A DNA stretch of 64,000 nucleotides, taken from NCBI RefSeq assembly GCF_023055435.1, contig NW_025964383.1:17236001-17300000 (forward strand), written 5' to 3'. Of this stretch, positions 1-64,000 are shown piece after piece. A program made the position numbers and the translations under genes. Position 1 is the stretch's first letter, and the number at the start of each line of letters is the position of its first letter. The stretch comes from Haliotis rufescens. Lineage: Eukaryota. The notes under the pieces are model-generated. The model was not told where the DNA came from. It saw only the letters and a program-made list of their open reading frames with translations, and did not search any database.

Positions 1-289
1 GAGGATGTGTAGCGTACTTAAGAAAAAGGGACTGGTATTTAGGCCTGGGACGAGTCTAAATTTACTACCCGGGTACCCTCACCCCTTGTACCCGACCCTA
101 CCTGGGTACCCGCTGTTGGTTTCAAGAGATGGGTACAAAATGTCAGACTGGGAATAGTTTAACAGTAGCCCGAGTAAAATGTATAAAAAGATCTGGTGAT
201 GCATATACACTCAAGTTGACAGAAGTTTGATCTTTATTCAAACATATATGTCATAAGGAATGCATTCATAGTCATGAAGAATGCGATTC

Positions 290-521
290 GCTGTGCAGAG
301 TTGCGTCCCTTGGGCACGACAGAAACCTATGATTGTGGGTTCAAATCCCAGTTCGCCCCGATTATGTTTCTAGGTTTGTCAGCACCATACCCGTGCTCGT
401 GGGTTTTAGCAAAGTGGTAAACGTCTGGGGCCTGCACCACTTCGGGCTTTCCTCCCACATTAAGCTGACAACTGGAATACTGTTAAAAGCGGCGTTAAAT
501 CCAACTCACTCACTCAATCAC
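290..521 (+). mobile_element. tRNA-derived SINE family A, 5'-partial copy
   Basis: Close match to 8309-8590; B box GGTTCAAATCC; (ACTC)n tail. Confidence 0.8.
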
Positions 522-617
522 TTTTTAGGGGCTACAGATAAGCTGTGAATCAGCATTTAATTGCAAATATGATTACTTTTGAGTTTTTGCATACGAGCAC
601 TTGTGTCAAGGTTGTGT

Positions 618-1060
618 TTTTTTTGTTGTTGTTGTTTAACGCCGCACTTAGCAATATTCCAGCTATATGATGGCGGTCTGTAAATACCGTATTCAACGTA
701 ATAAGCGCCCAGGGCGCTCTCAAAATTGGAAATAGGGGGCTCTTTTAGAATATTATTTTGGTGAAAAAAAACAGAGTTAAAGGATAAATTTTGTGGTTTA
801 TGCTGACAGCCTGAAATGTTTATATATGACAGATTTATTTTTCCAGAATTTAATTGCCCATAATTAAGGATGCATAAACACACGAGTGTAATATACGTGA
901 ATAAATAAGTCTTGTGTACATTGATCAATCTGAAGGGGTGCTAATTGGGATTGTTCACTAGCCAAAATATAAGCAAATATCGCCGTGGCGCTTTTTAGAG
1001 CGGGGCGCTTATTACGGCGAATACGGTAATCGAGTTTGGACAATTGACATCATGAGCAAT
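618..1060 (-). mobile_element. SINE family C 3' fragment interrupted by a MITE
   Basis: Matches 5435-5560; the empty site GTAAA-TA-ATCGAG is restored when 687-1028 is removed. Confidence 0.65.
687..1026. mobile_element. Tc1/mariner-type (Tc2/pogo-like) MITE
   Basis: About 24-bp TIRs CCGTATTC(G/A)ACGTAATAAGCGCCC; TA duplication confirmed from the interrupted SINE. Confidence 0.85.
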
Positions 1061-1610
1061 ACAGGTTATGATGTCCATGTGCAGTCAGAACTTGCATGAA
1101 GACTACTGCAGTGAATAATGCACAATGGTGCCTCATGCTTAGTATGACTTAGAGTGGGGATTTATCTAGGTTTCAAACCGATGTGCCCTTGGCAGACAAA
1201 TTGGGAAAAGAACCGTATGAATTGTTCAAAATTGGGTATTGTCATGAAAAGTTCATATTCAGGGGTATTTTAATATTTAATTCAATGGAAAAGTGAACAA
1301 TTAAACATTATGGACTTCTCTTGTTTATTGGTCCTGTTTTCAGTGAAATGCAACACACCTCTGCAAAGTAACAGCAATAATTGTTATAATAGTAACATGA
1401 CTTGGCAAATATTTACTTCCAATTTGGAAAGTTTATTGGCATTTTCTTCAGACTTGGGACCGGATATCGGCCTCTGAGCTGGTCTAGATAAATCAATGTT
1501 GATCGCTTTTGTGTTCTTCAAGTGTAGGTCATGTGACTTCCTCTTTAAGGAATCACATACAAAATGTATACCAGACAGTTATGGGCTGTTATCCCTGCTG
1601 TAATGGCCAA

Positions 1611-1750
1611 GACCGCCTCCGTGGCATTTGGGAGCATCTGCCCTGAGAGCGGAATGCCACGTCATACCAAAAGACGTCAAGAAAAGATGGTACTTGTTGT
1701 TACCCTGCCTGGCGCTCGGCATTAAGGGGCTTAAACAAGAACTGGTCGTC
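1611..1750 (+). mobile_element. SINE family D fragment
   Basis: GTCATACCAAAAGACG...TGGTACTTGTTGTTACCCTG shared with 11180-11531. Confidence 0.7.
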
Positions 1751-2721
1751 TTGGAGAAAAATATGTTGTGTACAATGAGAATAATACATGCGAGTCAATA
1801 CTCACTGGCTCGAAAAAATATCCGAGGCATATATGGAGGGACGGTAGAGTGAGAGGGCTGGATTATTTGACTGGTTTGTTTCATCACAGTGCCCAGTGAT
1901 GCTCATAGGGTGTTCTGTACCAGGGTACTATCAATATTTGTCATATACCAGCGTTCCTGTTTACCAGTAACTACCATTTTTTTACCGGTAAAATTAGTCC
2001 CTGTGGACCGGCAAATAAAGTACTTTATAATTCTTTGTTGTTGTACAAAACATCAGGGATATTCATAAAAGTACATTTTTTTAACAAAGTCAGCATGTCT
2101 GTTACCATCAGGGTTTCCCCTTGTCTATTTCTGGTTAAATATCCATTTTTAGCGACCTTGTCTCGAAATATTAAAAAAAGAAGAGAAAATTGTGACTGAA
2201 GTTTGTGTGAATGACATAAAGATCTAACTAAGTTACTTCAGACATGACATCTTTGCACTGAACATGATGTTGAAAGAATTAAAGCCAAATAATTTTTATA
2301 TGTTTTTTTATTTGTTGAAAGTTGGGACTGGCAAAAATTCGGGGGACAGGTAATTTTTAGAGTTGCCAGTCCACAAGGACTGGCAGTTTCAAAAGCCAGC
2401 GGGGACACTGTATACCTGTCAATGATAAGAGGCATTTTGCATGTGCGATAGAGCCAACATGGAGAAGGTCATACCACAGGGGTGTAATAACCAGACCTGT
2501 ATTACATCCCCTGTGTCTTGTCAATGTGTTTTGAATGGATGATCGATATCAGCCTGGGTGGTAAAAAAATTAAGAGTTACATGTACATCACTTAGGGCGT
2601 CACCTGCTCGTCTGCTCAGCTAGCTTTCCTGTGACAATGACTTCCAAACAAGGTGAAAATGTCTTGCACTCACTTGCAAATAGTACATTTTACAATTTTA
2701 TGTTATGGTATATGATAAAAA

Positions 2722-3183
2722 GGTTATTATATGTCAATTTTCATATGACACCCCATATCAACCCTCGACCCCCATATCAGCCCCAGGGCCGAAGGCCAAA
2801 GGTCAGAAGGCTGATACCGGGGTCGAGGGTTGATATGGGGAATTACCGTATTCGACGTAATAAGCGCCCAGGGCGCTCTCAAAATTAGAAAGAGGGGGCT
2901 CTTATTAGAATATTATTTTGGTGAAAGAGTTGAAAGATCGTAAATTTTGTGGTTAAGGCTGACAGCCTGAAATGATACGAAAGAAAAGTCTGTGCGTATT
3001 AGACACGCCAGATAAATTTTTCCAGAATTTAATTTCCCGTAATTAAGGGTGCATATAACACATGGAGGGTGCCAATTGGGATTGTTCACTAGCCAATATA
3101 TTAGCAAATATCGCCGTGGGCGCTTATTAGAGCGGGGCGCTTATTACGTCGAATACAGTATATGAAAACTGACACCTAATAAC
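2722..3183. repeat. Palindromic (foldback) element interrupted by the 2846-3158 MITE
   Basis: CCCCATATCAACCCTCGACCCC / GGGGTCGAGGGTTGATATGGGG arms; outer arms GTTATTA..TGTCAATTTTCATA / TATGAAAACTGACA..TAATAAC resume after the MITE. Confidence 0.7.
2846..3158. mobile_element. Same MITE family, copy 2
   Basis: Same TIRs and body; TA flanks. Confidence 0.85.
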
Positions 3184-5434
3184 TTCTATGTATCTTGTGA
3201 ACATAAAGGAACATATTGATATGTACTTCACTACCTTGAACACAATCAAATTGTACTTTGAACCCAAAAATTAGTAAACATTTTGAGATTTCAAAAAAGT
3301 AAATAATATGTTTTAGATGTATATAAGGGTTCTAACTAAAGGTTTGACTCGGAAAGTAAATTAGCTCGTAATTGTGTTTTGGGATTAGCCCCATTGTACG
3401 CATGCTGAAAAAACTTTGTCGGGTATTTACATGTGCTGTTTTTATACATTTGAGTTTTTCATTAAATGCACGCATTTCTGTAAGATAATTGAAAGTAATT
3501 GGGTTTCAATATTTTTGGGGGGTATTTTACGCAAATACACAGCTTATCTGTAGCTCTGGTAGAGCAGTTTGTAACATTCTTTTACCCAATAAGTATTTAA
3601 ACAGCATTGTTAGTTTTGTATGTCTTTACAATTGTTGTGGACACATTAGTCTGTACTCTGTAGAGCCATCGCTTGTTTTGGCTTGTGATTGGAGTTTGAG
3701 TAACAAAATGGATGCAGAAGACGTTTTTCATCAAAACCAAACCAAACCATGCTAAGAATGATTTCTAATTTTAGTCAGAAAATTTCACAGTTTAGACACC
3801 AATTACCCCAGATATTCTTATAAATGGTCCAAAAAATATTCCAAAGGTTTGTTTTATTTTATCATGATGTAACTATCTTAGTGTAACGGCTAAAATCTGT
3901 TGTGCTATTTTCAAACAGAGAAAGTCAGTCCTTCATTGTCATTTTTGATATAATAAGAATTAGAAATGTGTATTTATTGCTTATAATATATATTTTTTAA
4001 GTGTGTACATAGAATATAAGCATGTATATTTTACCCATCTTAGTCTCCTCTAACTCTGTATAGAGTAGCCCGCCTGTTTTCCATCTTCTGTCCTCCATTT
4101 TTTAATGTACCCAGCTATTCCTAATTGTCTCAATTTGGGATTGGCACGTTTCCTCTGGGATTGCGCCTACATCCCAAAATGCCTATACTCTATAAAACCA
4201 ATTTATATTATCGTTTCAGGTAATTTCCAGTTCTCACTAAATTTATAGGATTACATTTAAGTTTGCCTTTGAGGATAAAAAGCTTGAATCACAGTGAAAT
4301 AAAAACGTTAATTTCAATTTACTTAACAATACGTACTAAAAACTAATTAAAACATTGATAAACAGTAAAGACATGTACTGACAAAGCCCATACCTATATC
4401 ATCGGCCACAAGAAACCTTGTCCTGACTAGAGGTATAGAAGTATCGACAGCTCCCCAACATGTAGACAGTGCCCACATAGAGAGATGATCATATTTTTAT
4501 TATTAGGCCATTTGGGAGTTGTCGTGTAAATTATGAAAACATGTTTGACACAGTCCCTGAATACTGGGCATTGTGCAGTGTCGTCACAGTGGATTTCTTG
4601 AATGGAGGGTGTGGCTAGCAGAGGTTGTTTTATTGGTCATGTGACATGGATATACAGGTAGGGCATAAAAGTCGTGTCTCTGAGTGTTGACAGGTCGTAT
4701 AAACTGGTTGGCTTTGTCGGGGTTGATGAAAGAGGCGTTATTGACGTAGTGTTGGCACAGGGAGCTGTGACGTGATAATAGAAGTGATTGAACTGTGTGA
4801 TGTCATTGTTATTGTGCTTCGTTATTAACCGCGGGGAGATTTAATGTAATGTCGTAACTTGTTTGTTATGAGTTAACATTCTGTGATTCAGTACATGCAC
4901 CGAAAGCCATGCATTAATAACAGTAGAGGAAACTGTCTTTGACTTTAGCTGGGTGTTATTGATTGAAAAGTTTAGTATTGATATATTGACTCAAATGTAT
5001 CCTGATAAATTGATATATCGATTAATATATAAATTTGGTATTCTGCATGTTTATGGATAAACATTTGCTGTCGAAAGGAAGAGACGTCAACTTTTTTATT
5101 ATGAGGAACACATTTAGATGTATATGCTTACTCCTTCATCAGGTGAATAAGTGCTATGAAACAGAGAACATATATATGTATAAGAAAATCGAAAGGAAAC
5201 AGATACCATACTTTGAAAAGGCACTAATTAATTGTTTAGTTTTGGCTTCAGTTTGTCCATTGCTAATCACCTATCAGCACCGATTCACTGTTGGCTTCCC
5301 TTGTTTAGTTTCAACACAATGATGAAGCCAATTTAACAGGAAGCCAATTAACCTGGATTAAATTACTTAGGTGGGATGATTGGGAAACCTATTGCTTGAT
5401 GCTTCATCATGTTCATAGTTGGTGGATGTGAGGA

Positions 5435-5680
5435 TTGTTTGTTTGTTTGTTGTTTAACACAGCACTCAGCAATATTCCAGCTACATGATGACGTTCTGTA
5501 AATAATTGAGTCTGGACCAGGCAATCCAGTGATTGATATCATGAACATCGATCTACGCAATTGGGATACGGTGACATGCATCAACCAAGTCAGCGAGCCT
5601 GACCACCAGATCCTGTAAGTCGTCACTTACGACAAGCATGGGTTGCTGAGGACCTATTCTACCCCGGAACTTCACGGGTC
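5435..5680 (-). mobile_element. SINE family C, near full length
   Basis: Reverse complement of 7093-7306 and 21389-21645; AAAC-rich tail. Confidence 0.8.
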
Positions 5681-5992
5681 GCGGATCAGATGAAGTGGCC
5701 TTGATCGCTATTACAGTATAAAGAAGGTTTTTTTCATGAACTTTTGCCTACTGTCATCCACAAACTTCTAAGAATTGCGTATTAAAAATTAATTTAGTTT
5801 GATTCAAGTTGTCCACACAGCATACTATGTGTCAGATAGGCTACAGCTTAGGATTTATTTATTCAGTAGTGTAAACAAAGCTTTGATTCTCTCCCTTTGT
5901 CCTGTTATCAGTGATATAAAGCCATGACTTTTGTCAAAACAATATTAACTTGAATTTGGGATTTTAACATCTTCCCAAAGCAAGGGCATTAA

Positions 5993-6450
5993 AGGGACAC
6001 TAATCTCTGGCTTCTTCTCGGCTGTCTGACACTGGCCGCTGGGGCTCACAAGGTGCTCGAGTCGATTTGCTGGCTAACGTAACTGAGCGTGACAAGAGAC
6101 CGGGCTACCGTCTGTAAAGACAGCGTAAATAAACTTGGAGGCAATGTTTGTTTTGCGCATTTTTGAACACTGATTTGTTAACCGTGATCTATAAAGATTT
6201 CGACAAAGGGCGCATGTTGATTAATTTCTTCAGCCTAAAGCAACAGACAAAAAGAACGGCGGAGCTCATCGGATGTCGTCATTTGGAAATACCCCTGATG
6301 GTTATAGTTTAATAATAAAAAGAAGTATACATGCAGTGAAAGCATTTTTGGATTTCGGATTGCGTTGATAGTACGATTACTACTCCCTTGTTGTCATCCA
6401 CGTTTTATGGTATAACCCTAACACTTGTGTATCTGTCGTCATTCAGCTGA
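5993..6450. mobile_element. Partial relative of the Kolobok-like element at 15637-17687
   Basis: TTAA|AGGGACACTAATCT terminus; 6075-6450 is the reverse complement of about 17235-17612. Confidence 0.65.
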
Positions 6451-7092
6451 GTCCCAAACTAACTAAATCGCTTGACACCTGCACATTTATTTGACACCTG
6501 CACATTTATACCAGTAGCTCCCCAGCAATAGTTACACAACAAACGTTGAAACAGAAGTGGTCTTTGACATGACACTAACTTTTATAGATTTTTTAAAGTG
6601 AGTGAGTGAGTGAGTGAAAGTTCAATGTTGCCTCAGTCATATAGCAATTGAAAATTTAAGAACCCTTAATTAGAATTAAATTGAAGAAAAAAGAATGGAA
6701 ATAATAAACCCTAGGCCCATCCATTTTTTTTTCTAATTCCCCCCCAAAAATGTGAATTAATCCCATGTTAATCCTGTCTCAGACAAATGCCATGTGAATG
6801 CTGTGTGTTCTTCTTCACCATGTTGAAATGCACGTACCATGTTTTAGGTACACTGATAACACTCCTGTCGATATAGGCATATTTACTGACCTCAGCGTCT
6901 TCAGTGATTCATGTAGATAGGGCCCCACCCAACACACTTTGCTATAGCTGTTATGCATATCGTGTACAAGTGTCTTTATCTTACCTTACATTAAAATGTT
7001 AACTTTTGATTGGTTAAGGAGTGGGGAATTATTATCTCCCCGGTTTGAAAAATGTGGGGATATAGCAATCACCATGTCTGTCTGTCTGTCGA

Positions 7093-7306
7093 TCCGGGGT
7101 ATAATTGGTCTTCAGCAACCCATGCTTGCCGTAAAAGGCGACTATGCTTGTCGTAAGAGGCGACTAACGGGATCGGATGGTCAGGTTCACTGACTTGGTT
7201 GATGCATGTCAATCACTGGATTGTCTGGTCCAGACTCGATTATTTACAGACCGCCGTCATATAGCTGGAATATTGCTGAGTGCGGCGTTAAACAACAAAC
7301 AACCAA
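7093..7306 (+). mobile_element. SINE family C
   Basis: GGTCTTCAGCAACCCATGCTTG...GCGGCGTTAAACAACAAAC. Confidence 0.8.
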
Positions 7307-8308
7307 CTGTCTGTCTGTCAGCTGTTCGATTTCCGTTTCTGTCTCCAAAACTGTTGAATACTTCTTTTTGAAACTTGCAGTATAGATCAGTCTAGTGGGG
7401 AACTGGGTGCCTTTTGATGATTTGAGATTTTCCTTTTAAATAATTATATGTTTTAATGACGACAAGTTGGACTTTACTGAAAAAGAGGGTAGTGCTTGTT
7501 TCCGGAGCAGATCTCCTAAACCGTTGAATATTTCTAGATGAGACTTGCTATACAGATGAGTCTAGTGGTGAACTGGTGCATTTTGATGATTTGGGATTTT
7601 GAAAAATACTGAACAGCATTATTTTTTCTTCACTGAACTGAAGGTATCCAATGGCAATGAACCGAAAGTGGGGTATAAGTAGCCAAACTCTGTTTCTGAA
7701 TTGCACCAGACCGGGAGGATATGTCATCTCCTGATGATTCTCGTTTTCAATGTACTCCGCTGAAAAATCAATCATAACACATCTAACTTGCTTATCTCGC
7801 ATGAGTATCCTTGAGTCTGAAATAAACCGATGTTGATCTGAATGCATTTGAGAAAAGGGAAGTAACTCAATATATTGCTAAAAGCGGCGTAAAACCATAC
7901 ACACACACTCACTCACTCTACTCCACTGGGACATAGGTTAGGCTAGTTCTTCAGGACCCTATGATGACATTTTGTTAACATTTCCATTTACAGATCTACC
8001 AACTTGATTGAAAAGACACCATCATGAAATAAAGTCGGAGTTATTTATGTATGTTTCAATTGTCCATCTGCTGAACATGTGACATGCAGAAAAGTAGAAA
8101 GACACAAGAAAGTGCAACCAAAATGCTCCTGTTACCATGGTTACTTGCTTAAAAGGATGACTGATGAAATGCAAAGTATAGTCTAAGATACCACAAGGAC
8201 CTAATAAAGAGAACAAAAGTGGTATCTTTATAATGGTTTTTGTAAAGAGAATTATCCCCATCATTCAATTGAGCGGTCTTACCGCAGTTCAGCGTTCTCA
8301 CTAAGATC

Positions 8309-8590
8309 GGGGGGCACGGGTGGCCAAGTTGTCTAAGGCGCCGTGGTACGCTGTGCAGAGTTGCGTCCCTTGGGCACGCCAGAAACCTGTGATTGTGGGT
8401 TCGAATCCCGGTTCGCCCCGATTATGTTTCTAGGTTTGTCAGCACCATACCCATGCTCGTGGGTTTCACCGAAGTGGTAAATGTCTGAGACCTGCATCAC
8501 TTCTGGCTTTCCTCCCACATTAAACTGACACGCCGCGATATAACTGGAATACTGTTAAAAGCGGCGTTAAAACTCAACTCACTCACTCAC
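8309..8590 (+). mobile_element. tRNA-derived SINE family A, full length with 13-bp TSD
   Basis: A box TGGCCAAGTTG, B box GGTTCGAATCC, (ACTC)n tail; TSD TCTCACTAAGATC at 8296-8308 and 8591-8603. Confidence 0.9.
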
Positions 8591-9071
8591 TCTCACTAAG
8601 ATCACTTTATGGAGTGGTGCCCAGCACAATGTAGCAGGTGTTTGTTCTCTGCTATGTTGATAATGCTTGACCAATTCATGGAAGAAAATAGAAAAAATAA
8701 CCAAAAAATGTTGTCAGGGATAACTTTAAGTAAATTTCCCAAAATATTCACGAAGTTAATATGTTCAAAAAAAGATGGTGATGGTTTCTTCTTGTTTGAG
8801 CAATGTCTCAAATAAACGTTCGAACAGTGGAGGAGTTTTCTTGTTTGATAAATGTCCCAGCCGACATCTTTCATACTGGTGGTGTAGCGGCCATAAAATT
8901 TCCGAGGCCTGTGATGGGATTCAAACCACAGACCTTCTGATCCAAGGTTTGATGCCTTGTCCACATGACCACATGACCACAGAGGTTAACCCTGTCAGCA
9001 AGCTGACATGGTTAGGATGTCGTCAGGGGGATGACTCCATGCCCTGCTGCAGTGGAGTCTCCCATCTGGGT

Positions 9072-9937
9072 CGATGTCCCAGCTAACATTCCTAACACCT
9101 GTAGTGTTCTTGTTGCAGCAATGTGTCCAAGTACAACTACATCTTCTCTGACTTCCCCCTCCCCGACGACGTCCCAGCTAACATTCCTAACACCTGAAGT
9201 GTTCTTGTCGCAGCAATGTGTCCAAGTACAACTACAGCTTCTCTGATCTCCCCCTCCCCAACGACGTCCCAGCTAACAATTCTAACACCTGTAGTGTTCT
9301 TGTTGCAGCAATGTGTCCAAGTACAACTACAGCTTCTCTGACCTCCCCTTCCCCGACGACGTCCCAGCTAACATTCCTAACACCTGTAGTGTTCTTGTTG
9401 CAGCAATGTGTCCAAGTACAACTACAGCTTCTCTGACCTCCCCTTCCCCGACGACGTCCCAGCTAACATTCCTAACACTTGTAGTGTTCTTGTTGCAGCA
9501 ATGTGTCCAAGTACAACTACAGCTTCTCTGACCTCCCCTTCCCCGACGACATCCCAGCTAACATTCCTAACACTTGTAGTGTTCTTGTTGCAGCAATGTG
9601 TCCAAGTACAACTACAGCTTCTCTGACCTCCCCTTCCCCGACGACGTCCCAGCTAACATTCCTAACACCTGTAGTGTTCTTGTTGCAGCAATGTGTCCAA
9701 GTACAACTACAGCTTCTCTGACCTCCCCTTCCCCGACGACGTCCCAGCTAACATTCCTAACACTTGTAGTGTTCTTGTTGCAGCAATGTGTCCAAGTACA
9801 ACTACAGCTTCTCTGACCTCCCCTTCCCCGACGACGTCCCAGCTAACATTCCTAACACTTGTAGTGTTCTTGTTGCAGCAATGTGTCCAAGTACAACTAC
9901 AGCTTCTCTGACTTCCCCTTCCCCGACGATGTCCCAG
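9072..9937 (+). repeat. Tandem array of 9 x 95 bp; each unit is branch point + acceptor + first 59 nt of the FMO exon
   Basis: Acceptor AG ends at 9118, 9213, 9308, 9403, 9498, 9593, 9688, 9783 and 9878; CGATGTCCCAG at both 9072 and 9927 (855 = 9x95 apart). Confidence 0.97.
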
Positions 9938-10048
9938 ACTACCCCCACAACATCGATATGGCAAAGTACATCGCCGACTACACCACCCATTTCAAGCTGG
10001 AAGACAACATCCAGTTTAATACGAAGGTCCTGTCTATGGAAAAGAAAG
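9879..10048 (+). CDS. FMO: FMO exon (NVSKYNYSFSDFPFPDDVPDYPH...VLSMEKK)
   Basis: ttgttgcag|C acceptor, AAG|gtatga donor; FMO-like FSDFP..P motif. Confidence 0.9.
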
Positions 10049-13000
10049 GTATGACCCAGTGTGTGAGTGAGTGCTTGCGTAATGCCGCAATACTCCAGGG
10101 AACTGATACTGGTTGAGGTTGGTGAATACATACTGCGGATGATCTGGTCAAGGTCAAGGTTGCTGGAGCAGATGTCCTTGGATCTCTTGGTCAGTGTGGA
10201 GATGATGCCAGACTTAGTTTTAGGGAGGTGGTTAGAGTTGAAGTAAATGTACTGGTCAGAATAGGTAGGCTTTGCGGTTTGGATCTTGTTGCTGGGGTCT
10301 TGACCATGACCATGAACTTATACATCTGCGGCATGTTTTCACCAACCTGACCCAGTATCCTACCAAGCTAGTCAAGAGGACCATCTCCAAAACACTCCAG
10401 TACCAAAACCCAAGCTGACCAGAACAGGGCCCCGTTCTTCAAAGCGATCTTAGCGGTACGATGATCGTAAACCTATGTTAAAGTATGGGACTTACGATCA
10501 TCTTAGTGCTAAGATTGCTTTGAGGAACGGGGCCCAGAATCTTAACCCTACATTGGCAAGACTTCACATAAAATAAACAGATTACTTAAGCACCACCACG
10601 ACATGGCTGAAATATTGAGGATGTGACTTAAAGCATAAACTCACTCACTCACTCACTCACTTAAGCACCAAGTAGGCATTAGCACCATCTTCACTGGCTC
10701 CCCATCCCTAGAACCATCCTCCAAAATAATAGGCGTAACCCCACCTCCAACAAGCAACCCCCCAAAGGAGTACTTTAACTGTGACTGTGGGGACCTCTTG
10801 TCTAGTAGATACCTGCATTAAAGAACACAAGACTTCAACAGCCAAAACAGACAGCAAATGAGCTCTCTCAGACCACCAACAAAAGTTCTCAAGCCATTGC
10901 AGCCAGTTTCAAAATGTCTAAAAATCCTCTTGACCAAGACTTTACCCCAAAAAGAACTCTAGGAAGCTATAGAAATCTGCCGTCGCAAACCTTCGTTCAC
11001 CAGAGATCAAGGGTATTACATCCTGGCTGCTGCTGAAGATCTAATTAAGCAATAGACGTTTGAATTAGTATCTTATTAGCTTGTTCAACAAGTTAAGTAG
11101 TACCCAATCAGCCTGTTTAATTTGTTAATGCTTACTATGCCTCTGGCTTCATTTCCTTGTGCTGGTTGTTATGCCAACTGACCGCCTCCTTGGTCTAGTG
11201 GTAGAGCGTCTGCCCGGAGAGCAGAAGGTCCAGGGTTTGATCCCCGCCCGCGTCATACCTAAAGACGTTAAAAGATGGTACTTGTTGTTACCCTGTCTGG
11301 CGCTCGGCATTAAGGGGCTAAAACAAGGACTGGTTGGCTCGGAGTCAGTATACTGTGTCTGAGTGGGGTATTCATGTTAAACTGCGGCATGGTATCTCAG
11401 TGAGCTAGCACTTTAAATTGGCATCAGTCCGGACTAGTACAAGCAGCCACACGCACACATTGCATGCACGTCACAATATAAGTGCACTTATCTTGGATGT
11501 GACATTAAAACCAATTTCACCTCATCTCACCTGTTATTCCAACTGTACATCTGGCTTCGTCCAATCATCTTTGTTCTACCTGTTGTCTATAACCTGTTGT
11601 TTCCATGTTATTGTGCTGCTTATCACAACAGGTCATGCCTTGGTTGTAGATACTCAAGCCCTATAACAACATAAGGATTTACATTCTAAGTTAAACAGTT
11701 ACTCCAGTGATTGATATAATGAGCAATGACCAATGGCTTCGGAACACGATGACGTGTTATCAACCATCAAGTGGCCTCACATGTTACGACCAGCAAATGT
11801 TGCTGGGGAGCTGTTCTAACCTGGAATCTAGTTGGAGAACAGAGAAATATAAGACACCATTATGGAACTGAAAAATTATTATCAATTATGATAATGTGAA
11901 CAGGAAAGTTTTTATTCGAAATACTGTTTTTACAGACTTGTGAAAATATCAATATCTGAAAATAACAGGATATATACATATTGCTGAATACTTACACCCT
12001 GGTATTGATACAGCTGTGTCCAAAGTTGGAATATTGCCAAGTGCGGCGTTAAACAACAAACCAGCCAACCAACTCCAGGTTTATATTGAGTTTGAAAATT
12101 AACTGTTTCTTTGGTGGATTTATTCCGGCAAAGGATCAAAAGGCCCTCATACCGAATAATTTTCAAAAGGCTCTAAATACCGCCGTGGGGAACTGCGAAA
12201 AAATTTAGGATTTTATGAGGAAGGTCTAAGAAAATTATTTCTACGATGAAACTTCGGCGAAGGTTTTTAAGAAAAGTACCGATATGCAATCCCTGCACCG
12301 ACAATGCTGTGCCAAAGGGGAAAACATAAATATAATCCCGAAAAATACATTGATCATTGAAAGTCAATGTTTACGCTGTAGAAATTACCATTTATTAATA
12401 TTATATAATGGGCGGTGGGGTAGCCTAGTGGTTAAAGCGTTTGCACGTGACGGTTTCGATTCCCCACATGGGTGCAATGTTTGAAGCCCATTTCTGGTGT
12501 CCTCCGCCGTGATATTGCTGGAATGTTGCTAAAAGCGGCATAAAACCATACTCACTCGCTCACTAATATTATATGATAATCTGCCATAGATCTGAGCATA
12601 CACCAATATCTGCACTATTTTGGGAATCCTTCATAGATCTGAGATTCTGCCACAGATCAGAATCCTACCATTGATCTGAGACATACATGTATATGTATCA
12701 CTGAGTCTTGCCACGCTTGTAACGAAGCGTTGATGGTGTGTGCAGGTGATGAGTGGGTGGTGGAGACGTGTTCCGTGGAGGAAGATGGTAAGGCCGGCCT
12801 GGACACAAACATCAAGACAGTGTTCACGGCACCCTACCTGGCCGTCGCGAGCGGACATCACGCCAAGCCAACATGGGGCCGCTTCAAGGGGGAGGAAACA
12901 TTCCCAGGTGAGACTTGGATGTTTTATTGCCCAATGCATTTAAAGGGGAGTATGTTTGAGGGCTGGAATACAGTATACCGGATACCTGATACCTTCTCCC

Positions 13001-16000
13001 ATATTCAAAAGGAATTCGCACATCTTTTCTTAGTAACACTTTCTACATTTTATACTGCATTTTTAGCCACCTCGCTAAAATGCCAGGGATTTGGGGGTCT
13101 TGCAATCATTGTAAGTAAAAGAATATTTCGAGGTTCATCGCCTTATTATAAAAATATGTGTTTATGATCATGAATCAATATAAAATAGTGATGATACCAG
13201 GTGTTCGCGAAAAGAGGAGCCTGTCCTGCCTGTCCTGATGAATCTTTCTGTACTTTATATCTTAATTATTCCTATTTTGTAATAGTGTCGGGCATATTTT
13301 CCTGGTACCTGCCATAATACATGCAATACAGGCCCTCGGTAGTTTGAAGAACAGTATAACTTCCTGAGATAATGTCAGCTGTCTGTTGCTGCAGGTGAAA
13401 GGATTCACAGTGTGGACTTCAATGATGCTATCAGCAACGGCTACACCGGCAAGCGGGTCCTCATTGTCGGCATCGGCAACAGCGCCGTGGACGCTGCAGT
13501 CAACTGTGCCACAGTAGGAAGGTGAGACCTGTTGGATAGCCTCTCTGTAGGGTTTCTTATCACGGTCTGTCCCCAGCACCATATTCTTATCATAAGAGCT
13601 GACTAATGGTAGTCTCCATGTATCTGGATTGTTGTACCCCTGACCTGTAAGGGCTGGGGTATATGGATATATCAAGGAAATCTATGACCTATTAACGTGA
13701 AAACTCCTGCATTGATTTTTTTCAAGCTTGGTGAACACTGTCTTACTAATAGGAGGGGTGCAGCACAAAGTTTGATGTTAATATTTGGATTTTCTGAAAA
13801 AAAATGCAGATATTTTTCACTTTTTTACATAAACATGCGTACGACGTATGACTTGATGCCATTAGTATTTTATATTATTAACCAGCTCAAACGTTAAGGC
13901 ATCCATATATCTCCAATATCAAAATTGTTCTTCAGCTGATGTTATGGTCGAGGTCAGGGGTATTAGAGAGAACATTCACTCCTTGCCTTATTGCTCATTT
14001 TTGTGTTATGAGTGAGTGAGTGAGTTGGGTTTAACGCCGCTTTTAACAGTATTCCAGTTAATGTGGGAGGAAAGCCCGAAGTGATGCAGGTCTTAGACGT
14101 TTACCACTTCAGTGAAACCCACGAGCACGGGTATGGTGCTGAAAAACCTAGAAACACAATCGGGGCGAACCGGGATTCGAACCCACAATCATAGGTTTCT
14201 GGCGTGCCCAAGGGACGCAACAATGCACAGCGAATCGCTGACCTTAGACGACTGGGCCACCTGTGCCCCCTTTTGTGTTATGAACATTCACTCCTGTTTT
14301 GGTGTTCCTCTGTGTTGCAGGTGTAAGTCAGTCTACATCAGCACCCGCTCCGGGTGTTGGGTCATCCCAAACTACATCTTCGGCTTTCCTACAGATCTTT
14401 ATGCATGCAGAGCTTTTTTCTTGTTGCCATGGAGATGGGCAAATATGGTCCTGGAGACAGTTATTAAACTGGTGTCCGGCAACCCAAAAAAGTAAGTACT
14501 TGATGAAAACTGACCGTGCCCTTTTTTTAGTTCTCTGGTTTCAGGGATAAATTGTGGGAACCTGGGATTTTATATGGTATTTTTTCAGCTACAGATGCAA
14601 AACCAGTTATTTTTTAATAAGAGCTTTAAGCCTAAATATTTTCTTTAAATAACCCACCTTGCAACAATGTTATTTTTGTGGAAGACAACAGCCTGAAGCA
14701 GAATTATATTTTTCAACATTTTCTTGGACAATGTCATTTTATTTATAGAAATCCCCTGCTTCCGGAGAATATGAAATGGTCTGTCCCTTAGGTACATTCA
14801 ATATTGAATCAGATGTGTTGTGAAAGAAGCATTTTTAATGATTGTTTTCATGTGTCATAGGATCATGTCTTGTGGCATTTTGTAGCTGCTGCAGTATCCA
14901 TGGAAACACTAAAGACTTACTGATTTCCAGTTTTCTTTCACAATTTCAGTGCATTGTTTCATAAAGAAATACAAGTATGTTTTTCCAGCAAATGTGTCTT
15001 TTACCATGAATTCCATGACGCTTATTGGTGAATCAGAGGTTTCAAATCACAATAACCACCTCTGAAACGGCTGATGGCAGTCTGTGCCCAAAACTTGTCG
15101 GCCTACAAGCCTTTCTCTTGACATCATATTCAGTAGATCTTTGATTAGCAAAGCTTACTTGACTGAAAGAAATTTTGCTAGACTCGGGCTATGAACTAGT
15201 GGCTAAAGTCACGTACTGTGATGGTTGCTGAAGAATATATTTCCAGTCATTGTCAGTAAGTTCCAAATTCCATTTAACCATTTATGTCTTAGGTAGCTAG
15301 AACAAGAATACAGTATTTTTATCCCCTAACTGAAAGAAATTCATGCCAATGCTGTCTTCATTGTTAAAGTATGACTGCATTGTAAAACAGTGATGAATCT
15401 CTCATCTCGTGTGTATATTCCAGGTGGAACCTAAACCCAAAGATGAGAGCCATGCAGACCCAGCCGACAGTGAGCCCTACCCTTGTCCACCACATACAGA
15501 GGAAGGAGATCACTGTCGTGCCAAATATACTGGTAGGAGATGGCTAGCAGACAAGTGTACGCCAGTTAAACTGTTACTTATCACCCAATGTGATACCTAC
15601 ACACCAGGAACATGCTTGTAAGACTTCAGTGTTTAAAGGGGCACTGATCTAACGCAATTCCCCGGGACTGGTTGTTGCCTTTGTTATTGTTTTTTCCCAG
15701 TGAATACCCGGATGTATAGCAGAAATCTAGACTAGTTCGCGACCTCAGCTGCGCCATTCGTAAGCGCATTAGTCACTTTTATGGGTAGTAATAAGGGCGT
15801 GTGGTCACATTGATCAACAAAATGAAATAGTTTTCGAGATAATAAGGAAATGTAGGTATCTTTGTGAGTAGCATCGGTAATGGTGACAAAGTTTTGATAA
15901 GTCACTTGCTTGGTAATTTTGCGATTTTCGTTTACACTATTTTGACTTGCAACACAAAGTATATATTTCACCTGAGCATATGCTTTTTTTATAGTTCGTA

Positions 16001-19000
16001 TATTTTTTTACTGTCAAATGTGTAACAAATTTATTAAACGTCTAAATATTCAGTTATTTTACAAAGTGACTGAAAAACATTTCCATCTGTATTATTATGA
16101 CAACGAATTCCAAACATTTTGATGTTTAATGTCATCACCAAGAGACTGAAAATGTAACGTTGAAAAGTACATTTCTAAGTTGTTTGGCTTTTAATCCTAC
16201 ATAATAATCTGTTGTGATGTTTGTAGGCCCTTTTGATCGTCTTGATCAATCTGGACAGATGTTTTGGTCAAAATGACTGAAATATTTACACATTTTATAA
16301 ATTGCCTGAGAGAATCACATTTTACAAATTGACGGTAATATATACACGCTTACAAAGGAAAAGACCTGTGAAAACAACGTCTATCGCGCATTGAAGAATT
16401 TCCCAACCAAGACGTAGAGTGACAAGAACGAATCGGTTCAAATGAAGGAAAACAAAATGCAGATATCATAATTACAACCTACCAAATTTATGTGTATAAG
16501 TTTTAGGCAGCTTCCTTGTTCGAGGAATGTATCCGTGAATATCCACACAAAGGAACAATATCCCACTCGTCTGCAGCTGTACAAAGAAAGTTATTCGATG
16601 TCACGTGTCTCAGTAACAATCAAATATTTTAAAAGATATATATCGTTTCGGGATATTATAACCCGTGTTCATTTTTCAACTGATCGCTTGGATTGTTTCA
16701 GGTGTTTTACATAGGTGTCAAGTCTCAATGGTCGGCTGAGAAAGCCCACGTGACAACTATTTTCATAGCGTCCACGGTTCCTAAAAATTCCATTGAGTGA
16801 TAGATAACAATGATCAATCAATCAACGTATTATCAGTTAACCCTTTGAACAAAGTATGTTGTTTTTACATCCCCATTTTTTCGCCATGATATGAGTGTAT
16901 TCCCTTTGTTTTAGTAAACCTAGACATGTAAACACTCACTCTTGACATATCCACTGTGCAAGATAACAGTGATTAATCAATCGACGTATTTTCTGTTAAT
17001 CCTTTGATGACTAGGAACGATCCGTTGATTTACAAAAAAAGTAAATCAACTGATCATTCATCTCTTGCTGGGCTGCCACGTGCATATTACATAACACACA
17101 TTTCACCTCACTTCAAACCTGGATTTAGATTGAATAATTACCCCAGACACAATAAATGCCAAATGGGAACCTTTGTCAGGTAATATAAGTGGTGCTACCA
17201 CTAATTGTACCTGTAATAAATTCATTAACTGAGCATCAAGTGAATGACGACAAATACACAAGTGTAGGGTTATACGAGAAAACGTGGATGACAACAAGGG
17301 AGTAGTAATCGTATTATCGACGCAAGCCGAAATCCGAAAATGCTTTCACTGCATGGATACTGTTTTTAGTATTAAACTATAACCATCTGGGGTATTTCCA
17401 AATGACGACATCCGATGAGCTCCCTTGTTCTTTTTGTCTGTTTGTTTAGGCTGAAGAAATGAATTAACATGCGCCCTTTGTCGAAATCTTTATAGATCAC
17501 AGTTAACCAATCAGTGTTCAAAAATGCGTAAAACAAATATTGCCTCCAGCCTCCAAGTTTATTTAGCTGTCCTTGCAGACGGTACCCCAGTCTCTGGTCA
17601 CGCTCAGTTGCGTTGCGTATCATCCGGGTACTCACGGGGGAAAAACAATAACAAAGGCAACAACCAGTCCGTTAGATCAGTGCCCCTTTAATGGCAGACA
17701 TTACAGAGAAGGGGGTGGGGCAAGGGAGTTAACTCCGGTAACTTGTCATTATGACAACCACAAACAATAATGTTGGCATGACCACTTTTTCTCCTTCTCT
17801 ATAGGAGGATAATGAGATTAAACCAGAGGTTGGACAATCATTGACATTTATAATAGTGAAAATTGCAAAATAACTGCCTGTTTTATAAAGTCCAGGATAT
17901 TTGAAATTATGAAATACTTAGTCATTAAGTATTGAAAACTGGTAGGAGACGGCTGGCAGACAAGTGTAGTCCTTTAAAGTACCTGGGTTAGAATTCCAAT
18001 ATGTGAATTGTCCCTTGATGCTAATCTTTTTTTTGTTTTGTTTTGTTTTGTTTTGTTTTGTTTTTGTTTTTGTAGTATATTCTCCTCATAGTTGTTTACA
18101 TCTTGTGTGATACAGTTTCCCGCAATATACAAGTACACATTATCTCGTTACGTCATATGATGACGTCATGTATGGATGTGATCTCTGAGTAAACTATGAT
18201 GGCTTCCTTCCATGTTCTGTTGTGTTTGGCGTGCATACTCCCGAGCATAAATGTGTGAATACATGACAGTTTTGTTTTGTTTGTTGTTTAATGCCACACT
18301 CAGCAATATTCCAGGTATATGACAGCGGTCTGTAACTAATGGAGTCTGGACCAGACAATCCAGTGATTGACATCATGAGCATCAATCTACGCAATTGACA
18401 TACAATGACATGCATTAGTTACAGACTGACGTCATATAGCTGGAATATTTGTGAATGCGGCATTAAACAACTAACAAACAAACCAAGATTATTTTGGGGC
18501 AGTTGTCACATAGCTGCACTTTTACTAAAAATGGTGTTAAAAAACAAACAAAACTCTATCATGTTGTCACTGATAGCTTGTGCTGATACCCTGTGCTGGT
18601 TGAAGTAGGCAACATGGATCTGGTGGTCAGGCTCGGTGACTTTGTTGATGGCATGAATCGTTTCTCACAGTATCATTCACAGCATTGTCTGGTCTAGACC
18701 TGATTATTTACAGGCCACTGTCATATAGCTGCAACATTGCTAAATGCGGTGTTACACAACGAACATACAAACAGAAAATTAAGTTTTACCAGAGAGTAAC
18801 ATTTCAAAAGTTTTGTTGCAGTAACAAATATCTGTCATTTTCATATTTCTAAATTCACATTTCAGAGAATCGAAGGTGAGAAGGTGTATTTTGTGAATGG
18901 GGAGTCTGCCGAGTTTGACAAGATCCTGTACTGCACGGGCTACAGCATCGACCTGCTGTACCTCCCGGACAGTGTGAAGGACAAGGTCGTCGTTGACAAC

Positions 19001-21994
19001 AGCAACGAATTGAAGGTAAAGTCGTTGCTGCTGCAGGGTTTACATAGCCGTAGCCTTGCAAAACAAACGGTTTACAACTTGCTTACGCTAGGTTCAAGAT
19101 AAGGCTAAGAATAATAATTGTCTTGGTTCTCAGGCACCATCCGCATCATCATAAAGTCTGCCACGTTTCATTTATATTTCCATTTTCAATTTAAAAAAAT
19201 GTTCACCACATTATTTGTCGGGAGTCGTTTTCTAAATTTCGAGGTCATGATTTAGCAAGAATCGAGACAATTATGAAGTTGTCAAAATTGTGAGGGGAAC
19301 GTTTTCCTATTCAGGTTTATACCAACTTACAGATGAAAGATTGCATGCAATATCGCAATACATGAACCTTAAATTGCAACACAAAAGTTAAGCCAGTACC
19401 CACAGCAGCTTTATAAAGTTTGAATACATTTGTCGTTGTTACCAGAATCCTGTCTCTCCCTTCATGTAAACAAGTTACTCATTAATTTGATATGTTTGAG
19501 TAACCATACTTTCGCCCGTTTCAGTTGTTCAAGAACGTGTTCAGCCCCGATATCGGCAAGTCCCTGGCTTTCATCGGCTTTGTCCAGCCGGCTTCTGGTG
19601 GGGTGCTGACGATGTCCGAGACACAAGCTCGCTGGTTCTCCGAGGTGATCAAGGGGAGGGTCAAGCTGCCCTCCAACTTTCAGATGGAGCAAGACATCAC
19701 CAGAGAAAAGGTTTGGAAAGTTCTTGAGTGAGAGAGTTGGGTTTAACGCTGCTTTTAACAGTATTCTAGGAAAGACCGAAGTGATGCAGGTTTCAGACGT
19801 TTATTACTTCGATGAAACCCAGGAGCATGGGTATGGTGCTAGAAACATAATCGGGGTGAACCGGGATTCAAACCCACAATCATAGGTTTCTTGTGTGCCC
19901 ATGGGACGCAACTCAAGGCGTCTTAGACGACTGGGCCACCCGTGCCCCCTGAAAGTTCTTGAGAACTCAGAAGAGATATATGTCTGACTGGGATAACTCC
20001 ATGCCCATGGTAGATCTCTGACTTCTGTCATGGTCTGTGTTTCAGAGGATATATTCTGAGAGATGGTACAAGACGGCGCGACACACCATCCAGAAGGACC
20101 CTATACTCTACAACGATGAGGTGGCCTCCTTCTTTGGGGCCAAGCCAGAAATATGGAGGCACCCCCTCCTTGCATGGAGGTTAGTAGTGAGTGAGTGAGT
20201 GAGTGAGATTAGTGGTTGAGTGAGTGAGAGTGGTGGGTGAGTGAGTGAGTGAGAGCGGTTGAGTGAGATTAGTGGTTGAGTGAGTGAGAGTGGTGGGTGA
20301 GTGAGTGAATGAGAGCGGTTGAGTGAGATTAGTGGTTGAGTGAGTGAGAGTGGTGGGTGAGTGAGTGAGTGAGAGCGGTTGAGTGAGATTAGTGGTTGAG
20401 TGAGTGAGTTAGTGAGTGAGTGAGTGGGAGTGGTGGGTGAGTGAGTGCTTGAGTGAGTGAGTGGGAGTGGTGGGTGAGTGAGTGAGTGAGTGAGAGTGGT
20501 GGGTGAGTGAGTGAGTGAGAGCGGTTGAGTGAGATTAGTGGTTGAGTGAGTGAGAGTGGTGGGTGAGTGAGTGAGTGAGAGCGGTTGAGTGAGATTAGTG
20601 GTTGAGTGAGTGAGAGTGGTGGGTGAGTGAGTGAGTGAGAGCGGTTGAGTGAGATTAGTGGTTGAGTGAGTGAGAGTGGTGGGTGAGTGGGTGAGTGAGA
20701 GCGGTTGAGTGAGATTAGTGGTTGAGTGAGTGAGTTAGTGAGTGAGTGAGTGGGAGTGCTGGGTGAGTGAGTGCTTGAGTGAGTGAGTGGGAGTGGTGGG
20801 TGAGTGAGTGAGTGAGTGAGAGTGGTGGGTGATTGAGTGAGAGTGGTGGGTGAGTGGGAGAGAGTGGTGGGCGAGTGAGTGGGAGTGGTGGGTGAGTGGG
20901 AGTGGTGGGTGAGTGAATGAGTGAGTGGAAGTGGCGAGTGAGTGAGTGAGTGAGTGGGAGTGGTGGGTGAGTGAATGAGTGAGTGAAAGTGGTGAATGAG
21001 TGAGTGAGTGACGTTTCCCATTTTGGTGAAACCCACAAGCATGGGTGTGGTACTGACAAACCTAGAAACATAATCGGGGTGAACCGGGATTCGAATCCAC
21101 AATCATAGGTTTCTGCGAATTGCGGTACCTTAGTGTAAATAATGAGTGAGTGAGATTGGTGGTTGGCTAGGGTGCGTAGTGTCCAAATTAGCAAGTGAGT
21201 GAGTGCACTCTGCCTTGTGGAGTCCAACCTTCAGCATGATAACGGCAATGGGGTAGCCTAGTGGTTAAAGCATTCACTTGTCATGGTGAAGACCTGGGTT
21301 CGATTCCCCACATTCGTACAATGTGTGAGGCCCATTTCTGGTATTCCCCGCCATGATATTGCTGGAATAAAGCCACACTCACTCACTCGTGAAAACCCAG
21401 GGTAGAATAGGTCTTCAGGAACCCATGCTTGCCATAAAAGGCGGCTATGCTTGTCACAAGAGGCAACTAACGGGATCGGGTGGTGAGGCTCGCTGACTTG
21501 GTTGATCCATGTCATCGTATCCCAATTGTGTGGATTGATGCTCATAATGTCAATCACTGGATTGTCTGGTCCAGAGTCGATTATTGGCAGACGGCCATCA
21601 TATAGCTGGAACATTGCTGAGTGCAGCGTTAATCAACAAACACTGACCCAGTATGATAAGGCTTTAATTACAGCCCCCAGATAAGTGGAAGAGATGGAAG
21701 ATCATTTGATGAGATATGCATTACCTGAGGACGAAAGACAAATATCCTCTCGTTATTTATGTAACCATGGTAACAGTGTCTCCTCGTCTTTGTAGGTTGT
21801 TGTTCAGTTCATGCGGCGCCTCCCAGTGGCGTCTTCAGGGTCCCCACGCGTGGAGCGGGGCAGAGGAGTTGGTGCGGAAGACGCCCATGACCGACATGAT
21901 GAACTTCACAGGCTTCGTCCTTGTGGTAGTCGTCGGTGTCTTCATGTTGATGGCTCTCTGCTGCATGTGTAAAGTCACCGCCTGCCTCTTCTGA
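9879..21994 (+). CDS. FMO: Flavin-containing monooxygenase (class B, dimethylaniline monooxygenase/FMO5-like), 5'-partial; join(9879..10048,12746..12907,13395..13521,14321..14491,15424..15532,18866..19015,19525..19710,20046..20179,21796..21994), about 468 aa in window
   Basis: All junctions are GT-AG with compatible phases (2/1/1/2/2/0/0/0/2). The spliced product has NVSK..FSDFPFP, the FMO signature FPGERIHSVDF (FxGxxxHxxxF), NADPH-binding GIGNSA, YCTGY (FATGY-like), HTIQ, WRLQGPHAWSGA and a C-terminal hydrophobic anchor. The FAD-binding GxGxxG exon was not found in 1-9878, so it is presumably upstream of the window. Confidence 0.93.
10428..10534. mobile_element. Short palindromic MITE, PIF/Harbinger-like
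   Basis: GGCCCCGTTC...GAACGGGGCC TIRs extending as an imperfect hairpin; 3-bp CAG duplication. Confidence 0.7.
10595..10658 (+). mobile_element. 5'-truncated SINE/LINE tail insertion with TSD
   Basis: ACTTAAGCACCA duplicated on both sides; (ACTC)n tail. Confidence 0.65.
11180..11531 (+). mobile_element. tRNA-derived SINE family D (central region resembles the Meta-SINE domain, from memory)
   Basis: A box TGGTCTAGTGG, B-box-like GGTTTGATCCC; related copies at 1611, 26573 and 27705. Confidence 0.8.
12408..12563 (+). mobile_element. tRNA-derived SINE family B
   Basis: TAGCCTAGTGG A box, TTCGATTCC B box, ACTC tail, TAATATTATAT flanking duplication. Confidence 0.8.
12746..12907 (+). CDS. FMO: FMO exon (DEWVVETC...AVASGHHAKP...GEETFP)
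   Basis: tgcag| acceptor, CAG|gtgaga donor; xSGHH..P motif. Confidence 0.9.
13395..13521 (+). CDS. FMO: FMO exon (GERIHSVDF...GKRVLIVGIGNSAVD)
   Basis: Translated by hand (absent from ORF track); FMO fingerprint and NADPH Rossmann motif; ctgcag|, AAG|gtgaga. Confidence 0.92.
14012..14270 (-). mobile_element. SINE family A with 13-bp TSD
   Basis: Reverse complement of 8309-8590; TTTTGTGTTATGA on both flanks. Confidence 0.85.
14321..14491 (+). CDS. FMO: FMO exon (CKSVYISTRSGCWVIP...SGNPK)
   Basis: ttgcag|, AA|gtaagt; VYISTRSG.WV motif. Confidence 0.9.
15424..15532 (+). CDS. FMO: FMO exon (WNLNPKMRAMQTQPTVSPTLVHHIQRKEITVVPNIL)
   Basis: ttccag|, CTG|gtagga; matches the FMO L.P......PTV...L...I...I.V.PNI region. 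Confidence 0.88.
15637..17687. mobile_element. Non-autonomous Kolobok-like DNA transposon (about 2.05 kb)
   Basis: TTAA TSD (15633-36 and 17688-91); 18-bp TIR AGGGGCACTGATCTAACG plus subterminal IR GGACTGGTTGTTGCCTTTGTTATTGTTTTT; RR terminus with TTAA fits Kolobok rather than piggyBac; no transposase ORF. Confidence 0.8.
18270..18775. mobile_element. Cluster of SINE family C fragments in both orientations
   Basis: 18270-18415 minus; 18417-18485 and 18606-18775 plus. Confidence 0.65.
18866..19015 (+). CDS. FMO: FMO exon (RIEGEKVYFVNGE...ILYCTGY...NELK)
   Basis: tttcag|, AAG|gtaaag; xCTGY motif. Confidence 0.9.
19525..19710 (+). CDS. FMO: FMO exon (LFKNVF...LAFIGFVQP...SETQARW...ITREK)
   Basis: tttcag|, AAG|gtttgg; LAFIG..QP and E.QARW motifs. 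Confidence 0.92.
19727..19949 (-). mobile_element. SINE family A, internally deleted
   Basis: Reverse complement of family A head and tail. Confidence 0.75.
20046..20179 (+). CDS. FMO: FMO exon (RIYSERWYKTARHTIQ...GAKPEIWRHPLLAW)
   Basis: Translated by hand; tttcag|, GAG|gttagt; RHTIQ and Y.DE+A...GAKP motifs. Confidence 0.9.
20187..21010. repeat. Complex (GAGT)n-derived minisatellite with a 60-bp higher-order period
   Basis: Successive 60-nt lines are near-identical (e.g. 20221/20281/20341 and 20521/20581/20641); abuts a minus-strand family A SINE remnant (21010-21114). Confidence 0.95.
21245..21645 (+). mobile_element. SINE family B (21245-21388) followed directly by SINE family C (21389-21645)
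   Basis: Matches 12408-12563 and 7093-7306. Confidence 0.8.
21796..21994 (+). CDS. FMO: FMO last coding exon with C-terminal membrane anchor
   Basis: ttgtag|; QWRLQGPHAWSGA, then hydrophobic GFVLVVVVGVFMLMALCC, then TGA. Confidence 0.9.
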
Positions 21995-22129
21995 ACAAAC
22001 TCTGTTATAAATGTTGTATCAGTCAGGGTATAAATTGAAACCTTGTTAACTCAAAGTCACAAGGTCATCGTTGTCTGTGCCTGAATGTTTAAGTGTACGA
22101 GCAAGAACTTTAGTCTTTATCAGCAGGTA

Positions 22130-22390
22130 TTGCCCTTAACATATACAGTATTATTAGCTGGGCTTATTGTTTACCACCCAGAATTGACGTTTCTGTTATT
22201 TCTAGCAAAGTTTAGCCAAAGGCTATTATTAGCTTAACTAATAGTCTACCACCCACAATTGACTTTTCTGTCATTTTTAGCCTTAACATGTAGACTATTA
22301 TTAGCAGAGCTATTTGTCTTCAATCAAGACGTTTTTTTGTAATTATTAGCAAAGTTTGGCCTTAACATGGGACTATTATTAGCTGAGCAG
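22130..22390. repeat. Degenerate tandem repeat (about 70-90 bp, about 3 copies) in the putative FMO 3' UTR
   Basis: Recurring CCTTAACAT..., TATTATTAGC, TACCACCCA.AATTGAC and TAGCAAAGTTT.GCC. Confidence 0.55.
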
Positions 22391-23331
22391 ATTAAACATC
22401 CTACTTGAGTCATGTTTCTAACAAGTGGCTGAGGTCATTGACTGCTGTTGAATGTGTGTTGAGAGAGCCATCACTGAACCAAGCGGAATAGTGATGTTAT
22501 TCCATATGGTGCAGATACAAAATACTGCCGTAATCCTCATGTTACTTTGTGGTACAAATGATGAAGAGAAGATAGTGTTCACCACTCTTTATTGGCTGAG
22601 TCCTTCGTAACATTAAATATGTTCCGTGCTCAGCCGCTAACTCTCTGCAACACAGAAATTCTCACACATTTGACCATCGCGGGTCACTCAAGCTCATCGC
22701 AGGAGCTCTCAAAACACAACAGGGAGTCATCATTATTTTGGAAACCAATACATATACCAAAACGGCTTGATCAAACCGGCAAACTAAAATATGTCTTTCG
22801 TGGCATAAATGAAATTAAATATTAGTTATTTTACATTCAAATGTCATTTCAACCACTTTGTTATCATATATTGAGGTAGCGGAGATTGAAGTAAGAAGGT
22901 TTCTCTTAATTCAGTGAAGGAGTATTGTCTGCCAATATATTGCCAGATATTGCCTACTGAGTTACACAGTGTGAATCAGGATACATGGGCATTGGGGTAC
23001 GTATCAAAATACGCTCAATGCTATGATTTATTGATTTTATTTATTGAACCTGGGAATTAGAAGTCCTGGGCCAGTACCACTTGGCCAATACCACAAATGT
23101 ATTTTACAATATTATATATATAAATGTGACTCCTTAGGCTAAAAAAAAAAATTGTCTTGGTTCTCAGGCCCTGCCCACATTATCATAAAGTTTATTGCAC
23201 ATTTCGTTTTTGTTTCCATTTTTTTTTTTTTTTGTGCATTGTGTTTAAGTATTAGGATTTTTATAATTTTTTGAAAATGGAAATAAAAACAAAATGTGCG
23301 GCAAAACTATTCTGTCTCGAACATGTATGTA

Positions 23332-23649
23332 CCATATTCGACATAATAAGAGCCCAGGGCACTCTCAAAATTAGAAATAGGGGTCTCTTATTAGACTATT
23401 ATTTTCATGGGAGACACAGAGATAAATTTCGTGGTTTATGCTGACAGCCTGAAATGTTTATAAAGAATTTAATTGCCCACAATTAAGGGTGCATATTACC
23501 CAAGAGTGTGAATTATATGCGAATAAATAAGTCTTTTGTACATTGATCAATCGGAAGGGGTGCTCTTTGGGATTGTTCACTAGCCAATATATTAGCAAAT
23601 ATCACCGTGGGCACTTATTAGAGAGGGGCGCTTATTACGTCGAATACGG
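23332..23649. mobile_element. Same MITE family, copy 3
   Basis: Same TIRs (left one degenerate) and body; TA flanks. Confidence 0.8.
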
Positions 23650-24892
23650 TATAACTACTCGTGTGTCCTGGACGTTGTTGAATCATTACACTTCTGGTCA
23701 GGTGTGTGTCTTCTGAAATGAAGTTGCTGTGCATGAGCAGCTGGGAAACTGTTTATTGTCAGGATATTTCATGTGGATGGGTCATTATGACTCCTTTAAC
23801 AATGTTGTGATGTTATTGTCATCTCTGCCAGATCCTAAGCTCCCCACAGCGCTAGCCCGTTCATGGAGCTCCCTATACTATTGCTGGCACCTGTCAAAAC
23901 TCCGCACTGTGATCGGTGGCCACAACCATGCTTGGAGTTGAACTCGCAACCCACTGACCGTTATGTTTACAAACAAGTGATGACTGACGTGGCACCGAAT
24001 GAATACTCTTACTCCTGCTTAATTATTTTCTTTATTTGGCAATTTGAGTTTCTGTTTCATTACAACTATCTTGTAATTGATGTGGTAAGAATGTAAGCGG
24101 GAAGTTGGTTGATTTTCCGTTTGTCGTCAATCTTGAACCAATATGATCAAACAAACAAACAGTTAAAATCATGTGGGAAATGTGGTCAGTCATAAAACTT
24201 TTAAAAAATAACTACGATGGCATTCCGGAAAGACATAAACAAAAGTATAAAAGTTACTAAATTTGGGGTTAGAGGGCAAATTTCAAGATTCTTGTAATGG
24301 TTGCGTCCACACTGGTGGCAACGATGTTACCGAGAGTGTAACGAAGGTGTCCAAGGCCGTAGTTAACTTTTTTTGACAGGAGGATATTTGTACAAGTATC
24401 ACTTGTCCCCAAATTGTATTTTCATGATTCAAATAAACTGTTTTACCTGCCTCTCCGGCTGGCTACGGCACTGGTGTCACGCACTGGGAAGGAGCTTGTG
24501 CCAGCTCCATGGTAAGGGAGGTAGCTCTAATTATAGTTTGCCATGAGACTGTGGAGATGTTCCAAATGGATGCCCGCTAGTGTTTCTAAACATGACAGTT
24601 TGAATGATAGCCAGTGGTTCTCAGGGTGTTGTATTATTTGTTTATTTTGTGATGTTTGAACTAGTTAAAGTGTTCTGCGATCGGACCATCAACAAATGAA
24701 TTGTTACACCATATGAAGGATTGCTGTCATTGTCTCAGACTGTAATCAAGTTACATGTTTTATACATTGATACAAGACATTGTCGGGAATAACCCAACCA
24801 TTCTTTTCTGGATTTCCAGATTTTCTTGATCAAATGCAACTATTGTATTCGCAGTAATGAACTGTAAACAAGATTTGGTTCCTGGCATGTTG

Positions 24893-25157
24893 TATGTTTG
24901 TTTTGGTTTAACACCTCACTCAGCAATATTCCAGCTATATGACAGTGGTCTGTAAATAATTAAGTCTAGACCAGATAATCAAGTGATTAACATCATGAGC
25001 ATTGATCTACGCAATTGGAGCACGATGACATGCATCAACCAAGTCAGCGAGCCTGACCACCCAATCCCATTAGTCGCCTCTTACGACAAGCAAAGTCGCC
25101 ATTTATGGCAAGTGTGGGTAGCTGAAGACCTAATCTACCCTGGATCTTCACTGGTCT
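24893..25157 (-). mobile_element. SINE family C, near full length
   Basis: Reverse complement of 21389-21645. Confidence 0.8.
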
Positions 25158-26572
25158 CCAGGCATGTAAAAATGCCTTTGGAATTGAACTTGCCTAGAAA
25201 TATCAATGTACGGATTATACTCTCAGTCATTTGGGGTTTGAGAATAAATGTATTTGTACATTGTAAAAACATGTGACACTAGCCACATAAATCTTGACCT
25301 GTGAGATCAGCAAGACTGTCATGAATACATTGAAAATTGGAGCATATTACACCGATGAAGATTTTATTGGTAATGTTTCCAAATTATATATTGAAAAATA
25401 TTGGTCCAAAGTTCATCTTTTATTATTCACACCAACCAGACTTAATCAAGTTCTATTTTTGTTTGTTACACAATAATATTGATGGGATTGTTGCAGTTTC
25501 TTGTAGAAAACACTGGTCTTACAACATATGGAATATAGAACACAGTTATAGGCCGTGTCATACAGCATGTCAGTCAATACCAGCAACAGAGGTATCTATG
25601 GGTTAATAAGCATTAGTCTTTTGCAAATGTCTTTGTTGAGTACATGTTTCATGTAAAATTGGCAGAATTCCAAAGGGTTGGTGCTGTACTTGGTATTTTG
25701 TGTTTTTTGGTAAAAGGTATAGTTTTTGTTCCACTATTTATTGGGCTCCCCATGACTAAGTATACTGATATACAATGAAAACGCATTATCAGCTTTGACT
25801 CGAAGGACAGGAAGACGATTTTAACTGTAAATAGTTACTTACTTGACTGAGAATGATGACTGTGACAAATTGACGTTGTTGAGTTTGATTATCTCATGCC
25901 TAAACTTAATTTGATTTTTATGGCCAGTTTGTCAAATATTACAAAATGTCAAATATGCATTTTCAAAACGTTTCAGTATATTTTTAGTATGTTTTATCGT
26001 TTAAACAAATATATTTTGACATGTTTTTACCACTGACACATGTTTCACATCCAGGTTGCGGGTAACCTACCCAAATACTTAATGTGTTATCTGGCTTTTA
26101 TGATACTATTAGGTGGAAAACACATTCTATAATCACACCTGCTATTGGATAGTTTAGGTCACTGTGCGTCCCCTGTATTCGTGTTTAACACCGTTAAATT
26201 TTTTGTCAAGGAAATTATTTAAAGGGAGCTTGTTTTGTCAAATGTTTTCTTTAATTCTAATGTGATTTTCATAAATGTTCTAGTCATTGTAGAGGTAATT
26301 TATCATTTACTCTTTCAATTTTCATTTATTATTTACAGCATAATATTATTGACTATGACAGATTATTGCATAGACTTTATAAGGGAGGTGACTCTGTGCA
26401 GGTAGAATTTGGGAGACATTTTACAGTCAATGAGCCAAAGAATAAAACATCAGCTTCAACATCATTGTTGTTTTATGTGTTTTATTTGTCTTGCCAAAGG
26501 GACTGGTCATTTATTACAGAGGGTCAGATGTTTTTTATCCACAGAAAATGGTGAACCTCCCCTAATGCTCAA

Positions 26573-27176
26573 GACCGCCACCATGGTCTTGTGGTAGAGT
26601 GTCCGCCCGGAGAACGGAAGGTCCGGGGTTCAATCCCCGGGCGTGTCATACAAAAAGACCTTTAAAGATGGTACTTGTTGTTTCCCTGTCTGGCGCTTGG
26701 CATTAAGGGGCTAAACATCTGGTGTAGAATAGGTCTTCAGCAACCCATGTTTGGCGTAAAAGGCAACTATGCTTGTCGTAAGGGGCGACTAACGGGATCG
26801 GGTGGTGAGGCTCGCTGACTTGGTTGATGCATGTCATCGTATCCCAATTGTGTGGATCGATGCTCATGATGTCAATCACTGGATTGTCTGGTCCAGACTC
26901 GATTATTTACAGACCGCTGTCATATAGCTGGAATATTTCTGAGTGCAGCGTTAAACAACAAACAAACTAAAACGACTGGTTGGCTCGGAGTCAGTATACT
27001 GTGTCTGAGTGGGGTATTCATGTTAAACTGCGGCATGGTATCTAAGTGTGCTGGCACTATAAATCAGCACCAGTCCGGACTAGTACAAGCAGCCACGCAC
27101 ACATGCATGCACGTCGCTACATAAAGTGCAATAATCTTGGACGCGACGTTAAATGCCAGTTCACCCCACCATCACC
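26573..27176 (+). mobile_element. SINE family D with a family C copy nested at about 26720-26968
   Basis: The D sequence stops at GGGGCTAAA and resumes at CTAAAAC.GACTGGTTGGCTCGG. Confidence 0.8.
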
Positions 27177-27231
27177 TAATACTCATCATATTTCGGAAGA
27201 CCATGCCCATGCATGGGCGGATACAGAGAGA

Positions 27232-27274
27232 GGGTGTGTGTGTGTGTGTGGGTGTGTGTGTGTGTGTGTGTGTG
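27232..27274. repeat. (GT)n microsatellite
   Basis: Direct reading. Confidence 0.9.
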
Positions 27275-27704
27275 CGCACCCCCCTTTTTATTTCGAAAAA
27301 AATCTTTATTTCTGTATAAATTACCACCAAAGACAATAAATAGATCTTAGTTGTTCATCCCCCCTTTTCAAAAAAGCTGTATCCACCTCTGCCATGGCCT
27401 TGTACATTTGTTTCATTACCCTCCCCAAAAGACAAAATGCAAAAGCATTTTATATTGTATTATAAAATGTTCACTTTTCATGACCCTCACCAAATATGTG
27501 TATTGTTTTATAACCCTCCCCAAGAGACTGTCATATCTTTTGGTGATCTTCCACTGATTTCCTTTGACCATATAATAAATGACCGACCACTAATATATAA
27601 ACGACTTGAATTTTGTTGGTCAATGATCTTTTGATAAATTTCTGCGTACAACTGGAAAAGCCTGATCTCGTTTACATCGCTGCAAACATATTCATGTTCA
27701 GACA

Positions 27705-27801
27705 GACTGCAAACGTGGTCTAGTGGTAGAGTGTCCGTCCAGAGAGCGGAAGGTCCGGGGTTCGATCCCCGTCCGCATCATACCAAAAGACGTTAAAAGA
27801 T
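27705..27801 (+). mobile_element. SINE family D head truncated by the start of the macrosatellite
   Basis: Follows family D to ...GACGTTAAAAGAT, then switches to array sequence instead of GGTACTTG. Confidence 0.8.
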
Positions 27802-28898
27802 AATCTGACCATTTTCCCAACCCGTCTTACATGATCGAAATACAGCACGTATGTTTTGAAGCATTTCAAATACTATTTTTTATGAATACCATCATCATGG
27901 TATAATTGAAGCAGCTCATTTGGCTTAAGTATCTGGATATTAACCATCTTAGAAGCTTTTGGGTGGACGTCGGGTACTTGAAAGGTTACTATATAAATAA
28001 ATAAATAGGCATGTACAATAAAGTTTATGTGTGTTAAATGATCTAGAGACATTATCTTCAGTGTATAACTGTCATGGTTTTGGGAGAATTACAAAGCACG
28101 GTGTCATGATTTATATCTTTGAATACAGAATGCTGTTAAAGCACATAATGGAAATTGGAGTATGTTGCTAGATAAACATAAGCACGTTGTTAGCATTGTT
28201 TTTGAAAGATGCCCACTGTTTCATGTCAGGATATTCTGATCTTTACTTTTTAGTGCCTTTCAGGGGTATAGTATTCATCAAGTGCTGACTCAAGTACAGA
28301 AATGTTATTTGGCCTGTGTTGATGTCAATGTTTCAATTTCCTTTTGTTTTCCATGCTGTGTACATTGACAATTTTTAACATGCATGACTCTCTCCTTAAG
28401 CACTTGGGCATGTACATTTCAAAAGGAAAGAGAAACAATTAAATGCTCTGATAATATGAAATACAACATGACATATATATCTCGCAGATCAATATCATAT
28501 GGGGTTGTGGTTCGTCTGTCTAAATCCTTTTGCTATAGGATCGGAATGGATACGGAAAACGAATTGCAACGTTCCAAACTGTATTTAATGTTATGGTGCA
28601 ACCATTACATTGGAATCTCTTCTTCTCCATCATACCTAATGTCCAAATGTGTTTCATTTCAATTGATCTTATATTCAATAGTCTGTATCTTTTTCCTATT
28701 TCAAAGAATAGATTAAGGACGATATCTGCGAATGATTGCCATACTCAGAACCAAGTAAAATGATCGAAGGCTTGGTATTGTGAGATACCATCTCAAATTA
28801 ACCTTTTCTCTCTCTCACAAACTTTCTATACGAATGATGTCTTCAAGATGTCGTGAGCGTGTCAGCAAATGATCAAGATTATAATATCGACTTCATTA

Positions 28899-28904
28899 TT
28901 TATT
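28899..28904 (-). terminator. Candidate polyadenylation signal AATAAA of the array gene (in every unit)
   Basis: About 150 nt downstream of the TAA stop on the minus strand. Confidence 0.5.
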
Positions 28905-29055
28905 TCCTCAGCATATTCATCAACAAACAAATGTGGTTTACAATATAATAGGATGCCCTTTGCACACTGTCAGGCAACATTTGTGTACAATAACAAAAAA
29001 TGAATAACAAGGTAAATGCAGCACTAGTTGATGTGGATGGGACTTGTGATTTCCC

Positions 29056-29677
29056 TTAGGCGTTTCTATGAAGTGCACTGTCGTCTACAGACAAAGCTCG
29101 ACTGAGAGTCGTCATATCGTAGCTGCTGTCGTTGCTGTATAGGTCTCCCTGGTCTTCGTCGTCCTCACTATATGAGCTGTCGGACAAGAGTCCCGTGAAG
29201 GAAGCTTCATCATCATTGAAAGAGGTATCTGCATTCCAGTCCGCCTCCGAATCACTCTCTGCAGAAGCATCTTTGGTGATGGCGTTTACACAGGCTTGCA
29301 CCTCTTGCCACTTGAGTTGTCTGTAGATGGTAAACATCTCCTTGACACCTTCCAGCACCCATCGTCTCTGGATCAGCTGTTCACCTCGGATTATGCAGTT
29401 GTTGGAGGAGTTGGCTGTCATCTTCCGCATCAGATGGTAGACTTGGGTATCTGAAAACAATAAAACGGGTAATTAGACATCTCGCTAAATGTGTTCACAA
29501 CAATGTCATTTTATTTTGTTCAATTCTAAAATTCAGTGTGATACCAATATTGCCATGTTTGCAGGGGACTGAAAAAGAGCACAGTTCATATTTACCTAAT
29601 GTCAGGATCTCTTTCACTGCATTGTCGTGGGCAATAAGGAGACGTCTCAGCTTGATGGCAACTTGAACTGGATCCAT
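29056..29677 (-). CDS. Array gene copy 1: 158-aa uncharacterised protein, exons 29677-29596 and 29450-29056
   Basis: aaaATGG Kozak context; donor TAG|gtaaat, branch-like CTAAT, acceptor ttttattgttttcag|; the phase-1 junction joins the 60-aa and 134-aa ORFs in frame (477 nt). Confidence 0.75.
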
Positions 29678-29794
29678 TTTCTAGGGCCTTCGGACACAAC
29701 ACTAGAATGCAGTCGGATGAAATACTACAGGAATTCAGTAGCGCCAAATTTGGATAATTGGAAAGTAGATGTGTTCGTTCTCACGGATTGAGAT

Positions 29795-30075
29795 GAAGTG
29801 AAGGACTCCAGTCCGTGCAAAACATTTATACTGACCCTTAGTATAAACATAGTAGTGGAGATTTATAGATCAAAGAGAGCATTTTCGAAGCCAGTGGCGA
29901 GATCAAAGCTACACTGCAACTTCATTAGGCTTTGATGCGAAAGGAATCTCACTGTCCACTTGAGAAACCAATCAACTTCTTGTCAAAACAAGTTTCCGTA
30001 TAAAGGGAGAGGTCTGAGAAGAGTTCAACCAATCTAGTCCTGTTATCTCCAGAGATTATAAATCATTGTTAATTG
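29795..30075 (-). promoter_or_regulatory. Predicted promoter of the array gene (repeated in every unit)
   Basis: TATAAAT at 29830-29824, 31 nt upstream of Inr-like TCA(+1, 29799)CTT; no upstream ATG in the 122-nt leader; TCF/LEF-type motifs at 29867, 29900 and 29930; CCAAT at 29968 and 30029. Confidence 0.55.
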
Positions 30076-31606
30076 ATTAAATCGGGATTGATCAAACGGC
30101 GCAGTACGTTGTGTTACTTAAAAATCCGATGTGGTTACTTTCGCATCCACAGAAACCAAGTCACAGAAACTTCTATCAGCTTGGAAATCGTGTGATGCTT
30201 CTCTGAACGTTTAGATTCAATTAAAAAACCCGAGAAAACCATGTCCACAATCCTAAGAAATCCTTACTCTGGTAGGCAAAGGCAAAGTGAATAAATGTAC
30301 AGTCAAATCTTGAACTTATTGTACACATCTGTTTGAGGTCGTAAATGCTATGATAATCTGACCATTTTCCCAACCCGTCTTACATGATCGAAATACAGCA
30401 CGTATGTTTTGAAGCATTTCAAATACTATTTTTTATGAATACCATCATCATGGTATAATTGAAGCAGCTCATTTGGCTTAAGTATCTGGATATTAACCAT
30501 CTTAGAAGCTTTTGGGTGGACGTCGGCTACTTAAAAGGTTACTATATAAATAAATAAATAGGCATGTACAATTAAGTTTATGTGTGTTAAATGATTTAGA
30601 GACATTATCTTCAGTGTATAACTGTCATGTTTTTGGGAGAATTACAAAGCACGGTGTCATGATTTATATCTTTGAATACAGAATGCTGTTAAAGCACATA
30701 ATGGAAATTGGAGTATGTTGCTAGATAAACATAAGCACGTTGTTAGCATTGTTTTTGAAAGATGCCCACTGTTTCATGTCAGGATATTCTGATCTTTACT
30801 TTTTAGTGCTTTCAGCGGAATAGTATTCATCAAGTGCTGACTTGGATCAGAAATGTTATTTGGCCTGTGTTGATGTCAATGTTTCAATTTCCTTTTGTTT
30901 TCCATGCTGTGTACATTGACAATTTTTAACATGCATGACTCTCTCCTTAAGCACTTGGGCATGTACATTTCAAAAGGAAAGAGAAACAATTAAATGCTCT
31001 GATAATATGAAATACAACATGACATATATATCTCGCAGATCAATATCATATGGGGTTGTGGTTCGTCTGTCTAAATCCTTTTGCTATAGGATCGGAATGG
31101 ATACGGAAAACGAATTGCAACGTTCCAAACTGTATTTAATGTTATGGTGCAACCATTACATTGGAATCTCTTCTTCTCCATCATACCTAATGTCCAAATG
31201 TGTTTCATTTCAATTGATCTTATATTCAATAGTCTGTATCTTTTTCCTATTTCAAAGAATAGATTAAGGACGATATCTGCGAATGATTGCCATACTCAGA
31301 ACCAAGTAAAATGATCGAAGGCTTGGTATTGTGAGATACCATCTCAAATTAACCTTTTCTCTCTCTCACAAACTTTCTATACGAATGATGTCTTCAAGAT
31401 GTCGTGAGCGTGTCAGCAAATGATCAAGATTATAATATCGACTTCATTATTTATTTCCTCAGCATATTCATCAACAAACAAATGTGGTTTACAATATAAT
31501 AGGATGCCCTTTGCACACTGTCAGGCAACATTTGTGTACAATAACAAAAAATGAATAACAAGGTAAATGCAGCACTAGTTGATGTGGATGGAACTTGTGA
31601 TTTCCC

Positions 31607-32228
31607 TTAGGCGTTTCTATGAAGTGCACTGTCGTCTACAGACAAAGCTCGACTGAGAGTCGTCATATCGTAGCTGCTGTCGTTGCTGTATAGGTCTCCC
31701 TGGTCTTCGTCGTCCACACTATATGAGCTGTCGGACAAGAGTTCCGTGAAGGAAGCTTCATCGTCATTGAAAGAGGTATCTGCATTCCAGTCCGCCTCCG
31801 AATCACTCTCTGCAGAAGCATCTTTGGTGATGGCGTTTACACAGGCTTGCACCTCTTGCCACTTGAGTTGTCTGTAGATGGTAAACATCTCCTTGACACC
31901 TTCCAGCACCCATCGTCTCTGGATCAGCTGTTCACCTCGGATTATGCAGTTGTTGGAGGAGTTGGCTGTCATCTTCCGCATCAGATGGTTGACTTGGGTA
32001 TCTGAAAACAATAAAACGGGTAATTAGAAATCTCGCTAAATGTGTTCACAACAATGTCATTTTATTTTGTTCAATTCTAAAATTCAGTGTGATACCAATA
32101 TTGCCATGTTTGCAGGGGACTGAAAAAGAGCACAGTTCATATTTACCTAATGTCAGGATCTCTTTCACTGCATTGTCGTGGGCAATAAGGAGACGTCTCA
32201 GCTTGATGGCAACTTGAACTGGATCCAT
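31607..32228 (-). CDS. Array gene copy 2 (exons 32228-32147, 32001-31607)
   Basis: As copy 1; Y>N and E>V variants; proximal TATA mutated. Confidence 0.72.
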
Positions 32229-34157
32229 TTTCTAGGGCCTTCGGACACAACACTAGAATGCAGTCGGATGAAATACTACAGGAATTCAGTAGCGCCAAAT
32301 TTGGATAATTGGAAAGTAGATGTGTTCGTTTTCACGGATTGAGATGAAGTGAAGGACTCCAGTCCGTGCAAAACATTCATACTGACCCTTAGTATAAACA
32401 TAGTAGTGAAGATTTATAGATCAAAGAGAGCATTTTCGAAGCCAGTGGCGAGATCAAAGCTACACTGCAACTTCATTAGGCTTTGATCCGAAAGGAATCT
32501 CACTGTCCACTTGAGAAACCAATCAACTTCTTGTCAAAACAAGTTTCCGTATAAAGGGAGAGGTCTGAGAAGAGTTCAACCAATCTAGTCCTGTTATCTC
32601 CAGAGATTATCAATCATTGTTAATTGATTAAATCGGGATTGATCAAACGGCGCAGTACGTTGTGTTACTTAAAAATCCGATGTGGTTACTTTCGCATCCA
32701 CAGAAACCAAGTCACAGAAACTTCTATCAGCTTGGAAATCGTGTGATGCTTCTCTGAACGTTTAGTTTCAATTAAAAAACCCGAGAAAACCATGTCCACA
32801 ATCCTAAGAAATCCTTACTCTGGTAGGCAAAGGCAAAGTGAATAAATGTACAGTCAAATCTTGAACTTATTGTACACATCTGTTTGAGGTCGTAAATGCT
32901 ATGATAATCTGACCATTTTCCCAACCCGTCTTACATGATCGAAATACAGCACGTATGTTTTGAAGCATTTCAAATACTATTTTTTATGAATACCATCATC
33001 ATGGTATAATTGAAGCAGCTCATTTGGCTTAAGTATCTGGATATTAACCATCTTAGAAGCTTTTGGATGGACGTCGGCTACTTAAAAGGTTACTATATAA
33101 ATAAATAAATAGGCATGTACAATTAAGTTTATGTGTGTTAAATGATCTAGAGACATCATCTTCAGTGTATAACTGTCATGTTTTTGGGAGAATTACAAAG
33201 CACGGTGTCATGATTTATATCTTTGAATACAGAATGCTGTTAAAGCACATAATGGAAATTGGAGTATGTTGCTAGATAAACATAAGCACGTTGTTAGCAT
33301 TGTTTTTGAAAGATGCCCACTGTTTCATGTCAGGATATTCTGATCTTTACTTTTTAGTGCTTTCAGCGGAATAGTATTCATCAAGTGCTGACTTGGATCA
33401 GAAATGTTATTTGGCCTGTGTTGATGTCAATGTTTCAATTTCCTTTTGTTTTCCATGCTGTCTACATTGACAATTTTTAACATGCATGACTCTCTCCTTA
33501 AGCACTTGGGCATGTACATTTCAAAAGGAAAGAGAAACAATTAAATGCTCTGATAATATGAAATACAACCTGACATATATATCTCGCAGATCAATATCAT
33601 ATGGGGTTGTGGTTCGTCTGTCTAAATCCTTTTGCTATAGGATCGGAATGGATACGGAAAACGAATTGCAACGTTCCAAACTGTATTTAATGTTATGGTG
33701 CAACCATTACATTGGAATCTCTTCTTCTCCATCATACCTAATGTCCAAATGTGTTTCATTTCAATTGATCTTATATTCAATAGTCTGTATCTTTTTCCTA
33801 TTTCAAAGAATAGATTAAGGACGATATCTGCGAATGATTGCCATACTCAGAACCAAGTAAAATGATCGAAGGCTTGGTATTGTGAGATACCATCTCAAAT
33901 TAACCTTTTCTCTCTCTCACAAACTTTCTATACGAATGATGTCTTCAAGATGTCGTGAGCGTGTCAGCAAATGATCAAGATTATAATATCGACTTCATTA
34001 TTTATTTCCTCAGCATATTCATCAACAAACAAATGTGGTTTACAATATAATAGGATGCCCTTTGCACACTGTCAGGCAACATTTGTGTACAATAACAAAA
34101 AATGAATAACAAGGTAAATGCAGCACTAGTTGATGTGGATGGGACTTGTGATTTCCC

Positions 34158-34779
34158 TTAGGCGTTTCTATGAAGTGCACTGTCGTCTACAGACAAAGCT
34201 CGACTGAGAGTCGTCATATCGTAGCTGCTGTCGTTGCTGTATAGGTCTCCCTGGTCTTCGTCGTCCTCACTATATGAGCTGTCGGACAAGAGTTCCGTGA
34301 AGGAAGCTTCATCATCATTGAAAGAGGTATCTGCATTCCAGTCCGCCTCCGAATCACTCTCTGCAGAAGCATCTTTGGTGATGGCGTTTACACAGGCTTG
34401 CACCTCTTGCCACTTGAGTTGCCTGTAGATGGTAAACATCTCCTTGACACCTTCCAGCACCCATCGTCTCTGGATCAGCTGTTCACCTCGGATTATGCAG
34501 TTGTTGGAGGAGTTGGCTGTCATCTTCCGCATCAGATGGTAGACTTGGGTATCTGAAAACAATAAAACGGGTAATTAGAAATCTCGCTAAATGTGTTCAC
34601 AACAATGTCATTTTATTTTGTTCAATTCTAAAATTCAGTGTGATACCAATATTGCCATGTTTGCAGGGGACTGAAAAAGAGCACAGTTCATATTTACCTA
34701 ATGTCAGGATCTCTTTCACTGCATTGTCGTGGGCAATAAGGAGACGTCTCAGCTTGATGGCAACTTGAACTGGATCCAT
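34158..34779 (-). CDS. Array gene copy 3 (exons 34779-34698, 34552-34158)
   Basis: As copy 1. Confidence 0.75.
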
Positions 34780-36709
34780 TTTCTAGGGCCTTCGGACACA
34801 ACACTAGAATGCAGTCGGATGAAATACTACAGGAATTCAGTAGCGCCAAATTTGGATAATTGGAAAGTAGATGTGTTCGTTTTCACGGATTGAGATGAAG
34901 TGAAGGACTCCAGTCCGTGCAAAACATTTATACTGACCCTTAGTATAAACATAGTAGTGAAGATTTATAGATCAAAGAGAGCATTTTCGAAGCCAGTGGC
35001 GAGATCAAAGCTACACTGCAACTTCATTAGGCTTTGATCCGAAAGGAATCTCACTGTCCACTTGAGAAACCAATCAACTTCTTGTCAAAACAAGTTTCCG
35101 TATAAAGGGAGAGGTCTGAGAAGAGTTCAACCAATCTAGTCCTGTTATCTCCAGAGATTATCAATCATTGTTAATTGATTAAATCGGGATTGATCAAACG
35201 GCGCAGTACGTTGTGTTACTTAAAAATCCGATGTGGTTACTTTCGCATCCACAGAAACCAAGTCACAGAAACTTCTATCAGCTTGGAAATCGTGTGATGC
35301 TTCTCTGAACGTTTAGTTTCAATTAAAAAACCCGAGAAAACCATGTCCACAATCCTAAGAAATCCTTACTCTGGTAGGCAAAGGCAAAGTGAATAAATGT
35401 ACAGTCAAATCTTGAACTTATTGTACACATCTGTTTGAGGTCGTAAATGCTATGATAATCTGACCATTTTCCCAACCCGTCTTACATGATCGAAATACAG
35501 CACGTATGTTTTGAAGCATTTCAAATACTATTTTTTATGAATACCATCATCATGGTATAATTGAAGCAGCTCATTTGGCTTAAGTATCTGGATATTAACC
35601 ATCTTAGAAGCTTTTGGATGGACGTCGGCTACTTAAAAGGTTACTATATAAATAAATAAATAGGCATGTACAATAAAGTTTATGTGTGTTAAATGATCTA
35701 GAGACATCATCTTCAGTGTATAACTGTCATGTTTTTGGGAGAATTACAAAGCACGGTGTCATGATTTATATCTTTGAATACAGAATGCTGTTAAAGCACA
35801 TGATGGAAATTGGAGTATGTTGCTAGATAAACATAAGCACGTTGTTAGCATTGTTTTTGAAAGATGCCCACTGTTTCATGTCAGGATATTCTGATCTTTA
35901 CTTTTTAGTGCCTTTCAGCGGAATAGTATTCATCAAGTGCTGACTTGGATCAGAAATGTTATTTGGCCTGTGTTGATGTCAATGTTTCAATTTCCTTTTG
36001 TTTTCCATGCTGTCTACATTGACAATTTTTAACATGCATGACTCTCTCCTTAAGCACTTGGGCATGTACATTTCAAAAGGAAAGAGAAACAATTAAATGC
36101 TCTGATAATATGAAATACAACATGACATATATATCTCGCAGATCAATATCATATGGGGTTGTGGTTCGTCTGTCTAAATCCTTTTGCTATAGGATCGGAA
36201 TGGATACGGAAAACGAATTGCAACGTTCCAAACTGTATTTAATGTTATGGTGCAACCATTACATTGGAATCTCTTCTTCTCCATCATACCTAATGTCCAA
36301 ATGTGTTTCATTTCAATTGATCTTATATTCAATAGTCTGTATCTTTTTCCTATTTCAAAGAATAGATTAAGGACGATATCTGCGAATGATTGCCATACTC
36401 AGAACCAAGTAAAATGATCGAAGGCTTGGTATTGTGAGATACCATCTCAAATTAACCTTTTCTCTCTCTCACAAACTTTCTATACGAATGATGTCTTCAA
36501 GATGTCGTGAGCGTGTCAGCAAATGATCAAGATTATAATATCGACTTCATTATTTATTTCCTCAGCATATTCATCAACAAACAAATGTGGTTTACAATAT
36601 AATAGGATGCCCTTTGCACACTGTCAGGCAACATTTGTGTACAATAACAAAAAATGAATAACAAGGTAAATGCAGCACTAGTTGATGTGGATGGGACTTG
36701 TGATTTCCC

Positions 36710-37331
36710 TTAGGCGTTTCTATGAAGTGCACTGTCGTCTACAGACAAAGCTCGACTGAGAGTCGTCATATCGTAGCTGCTGTCGTTGCTGTATAGGTCT
36801 CCCTGGTCTTCGTCGTCCTCACTATATGAGCTGTCGGACAAGAGTTCCGCGAAGGAAGCTTCATCGTCATTGAAAGAGGTATCTGCATTCCAGTCCGCCT
36901 CCGAATCACTCTCTGCAGAAGCATCTTTGGTGATGGCGTTTACACAGGCTTGCACCTCTTGCCACTTGAGTTGTCTGTAGATGGTAAACATCTCCTTGAC
37001 ACCTTCCAGCACCCATCGTCTCTGGATCAGCTGTTCACCTCGGATTATGCAGTTGTTGGAGGAGTTGGCTGTCATCTTCCGCATCAGATGGTAGACTTGG
37101 GTATCTGAAAACAATAAAACGGGTAATTAGAAATCTCGCTAAATGTGTTCACAACAATGTCATTTTATTTTGTTCAATTCTAAAATTCAGTGTGATACCA
37201 ATATTGCCATGTTTGCAGGGGACTGAAAAAGAGCACAGTTCATATTTACCTAATGTCAGGATCTCTTTCACTGCATTGTCGTGGGCAATAAGGAGACGTC
37301 TCAGCTTGATGGCAACTTGAACTGGATCCAT
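36710..37331 (-). CDS. Array gene copy 4 (exons 37331-37250, 37104-36710)
   Basis: As copy 1; T>A variant; proximal TATA mutated. Confidence 0.72.
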
Positions 37332-39260
37332 TTTCTAGGGCCTTCGGACACAACACTAGAATGCAGTCGGATGAAATACTACAGGAATTCAGTAGCGCCA
37401 AATTTGGATAATTGGAAAGTAGATGTGTTCGTTTTCACGGATTGAGATGAAGTGAAGGACTCCAGTCCGTGCAAAACATTCATACTGACCCTTAGTATAA
37501 ACATAGTAGTGAAGATTTATAGATCAAAGAGAGCATTTTCGAAGCCAGTGGCGAGATCAAAGCTACACTGCAACTTCATTAGGCTTTGATCCGAAAGGAA
37601 TCTCACTGTCCACTTGAGAAACCAATCAACTTCTTGTCAAAACAAGTTTCCGTATAAAGGGAGAGGTCTGAGAAGAGTTCAACCAATCTAGTCCTGTTAT
37701 CTCCAGAGATTATCAATCATTGTTAATTGATTAAATCGGGATTGATCAAACGGCGCAGTACGTTGTGTTACTTAAAAATCCGATGTGGTTACTTTCGCAT
37801 CCACAGAAACCAAGTCACAGAAACTTCTATCAGCTTGGAAATCGTGTGATGCTTCTCTGAACGTTTAGTTTCAATTAAAAAACCCGAGAAAACCATGTCC
37901 ACAATCCTAAGAAATCCTTACTCTGGTAGGCAAAGGCAAAGTGAATAAATGTACAGTCAAATCTTGAACTTATTGTACACATCTGTTTGAGGTCGTAAAT
38001 GCTATGATAATCTGACCATTTTCCCAACCCGTCTTACATGATCGAAATACAGCACGTATGTTTTGAAGCATTTCAAATACTATTTTTTATGAATACCATC
38101 ATCATGGTATAATTGAAGCAGCTCATTTGGCTTAAGTATCTGGATATTAACCATCTTAGAAGCTTTTGGATGGACGTCGGCTACTTAAAAGGTTACTATA
38201 TAAATAAATAAATAGGCATGTACAATTAAGTTTATGTGTGTTAAATGATCTAGAGACATTATCTTCAGTGTATAACTGTCATGTTTTTGGGAGAATTACA
38301 AAGCACGGTGTCATGATTTATATCTTTGAATACAGAATGCTGTTAAAGCACATAATCGAAATTGGAGTATGTTGCTAGATAAACATAAGCACGTTGTTAG
38401 CATTGTTTTTGAAAGATGCCCACTGTTTCATGTCAGGATATTCTGATCTTTACTTTTTAGTGCTTTCAGCGGAATAGTATTCATCAAGTGCTGACTTGGA
38501 TCAGAAATGTTATTTGGCCTGTGTTGATGTCAATGTTTCAATTTCCTTTTGTTTTCCATGCTGTGTACATTGACAATTTTTAACATGCATGACTCTCTCC
38601 TTAAGCACTTGGGCATGTACATTTCAAAAGGAAAGAGAAACAATTAAATGCTCTGATAATATGAAATACAACCTGACATATATATCTCGCAGATCAATAT
38701 CATATGGGGTTGTGGTTCGTCTGTCTAAATCCTTTTGCTATAGGATCGGAATGGATACGGAAAACGAATTGCAACGTTCCAAACTGTATTTAATGTTATG
38801 GTGCAACCATTACATTGGAATCTCTTCTTCTCCATCATACCTAATGTCCAAATGTGTTTCATTTCAATTGATCTTATATTCAATAGTCTGTATCTTTTTC
38901 CTATTTCAAAGAATAGATTAAGGACGATATCTGCGAATGATTGCCATACTCAGAACCAAGTAAAATGATCGAAGGCTTGGTATTGTGAGATACCATCTCA
39001 AATTAACCTTTTCTCTCTCTCACAAACTTTCTATACGAATGATGTCTTCAAGATGTCGTGAGCGTGTCAGCAAATGATCAAGATTATAATATCGACTTCA
39101 TTATTTATTTCCTCAGCATATTCATCAACAAACAAATGTGGTTTACAATATAATAGGATGCCCTTTGCACACTGTCAGGCAACATTTGTGTACAATAACA
39201 AAAAATGAATAACAAGGTAAATGCAGCACTAGTTGATGTGGATGGGACTTGTGATTTCCC

Positions 39261-39882
39261 TTAGGCGTTTCTATGAAGTGCACTGTCGTCTACAGACAAA
39301 GCTCGACTGAGAGTCGTCATATCGTAGCTGCTGTCGTTGCTGTATAGGTCTCCCTGGTCTTCGTCGTCCTCACTATATGAGCTGTCGGACAAGAGTTCCG
39401 TGAAGGAAGCTTCATCATCATTGAAAGAGGTATCTGCATTCCAGTCCGCCTCCGAATCACTCTCTGCAGAAGCATCTTTGGTGATGGCGTTTACACAGGC
39501 TTGCACCTCTTGCCACTTGAGTTGTCTGTAGATGGTAAACATCTCCTTGACACCTTCCAGCACCCATCGTCTCTGGATCAGCTGTTCACCTCGGATTATG
39601 CAGTTGTTGGAGGAGTTGGCTGTCATCTTCCGCATCAGATGGTAGACTTGGGTATCTGAAAACAATAAAACGGGTAATTAGAAATCTCGCTAAATGTGTT
39701 CACAACAATGTCATTTTATTTTGTTCAATTCTAAAATTCAGTGTGATACCAATATTGCCATGTTTGCAGGGGACTGAAAAAGAGCACAGTTCATATTTAC
39801 CTAATGTCAGGATCTCTTTCACTGCATTGTCGTGGGCAATAAGGAGACGTCTCAGCTTGATGGCAACTTGAACTGGATCCAT
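39261..39882 (-). CDS. Array gene copy 5 (exons 39882-39801, 39655-39261)
   Basis: As copy 1. Confidence 0.75.
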
Positions 39883-41810
39883 TTTCTAGGGCCTTCGGAC
39901 ACAACACTAGAATGCAGTCGGATGAAATACTACAGGAATTCAGTAGCGCCAAATTTGGATAATTGGAAAGTAGATGTGTTCGTTTTCACGGATTGAGATG
40001 AAGTGAAGGACTCCAGTCCGTGCAAAACATTTATACTGACCCTTAGTATAAACATAGTAGTGGAGATTTATAGATCAAAGAGAGCATTTTCGAAGCCAGT
40101 GGCGAGATCAAAGCTACACTGCAACTTCATTAGGCTTTGATCCGAAAGGAATCTCACTGTCCACTTGAGAAACCAATCAACTTCTTGTCAAAACAAGTTT
40201 CCGTATAAAGGGAGAGGTCTGAGAAGAGTTCAACCAATCTAGTCCTGTTATCTCCAGAGATTATCAATCATTGTTAATTGATTAAATCGGGATTGATCAA
40301 ACGGCGCAGTACGTTGTGATACTTAAAAATCCGATGTGGTTACTTTCGCATCCACAGAAACCAAGTCACAGAAACTTCTATCAGCTTGGAAATCGTGTGA
40401 TGCTTCTCTGAACGTTTAGTTTCAATTAAAAAACCCGAGAAAACCATGTCCACAATCCTAAGAAATCCTTACTCTGGTAGGCAAAGGCAAAGTGAATAAA
40501 TGTACAGTCAAATCTTGAACTTATTGTACACATCTGTTTGAGGTCGTAAATGCTATGATAATCGACCATTTTCCCAACCCGTCTTACATGATCGAAATAC
40601 AGCACGTATGTTTTGAAGCATTTCAAATACTATTTTTTATGAATACCATCATCATGGTATAATTGAAGCAGCTCATTTGGCTTAAGTATCTGGATATTAA
40701 CCATCTTAGAAGCTTTTGGATGGACGTCGGCTACTTAAAAGGTTACTATATAAATAAATAAATAGGCATGTACAATTAAGTTTATGTGTGTTAAATGATC
40801 TAGAGACATTATCTTCAGTGTATAACTGTCATGTTTTTGGGAGAATTACAAAGCACGGTGTCATGATTTATATCTTTGAATACAGAATGCTGTTAAAGCA
40901 CATAATGGAAATTGGAGTATGTTGCTAGATAAACATAAGCACGTTGTTAGCATTGTTTTTGAAAGATGCCCACTGTTTCATGTCAGGATATTCTGATCTT
41001 TACTTTTTAGTGCTTTCAGCGGAATAGTATTCATCAAGTGCTGACTTGGATCAGAAATGTTATTTGGCCTGTGTTGATGTCAATGTTTCAATTTCCTTTT
41101 GTTTTCCATGCCGTGTACATTGACAATTTTTAACATGCATGACTCTCTCCTTAAGCACTTGGGCATGTACATTTCAAAAGGAAAGAGAAACAATTAAATG
41201 CTCTGATAATATGAAATACAACCTGACATATATATCTCGCAGATCAATATCATATGGGGTTGTGGTTCGTCTGTCTAAATCCTTTTGCTATAGGATCGGA
41301 ATGGATACGGAAAACGAATTGCAACGTTCCAAACTGTATTTAATGTTATGGTGCAACCATTACATTGGAATCTCTTCTTCTCCATCATACCTAATGTCCA
41401 AATGTGTTTCATTTCAATTGATCTTATATTCAATAGTCTGTATCTTTTTCCTATTTCAAAGAATAGATTAAGGACGATATCTGCGAATGATTGCCATACT
41501 CAGAACCAAGTAAAATGATCGAAGGCTTGGTATTGTGAGATACCATCTCAAATTAACCTTTTCTCTCTCTCACAAACTTTCTATACGAATGATGTCTTCA
41601 AGATGTCGTGAGCGTGTCAGCAAATGATCAAGATTATAATATCGACTTCATTATTTATTTCCTCAGCATATTCATCAACAAACAAATGTGGTTTACAATA
41701 TAATAGGATGCCCTTTGCACACTGTCAGGCAACATTTGTGTACAATAACAAAAAATGAATAACAAGGTAAATGCAGCACTAGTTGATGTGGATGGGACTT
41801 GTGATTTCCC

Positions 41811-42432
41811 TTAGGCGTTTCTATGAAGTGCACTGTCGTCTACAGACAAAGCTCGACTGAGAGTCGTCATATCGTAGCTGCTGTCGTTGCTGTATAGGTC
41901 TCCCTGGTCTTCGTCGTCCTCACTATATGAGCTGTCGGACAAGAGTTCCGTGAAGGAAGCTTCATCATCATTGAAAGAGGTATCTGCATTCCAGTCCGCC
42001 TCCGAATCACTCTCTGCAGAAGCATCTTTGGTGATGGCGTTTACACAGGCTTGCACCTCTTGCCACTTGAGTTGTCTGTAGATGGTAAACATCTCCTTGA
42101 CACCTTCCAGCACCCATCGTCTCTGGATCAGCTGTTCACCTCGGATTATGCAGTTGTTGGAGGAGTTGGCTGTCATCTTCCGCATCAGATGGTAGACTTG
42201 GGTATCTGAAAACAATAAAACGGGTAATTAGAAATCTCGCTAAATGTGTTCACAACAATGTCATTTTATTTTGTTCAATTCTAAAATTCAGTGTGATACC
42301 AATATTGCCATGTTTGCAGGGGACTGAAAAAGAGCACAGTTCATATTTACCTAATGTCAGGATCTCTTTCACTGCATTGTCGTGGGCAATAAGGAGACGT
42401 CTCAGCTTGATGGCAACTTGAACTGGATCCAT
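41811..42432 (-). CDS. Array gene copy 6 (exons 42432-42351, 42205-41811)
   Basis: As copy 1. Confidence 0.75.
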
Positions 42433-44301
42433 TTTCTAGGGCCTTCGGACACAACACTAGAATGCAGTCGGATGAAATACTACAGGAATTCAGTAGCGCC
42501 AAATTTGGATAATTGGAAAGTAGATGTGTTCGTTTTCACGGATTGAGATGAAGTGAAGGACTCCAGTCCGTGCAAAACATTTATACTGACCCTTAGTATA
42601 AACATAGTAGTGGAGATTTATAGATCAAAGAGAGCATTTTCGAAGCCAGTGGCGAGATCAAAGCTACACTGCAACTTCATTAGGCTTTGATCCGAAAGGA
42701 ATCTCACTGTCCACTTGAGAAACCAATCAACTTCTTGTCAAAACAAGTTTCCGTATAAAGGGAGAGGTCTGAGAAGAGTTCAACCAATCTAGTCCTGTTA
42801 TCTCCAGGGATTATCAATCATTGTTAATTGATTAAATCGGGATTGATCAAACGGCGCAGTACGTTGTGATACTTAAAAATCCGATGTGGTTACTTTCGCA
42901 TCCACAGAAACCAAGTCACAGAAACTTCTATCAGCTTGGAAATCGTGTGATGCTTCTCTGAACGTTTAGTTTCAATTAAAAAACCCGAGAAAACCATGTC
43001 CACAATCCTAAGAAATCCTTACTCTGGTAGGCAAAGGCAAAGTGAATAAATGTACAGTCAAATCTTGAACTTATTGTACACATCTGTTTGAGGTCGTAAA
43101 TGCTATGATAATCGACCATTTTCCCAACCCGTCTTACATGATCGAAATACAGCACGTATGTTTTGAAGCATTTCAAATACTATTTTTTATGAATACCATC
43201 ATCATGGTATAATTGAAGCAGCTCATTTGGCTTAAGTATCTGGATATTAACCATCTTAGAAGCTTTTGGATGGACGTCGGCTACTTAAAAGGTTACTATA
43301 TAAATAAATAAATAGGCATGTACAATAAAGTTTATGTGTGTTAAATGATCTAGAGACATCATCTTCAGTGTATAACTGTCATGTTTTTGGGAGAATTACA
43401 AAGCACGGTGTCATGATTTATATCTTTGAATACAGAATGCTGTTAAAGCACATGATGGAAATTGGAGTATGTTGCTAGATAAACATAAGCACGTTGTTAG
43501 CATTGTTTTTGAAAGATGCCCACTGTTTCATGTCAGGATATTCTGATCTTTACTTTTTAGTGCCTTTCAGGGGAATAGTATTCATCAAGTGCTGACTTGG
43601 ATCAGAAATGTTATTTGGCCTGTGTTGATGTCAATGTTTCAATTTCCTTTTGTTTTCCATGCTGTCTACATTGACAATTTTTAACATGCATGACTCTCTC
43701 CTTAAGCACTTGGGCATGTACATTTCAAAAGGAAAGAGAAACAATTAAATGCTCTGATAATATGAAATACAACATGACATATATATCTCGCAGATCAATA
43801 TCATATGGGGTTGTGGTTCGTCTGTCTAAATCCTTTTGCTATAGGATCGGAATGGATACGGAAAACGAATTGCAACGTTCCAAACTGTATTTAATGTTAT
43901 GGTGCAACCATTACATTGGAATCTCTTCTTCTCCATCATACCTAATGTCCAAATGTGTTTCATTTCAATTGATCTTATATTCAATAGTCTGTATCTTTTT
44001 CCTGTTTCAAAGAATAGATTAAGGACGATATCTGCGAATGATTGCCATACTCAGAACCAAGTAAAATGATCGAAGGCGAATGATGTCTTCAAGATGTCGT
44101 GAGCGTGTCAGCAAATGATCAAGATTATAATATCGACTTCATTATTTATTTCCTCAGCATATTCATCAACAAACAAATGTGGTTTACAATATAATAGGAT
44201 GCCCTTTGCACACTGTCAGGCAACATTTGTGTACAATAACAAAAAATGAATAACAAGGTAAATGCAGCACTAGTTGATGTGGATGGGACTTGTGATTTCC
44301 C

Positions 44302-44923
44302 TTAGGCGTTTCTATGAAGTGCACTGTCGTCTACAGACAAAGCTCGACTGAGAGTCGTCATATCGTAGCTGCTGTCGTTGCTGTATAGGTCTCCCTGGTC
44401 TTCGTCGTCCTCACTATATGAGCTGTCGGACAAGAGTTCCGTGAAGGAAGCTTCATCGTCATTGAAAGAGGTATCTGCATTCCAGTCCGCCTCCGAATCA
44501 CTCTCTGCAGAAGCATCTTTGGTGATGGCGTTTACACAGGCTTGCACCTCTTGCCACTTGAGTTGTCTGTAGATGGTAAACATCTCCTTGACACCTTCCA
44601 GCACCCATCGTCTCTGGATCAGCTGTTCACCTCGGATTATGCAGTTGTTGGAGGAGTTGGCTGTCATCTTCCGCATCAGATGGTAGACTTGGGTATCTGA
44701 AAACAATAAAACGGGTAATTAGAAATCTCGCTAAATGTGTTCACAACAATGTCATTTTATTTTGTTCAATTCTAAAATTCAGTGTGATACCAATATTGCC
44801 ATGTTTGCAGGGGACTGAAAAAGAGCACAGTTCATATTTACCTAATGTCAGGATCTCTTTCACTGCATTGTCGTGGGCAATAAGGAGACGTCTCAGCTTG
44901 ATGGCAACTTGAACTGGATCCAT
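44302..44923 (-). CDS. Array gene copy 7 (exons 44923-44842, 44696-44302); separated from its promoter by the LINE
   Basis: ORF intact; LINE at 45057-47176. Confidence 0.68.
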
Positions 44924-45056
44924 TTTCTAGGGCCTTCGGACACAACACTAGAATGCAGTCGGATGAAATACTACAGGAATTCAGTAGCGCCAAATTTGGA
45001 TAATTGGAAAGTAGATGTGTTCGTTTTCACGGATTGAGATGAAGTGAAGGACTCCA

Positions 45057-47176
45057 CTTACTTACTTACTTACTTTGGAGATTTAACGTGCGCTTTCCGA
45101 CTGATGCGTATTTCGCACACGGGCCCGGCCAGGCCATTTAATGTGTTTCCGAAAGGGGCGAAGGTGGTCTGTGCAACCCAAGAGGGGGGTTTTAGGGGTT
45201 GCTTATATAGAATTTGGGAATTTTGAGATTTGGAATAGATGCCGATGGGATTGGGGAGGAGAACTAAGGGAGCTGGGTATGGTGGATGTTTGTTTGTTTA
45301 TGTGATTTTGATTTGGTGAGTTATTGTGTTTTTAGATGCGTTTTATTAGTTCCGTTTTGATTAAGAATACGCCTAAGGCCTTGAAGTTTTCTAGTTTATT
45401 TTGTGGGTTTAGTATTGCTTCTAGAGTTAGAGCCTTGTTTAGATTGAGGGTGGTTTGTAATGCGGTTCGATGTGTTAGGTAGTGTGTGCAGTGGATGAGT
45501 GCGTGTTCTGGGGTTTCTGGTTGTTTGCAGTGCGGGCAGTTACCTGTAGTGTGTTTTTTAAATTTTTTTAGGTGGTTATTTAGGTTGGTGTGTCCTGTTT
45601 GGAGTTTAGTGATTACTCTGTCGATTTTTTTGGATGGATGGAGAATTTTTGGTTTGGTTAGTGGTTTGCTGAGCACTTTTTTGATTTGGCTATTTGAGTT
45701 TAGATATAGGTTATGCCATTTTTTGGTGATTTTTTGCTTGTTTACACTTTTAATTTCTGATTTTGAGATGGGTAAGTTTAAGCTTATTTCTGGGATTTTG
45801 AGGGATAGTTTAGCTGCTTTATCGGCGTTTTCATTACCGTATATTCCTACGTGGGCGGGTATCCACAAGAAGGTTATTTGTTTGCCTGCCTTAGTTAGGT
45901 CGTTGGAGCTTTTAAGTATTTGATTTATTAATTTAGGTCGGTTTTTGGTATTTTTGTTTTGGAGGGCTTGCAGTCCACTTAGGGAGTCGGTAAGTATTAG
46001 GATTTTTTTGTGGTTTTTGGATTCTTGATTATGGAGGGCTGAGGCCATGCCCATTAGTTCTGCCGTGAATATTGATTGGTTGTTTGGGAGTCGGAAGGAT
46101 TGTGTGGTTTTAGTTGGTTGTGGGGTATGGACTCCGAAACCTGTGTGTTTGGAGGTCGGATCTGAGGATCCGTCCGTGTAAATGTGACACCAATTTGGCC
46201 AATTTTCGTGTATGTATGCTAGTGTGGTAGTTTTAGCTATGTTTGGGTCGGTTTGTTTATTTATTTGGCTAGCTAGTGTTGTGTCTATTTTGGGTATTTT
46301 AAGTTTAGGGGTGAAGATATTTGATTGTTTGCAGTTTTGTTTAAGATTTTTAATTTGGTGTTCATTTAGGTAGTTTGTTATTCTTTGGGATATTGGGGTA
46401 AGTAAGGGGTGTTTACGAGCTAGAGCTTGGTTTTTGGGGCTGATGTTTTGGTTTATTAAGTTTTGGATGAGAGGGTTTGATTGGGACGCGGCCCAGAAAT
46501 TTAAGCTTAGCTGTTCCCTGCGTAGACTTAGTGGCATTTCTCCTGTTAAGGACTGAAGTGAGGTGTAGGAGGTGCCATGTTGGGTGCGTGTAATTAGTTT
46601 GAGAGCCTGATATTGTATTGAGTCAAGTTTTTTAGATAGAGGTGTTTAGGGTGTTGTGTATGGCGCAGCCGTAGTCTAGTTTTGATCTAATTAGTGATAT
46701 GTAGAGAGAGAGGAGGGTATCTTTGGATGCTCCCCAGTTAGAACCAGTTAGGCATCTTAGGGTGTTTAGGTCTTTACTGCATTTAGTTGTTAGGTTAGGT
46801 GAGATGTTCATCGAAAATAAGTCCTAAGAATTTGGTTTGTTTTTGAAATTTGATTGTTTGATTGTTTAGCTGGAGGATTGGGGAGGCGGGTTTCATGTTT
46901 TTATGTTTGAATACTATTCCTGTTGTTTTTTCTGAGTTAAGGGAGAAGCCCCATTTGTCAGCCCACTGTTGTATTTTATTAAGAGATTTTTGGAGTAAAT
47001 TTTGGACCATGTTCATGCTTTTAGTGCGGATCCAGATGGCTCCATCATCCGCGAATTTTGATGTGTTTACTTTAGGGGATAGGCCCTCGAATAGATCGTT
47101 TATCATTATATTGAAGAGGGTGGGGCTGAGGATACTGCCCTGTGGAGTACCATTTTCTAGGGGACATTGGTCCCGA
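45057..47176 (-). mobile_element. 5'-truncated non-LTR retrotransposon (I-group LINE: RT C-terminus, RNase H, CCHC)
   Basis: GTPQGSILSPTLF, KFADD, KFLGL, WGA..LL.LY..LIRSKLDYG; (TAAG)n 3' tail; perfect 12-bp TSD TGAAGGACTCCA at 45045-45056 and 47177-47188. Confidence 0.95.
45332..47160 (-). pseudogene. LINE ORF2 remnant; RNase H + zinc-knuckle part open at 45332-46537, frameshifts near 46795 and 46640
   Basis: IYTDGS, FTAELMG, ILTDSLS, WIPAHVGIYGNENADKAAK, CPHC...H...C. Confidence 0.9.
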
Positions 47177-48958
47177 TGAAGGACTCCAGTCCGTGCAAAA
47201 CATTTATACTGACCCTTAGTATAAACATAGTAGTGGAGATTTATAGATCAAAGAGAGCATTTTCGAAGCCAGTGGCGAGATCAAAGCTACACTGCAACTT
47301 CATTAGGCTTTGATCCGAAAGGAATCTCACTGTCCACTTGAGAAACCAATCAACTTCTTGTCAAAACAAGTTTCCGTATAAAGGGAGAGGTCTGAGAAGA
47401 GTTCAACCAATCTAGTCCTGTTATCTCCAGAGATTATCAATCATTGTTAATTGATTAAATCGGGATTGATCAAACGGCGCAGTACGTTGTGTTACTAAAA
47501 AATCCGATGTGGTTACTTTCGCATCCACAGAAACTTCTATCAGCTTGGAAATCGTGTGATGCTTCTCTGAACGTTTAGTTTCAATTAAAAAACCCGAGAA
47601 AACCATGTCCACAATCCTAAGAAATCCTTACTCTGGTAGGCAAAGGCAAAGTGAATAAATGTACAGTCAAATCTTGAACTTATTGTACACATCTGTTTGA
47701 GGTCGTGAATGCTATGATAATCTGACCATTTTCCCAACCCGTCTTACATGATCGAAATACAGCACGTATGTTTTGAAGCATTTCAAATACTATTTTTTAT
47801 GAATACCATCATCATGGTATAATTGAAGCAGCTCATTTGGCTTAAGTATCTGGATATTAACCATCTTAGAAGCTTTTGGATGGACGTCGGCTACTTAAAA
47901 GGTTACTATATAAATAAATAAATAGGCATGTACAATAAAGTTTATGTGTGTTAAATGATCTAGAGACATCATCTTCAGTGTATAACTGTCATGTTTTTGG
48001 GAGAATTACAAAGCACGGTGTCATGATTTATATCTTTGAATACAGAATGCTGTTAAAGCACATGATGGAAATTGGAGTATGTTGCTAGATAAACATAAGC
48101 ACGTTGTTAGCATTGTTTTTGAAAGATGCCCACTGTTTCATGTCAGGATATTCTGATCTTTACTTTTTAGTGCCTTTCAGGGGAATAGTATTCATCAAGT
48201 GCTGACTTGGATCAGAAATGTTATTTGGCCTGTGTTTCAATTTCCTTTTGTTTTCCATGCTGTGTACATTGACAATTTTTAACATGCATGAATCTCTCCT
48301 TAAGCACTTGGGCATGTACATTTCAAAAGGAAAGAGAAACAATTAAATGCTCTGATAATATGAAATACAACCTGACATATATATCTCGCAGATCAATATC
48401 ATATGGGGTTGTGGTTCGTCTGTCTAAATCCTTTTGCTATAGGATCGGAATGGATACGGAAAACGAATTGCAACGTTCCAAACTGTATTTAATGTTATGG
48501 TGCAACCATTACATTGGAATCTCTTCCTTACATCATACCTAATGTCCAAATGTGTTTCATTTCAATTGATCTTATATTCAATAGTCTGTATCTTTTTCCT
48601 ATTTCAAAGAATAGATTAAGGACGATATCTGCGAATGATTGCCATACTCAGAACCAAGTAAAATGATCGAAGGCTAGGTATTGTGAGATACCATCTCAAA
48701 TTAACCTTTTCTCTCTCTCACAAACTTTCTATACGAATGATGTCTTCAAGATGTCGTGAGCGTGTCAGCAAATGATCAATATTATAATATCGACTTCATT
48801 ATTTATTTCCTCAGCATATTCATCAACAAACAAATGTGGTTTACAATATAATAGGATGCCCTTTGCACACTGTCAGGCAACATTTGTGTACAATAACAAA
48901 AAATGAATAACAAGGTAAATGCAGCACTAGTTGATGTGGATGGGACTTGTGATTTCCC

Positions 48959-49580
48959 TTAGGCGTTTCTATGAAGTGCACTGTCGTCTACAGACAAAGC
49001 TCGACTGAGAGTCGTCATATCGTAGCTGCTGTCGTTGCTGTATAGGTCTCCCTGGTCTTCGTCGTCCTCACTATATGAGCTGTCGGACAAGAGTTCCGTG
49101 AAGGAAGCTTCATCATCATTGAAAGAGGTATCTGCATTCCAGTCCGCCTCCGAATCACTCTCTGCAGAAGCATCTTTGGTGATGGCGTTTACACAGGCTT
49201 GCACCTCTTGCCACTTGAGTTGTCTGTAGATGGTAAACATCTCCTTGACACCTTCCAGCACCCATCGTCTCTGGATCAGCTGTTCACCTCGGATTATGCA
49301 GTTGTTGGAGGAGTTGGCTGTCATCTTCCGCATCAGATGGTAGACTTGGGTATCTGAAAACAATAAAACGGGTAATTAGAAATCTCGCTAAATGTGTTCA
49401 CAACAATGTCATTTTATTTTGTTCAATTCTAAAATTCAGTGTGATACCAATATTGCCATGTTTGCAGGGGACTGAAAAAGAGCACAGTTCATATTTACCT
49501 AATGTCAGGATCTCTTTCACTGCATTGTCGTGGGCAATAAGGAGACGTCTCAGCTTGATGGCAACTTGAACTGGATCCAT
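48959..49580 (-). CDS. Array gene copy 8 (exons 49580-49499, 49353-48959)
   Basis: As copy 1. Confidence 0.75.
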
Positions 49581-51483
49581 TTTCTAGGGCCTTCGGACAC
49601 AACACTAGAATGCAGTCGGATGAAATACTACAGGAATTCAGTAGCGCCAAATTTGGATAATTGGAAAGTAGACGTGTTGGTTTTCACGGATTGAGATGAA
49701 GTGAAGGACTCCAGTCCGTGCAAAACATTTATACTGACCCTTAGTATAAACATAGTAGTGGAGATTTATAGATCAAAGAGAGCATTTTCGAAGCCAGTGG
49801 CGAGATCAAAGCTACACTGCAACTTCATTAGGCTTTGATCCGAAAGGAATCTCACTGTCCACTTGAGAAACCAATCAACTTCTTGTCAAAACAAGTTTCC
49901 GTATAAAGGGAGAGGTCTGAGAAGAGTTCAACCAATCTAGTCCTGTTATCTCCAGGGATTATCAATCATTGTTAATTGATTAAATCGGGATTGATCAAAC
50001 GGCGCAGTACGTTGTGATACTTAAAAATCCGATGTGGTTACTTTCGCATCCACAGAAACCAAGTCACAGAAACTTCTATCAGCTTGGAAATCGTGTGATG
50101 CTTCTCTGAACGTTTAGTTTCAATTAAAAAACCCGAGAAAACCATGTCCACAATCCTAAGAAATCCTTACTCTGGTAGGCAAAGGCAAAGTGAATAAATG
50201 TACAGTCAAATCTTGAACTTGTTGTACACATCTGTTTGAGGTCGTAAATGCTATGATAATCGACCATTTTCCCAACCCGTCTTACATGATCGAAATACAG
50301 CACGTATGTTTTGAAGCATTTCAAATACTATTTTTTATGAATACCATCATCATGGTATAATTAAAGCAGCTCATTTGGCTTAAGTATCTGGATATTAACC
50401 ATCTTAGAAGCTTTTGGATGGACGTCGGCTACTTAAAAGGTTACTATATAAATAAATAAATAGGCATGTACAATAAAGTTTATGTGTGTTAAATGATCTA
50501 GAGACATCATCTTCAGTGTATAACTGTCATGTTTTTGGGAGAATTACAAAGCACGGTGTCATGATTTATATCTTTGAATACAGAATGCTGTTAAAGCACA
50601 TGATGGAAATTGGAGTATGTTGCTAGATAAACATAAGCACGTTGTTAGCATTGTTTTTGAAAGATGCCCACTGTTTCATGTCAGGATATTCTGATCTTTA
50701 CTTTTTAGTGCCTTTCAGGGGAATAGTATTCATCAAGTGCTGACTTGGATCAGAAATGTTATTTGGCCTGTGTTGATGTCAATGTTTCAATTTCCTTTTG
50801 TTTTCCATGCTGTCTACATTGACAATTTTTAACATGCATGTACATTTCAAAAGGAAAGAGAAACAATTAAATGCTCTGATAATATGAAATACAACATGAC
50901 ATATATATCTCGCAGATCAATATCATATGGGGTTGTGGTTCGTCTGTCTAAATCCTTTTGCTATAGGATTGGAATGGATACGGAAAACGAATTGCAACGT
51001 TCCAAACTGTATTTAATGTTATGGTGCAACCATTACATTGGAATCTCTTCTTCTCCATCATACCTAATGTCCAAATGTGTTTCATTTCAATTGATCTTAT
51101 ATTCAATAGTCTGTATCTTTTTCCTATTTCAAAGAATAGATTAAGGACGATATCTGCGAATGATTGCCATACTCAGAACCAAGTAAAATGATCGAAGGCT
51201 TGGTATTGTGAGATACCATCTCAAATTAACCTTTTCTCTCTCTCACAAACTTTCTATACGAATGATGTCTTCAAGATGTCGTGAGCGTGTCAGCAAATGA
51301 TCAAGATTATAATATCGACTTCATTATTTATTTCCTCAGCATATTCATCAACAAACAAATGTGGTTTACAATATAATAGGATGCCCTTTGCACACTGTCA
51401 GGCAACATTTGTGTACAATAACAAAAAATGAATAACAAGGTAAATGCAGCACTAGTTGATGTGGATGGGACTTGTGATTTCCC

Positions 51484-52105
51484 TTAGGCGTTTCTATGAA
51501 GTGCACTGTCGTCTACAGACAAAGCTCGACTGAGAGTCGTCATATCGTAGCTGCTGTCGTTGCTGTATAGGTCTCCCTGGTCTTCGTCGTCCTCACTATA
51601 TGAGCTGTCGGACAAGAGTTCCGTGAAGGAAGCTTCATCATCATTGAAAGAGGTATCTGCATTCCAGTCCGCCTCCGAATCACTCTCTGCAGAAGCATCT
51701 TTGGTGATGGCGTTTACACAGGCTTGCACCTCTTGCCACTTGAGTTGTCTGTAGATGGTAAACATCTCCTTGACACCTTCCAGCACCCATCGTCTCTGGA
51801 TCAGCTGTTCACCTCGGATTATGCAGTTGTTGGAGGAGTTGGCTGTCATCTTCCGCATCAGATGGTAGACTTGGGTATCTGAAAACAATAAAACGGGTAA
51901 TTAGAAATCTCGCTAAATGTGTTCACAACAATGTCATTTTATTTTGTTCAATTCTAAAATTCAGTGTGATACCAATATTGCCATGTTTGCAGGGGACTGA
52001 AAAAGAGCACAGTTCATATTTACCTAATGTCAGGATCTCTTTCACTGCATTGTCGTGGGCAATAAGGAGACGTCTCAGCTTGATGGCAACTTGAACTGGA
52101 TCCAT
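51484..52105 (-). CDS. Array gene copy 9 (exons 52105-52024, 51878-51484)
   Basis: As copy 1. Confidence 0.75.
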
Positions 52106-54019
52106 TTTCTAGGGCCTTCGGACACAACACTAGAATGCAGTCGGATGAAATACTACAGGAATTCAGTAGCGCCAAATTTGGATAATTGGAAAGTAGATGT
52201 GTTCGTTCTCACGGATTGAGATGAAGTGAAGGACTCCAGTCCGCGCAAAACATTTATACTGACCCTTAGTATAAACATAGTAGTGGAGATTTATAGATCA
52301 AAGAGAGCATTTTCGAAGCCAGTGGCGAGATCAAAGCTACACTGCAACTTCATTAGGCTTTGATCCGAAAGGAATCTCACTGTCCACTTGAGAAACCAAT
52401 CAACTTCTTGTCAAAACAAGTTTCCGTATAAAGGGAGAGGTCTGAGAAGAGTTCAACCAATCTAGTCCTGTTATCTCCAGGGATTATCAATCATTGTTAA
52501 TTGATTAAATCGGGATTGATCAAACGGCGCAGTACGTTGTGATACTTAAAAATCCGATGTGGTTACTTTCGCATCCACAGAAACCAAGTCACAGAAACTT
52601 CTATCAGCTTGGAAATCGTGTGATGCTTCTCTGAACGTTTAGTTTCAATTAAAAAACCCGAGAAAACCATGTCCACAATCCTAAGAAATCCTTACTCTGG
52701 TAGGCAAAGGCAAAGTGAATAAATGTACAGTCAAATCTTGAACTTATTGTACACATCTGTTTGAGGTCGTAAATGCTATGATAATCGACCATTTTCCCAA
52801 CCCGTCTTACATGATCGAAATACAGCACGTATGTTTTGAAGCATTTCAAATACTATTTTTTATGAATACCATCATCATGGTATAATTAAAGCAGCTCATA
52901 CAATAAGTATCTGGATATTAACCATCTTAGAAGCTTTTGGATGGACGTCGGCTACTTAAAAGGTTACTATATAAATAAATAAATAGGCATGTACAATAAA
53001 GTTTATGTGTGTTAAATGATCTAGAGACATCATCTTCAGTGTATAACTGTCATGTTTTTGGGAGAATTACAAAGCACGGTGTCATGATTTATATCTTTGA
53101 ATACAGAATGCTGTTAAAGCACATGATGGAAATTGGAGTATGTTGCTAGATAAACATAAGCACGTTGTTAGCATTGTTTTTGAAAGATGCCCACTGTTTC
53201 ATGTCAGGATATTCTGATCTTTACTTTTTAGTGCCTTTCAGGGGAATAGTATTCATCAAGTGCTGACTTGGATCAGAAATGTTATTTGGCCTGTGTTTCA
53301 ATTTCCTTTTGTTTTCCATGCTGTGTACATTGACAATTTTTAACATGCATGACTCTCTCCTTAAGCACTTGGGCATGTACATTTCAAAAGGAAAGAGAAA
53401 CAATTAAATGCTCTGATAATATGAAATACAACATGACATATATATCTCGCAGATCAATATCATATGGGGTTGTGGTTCGTCTGTCTAAATCCTTTTGCTA
53501 TAGGATCGGAATGGATACGGAAACCGAATTGCAACGTTCCAAACTGTATTTAATGTTATGGTGCAACCATTACATTGGAATCTCTTCCTTACATCATACC
53601 TAATGTCCAAATGTGTTTCATTTCAATTGATCTTATATTCAATAGTCTGTATCTTTTTCCTATTTCAAAGAATAGATTAAGGACGATATCTGCAAATGAT
53701 TGCCATACTCAGAACCAAGTAAAATGATCGAAGGCTTGGTATTGTGAGATACCATCTCAAATTAACCTTTTCTCTCTCTCACAAACTTTCTATACGAATG
53801 ATGTCTTCAAGATGTCGTGAGCGTGTCAGCAAATGATCAAGATTATAATATCGACTTCATTATTTATTTCCTCAGCATATTCATCAACAAACAAATGTGG
53901 TTTACAATATAATAGGATGCCCTTTGCACACTGTCAGGCAACATTTGTGTACAATAACAAAAAATGAATAACAAGGTAAATGCAGCACTAGTTGATGTGG
54001 ATGGGTCTTGTGATTTCCC

Positions 54020-54641
54020 TTAGGCGTTTCTATGAAGTGCACTGTCGTCTACAGACAAAGCTCGACTGAGAGTCGTCATATCGTAGCTGCTGTCGTTGCT
54101 GTATAGGTCTCCCTGGTCTTCGTCGTCCTCACTATATGAGCTGTCGGACAAGAGTTCCGTGAAGGAAGCTTCATCGTCATTGAAAGAGGTATCTGCATTC
54201 CAGTCCGCCTCCGAATCACTCTCTGCAGAAGCATCTTTGGTGATGGCGTTTACACAGGCTTGCACCTCTTGCCACTTGAGTTGTCTGTAGATGGTAAACA
54301 TCTCCTTGACACCTTCCAGCACCCATCGTCTCTGGATCAGCTGTTCACCTCGGATTATGCAGTTGTTGGAGGAGTTGGCTGTCATCTTCCGCATCAGATG
54401 GTAGACTTGGGTATCTGAAAACAATAAAACGGGTAATTAGAAATCTCGCTAAATGTGTTCACAACAATGTCATTTTATTTTGTTCAATTCTAAAATTCAG
54501 TGTGATACCAATATTGCCATGTTTGCAGGGGACTGAAAAAGAGCACAGTTCATATTTACCTAATGTCAGGATCTCTTTCACTGCATTGTCGTGGGCAATA
54601 AGGAGACGTCTCAGCTTGATGGCAACTTGAACTGGATCCAT
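54020..54641 (-). CDS. Array gene copy 10 (exons 54641-54560, 54414-54020)
   Basis: As copy 1. Confidence 0.75.
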
Positions 54642-56571
54642 TTTCTAGGGCCTTCGGACACAACACTAGAATGCAGTCGGATGAAATACTACAGGAATTC
54701 AGTAGCGCAAAATTTGGATAATTGGAAAGTAGATGTGTTCGTTCTCACGGATTGAGATGAAGTGAAGGACTCCAGTCCGCGCAAAACATTTATACTGACC
54801 CTTAGTATAAACATAGTAGTGGAGATTTATAGATCAAAGAGAGCATTTTCGAAGCCAGTGGCGAGATCAAAGCTACACTGCAACTTCATTAGGCTTTGAT
54901 CCGAAAGGAATCTCACTGTCCACTTGAGAAACCAATCAACTTCTTGTCAAAACAAGTTTCCGTATAAAGGGAGAGGTCTGAGAAGAGTTCAACCAATCTA
55001 GTCCTGTTATCTCCAGGGATTATCAATCATTGTTAATTGATTAAATCGGGATTGATCAAACGGCGCAGTACGTTGTGATACTTAAAAATCCGATGTGGTT
55101 ACTTTCGCATCCACAGAAACCAAGTCACAGAAACTTCTATCAGCTTGGAAATCGTGTGATGCTTCTCTGAACGTTTAGTTTCAATTAAAAAACCCGAGAA
55201 AACCATGTCCACAATCCTAAGAAATCCTTACTCTGGTAGGCAAAGGCAAAGTGAATAAATGTACAGTCAAATCTTGAACTTATTGTACACATCTGTTTGA
55301 GGTCGTAAATGCTATGATAATCTGACCATTTTCCCAACCCGTCTTACATGATCGAAATACAGCACGTATGTTTTGAAGCATTTCAAATACTATTTTTTAT
55401 GAATACCATCATCATGGTATAATTGAAGCAGCTCATTTGGCTTAAGTATCTGGATATTAACCATCTTAGAAGCTTTTGGATGGACATCGGCTACTTAAAA
55501 GGTTACTATATAAATAAATAAATAGGCATGTACAATAAAGTTTATGTGTGTTAAATGATCTAGAGACATCATCTTCAGTGTATAACTGTCATGTTTTTGG
55601 GAGAATTACAAAGCACGGTGTCATGATTTATATCTTTGAATACAGAATGCTGTTAAAGCACATAATGGAAATTGGAGTATGTTGCTAGATAAACATAAGC
55701 ACGTTGTTAGCATTGTTTTTGAAAGATGCCCACTGTTTCATGTCAGGATATTCTGATCTTTACTTTTTAGTGCCTTTCAGGGGAATAGTATTCATCAAGT
55801 GCTGACTTGGATCAGAAATGTTATTTGGCCTGTGTTGATGTCAATGTTTCAATTTCCTTTTGTTTTCCATGCTGTCTACATTGACAATTTTTAACATGCA
55901 TGACTCTCTCCTTAAGCACTTGGGCATGTACATTTCAAAAGGAAAGAGAAACAATTAAATGCTCTGATAATATGAAATACAACATGACATATATATCTCG
56001 CAGATCAATATCATATGGGGTTGTGGTTCGTCTGTCTAAATCCTTTTGCTATAGGATCGGCATGGATACGGAAAACGAATTGCAACGTTCCAAACTGTAT
56101 TTAATGTTATGGTGCAACCATTACATTGGAATCTCTTCTTCTCCATCATACCTAATGTCCAAATGTGTTTCATTTCAATTGATCTTATATTCAATAGTCT
56201 GTATCTTTTTCCTATTTCAAAGAATAGATTAAGGACGATATCTGCGAATGCTTGCCATACTCAGAACCTAGTAAAATGATCGAAGGCTTGGTATTGTGAG
56301 ATACCATCTCAAATTAACCTTTTCTCTCTCTCACAAACTTTCTATACGAATGATGTCTTCAAGATGTCGTGAGCGTGTCAGCAAATGATCAATATTATAA
56401 TATCGACTTCATTATTTATTTCCTCAGCATATTCATCAACAAACAAATGTGGTTTACAATATAATAGGATGCCCTTTGCACACTGTCAGGCAACATTTGT
56501 GTACAATAACAAAAAATGAATAACAAGGTAAATGCAGCACTAGTTGATGTGGATGGGACTTGTGATTTCCC

Positions 56572-57193
56572 TTAGGCGTTTCTATGAAGTGCACTGTCGT
56601 CTACAGACAAAGCTCGACTGAGAGTCGTCATATCGTAGCTGCTGTCGTTGCTGTATAGGTCTCCCTGGTCTTCGTCGTCCTCACTATATGAGCTGTCGGA
56701 CAAGAGTTCCGTGAAGGAAGCTTCATCATCGTTGAAAGAGGTATCTGCATTCCAGTCCGCCTCCGAATCACTCTCTGCAGAAGCATCTTTGGTGATGGCG
56801 TTTACACAGGCTTGCACCTCTTGCCACTTGAGTTGTCTGTAGATGGTAAACATCTCCTTGACACCTTCCAGCACCCATCGTCTCTGGATCAGCTGTTCAC
56901 CTCGGATTATGCAGTTGTTGGAGGAGTTGGCTGTCATCTTCCGCATCAGATGGTAGACTTGGGTATCTGAAAACAATAAAACGGGTAATTAGAAATCTCG
57001 CTAAATGTGTTCACAACAATGTCATTTTATTTTGTTCAATTCTAAAATTCAGTGTGATACCAATATTGCCATGTTTGCAGGGGACTGAAAAAGAGCACAG
57101 TTCATATTTACCTAATGTCAGGATCTCTTTCACTGCATTGTCGTGGGCAATAAGGAGACGTCTCAGCTTGATGGCAACTTGAACTGGATCCAT
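56572..57193 (-). CDS. Array gene copy 11 (exons 57193-57112, 56966-56572)
   Basis: As copy 1. Confidence 0.75.
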
Positions 57194-59107
57194 TTTCTAG
57201 GGCCTTCGGACACAACACTAGAATGCAGTCGGATGAAATACTACAGGAATTCAGTAGCGCCAAATTTGGATAATTGGAAAGTAGATGTGTTCGTTCTCAC
57301 GGATTGAGATGAAGTGAAGGACTCCAGTCCGCGCAAAACATTTATACTGACCCTTAGTATAAACATAGTAGTGGAGATTTATAGATCAAAGAGAGCATTT
57401 TCGAAGCCAGTGGCGAGATCAAAGCTACACTGCAACTTCATTAGGCTTTGATCCGAAAGGAATCTCACTGTCCACTTGAGAAACCAATCAACTTCTTGTC
57501 AAAACAAGTTTCCGTATAAAGGGAGAGGTCTGAGAAGAGTTCAACCAATCTAGTCCTGTTATCTCCAGGGATTATCAATCATTGTTAATTGATTAAATCG
57601 GGATTGATCAAACGGCGCAGTACGTTGTGATACTTAAAAATCCGATGTGGTTACTTTCGCATCCACAGAAACCAAGTCACAGAAACTTCTATCAGCTTGG
57701 AAATCGTGTGATGCTTCTCTGAACGTTTAGTTTCAATTAAAAAACCCGAGAAAACCATGTCCACAATCCTAAGAAATCCTTACTCTGGTAGGCAAAGGCA
57801 AAGTGAATAAATGTACAGTCAAATCTTGAACTTATTGTACACATCTGTTTGAGGTCGTAAATGCTATGATAATCGACCATTTTCCCAACCCGTCTTACAT
57901 GATCGAAATACAGCACGTATGTTTTGAAGCATTTCAAATACTATTTTTTATGAATACCATCATCATGGTATAATTAAAGCAGCTCATACAATAAGTATCT
58001 GGATATTAACCATCTTAGAAGCTTTTGGATGGACGTCGGCTACTTAAAAGGTTACTATATAAATAAATAAATAGGCATGTACAATAAAGTTTATGTGTGT
58101 TAAATGATCTAGAGACATCATCTTCAGTGTATAACTGTCATGTTTTTGGGAGAATTACAAAGCACGGTGTCATGATTTATATCTTTGAATACAGAATGCT
58201 GTTAAAGCACATGATGGAAATTGGAGTATGTTGCTAGATAAACATAAGCACGTTGTTAGCATTGTTTTTGAAAGATGCCCACTGTTTCATGTCAGGATAT
58301 TCTGATCTTTACTTTTTAGTGCCTTTCAGGGGAATAGTATTCATCAAGTGCTGACTTGGATCAGAAATGTTATTTGGCCTGTGTTTCAATTTCCTTTTGT
58401 TTTCCATGCTGTGTACATTGACAATTTTTAACATGCATGACTCTCTCCTTAAGCACTTGGGCATGTACATTTCAAAAGGAAAGAGAAACAATTAAATGCT
58501 CTGATAATATGAAATACAACATGACATATATATCTCGCAGATCAATATCATATGGGGTTGTGGTTCGTCTGTCTAAATCCTTTTGCTATAGGATCGGAAT
58601 GGATACGGAAACCGAATTGCAACGTTCCAAACTGTATTTAATGTTATGGTGCAACCATTACATTGGAATCTCTTCCTTACATCATACCTAATGTCCAAAT
58701 GTGTTTCATTTCAATTGATCTTATATTCAATAGTCTGTATCTTTTTCCTATTTCAAAGAATAGATTAAGGACGATATCTGCAAATGATTGCCATACTCAG
58801 AACCAAGTAAAATGATCGAAGGCTTGGTATTGTGAGATACCATCTCAAATTAACCTTTTCTCTCTCTCACAAACTTTCTATACGAATGATGTCTTCAAGA
58901 TGTCGTGAGCGTGTCAGCAAATGATCAAGATTATAATATCGACTTCATTATTTATTTCCTCAGCATATTCATCAACAAACAAATGTGGTTTACAATATAA
59001 TAGGATGCCCTTTGCACACTGTCAGGCAACATTTGTGTACAATAACAAAAAATGAATAACAAGGTAAATGCAGCACTAGTTGATGTGGATGGGTCTTGTG
59101 ATTTCCC

Positions 59108-59729
59108 TTAGGCGTTTCTATGAAGTGCACTGTCGTCTACAGACAAAGCTCGACTGAGAGTCGTCATATCGTAGCTGCTGTCGTTGCTGTATAGGTCTCC
59201 CTGGTCTTCGTCGTCCTCACTATATGAGCTGTCGGACAAGAGTTCCGTGAAGGAAGCTTCATCGTCATTGAAAGAGGTATCTGCATTCCAGTCCGCCTCC
59301 GAATCACTCTCTGCAGAAGCATCTTTGGTGATGGCGTTTACACAGGCTTGCACCTCTTGCCACTTGAGTTGTCTGTAGATGGTAAACATCTCCTTGACAC
59401 CTTCCAGCACCCATCGTCTCTGGATCAGCTGTTCACCTCGGATTATGCAGTTGTTGGAGGAGTTGGCTGTCATCTTCCGCATCAGATGGTAGACTTGGGT
59501 ATCTGAAAACAATAAAACGGGTAATTAGAAATCTCGCTAAATGTGTTCACAACAATGTCATTTTATTTTGTTCAATTCTAAAATTCAGTGTGATACCAAT
59601 ATTGCCATGTTTGCAGGGGACTGAAAAAGAGCACAGTTCATATTTACCTAATGTCAGGATCTCTTTCACTGCATTGTCGTGGGCAATAAGGAGACGTCTC
59701 AGCTTGATGGCAACTTGAACTGGATCCAT
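59108..59729 (-). CDS. Array gene copy 12 (exons 59729-59648, 59502-59108)
   Basis: As copy 1. Confidence 0.75.
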
Positions 59730-61659
59730 TTTCTAGGGCCTTCGGACACAACACTAGAATGCAGTCGGATGAAATACTACAGGAATTCAGTAGCGCAAAA
59801 TTTGGATAATTGGAAAGTAGATGTGTTCGTTCTCACGGATTGAGATGAAGTGAAGGACTCCAGTCCGCGCAAAACATTTATACTGACCCTTAGTATAAAC
59901 ATAGTAGTGGAGATTTATAGATCAAAGAGAGCATTTTCGAAGCCAGTGGCGAGATCAAAGCTACACTGCAACTTCATTAGGCTTTGATCCGAAAGGAATC
60001 TCACTGTCCACTTGAGAAACCAATCAACTTCTTGTCAAAACAAGTTTCCGTATAAAGGGAGAGGTCTGAGAAGAGTTCAACCAATCTAGTCCTGTTATCT
60101 CCAGGGATTATCAATCATTGTTAATTGATTAAATCGGGATTGATCAAACGGCGCAGTACGTTGTGATACTTAAAAATCCGATGTGGTTACTTTCGCATCC
60201 ACAGAAACCAAGTCACAGAAACTTCTATCAGCTTGGAAATCGTGTGATGCTTCTCTGAACGTTTAGTTTCAATTAAAAAACCCGAGAAAACCATGTCCAC
60301 AATCCTAAGAAATCCTTACTCTGGTAGGCAAAGGCAAAGTGAATAAATGTACAGTCAAATCTTGAACTTATTGTACACATCTGTTTGAGGTCGTAAATGC
60401 TATGATAATCTGACCATTTTCCCAACCCGTCTTACATGATCGAAATACAGCACGTATGTTTTGAAGCATTTCAAATACTATTTTTTATGAATACCATCAT
60501 CATGGTATAATTGAAGCAGCTCATTTGGCTTAAGTATCTGGATATTAACCATCTTAGAAGCTTTTGGATGGACATCGGCTACTTAAAAGGTTACTATATA
60601 AATAAATAAATAGGCATGTACAATAAAGTTTATGTGTGTTAAATGATCTAGAGACATCATCTTCAGTGTATAACTGTCATGTTTTTGGGAGAATTACAAA
60701 GCACGGTGTCATGATTTATATCTTTGAATACAGAATGCTGTTAAAGCACATAATGGAAATTGGAGTATGTTGCTAGATAAACATAAGCACGTTGTTAGCA
60801 TTGTTTTTGAAAGATGCCCACTGTTTCATGTCAGGATATTCTGATCTTTACTTTTTAGTGCCTTTCAGGGGAATAGTATTCATCAAGTGCTGACTTGGAT
60901 CAGAAATGTTATTTGGCCTGTGTTGATGTCAATGTTTCAATTTCCTTTTGTTTTCCATGCTGTCTACATTGACAATTTTTAACATGCATGACTCTCTCCT
61001 TAAGCACTTGGGCATGTACATTTCAAAAGGAAAGAGAAACAATTAAATGCTCTGATAATATGAAATACAACATGACATATATATCTCGCAGATCAATATC
61101 ATATGGGGTTGTGGTTCGTCTGTCTAAATCCTTTTGCTATAGGATCGGCATGGATACGGAAAACGAATTGCAACGTTCCAAACTGTATTTAATGTTATGG
61201 TGCAACCATTACATTGGAATCTCTTCTTCTCCATCATACCTAATGTCCAAATGTGTTTCATTTCAATTGATCTTATATTCAATAGTCTGTATCTTTTTCC
61301 TATTTCAAAGAATAGATTAAGGACGATATCTGCGAATGCTTGCCATACTCAGAACCTAGTAAAATGATCGAAGGCTTGGTATTGTGAGATACCATCTCAA
61401 ATTAACCTTTTCTCTCTCTCACAAACTTTCTATACGAATGATGTCTTCAAGATGTCGTGAGCGTGTCAGCAAATGATCAATATTATAATATCGACTTCAT
61501 TATTTATTTCCTCAGCATATTCATCAACAAACAAATGTGGTTTACAATATAATAGGATGCCCTTTGCACACTGTCAGGCAACATTTGTGTACAATAACAA
61601 AAAATGAATAACAAGGTAAATGCAGCACTAGTTGATGTGGATGGGACTTGTGATTTCCC

Positions 61660-62281
61660 TTAGGCGTTTCTATGAAGTGCACTGTCGTCTACAGACAAAG
61701 CTCGACTGAGAGTCGTCATATCGTAGCTGCTGTCGTTGCTGTATAGGTCTCCCTGGTCTTCGTCGTCCTCACTATATGAGCTGTCGGACAAGAGTTCCGT
61801 GAAGGAAGCTTCATCATCGTTGAAAGAGGTATCTGCATTCCAGTCCGCCTCCGAATCACTCTCTGCAGAAGCATCTTTGGTGATGGCGTTTACACAGGCT
61901 TGCACCTCTTGCCACTTGAGTTGTCTGTAGATGGTAAACATCTCCTTGACACCTTCCAGCACCCATCGTCTCTGGATCAGCTGTTCACCTCGGATTATGC
62001 AGTTGTTGGAGGAGTTGGCTGTCATCTTCCGCATCAGATGGTAGACTTGGGTATCTGAAAACAATAAAACGGGTAATTAGAAATCTCGCTAAATGTGTTC
62101 ACAACAATGTCATTTTATTTTGTTCAATTCTAAAATTCAGTGTGATACCAATATTGCCATGTTTGCAGGGGACTGAAAAAGAGCACAGTTCATATTTACC
62201 TAATGTCAGGATCTCTTTCACTGCATTGTCGTGGGCAATAAGGAGACGTCTCAGCTTGATGGCAACTTGAACTGGATCCAT
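61660..62281 (-). CDS. Array gene copy 13 (exons 62281-62200, 62054-61660)
   Basis: As copy 1. Confidence 0.75.
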
Positions 62282-64000
62282 TTTCTAGGGCCTTCGGACA
62301 CAACACTAGAATGCAGTCGGATGAAATACTACAGGAATTCAGTAGCGCCAAATTTGGATAATTGGAAAGTAGATGTGTTCGTTCTCACGGATTGAGATGA
62401 AGTGAAGGACTCCAGTCCGCGCAAAACATTTATACTGACCCTTAGTATAAACATAGTAGTGGAGATTTATAGATCAAAGAGAGCATTTTCGAAGCCAGTG
62501 GCGAGATCAAAGCTACACTGCAACTTCATTAGGCTTTGATCCGAAAGGAATCTCACTGTCCACTTGAGAAACCAATCAACTTCTTGTCAAAACAAGTTTC
62601 CGTATAAAGGGAGAGGTCTGAGAAGAGTTCAACCAATCTAGTCCTGTTATCTCCAGGGATTATCAATCATTGTTAATTGATTAAATCGGGATTGATCAAA
62701 CGGCGCAGTACGTTGTGATACTTAAAAATCCGATGTGGTTACTTTCGCATCCACAGAAACCAAGTCACAGAAACTTCTATCAGCTTGGAAATCGTGTGAT
62801 GCTTCTCTGAACGTTTAGTTTAATTAAAAAACCCGAGAAAACCATGTCCACAATCCTAAGAAATCCTTACTCTGGTAGGCAAAGGCAAAGTGAATAAATG
62901 TACAGTCAAATCTTGAACTTATTGTACACATCTGTTTGAGGTCGTGAATGCTATGATAATCTGACCATTTTCCCAACCCGTCTTACATGATCGAAATACA
63001 GCACGTATGTTTTGAAGCATTTCAAATACTATTTTTTATGAATACCATCATCATGGTATAATTGAAGCAGCTCATTTGGCTTAAGTATCTGGATATTAAC
63101 CATCTTAGAAGCTTTTGGATGGACGTCGGCTACTTAAAAGGTTACTATATAAATAAATAAATAGGCATGTACAATAAAGTTTATGTGTGTTAAATGATCT
63201 AGAGACATCATCTTCAGTGTATAACTGTCATGTTTTTGGGAGAATTACAAAGCACGGTGTCATGATTTATATCTTTGAATACAGAATGCTGTTAAAGCAC
63301 ATAATGGAAATTGGAGTATGTTGCTAGATAAACATAAGCACGTTGTTAGCATTGTTTTTGAAAGATGCCCACTGTTTCATGTCAGGATATTCTGATCTTT
63401 ACTTTTTAGTGCCTTTCAGGGGAATAGTATTCATCAAGTGCTGACTTGGATCAGAAATGTTATTTGGCCTGTGTTGATGTCAATGTTTCAATTTCCTTTT
63501 GTTTTCCATGCTGTCTACATTGACAATTTTTAACATGCATGACTCTCTCCTTAAGCACTTGGGCATGTACATTTCAAAAGGAAAGAGAAACAATTAAATG
63601 CTCTGATAATATGAAATACAACATGACATATATATCTCGCAGATCAATATCATATGGGGTTGTGGTTCGTCTGTCTAAATCCTTTTGCTATAGGATCGGC
63701 ATGGATACGGAAAACGAATTGCAACGTTCCAAACTGTATTTAATGTTATGGTGCAACCATTACATTGGAATCTCTTCTTCTCCATCATACCTAATGTCCA
63801 AATGTGTTTCATTTCAATTGATCTTATATTCAATAGTCTGTATCTTTTTCCTATTTCAAAGAATAGATTAAGGACGATATCTGCGAATGCTTGCCATACT
63901 CAGAACCTAGTAAAATGATCGAAGGCTTGGTATTGTGAGATACCATCTCAAATTAACCTTTTCTCTCTCTCACAAACTTTCTATACGAATGATGTCTTCA

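Follow-up and report, generated by a model that had tools for sequence, protein, structure and literature searches.

When the red abalone (Haliotis rufescens) genome was examined, a contiguous 106-kb head-to-tail array of 38 units was observed, each unit about 2551 bp long and 97-99 % identical to the others, with 37 copies of a spliced gene for a 158-aa protein. The array is very probably a functional, selectively maintained tandem gene array and not a satellite with a chance ORF. It is real and ordinary in kind, with head-to-tail orientation, a unit of at least 1 kb, high inter-unit identity and one intact gene per unit. As a gene model the product is not new, since RefSeq already lists it as 'uncharacterized'.

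Architecture of the array and its gene

The window (the whole 64,000-nucleotide stretch analysed here) contains no N letters, and its positions 27799-64000 represent the first third of the array. The 2.55-kb gene-bearing macrosatellite of the original prediction was confirmed when unit 27799-30351 was compared with the window using BLAST; head-to-tail copies were found from 27799 to 64000 at 98.0-99.1 % identity, the sole breaks being an insertion of 2.1 kb (45057-47176) and, near 44077, a deletion of 60 bp. The units are AT-rich (GC 0.36-0.41), and neither an Rfam family nor a tRNA was found in the repeat unit. The main features are as follows.

27799-64000, no strand assigned: first 14.2 of the 38 array units; the far end is at window-equivalent 133779 (C605:17369779)
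27799-30351, minus strand: reference repeat unit 1, in the order spacer, gene, promoter
28899-28904, minus strand: predicted AATAAA poly(A) signal, about 150 nt past the stop codon, called from sequence only
29056-29450, minus strand: copy 1, exon 2 coding (AT, 130 codons and stop)
29451-29595, minus strand: copy 1, phase-1 intron (145 bp, GTAAAT...TTTTCAG, with CTAAT about 20 nt before the AG)
29596-29677, minus strand: copy 1, exon 1 coding (82 nt; ATG at 29677, 27 codons and the G of a split Asp codon)
29867-29862 and 29830-29825, minus strand: two TATAAA boxes, 190 and 153 nt upstream of the ATG
29869-29875, 29902-29908 and 29930-29936, no strand assigned: three perfect TCF/LEF-type heptamers (CTTTGAT / ATCAAAG)
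31607-32228, minus strand: gene copy 2, intact, ATG to stop
34158-34779, minus strand: gene copy 3, intact; product is RefSeq P0001
36710-37331, minus strand: gene copy 4, intact; product is RefSeq P0002
39261-39882, minus strand: gene copy 5, intact
41811-42432, minus strand: gene copy 6, intact
44302-44923, minus strand: gene copy 7, coding part intact, with a LINE between the gene and its TATA/TCF promoter module
45057-47176, minus strand: 5'-truncated LINE (reverse-transcriptase end, RNase H ORF and (AAGT)n tail)
48959-49580, minus strand: gene copy 8, intact
51484-52105, minus strand: gene copy 9, intact
54020-54641, minus strand: gene copy 10, intact
56572-57193, minus strand: gene copy 11, intact
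59108-59729, minus strand: gene copy 12, intact
61660-62281, minus strand: gene copy 13, intact

The two minus-strand ORFs that had been proposed to join over the intron were read directly as one gene, whose second exon codes for the last part of helix 1, helix 2, an acidic linker and a C-terminal helix. All 13 full copies in the window have the 82-nt exon 1, the 145-nt GT..AG intron, the split GAT codon and an open 130-codon exon 2, as had been claimed, and the same holds over the whole array, where 37 of 37 copies are intact (ATG, GT..AG and open frame). The start codon context of copy 1 (gaaaATGG), the lack of any ATG from the proximal TATA box down to the start codon, and the AATAAA at 28904-28899 also agree with the original prediction; the TATA element is present, as two TATAAA boxes and not one. 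The gene had been described as hidden in the unit, which is incorrect, as NCBI annotates it: the exon-wise translations are identical to 'uncharacterized protein' records of H. rufescens in RefSeq, all automatic predictions. RefSeq P0001 is the product of 21 copies, and other copies encode P0002, P0003, P0006, P0008, P0010, P0012 or P0014.

The LINE at 45057-47176 sits between two copies of GAAGGACTCCA, an 11-bp duplication; its insertion point is unit position 2012, which is about 15 nt further downstream than the proximal TATA box. Across the array, a LINE separates promoter from gene in 3 of 37 copies. These LINE copies share one unit position, each with target-site duplications, and are secondary, later insertions. 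A transposon- or virus-derived accessory gene within a repeated mobile unit, an origin that the original prediction had named as a possible refutation, would suit a multi-copy gene without a known domain in an array that contains a LINE, but is highly improbable. It is contradicted by the secondary nature of the LINE copies and by the unit spacer (27799-28880), which was unique to the array in a genome-wide search. The unit itself lacks terminal repeats and has neither a reverse transcriptase nor a transposase that belongs to it. The array is the sole locus for all 37 gene copies, with only one 130-bp fragment of the coding sequence elsewhere in the genome, and at six further loci the family is represented by ordinary genes of two exons, with the intron conserved.

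Gene family, selection and homogenisation

Annotation records show orthologues of 158 aa, in many copies, for H. cracherodii (at least 13 accessions), H. rubra (at least 9) and H. asinina (at least 19). The products of the four Haliotis species are 87-99 % identical (87 % for H. asinina) with no change in length. The H. rufescens genome also contains two diverged long-type and about 15 short-form paralogues, the family forming several independent clusters, and relatives with 35-50 % identity, sharing the core motif and the C-terminal motif, were found elsewhere. Every named homologue is a multicopy Haliotis protein, which bears out the suspected resemblance to multicopy mollusc proteins. Searches of Pfam, PDB and the literature gave no match and no described member of the family. 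The array gene can be considered an amplified member of an uncharacterised, possibly lineage-restricted family, and its description as an amplified, uncharacterised, spliced protein-coding gene is upheld by the same 158-aa models in four species and by the more distant relatives.

The intron occurs in the same codon and phase in every intron-bearing paralogue, while one intronless paralogue reads straight across exactly the splice junction of the array gene. Paralogues on contigs C179 and C583 have 27-aa exon 1 homologues ending G/GT (slash, splice junction). All 14 exon 2s examined in intron-bearing paralogues (L010-L018) are preceded by a pyrimidine tract and an AG/AT acceptor (CAG in 13, TAG in one). 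Homologues with a conserved reading frame and intron position, for which the original prediction had called, were thus found. That the unit is a non-coding satellite, its ORF and splice-like sites being chance features copied 37 times, has a negligible probability. Copy identity alone is no proof of selection; however, cross-species and distant homologues keep frame, length and intron position, and a dN/dS of 0.35 was obtained for exon 2 of the short-form paralogues.

The pattern of variation among the 37 copies speaks for selection. The sole coding indel is an in-frame 9-bp deletion, whereas the intron indels are of 1 and 4 bp. Of the coding variants, the two common ones, found in 11-12 of 37 copies, are both synonymous, and each non-synonymous variant is present in no more than 4 of 37 copies. 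The intron and 3'UTR are invariant to the same degree as the coding sequence across units; homogenisation, not selection, therefore accounts for much of the copy identity. Residue differences amount to 1.8-3.4 within species and 12-21 between Haliotis species groups, and the copies evolve in concert within each species.

These data could also be read as neutral amplification of a real gene, in which unequal crossing-over or gene conversion has homogenised a recent segmental amplification, the work falls to one copy or a few, and the 37-copy state has no dosage function. The unit identity, the equal invariance of intron, UTR and coding sequence, the within-array pN/pS of 0.62 (on 17 sites only) and the toleration of a LINE between promoter and gene in three copies are consistent with this. 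We nevertheless consider it unlikely. Each of four species, with 12-21 residue differences between them, has many annotated copies, so the multi-copy state is old or recurrent; all 37 ORFs are intact, whereas a control 110-aa ORF on the opposite strand of the array units is truncated in 6 of 36; and all motifs are kept in 34 of 37 promoters.

Arms-race amplification is known from mouse Slx/Sly and Drosophila Stellate, and a germline-expressed selfish or suppressor gene of this type, in place of a developmental or physiological dosage gene, would show the high copy number, taxon restriction, concerted evolution and several independent family clusters observed here. It is very unlikely for the abalone gene, as the protein core is near-invariant between species (11 fixed differences in 158 residues between two species groups, evenly spread, with no sign of rapid diversification), neither an opposing array nor an antisense partner was seen in the repeat unit, and there is no link of the locus to sex or meiotic drive.

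Protein product and promoter

In the AlphaFold2 model of the product, a long basic alpha-helical hairpin (about 90 residues, net charge about +4) is followed by a disordered Ser/Asp/Glu-rich linker (about 50 residues, net charge about -18, eight CK2-type sites) and a C-terminal helix, modelled with low confidence, which is conserved and has an invariant Arg at its end. The N-terminal helical region and acidic tail of the original prediction are both present, the tail being disordered; the conserved C-terminal helix had not been singled out. Neither a signal peptide nor a membrane segment was found in the 158-aa product. No Pfam-A family matched above its cutoff (the best, KCT2, reached 18.7 bits against a cutoff of 26.2, on the acidic tail), a PDB profile search gave E-values of 0.57 or worse, the ESM Atlas returned nothing, and structure searches with the predicted fold returned generic hairpins only. 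The hairpin and the C-terminal helix may be binding parts, and the acidic linker may be a tunable spacer, as its length ranges from 15 to 190 residues among paralogues. The activation-domain- or chaperone-like character of the original prediction would be conjectural, and so would burst expression.

The three TCF/LEF heptamers lie within 68 bp at -259, -231 and -198 from the ATG, adjoining the TATA box, and no other perfect heptamer occurs in the repeat unit. The promoter is undisturbed, with all motifs kept including the three heptamers, in 34 of the 37 copies. In the C583 paralogue, the promoter cannot be aligned to that of the array, yet it has three perfect heptamers within 90 bp (-290, -237 and -201), the only cluster of three within 100 bp in 148 kb of background (rate 2.3e-4 per bp). 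One perfect and two relaxed TCF sites were found in the C179 paralogue promoter, and TCF motifs were absent from the short-form paralogues. Sites of the kind expected in a TCF target, clustered close to the core promoter and kept where the surrounding DNA has diverged, are present at the sequence level. Other HMG-box factors recognise similar sites.

Because an unalignable paralogue promoter has the same TCF cluster, we infer Wnt/beta-catenin-responsive bulk expression of the array genes. Each of the 34 promoter-intact copies would be driven by a TATA box with three TCF/LEF sites before it, an arrangement from which Wnt/beta-catenin-responsive expression is expected, and the high copy number would lead to bulk production. 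A more specific proposal, which we put forward as speculative and rather unlikely in its full form, is that the gene is a lineage-restricted Wnt/beta-catenin target fired in bulk from the 34 TATA/3xTCF promoters, perhaps at zygotic genome activation or at beta-catenin-dependent spiralian cell-fate decisions. Its product would then represent a novel type of pathway regulator, such as a feedback inhibitor comparable to ICAT or a factor that binds chromatin or histones.

Through the array, an uncharacterised gene family acquires a name and an anatomy; its named members are confined to abalones, in which one of them is kept at about 37 identical copies. The array also yields a concrete and cheap hypothesis, namely that a small protein with a hairpin and an acidic tail is expressed in bulk under the control of beta-catenin/TCF. 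Should the gene prove to be an early-embryo Wnt target, it would offer one of few ways into zygotic gene activation and into fate decisions that depend on beta-catenin in a spiralian, and another case of gene amplification for burst expression. A stage marker with high expression would be of practical use, as abalones are both farmed and the subject of conservation. If it is just one more amplified orphan gene, it would still usefully illustrate concerted evolution, with a control for selection built in.

Comparison with known systems

D4Z4/DUX4 and other gene-bearing macrosatellites resemble the abalone array in their kilobase head-to-tail units with one short complete gene each, their high inter-unit identity and their species-wise homogenisation. 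In contrast to D4Z4/DUX4, the abalone gene has a spliced coding region, its units are AT-rich and not GC-rich, and wherever the promoter is intact the unit comes with a TATA box and a poly(A) signal of its own. A DUX4-type double-homeobox gene was rejected as a candidate, as no homeodomain or other known DNA-binding domain was found in the product using Pfam; the homeobox search gave no match, and sub-threshold matches were only to low-complexity or coiled-coil families.

ESCRT-III proteins (Snf7/CHMP) also combine a basic long alpha-hairpin with an acidic C-terminal region that has a short, conserved helix at its end, and the CHMP4B and Snf7 hairpins were among the structural matches (Z about 10, in the range of any long hairpin). 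Membership of the Snf7 family was rejected. Pfam Snf7 had no match among 25 family members at E-values up to 10, and the model has a hairpin and one C-terminal helix instead of a five-helix core, helices 3 to 5 being absent; the C-terminal motif does not fit the MIM consensus.

ICAT (CTNNBIP1) is a small beta-catenin inhibitor. Compared with it, the abalone product has no Pfam ICAT match, its head is a two-helix hairpin and not a three-helix bundle, and its conserved C-terminal helix has no ICAT counterpart. Both are small intracellular proteins in which a helical N-terminal domain precedes an acidic tail, and ICAT acts in the Wnt pathway; by analogy, the likeness would be in keeping with a feedback gene under TCF control.

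Among tandem arrays of early-zygotic or high-demand genes, Xenopus nodal5/6, zebrafish miR-430 and the histone repeats have in common with the abalone array a short TATA-box transcription unit repeated tens of times. Whereas these arrays yield a ligand, histones or an RNA, the abalone product is an orphan intracellular protein. Beta-catenin/TCF acts on the nodal arrays of Xenopus, and in this they match, as far as motifs go, the three TCF sites of the abalone unit.

Gene model and confinement of the array

Each unit of the array carries one two-exon gene on the minus strand. The elements from the start codon to the AATAAA were read directly, and the TATAAA boxes were located in the sequence.

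Features of unit 1 (27799-30351, window coordinates)
29867-29862 and 29830-29825, minus strand: two TATAAA boxes, upstream of the gene
29677, minus strand: start codon ATG in the context gaaaATGG
29677-29596, minus strand: coding part of exon 1, 27 codons plus G, then GTAAAT
29595-29451, minus strand: intron of 145 bp, ending in TTTTCAG, with a CTAAT some 20 nt ahead of it
29450-29056, minus strand: coding part of exon 2, AT plus 130 codons and the stop
28904-28899, minus strand: AATAAA
28384-28716, plus strand: 110-aa ORF recurrent in the units, used as an internal control for selection

The original prediction that two ORFs are spliced in frame across the 145-bp intron was borne out: its GT and AG ends were read directly, and exon-wise translations of the array genes match H. 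rufescens RefSeq proteins letter for letter. The 158-aa "uncharacterized protein" P0001 equals exon 1, a split Asp codon and exon 2 in 21 of the 37 copies; of the remaining 16, nine correspond to seven further RefSeq records and seven to none of those fetched. Homology searches were performed with each exon separately, and P0001 was used for full-length work. The gene-model features, with the ORF and both splice sites, are kept in each of the window's 13 complete copies, as predicted, and in 37/37 of the array. The leader was likewise described correctly, as no ATG lies between the proximal TATA box and the start codon, and the AATAAA is present; the promoter has two TATAAA boxes, not one.

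Copies of the ~2551-bp unit run head to tail from 27799 to the window end with 98.0-99.1 % identity to unit 1 (BLAST), and the window contains no N. When the next 80 kb were also fetched, the whole array comprised 38.1 units over 106 kb and ended at 133779 (window-equivalent, the same numbering continued past the window end); divergence is greatest in the final three units (97.1-97.7 %). Apart from small deletions, only three insertions interrupt it.

Insertions in the array, and the exon 2 fragment outside it
45057-47176 (window): LINE insertion of 2.1 kb at unit position 2012; it has an ORF that includes RNase H, ends in (AAGT)n and shows a target-site duplication of 11 bp
98115-101557 (window-equivalent): LINE insertion of 3.4 kb at unit position 2012
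104121-110035 (window-equivalent): LINE insertion of 5.9 kb at unit position 2012
L009:5109-5238 = C445:695109-695238 (fetched stretch = contig): exon 2 fragment of 130 bp, 88 % identity

The window corresponds to C605:17236001-17300000 in a genome of 1.33 Gb and 615 contigs. When this genome was searched, the coding sequence occurred 37 times, always at the array locus. Its sole other trace is the 130-bp fragment on contig C445, which is probably dead; the rest of the unit is absent around it. The 1.1-kb spacer has no match in the genome outside the array. No Rfam family and no tRNA was found when the unit was scanned, and the array is therefore not built around an RNA gene. Because of the single locus, the unique spacer and these empty scans, we concluded that the unit is not a dispersed element and does not represent a repeated RNA gene. 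A known transposon accessory fragment, which would have refuted the original prediction, does not agree with a coding sequence and spacer confined, but for those 130 bp, to one locus.

Two other repeats were observed in the window. At 9072-9937 a 95-bp unit is repeated nine times in tandem (97 % identity). At 20179-21011 lies a microsatellite region, rich in G and derived from (AGTG)n, whose higher-order period is 326 bp and whose GC skew is 0.45; the long minus-strand ORFs over it are repeat artefacts.

Evidence for a selected gene family

At the sequence level, annotated orthologues, distant relatives, paralogues, within-array variation and paralogue dN/dS argue that the array gene is a real, selected gene. 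The 158-aa product is annotated by NCBI as "uncharacterized protein" in four Haliotis species, with at least 12 accessions listed for H. rufescens, at least 13 for H. cracherodii, at least 9 for H. rubra and at least 19 for H. asinina. The most distant pair of these orthologues is 87 % identical, without any length difference. The gene models are thus already public, and the gene that the original prediction called hidden is not new as annotation. Copies group by species, with 2-3 differences within and 12-21 between species.

Since the coding sequence is no more invariant across units than the intron and 3'UTR, the identity between copies is largely due to homogenisation. The sole coding indel in the array is an in-frame deletion of 9 bp; the intron indels are of 1 bp and 4 bp. 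The two coding variants that are common, in 11-12 of 37 copies, are both synonymous; none of the 12 non-synonymous variants is present in more than four copies, and the overall within-array pN/pS is 0.62. The control 110-aa ORF is truncated in 6/36 units, compared with 0/37 for the array gene, and for this reason it was rejected as a second gene. Among ten short-form paralogues, exon 2 gave a dN/dS of 0.35 (dN 0.046, dS 0.131).

An exhaustive HMMER scan revealed unnamed relatives, 35-50 % identical, which have in common the core GEQL.QRRC.LEG.KEM..YR..KWQ.VQ.C.N.IT, an acidic stretch and the C-terminal motif TRALC.DSCELHR plus two residues. There is little or no variation at Tyr70, Lys74, Trp75, Ile85 and Arg156. 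One relative (P0062, 198 aa) holds 1.5 copies of the family sequence in one open frame, which suggests that its species, too, has either a tandem duplication or a contig in which repeats were collapsed.

Paralogues in the H. rufescens genome (fetched stretch = contig)
L010:4488-5772 = C179:1910488-1911772, minus strand: single-copy long-form paralogue, all four family cysteines kept
L011-L014, C113:16.894-16.924 Mb: short-form cluster of 9 copies spanning 30 kb; one more copy lies elsewhere on C113
L015-L016, C13:41.527-41.539 Mb: short-form cluster, 3 copies
L019:4357-4977 = C113:15456357-15456977, minus strand: intronless short-form paralogue, frame straight through the predicted junction

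Single-copy paralogues were also found on contigs C583 and C223. The C179 paralogue has an insert of ~120 residues in the acidic linker, with four His/Gln/Gly-rich repeats (HQHHGGDHLLQ-like). The short forms on C113 and C13, spaced irregularly at 2-8 kb, are RefSeq "uncharacterized" proteins of 151-153 aa with the same two-exon structure.

The intron is shared across the family. An exon 1 homologue of 27 aa, 44-48 % identical and ending in G/GT, is present in the paralogues on C179 and C583, and exon 2 of every intron-bearing paralogue is preceded by a pyrimidine tract and an AG/AT acceptor, which reads CAG in 13 of the 14 and TAG in the other. In RefSeq, the short-form models are spliced at this junction as well. 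In several unnamed relatives the family resemblance ends exactly at the junction codon, preceded by a pyrimidine-tract-like translation. Homologues with a conserved frame and intron, whose absence was part of what would have refuted the original prediction, are thus at hand in the relatives and the intron-sharing paralogues. For the intronless C113 paralogue a retrocopy origin is unproven, as no poly(A) remnant is visible. This copy has CAG in place of the usual ATG, with the open frame extending upstream to another Met, and a 200-aa protein from another data set (P0057) is 98 % identical to it.

Promoter and candidate TCF sites

The unit holds exactly three CTTTGAT/ATCAAAG heptamers, a motif which we take to be the TCF/LEF HMG-box consensus. 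All three lie within 68 bp, abut the distal TATA box and are kept together in 34/37 copies; five of seven heptamer instances extend to CTTTGATCT. The C583 promoter cannot be aligned to that of the array and contains three perfect heptamers at -290, -237 and -201 from the ATG, compared with -259, -231 and -198 in the array. The C179 promoter has one perfect and two relaxed heptamers, and no TCF motifs were found in the short-form promoters. In 148 kb of non-array DNA there are 34 heptamers, the sole cluster of three within 100 bp being the C583 promoter itself; the Poisson chance of three per 100-bp window is ~2e-6. Judged by its motifs, the cluster common to the array and C583 promoters represents a phylogenetic footprint. 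TCF/beta-catenin control of array switch-on is the best available hypothesis at this level. In three copies the TATA/TCF module is cut off from the gene body by a 5'-truncated LINE, which lies ~15 nt downstream of the proximal TATA box, is oriented like the gene and has a target duplication of 11 bp.

Predicted protein and comparison with known systems

No Pfam domain above cutoff was found in the exon translations, the RefSeq proteins or 25 family members, nor was there any match in a PDB sequence profile search; in this sense the gene is uncharacterised, as predicted. Two ESM Atlas queries returned no usable match. The predicted N-terminal helical region and acidic tail reappeared in the AlphaFold2 model built on the family alignment: the array protein has helices at 3-40 and 50-90 (pLDDT 75-87), disorder over the acidic 92-139 and, in addition, a low-confidence C-terminal helix at 140-157. 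The short-form hairpin reached pLDDT 90-98. When the two models were compared by Foldseek against PDB and by a wide VIA-align search, only generic long alpha-hairpins (prefoldin, ESCRT-III, ING, TBCA) were obtained, with Z values of at most 11.5, under the informative level for helical models. A homodimer prediction for two hairpins (residues 1-92) scored 0.01, which says nothing either way about binding.

The head is basic (pI 9.4, net charge +3.7), and the linker has 18 Asp/Glu, no Lys/Arg, six aromatic residues and most of the protein's eight CK2-type sites. No signal peptide or membrane segment was found in the array protein. Because linker length varies across the family (~15 to ~190 residues), with hairpin and C-terminal helix retained, we infer that these two parts carry the function and that the linker is a charged spacer. 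A zinc-binding or disulfide role of the conserved cysteines was dropped, as three of the four are missing from the H. rufescens array protein and short forms have Gln or Asn in place of His. The C-terminal motif was also considered as a BH3, MIM or APC/C-tail motif, but its spacing is off the consensus.

No relevant paper was found in the literature on these genes, on Haliotis macrosatellites or on abalone or mollusc tandem zygotic-activation genes. New here are the identification of the family and of its conserved intron, the array of 37 copies over 106 kb, which contains an internal selection control, and the shared TCF-site cluster.

ICAT acts in the Wnt pathway. The array protein shares with it a small helical head and an acidic tail, and with ESCRT-III a basic hairpin, an acidic tail and a C-terminal helix; both likenesses are of architecture only and do not extend to sequence. 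The array itself is in kind a gene-bearing macrosatellite or tandem gene array. Its product has no homeodomain or known domain and so lies outside the gene families of DUX4 and the vertebrate amplified early-zygotic arrays. The likeness to D4Z4/DUX4 drawn in the original prediction does not extend to the product, but it holds, as for the early-zygotic arrays, for the kind of array.
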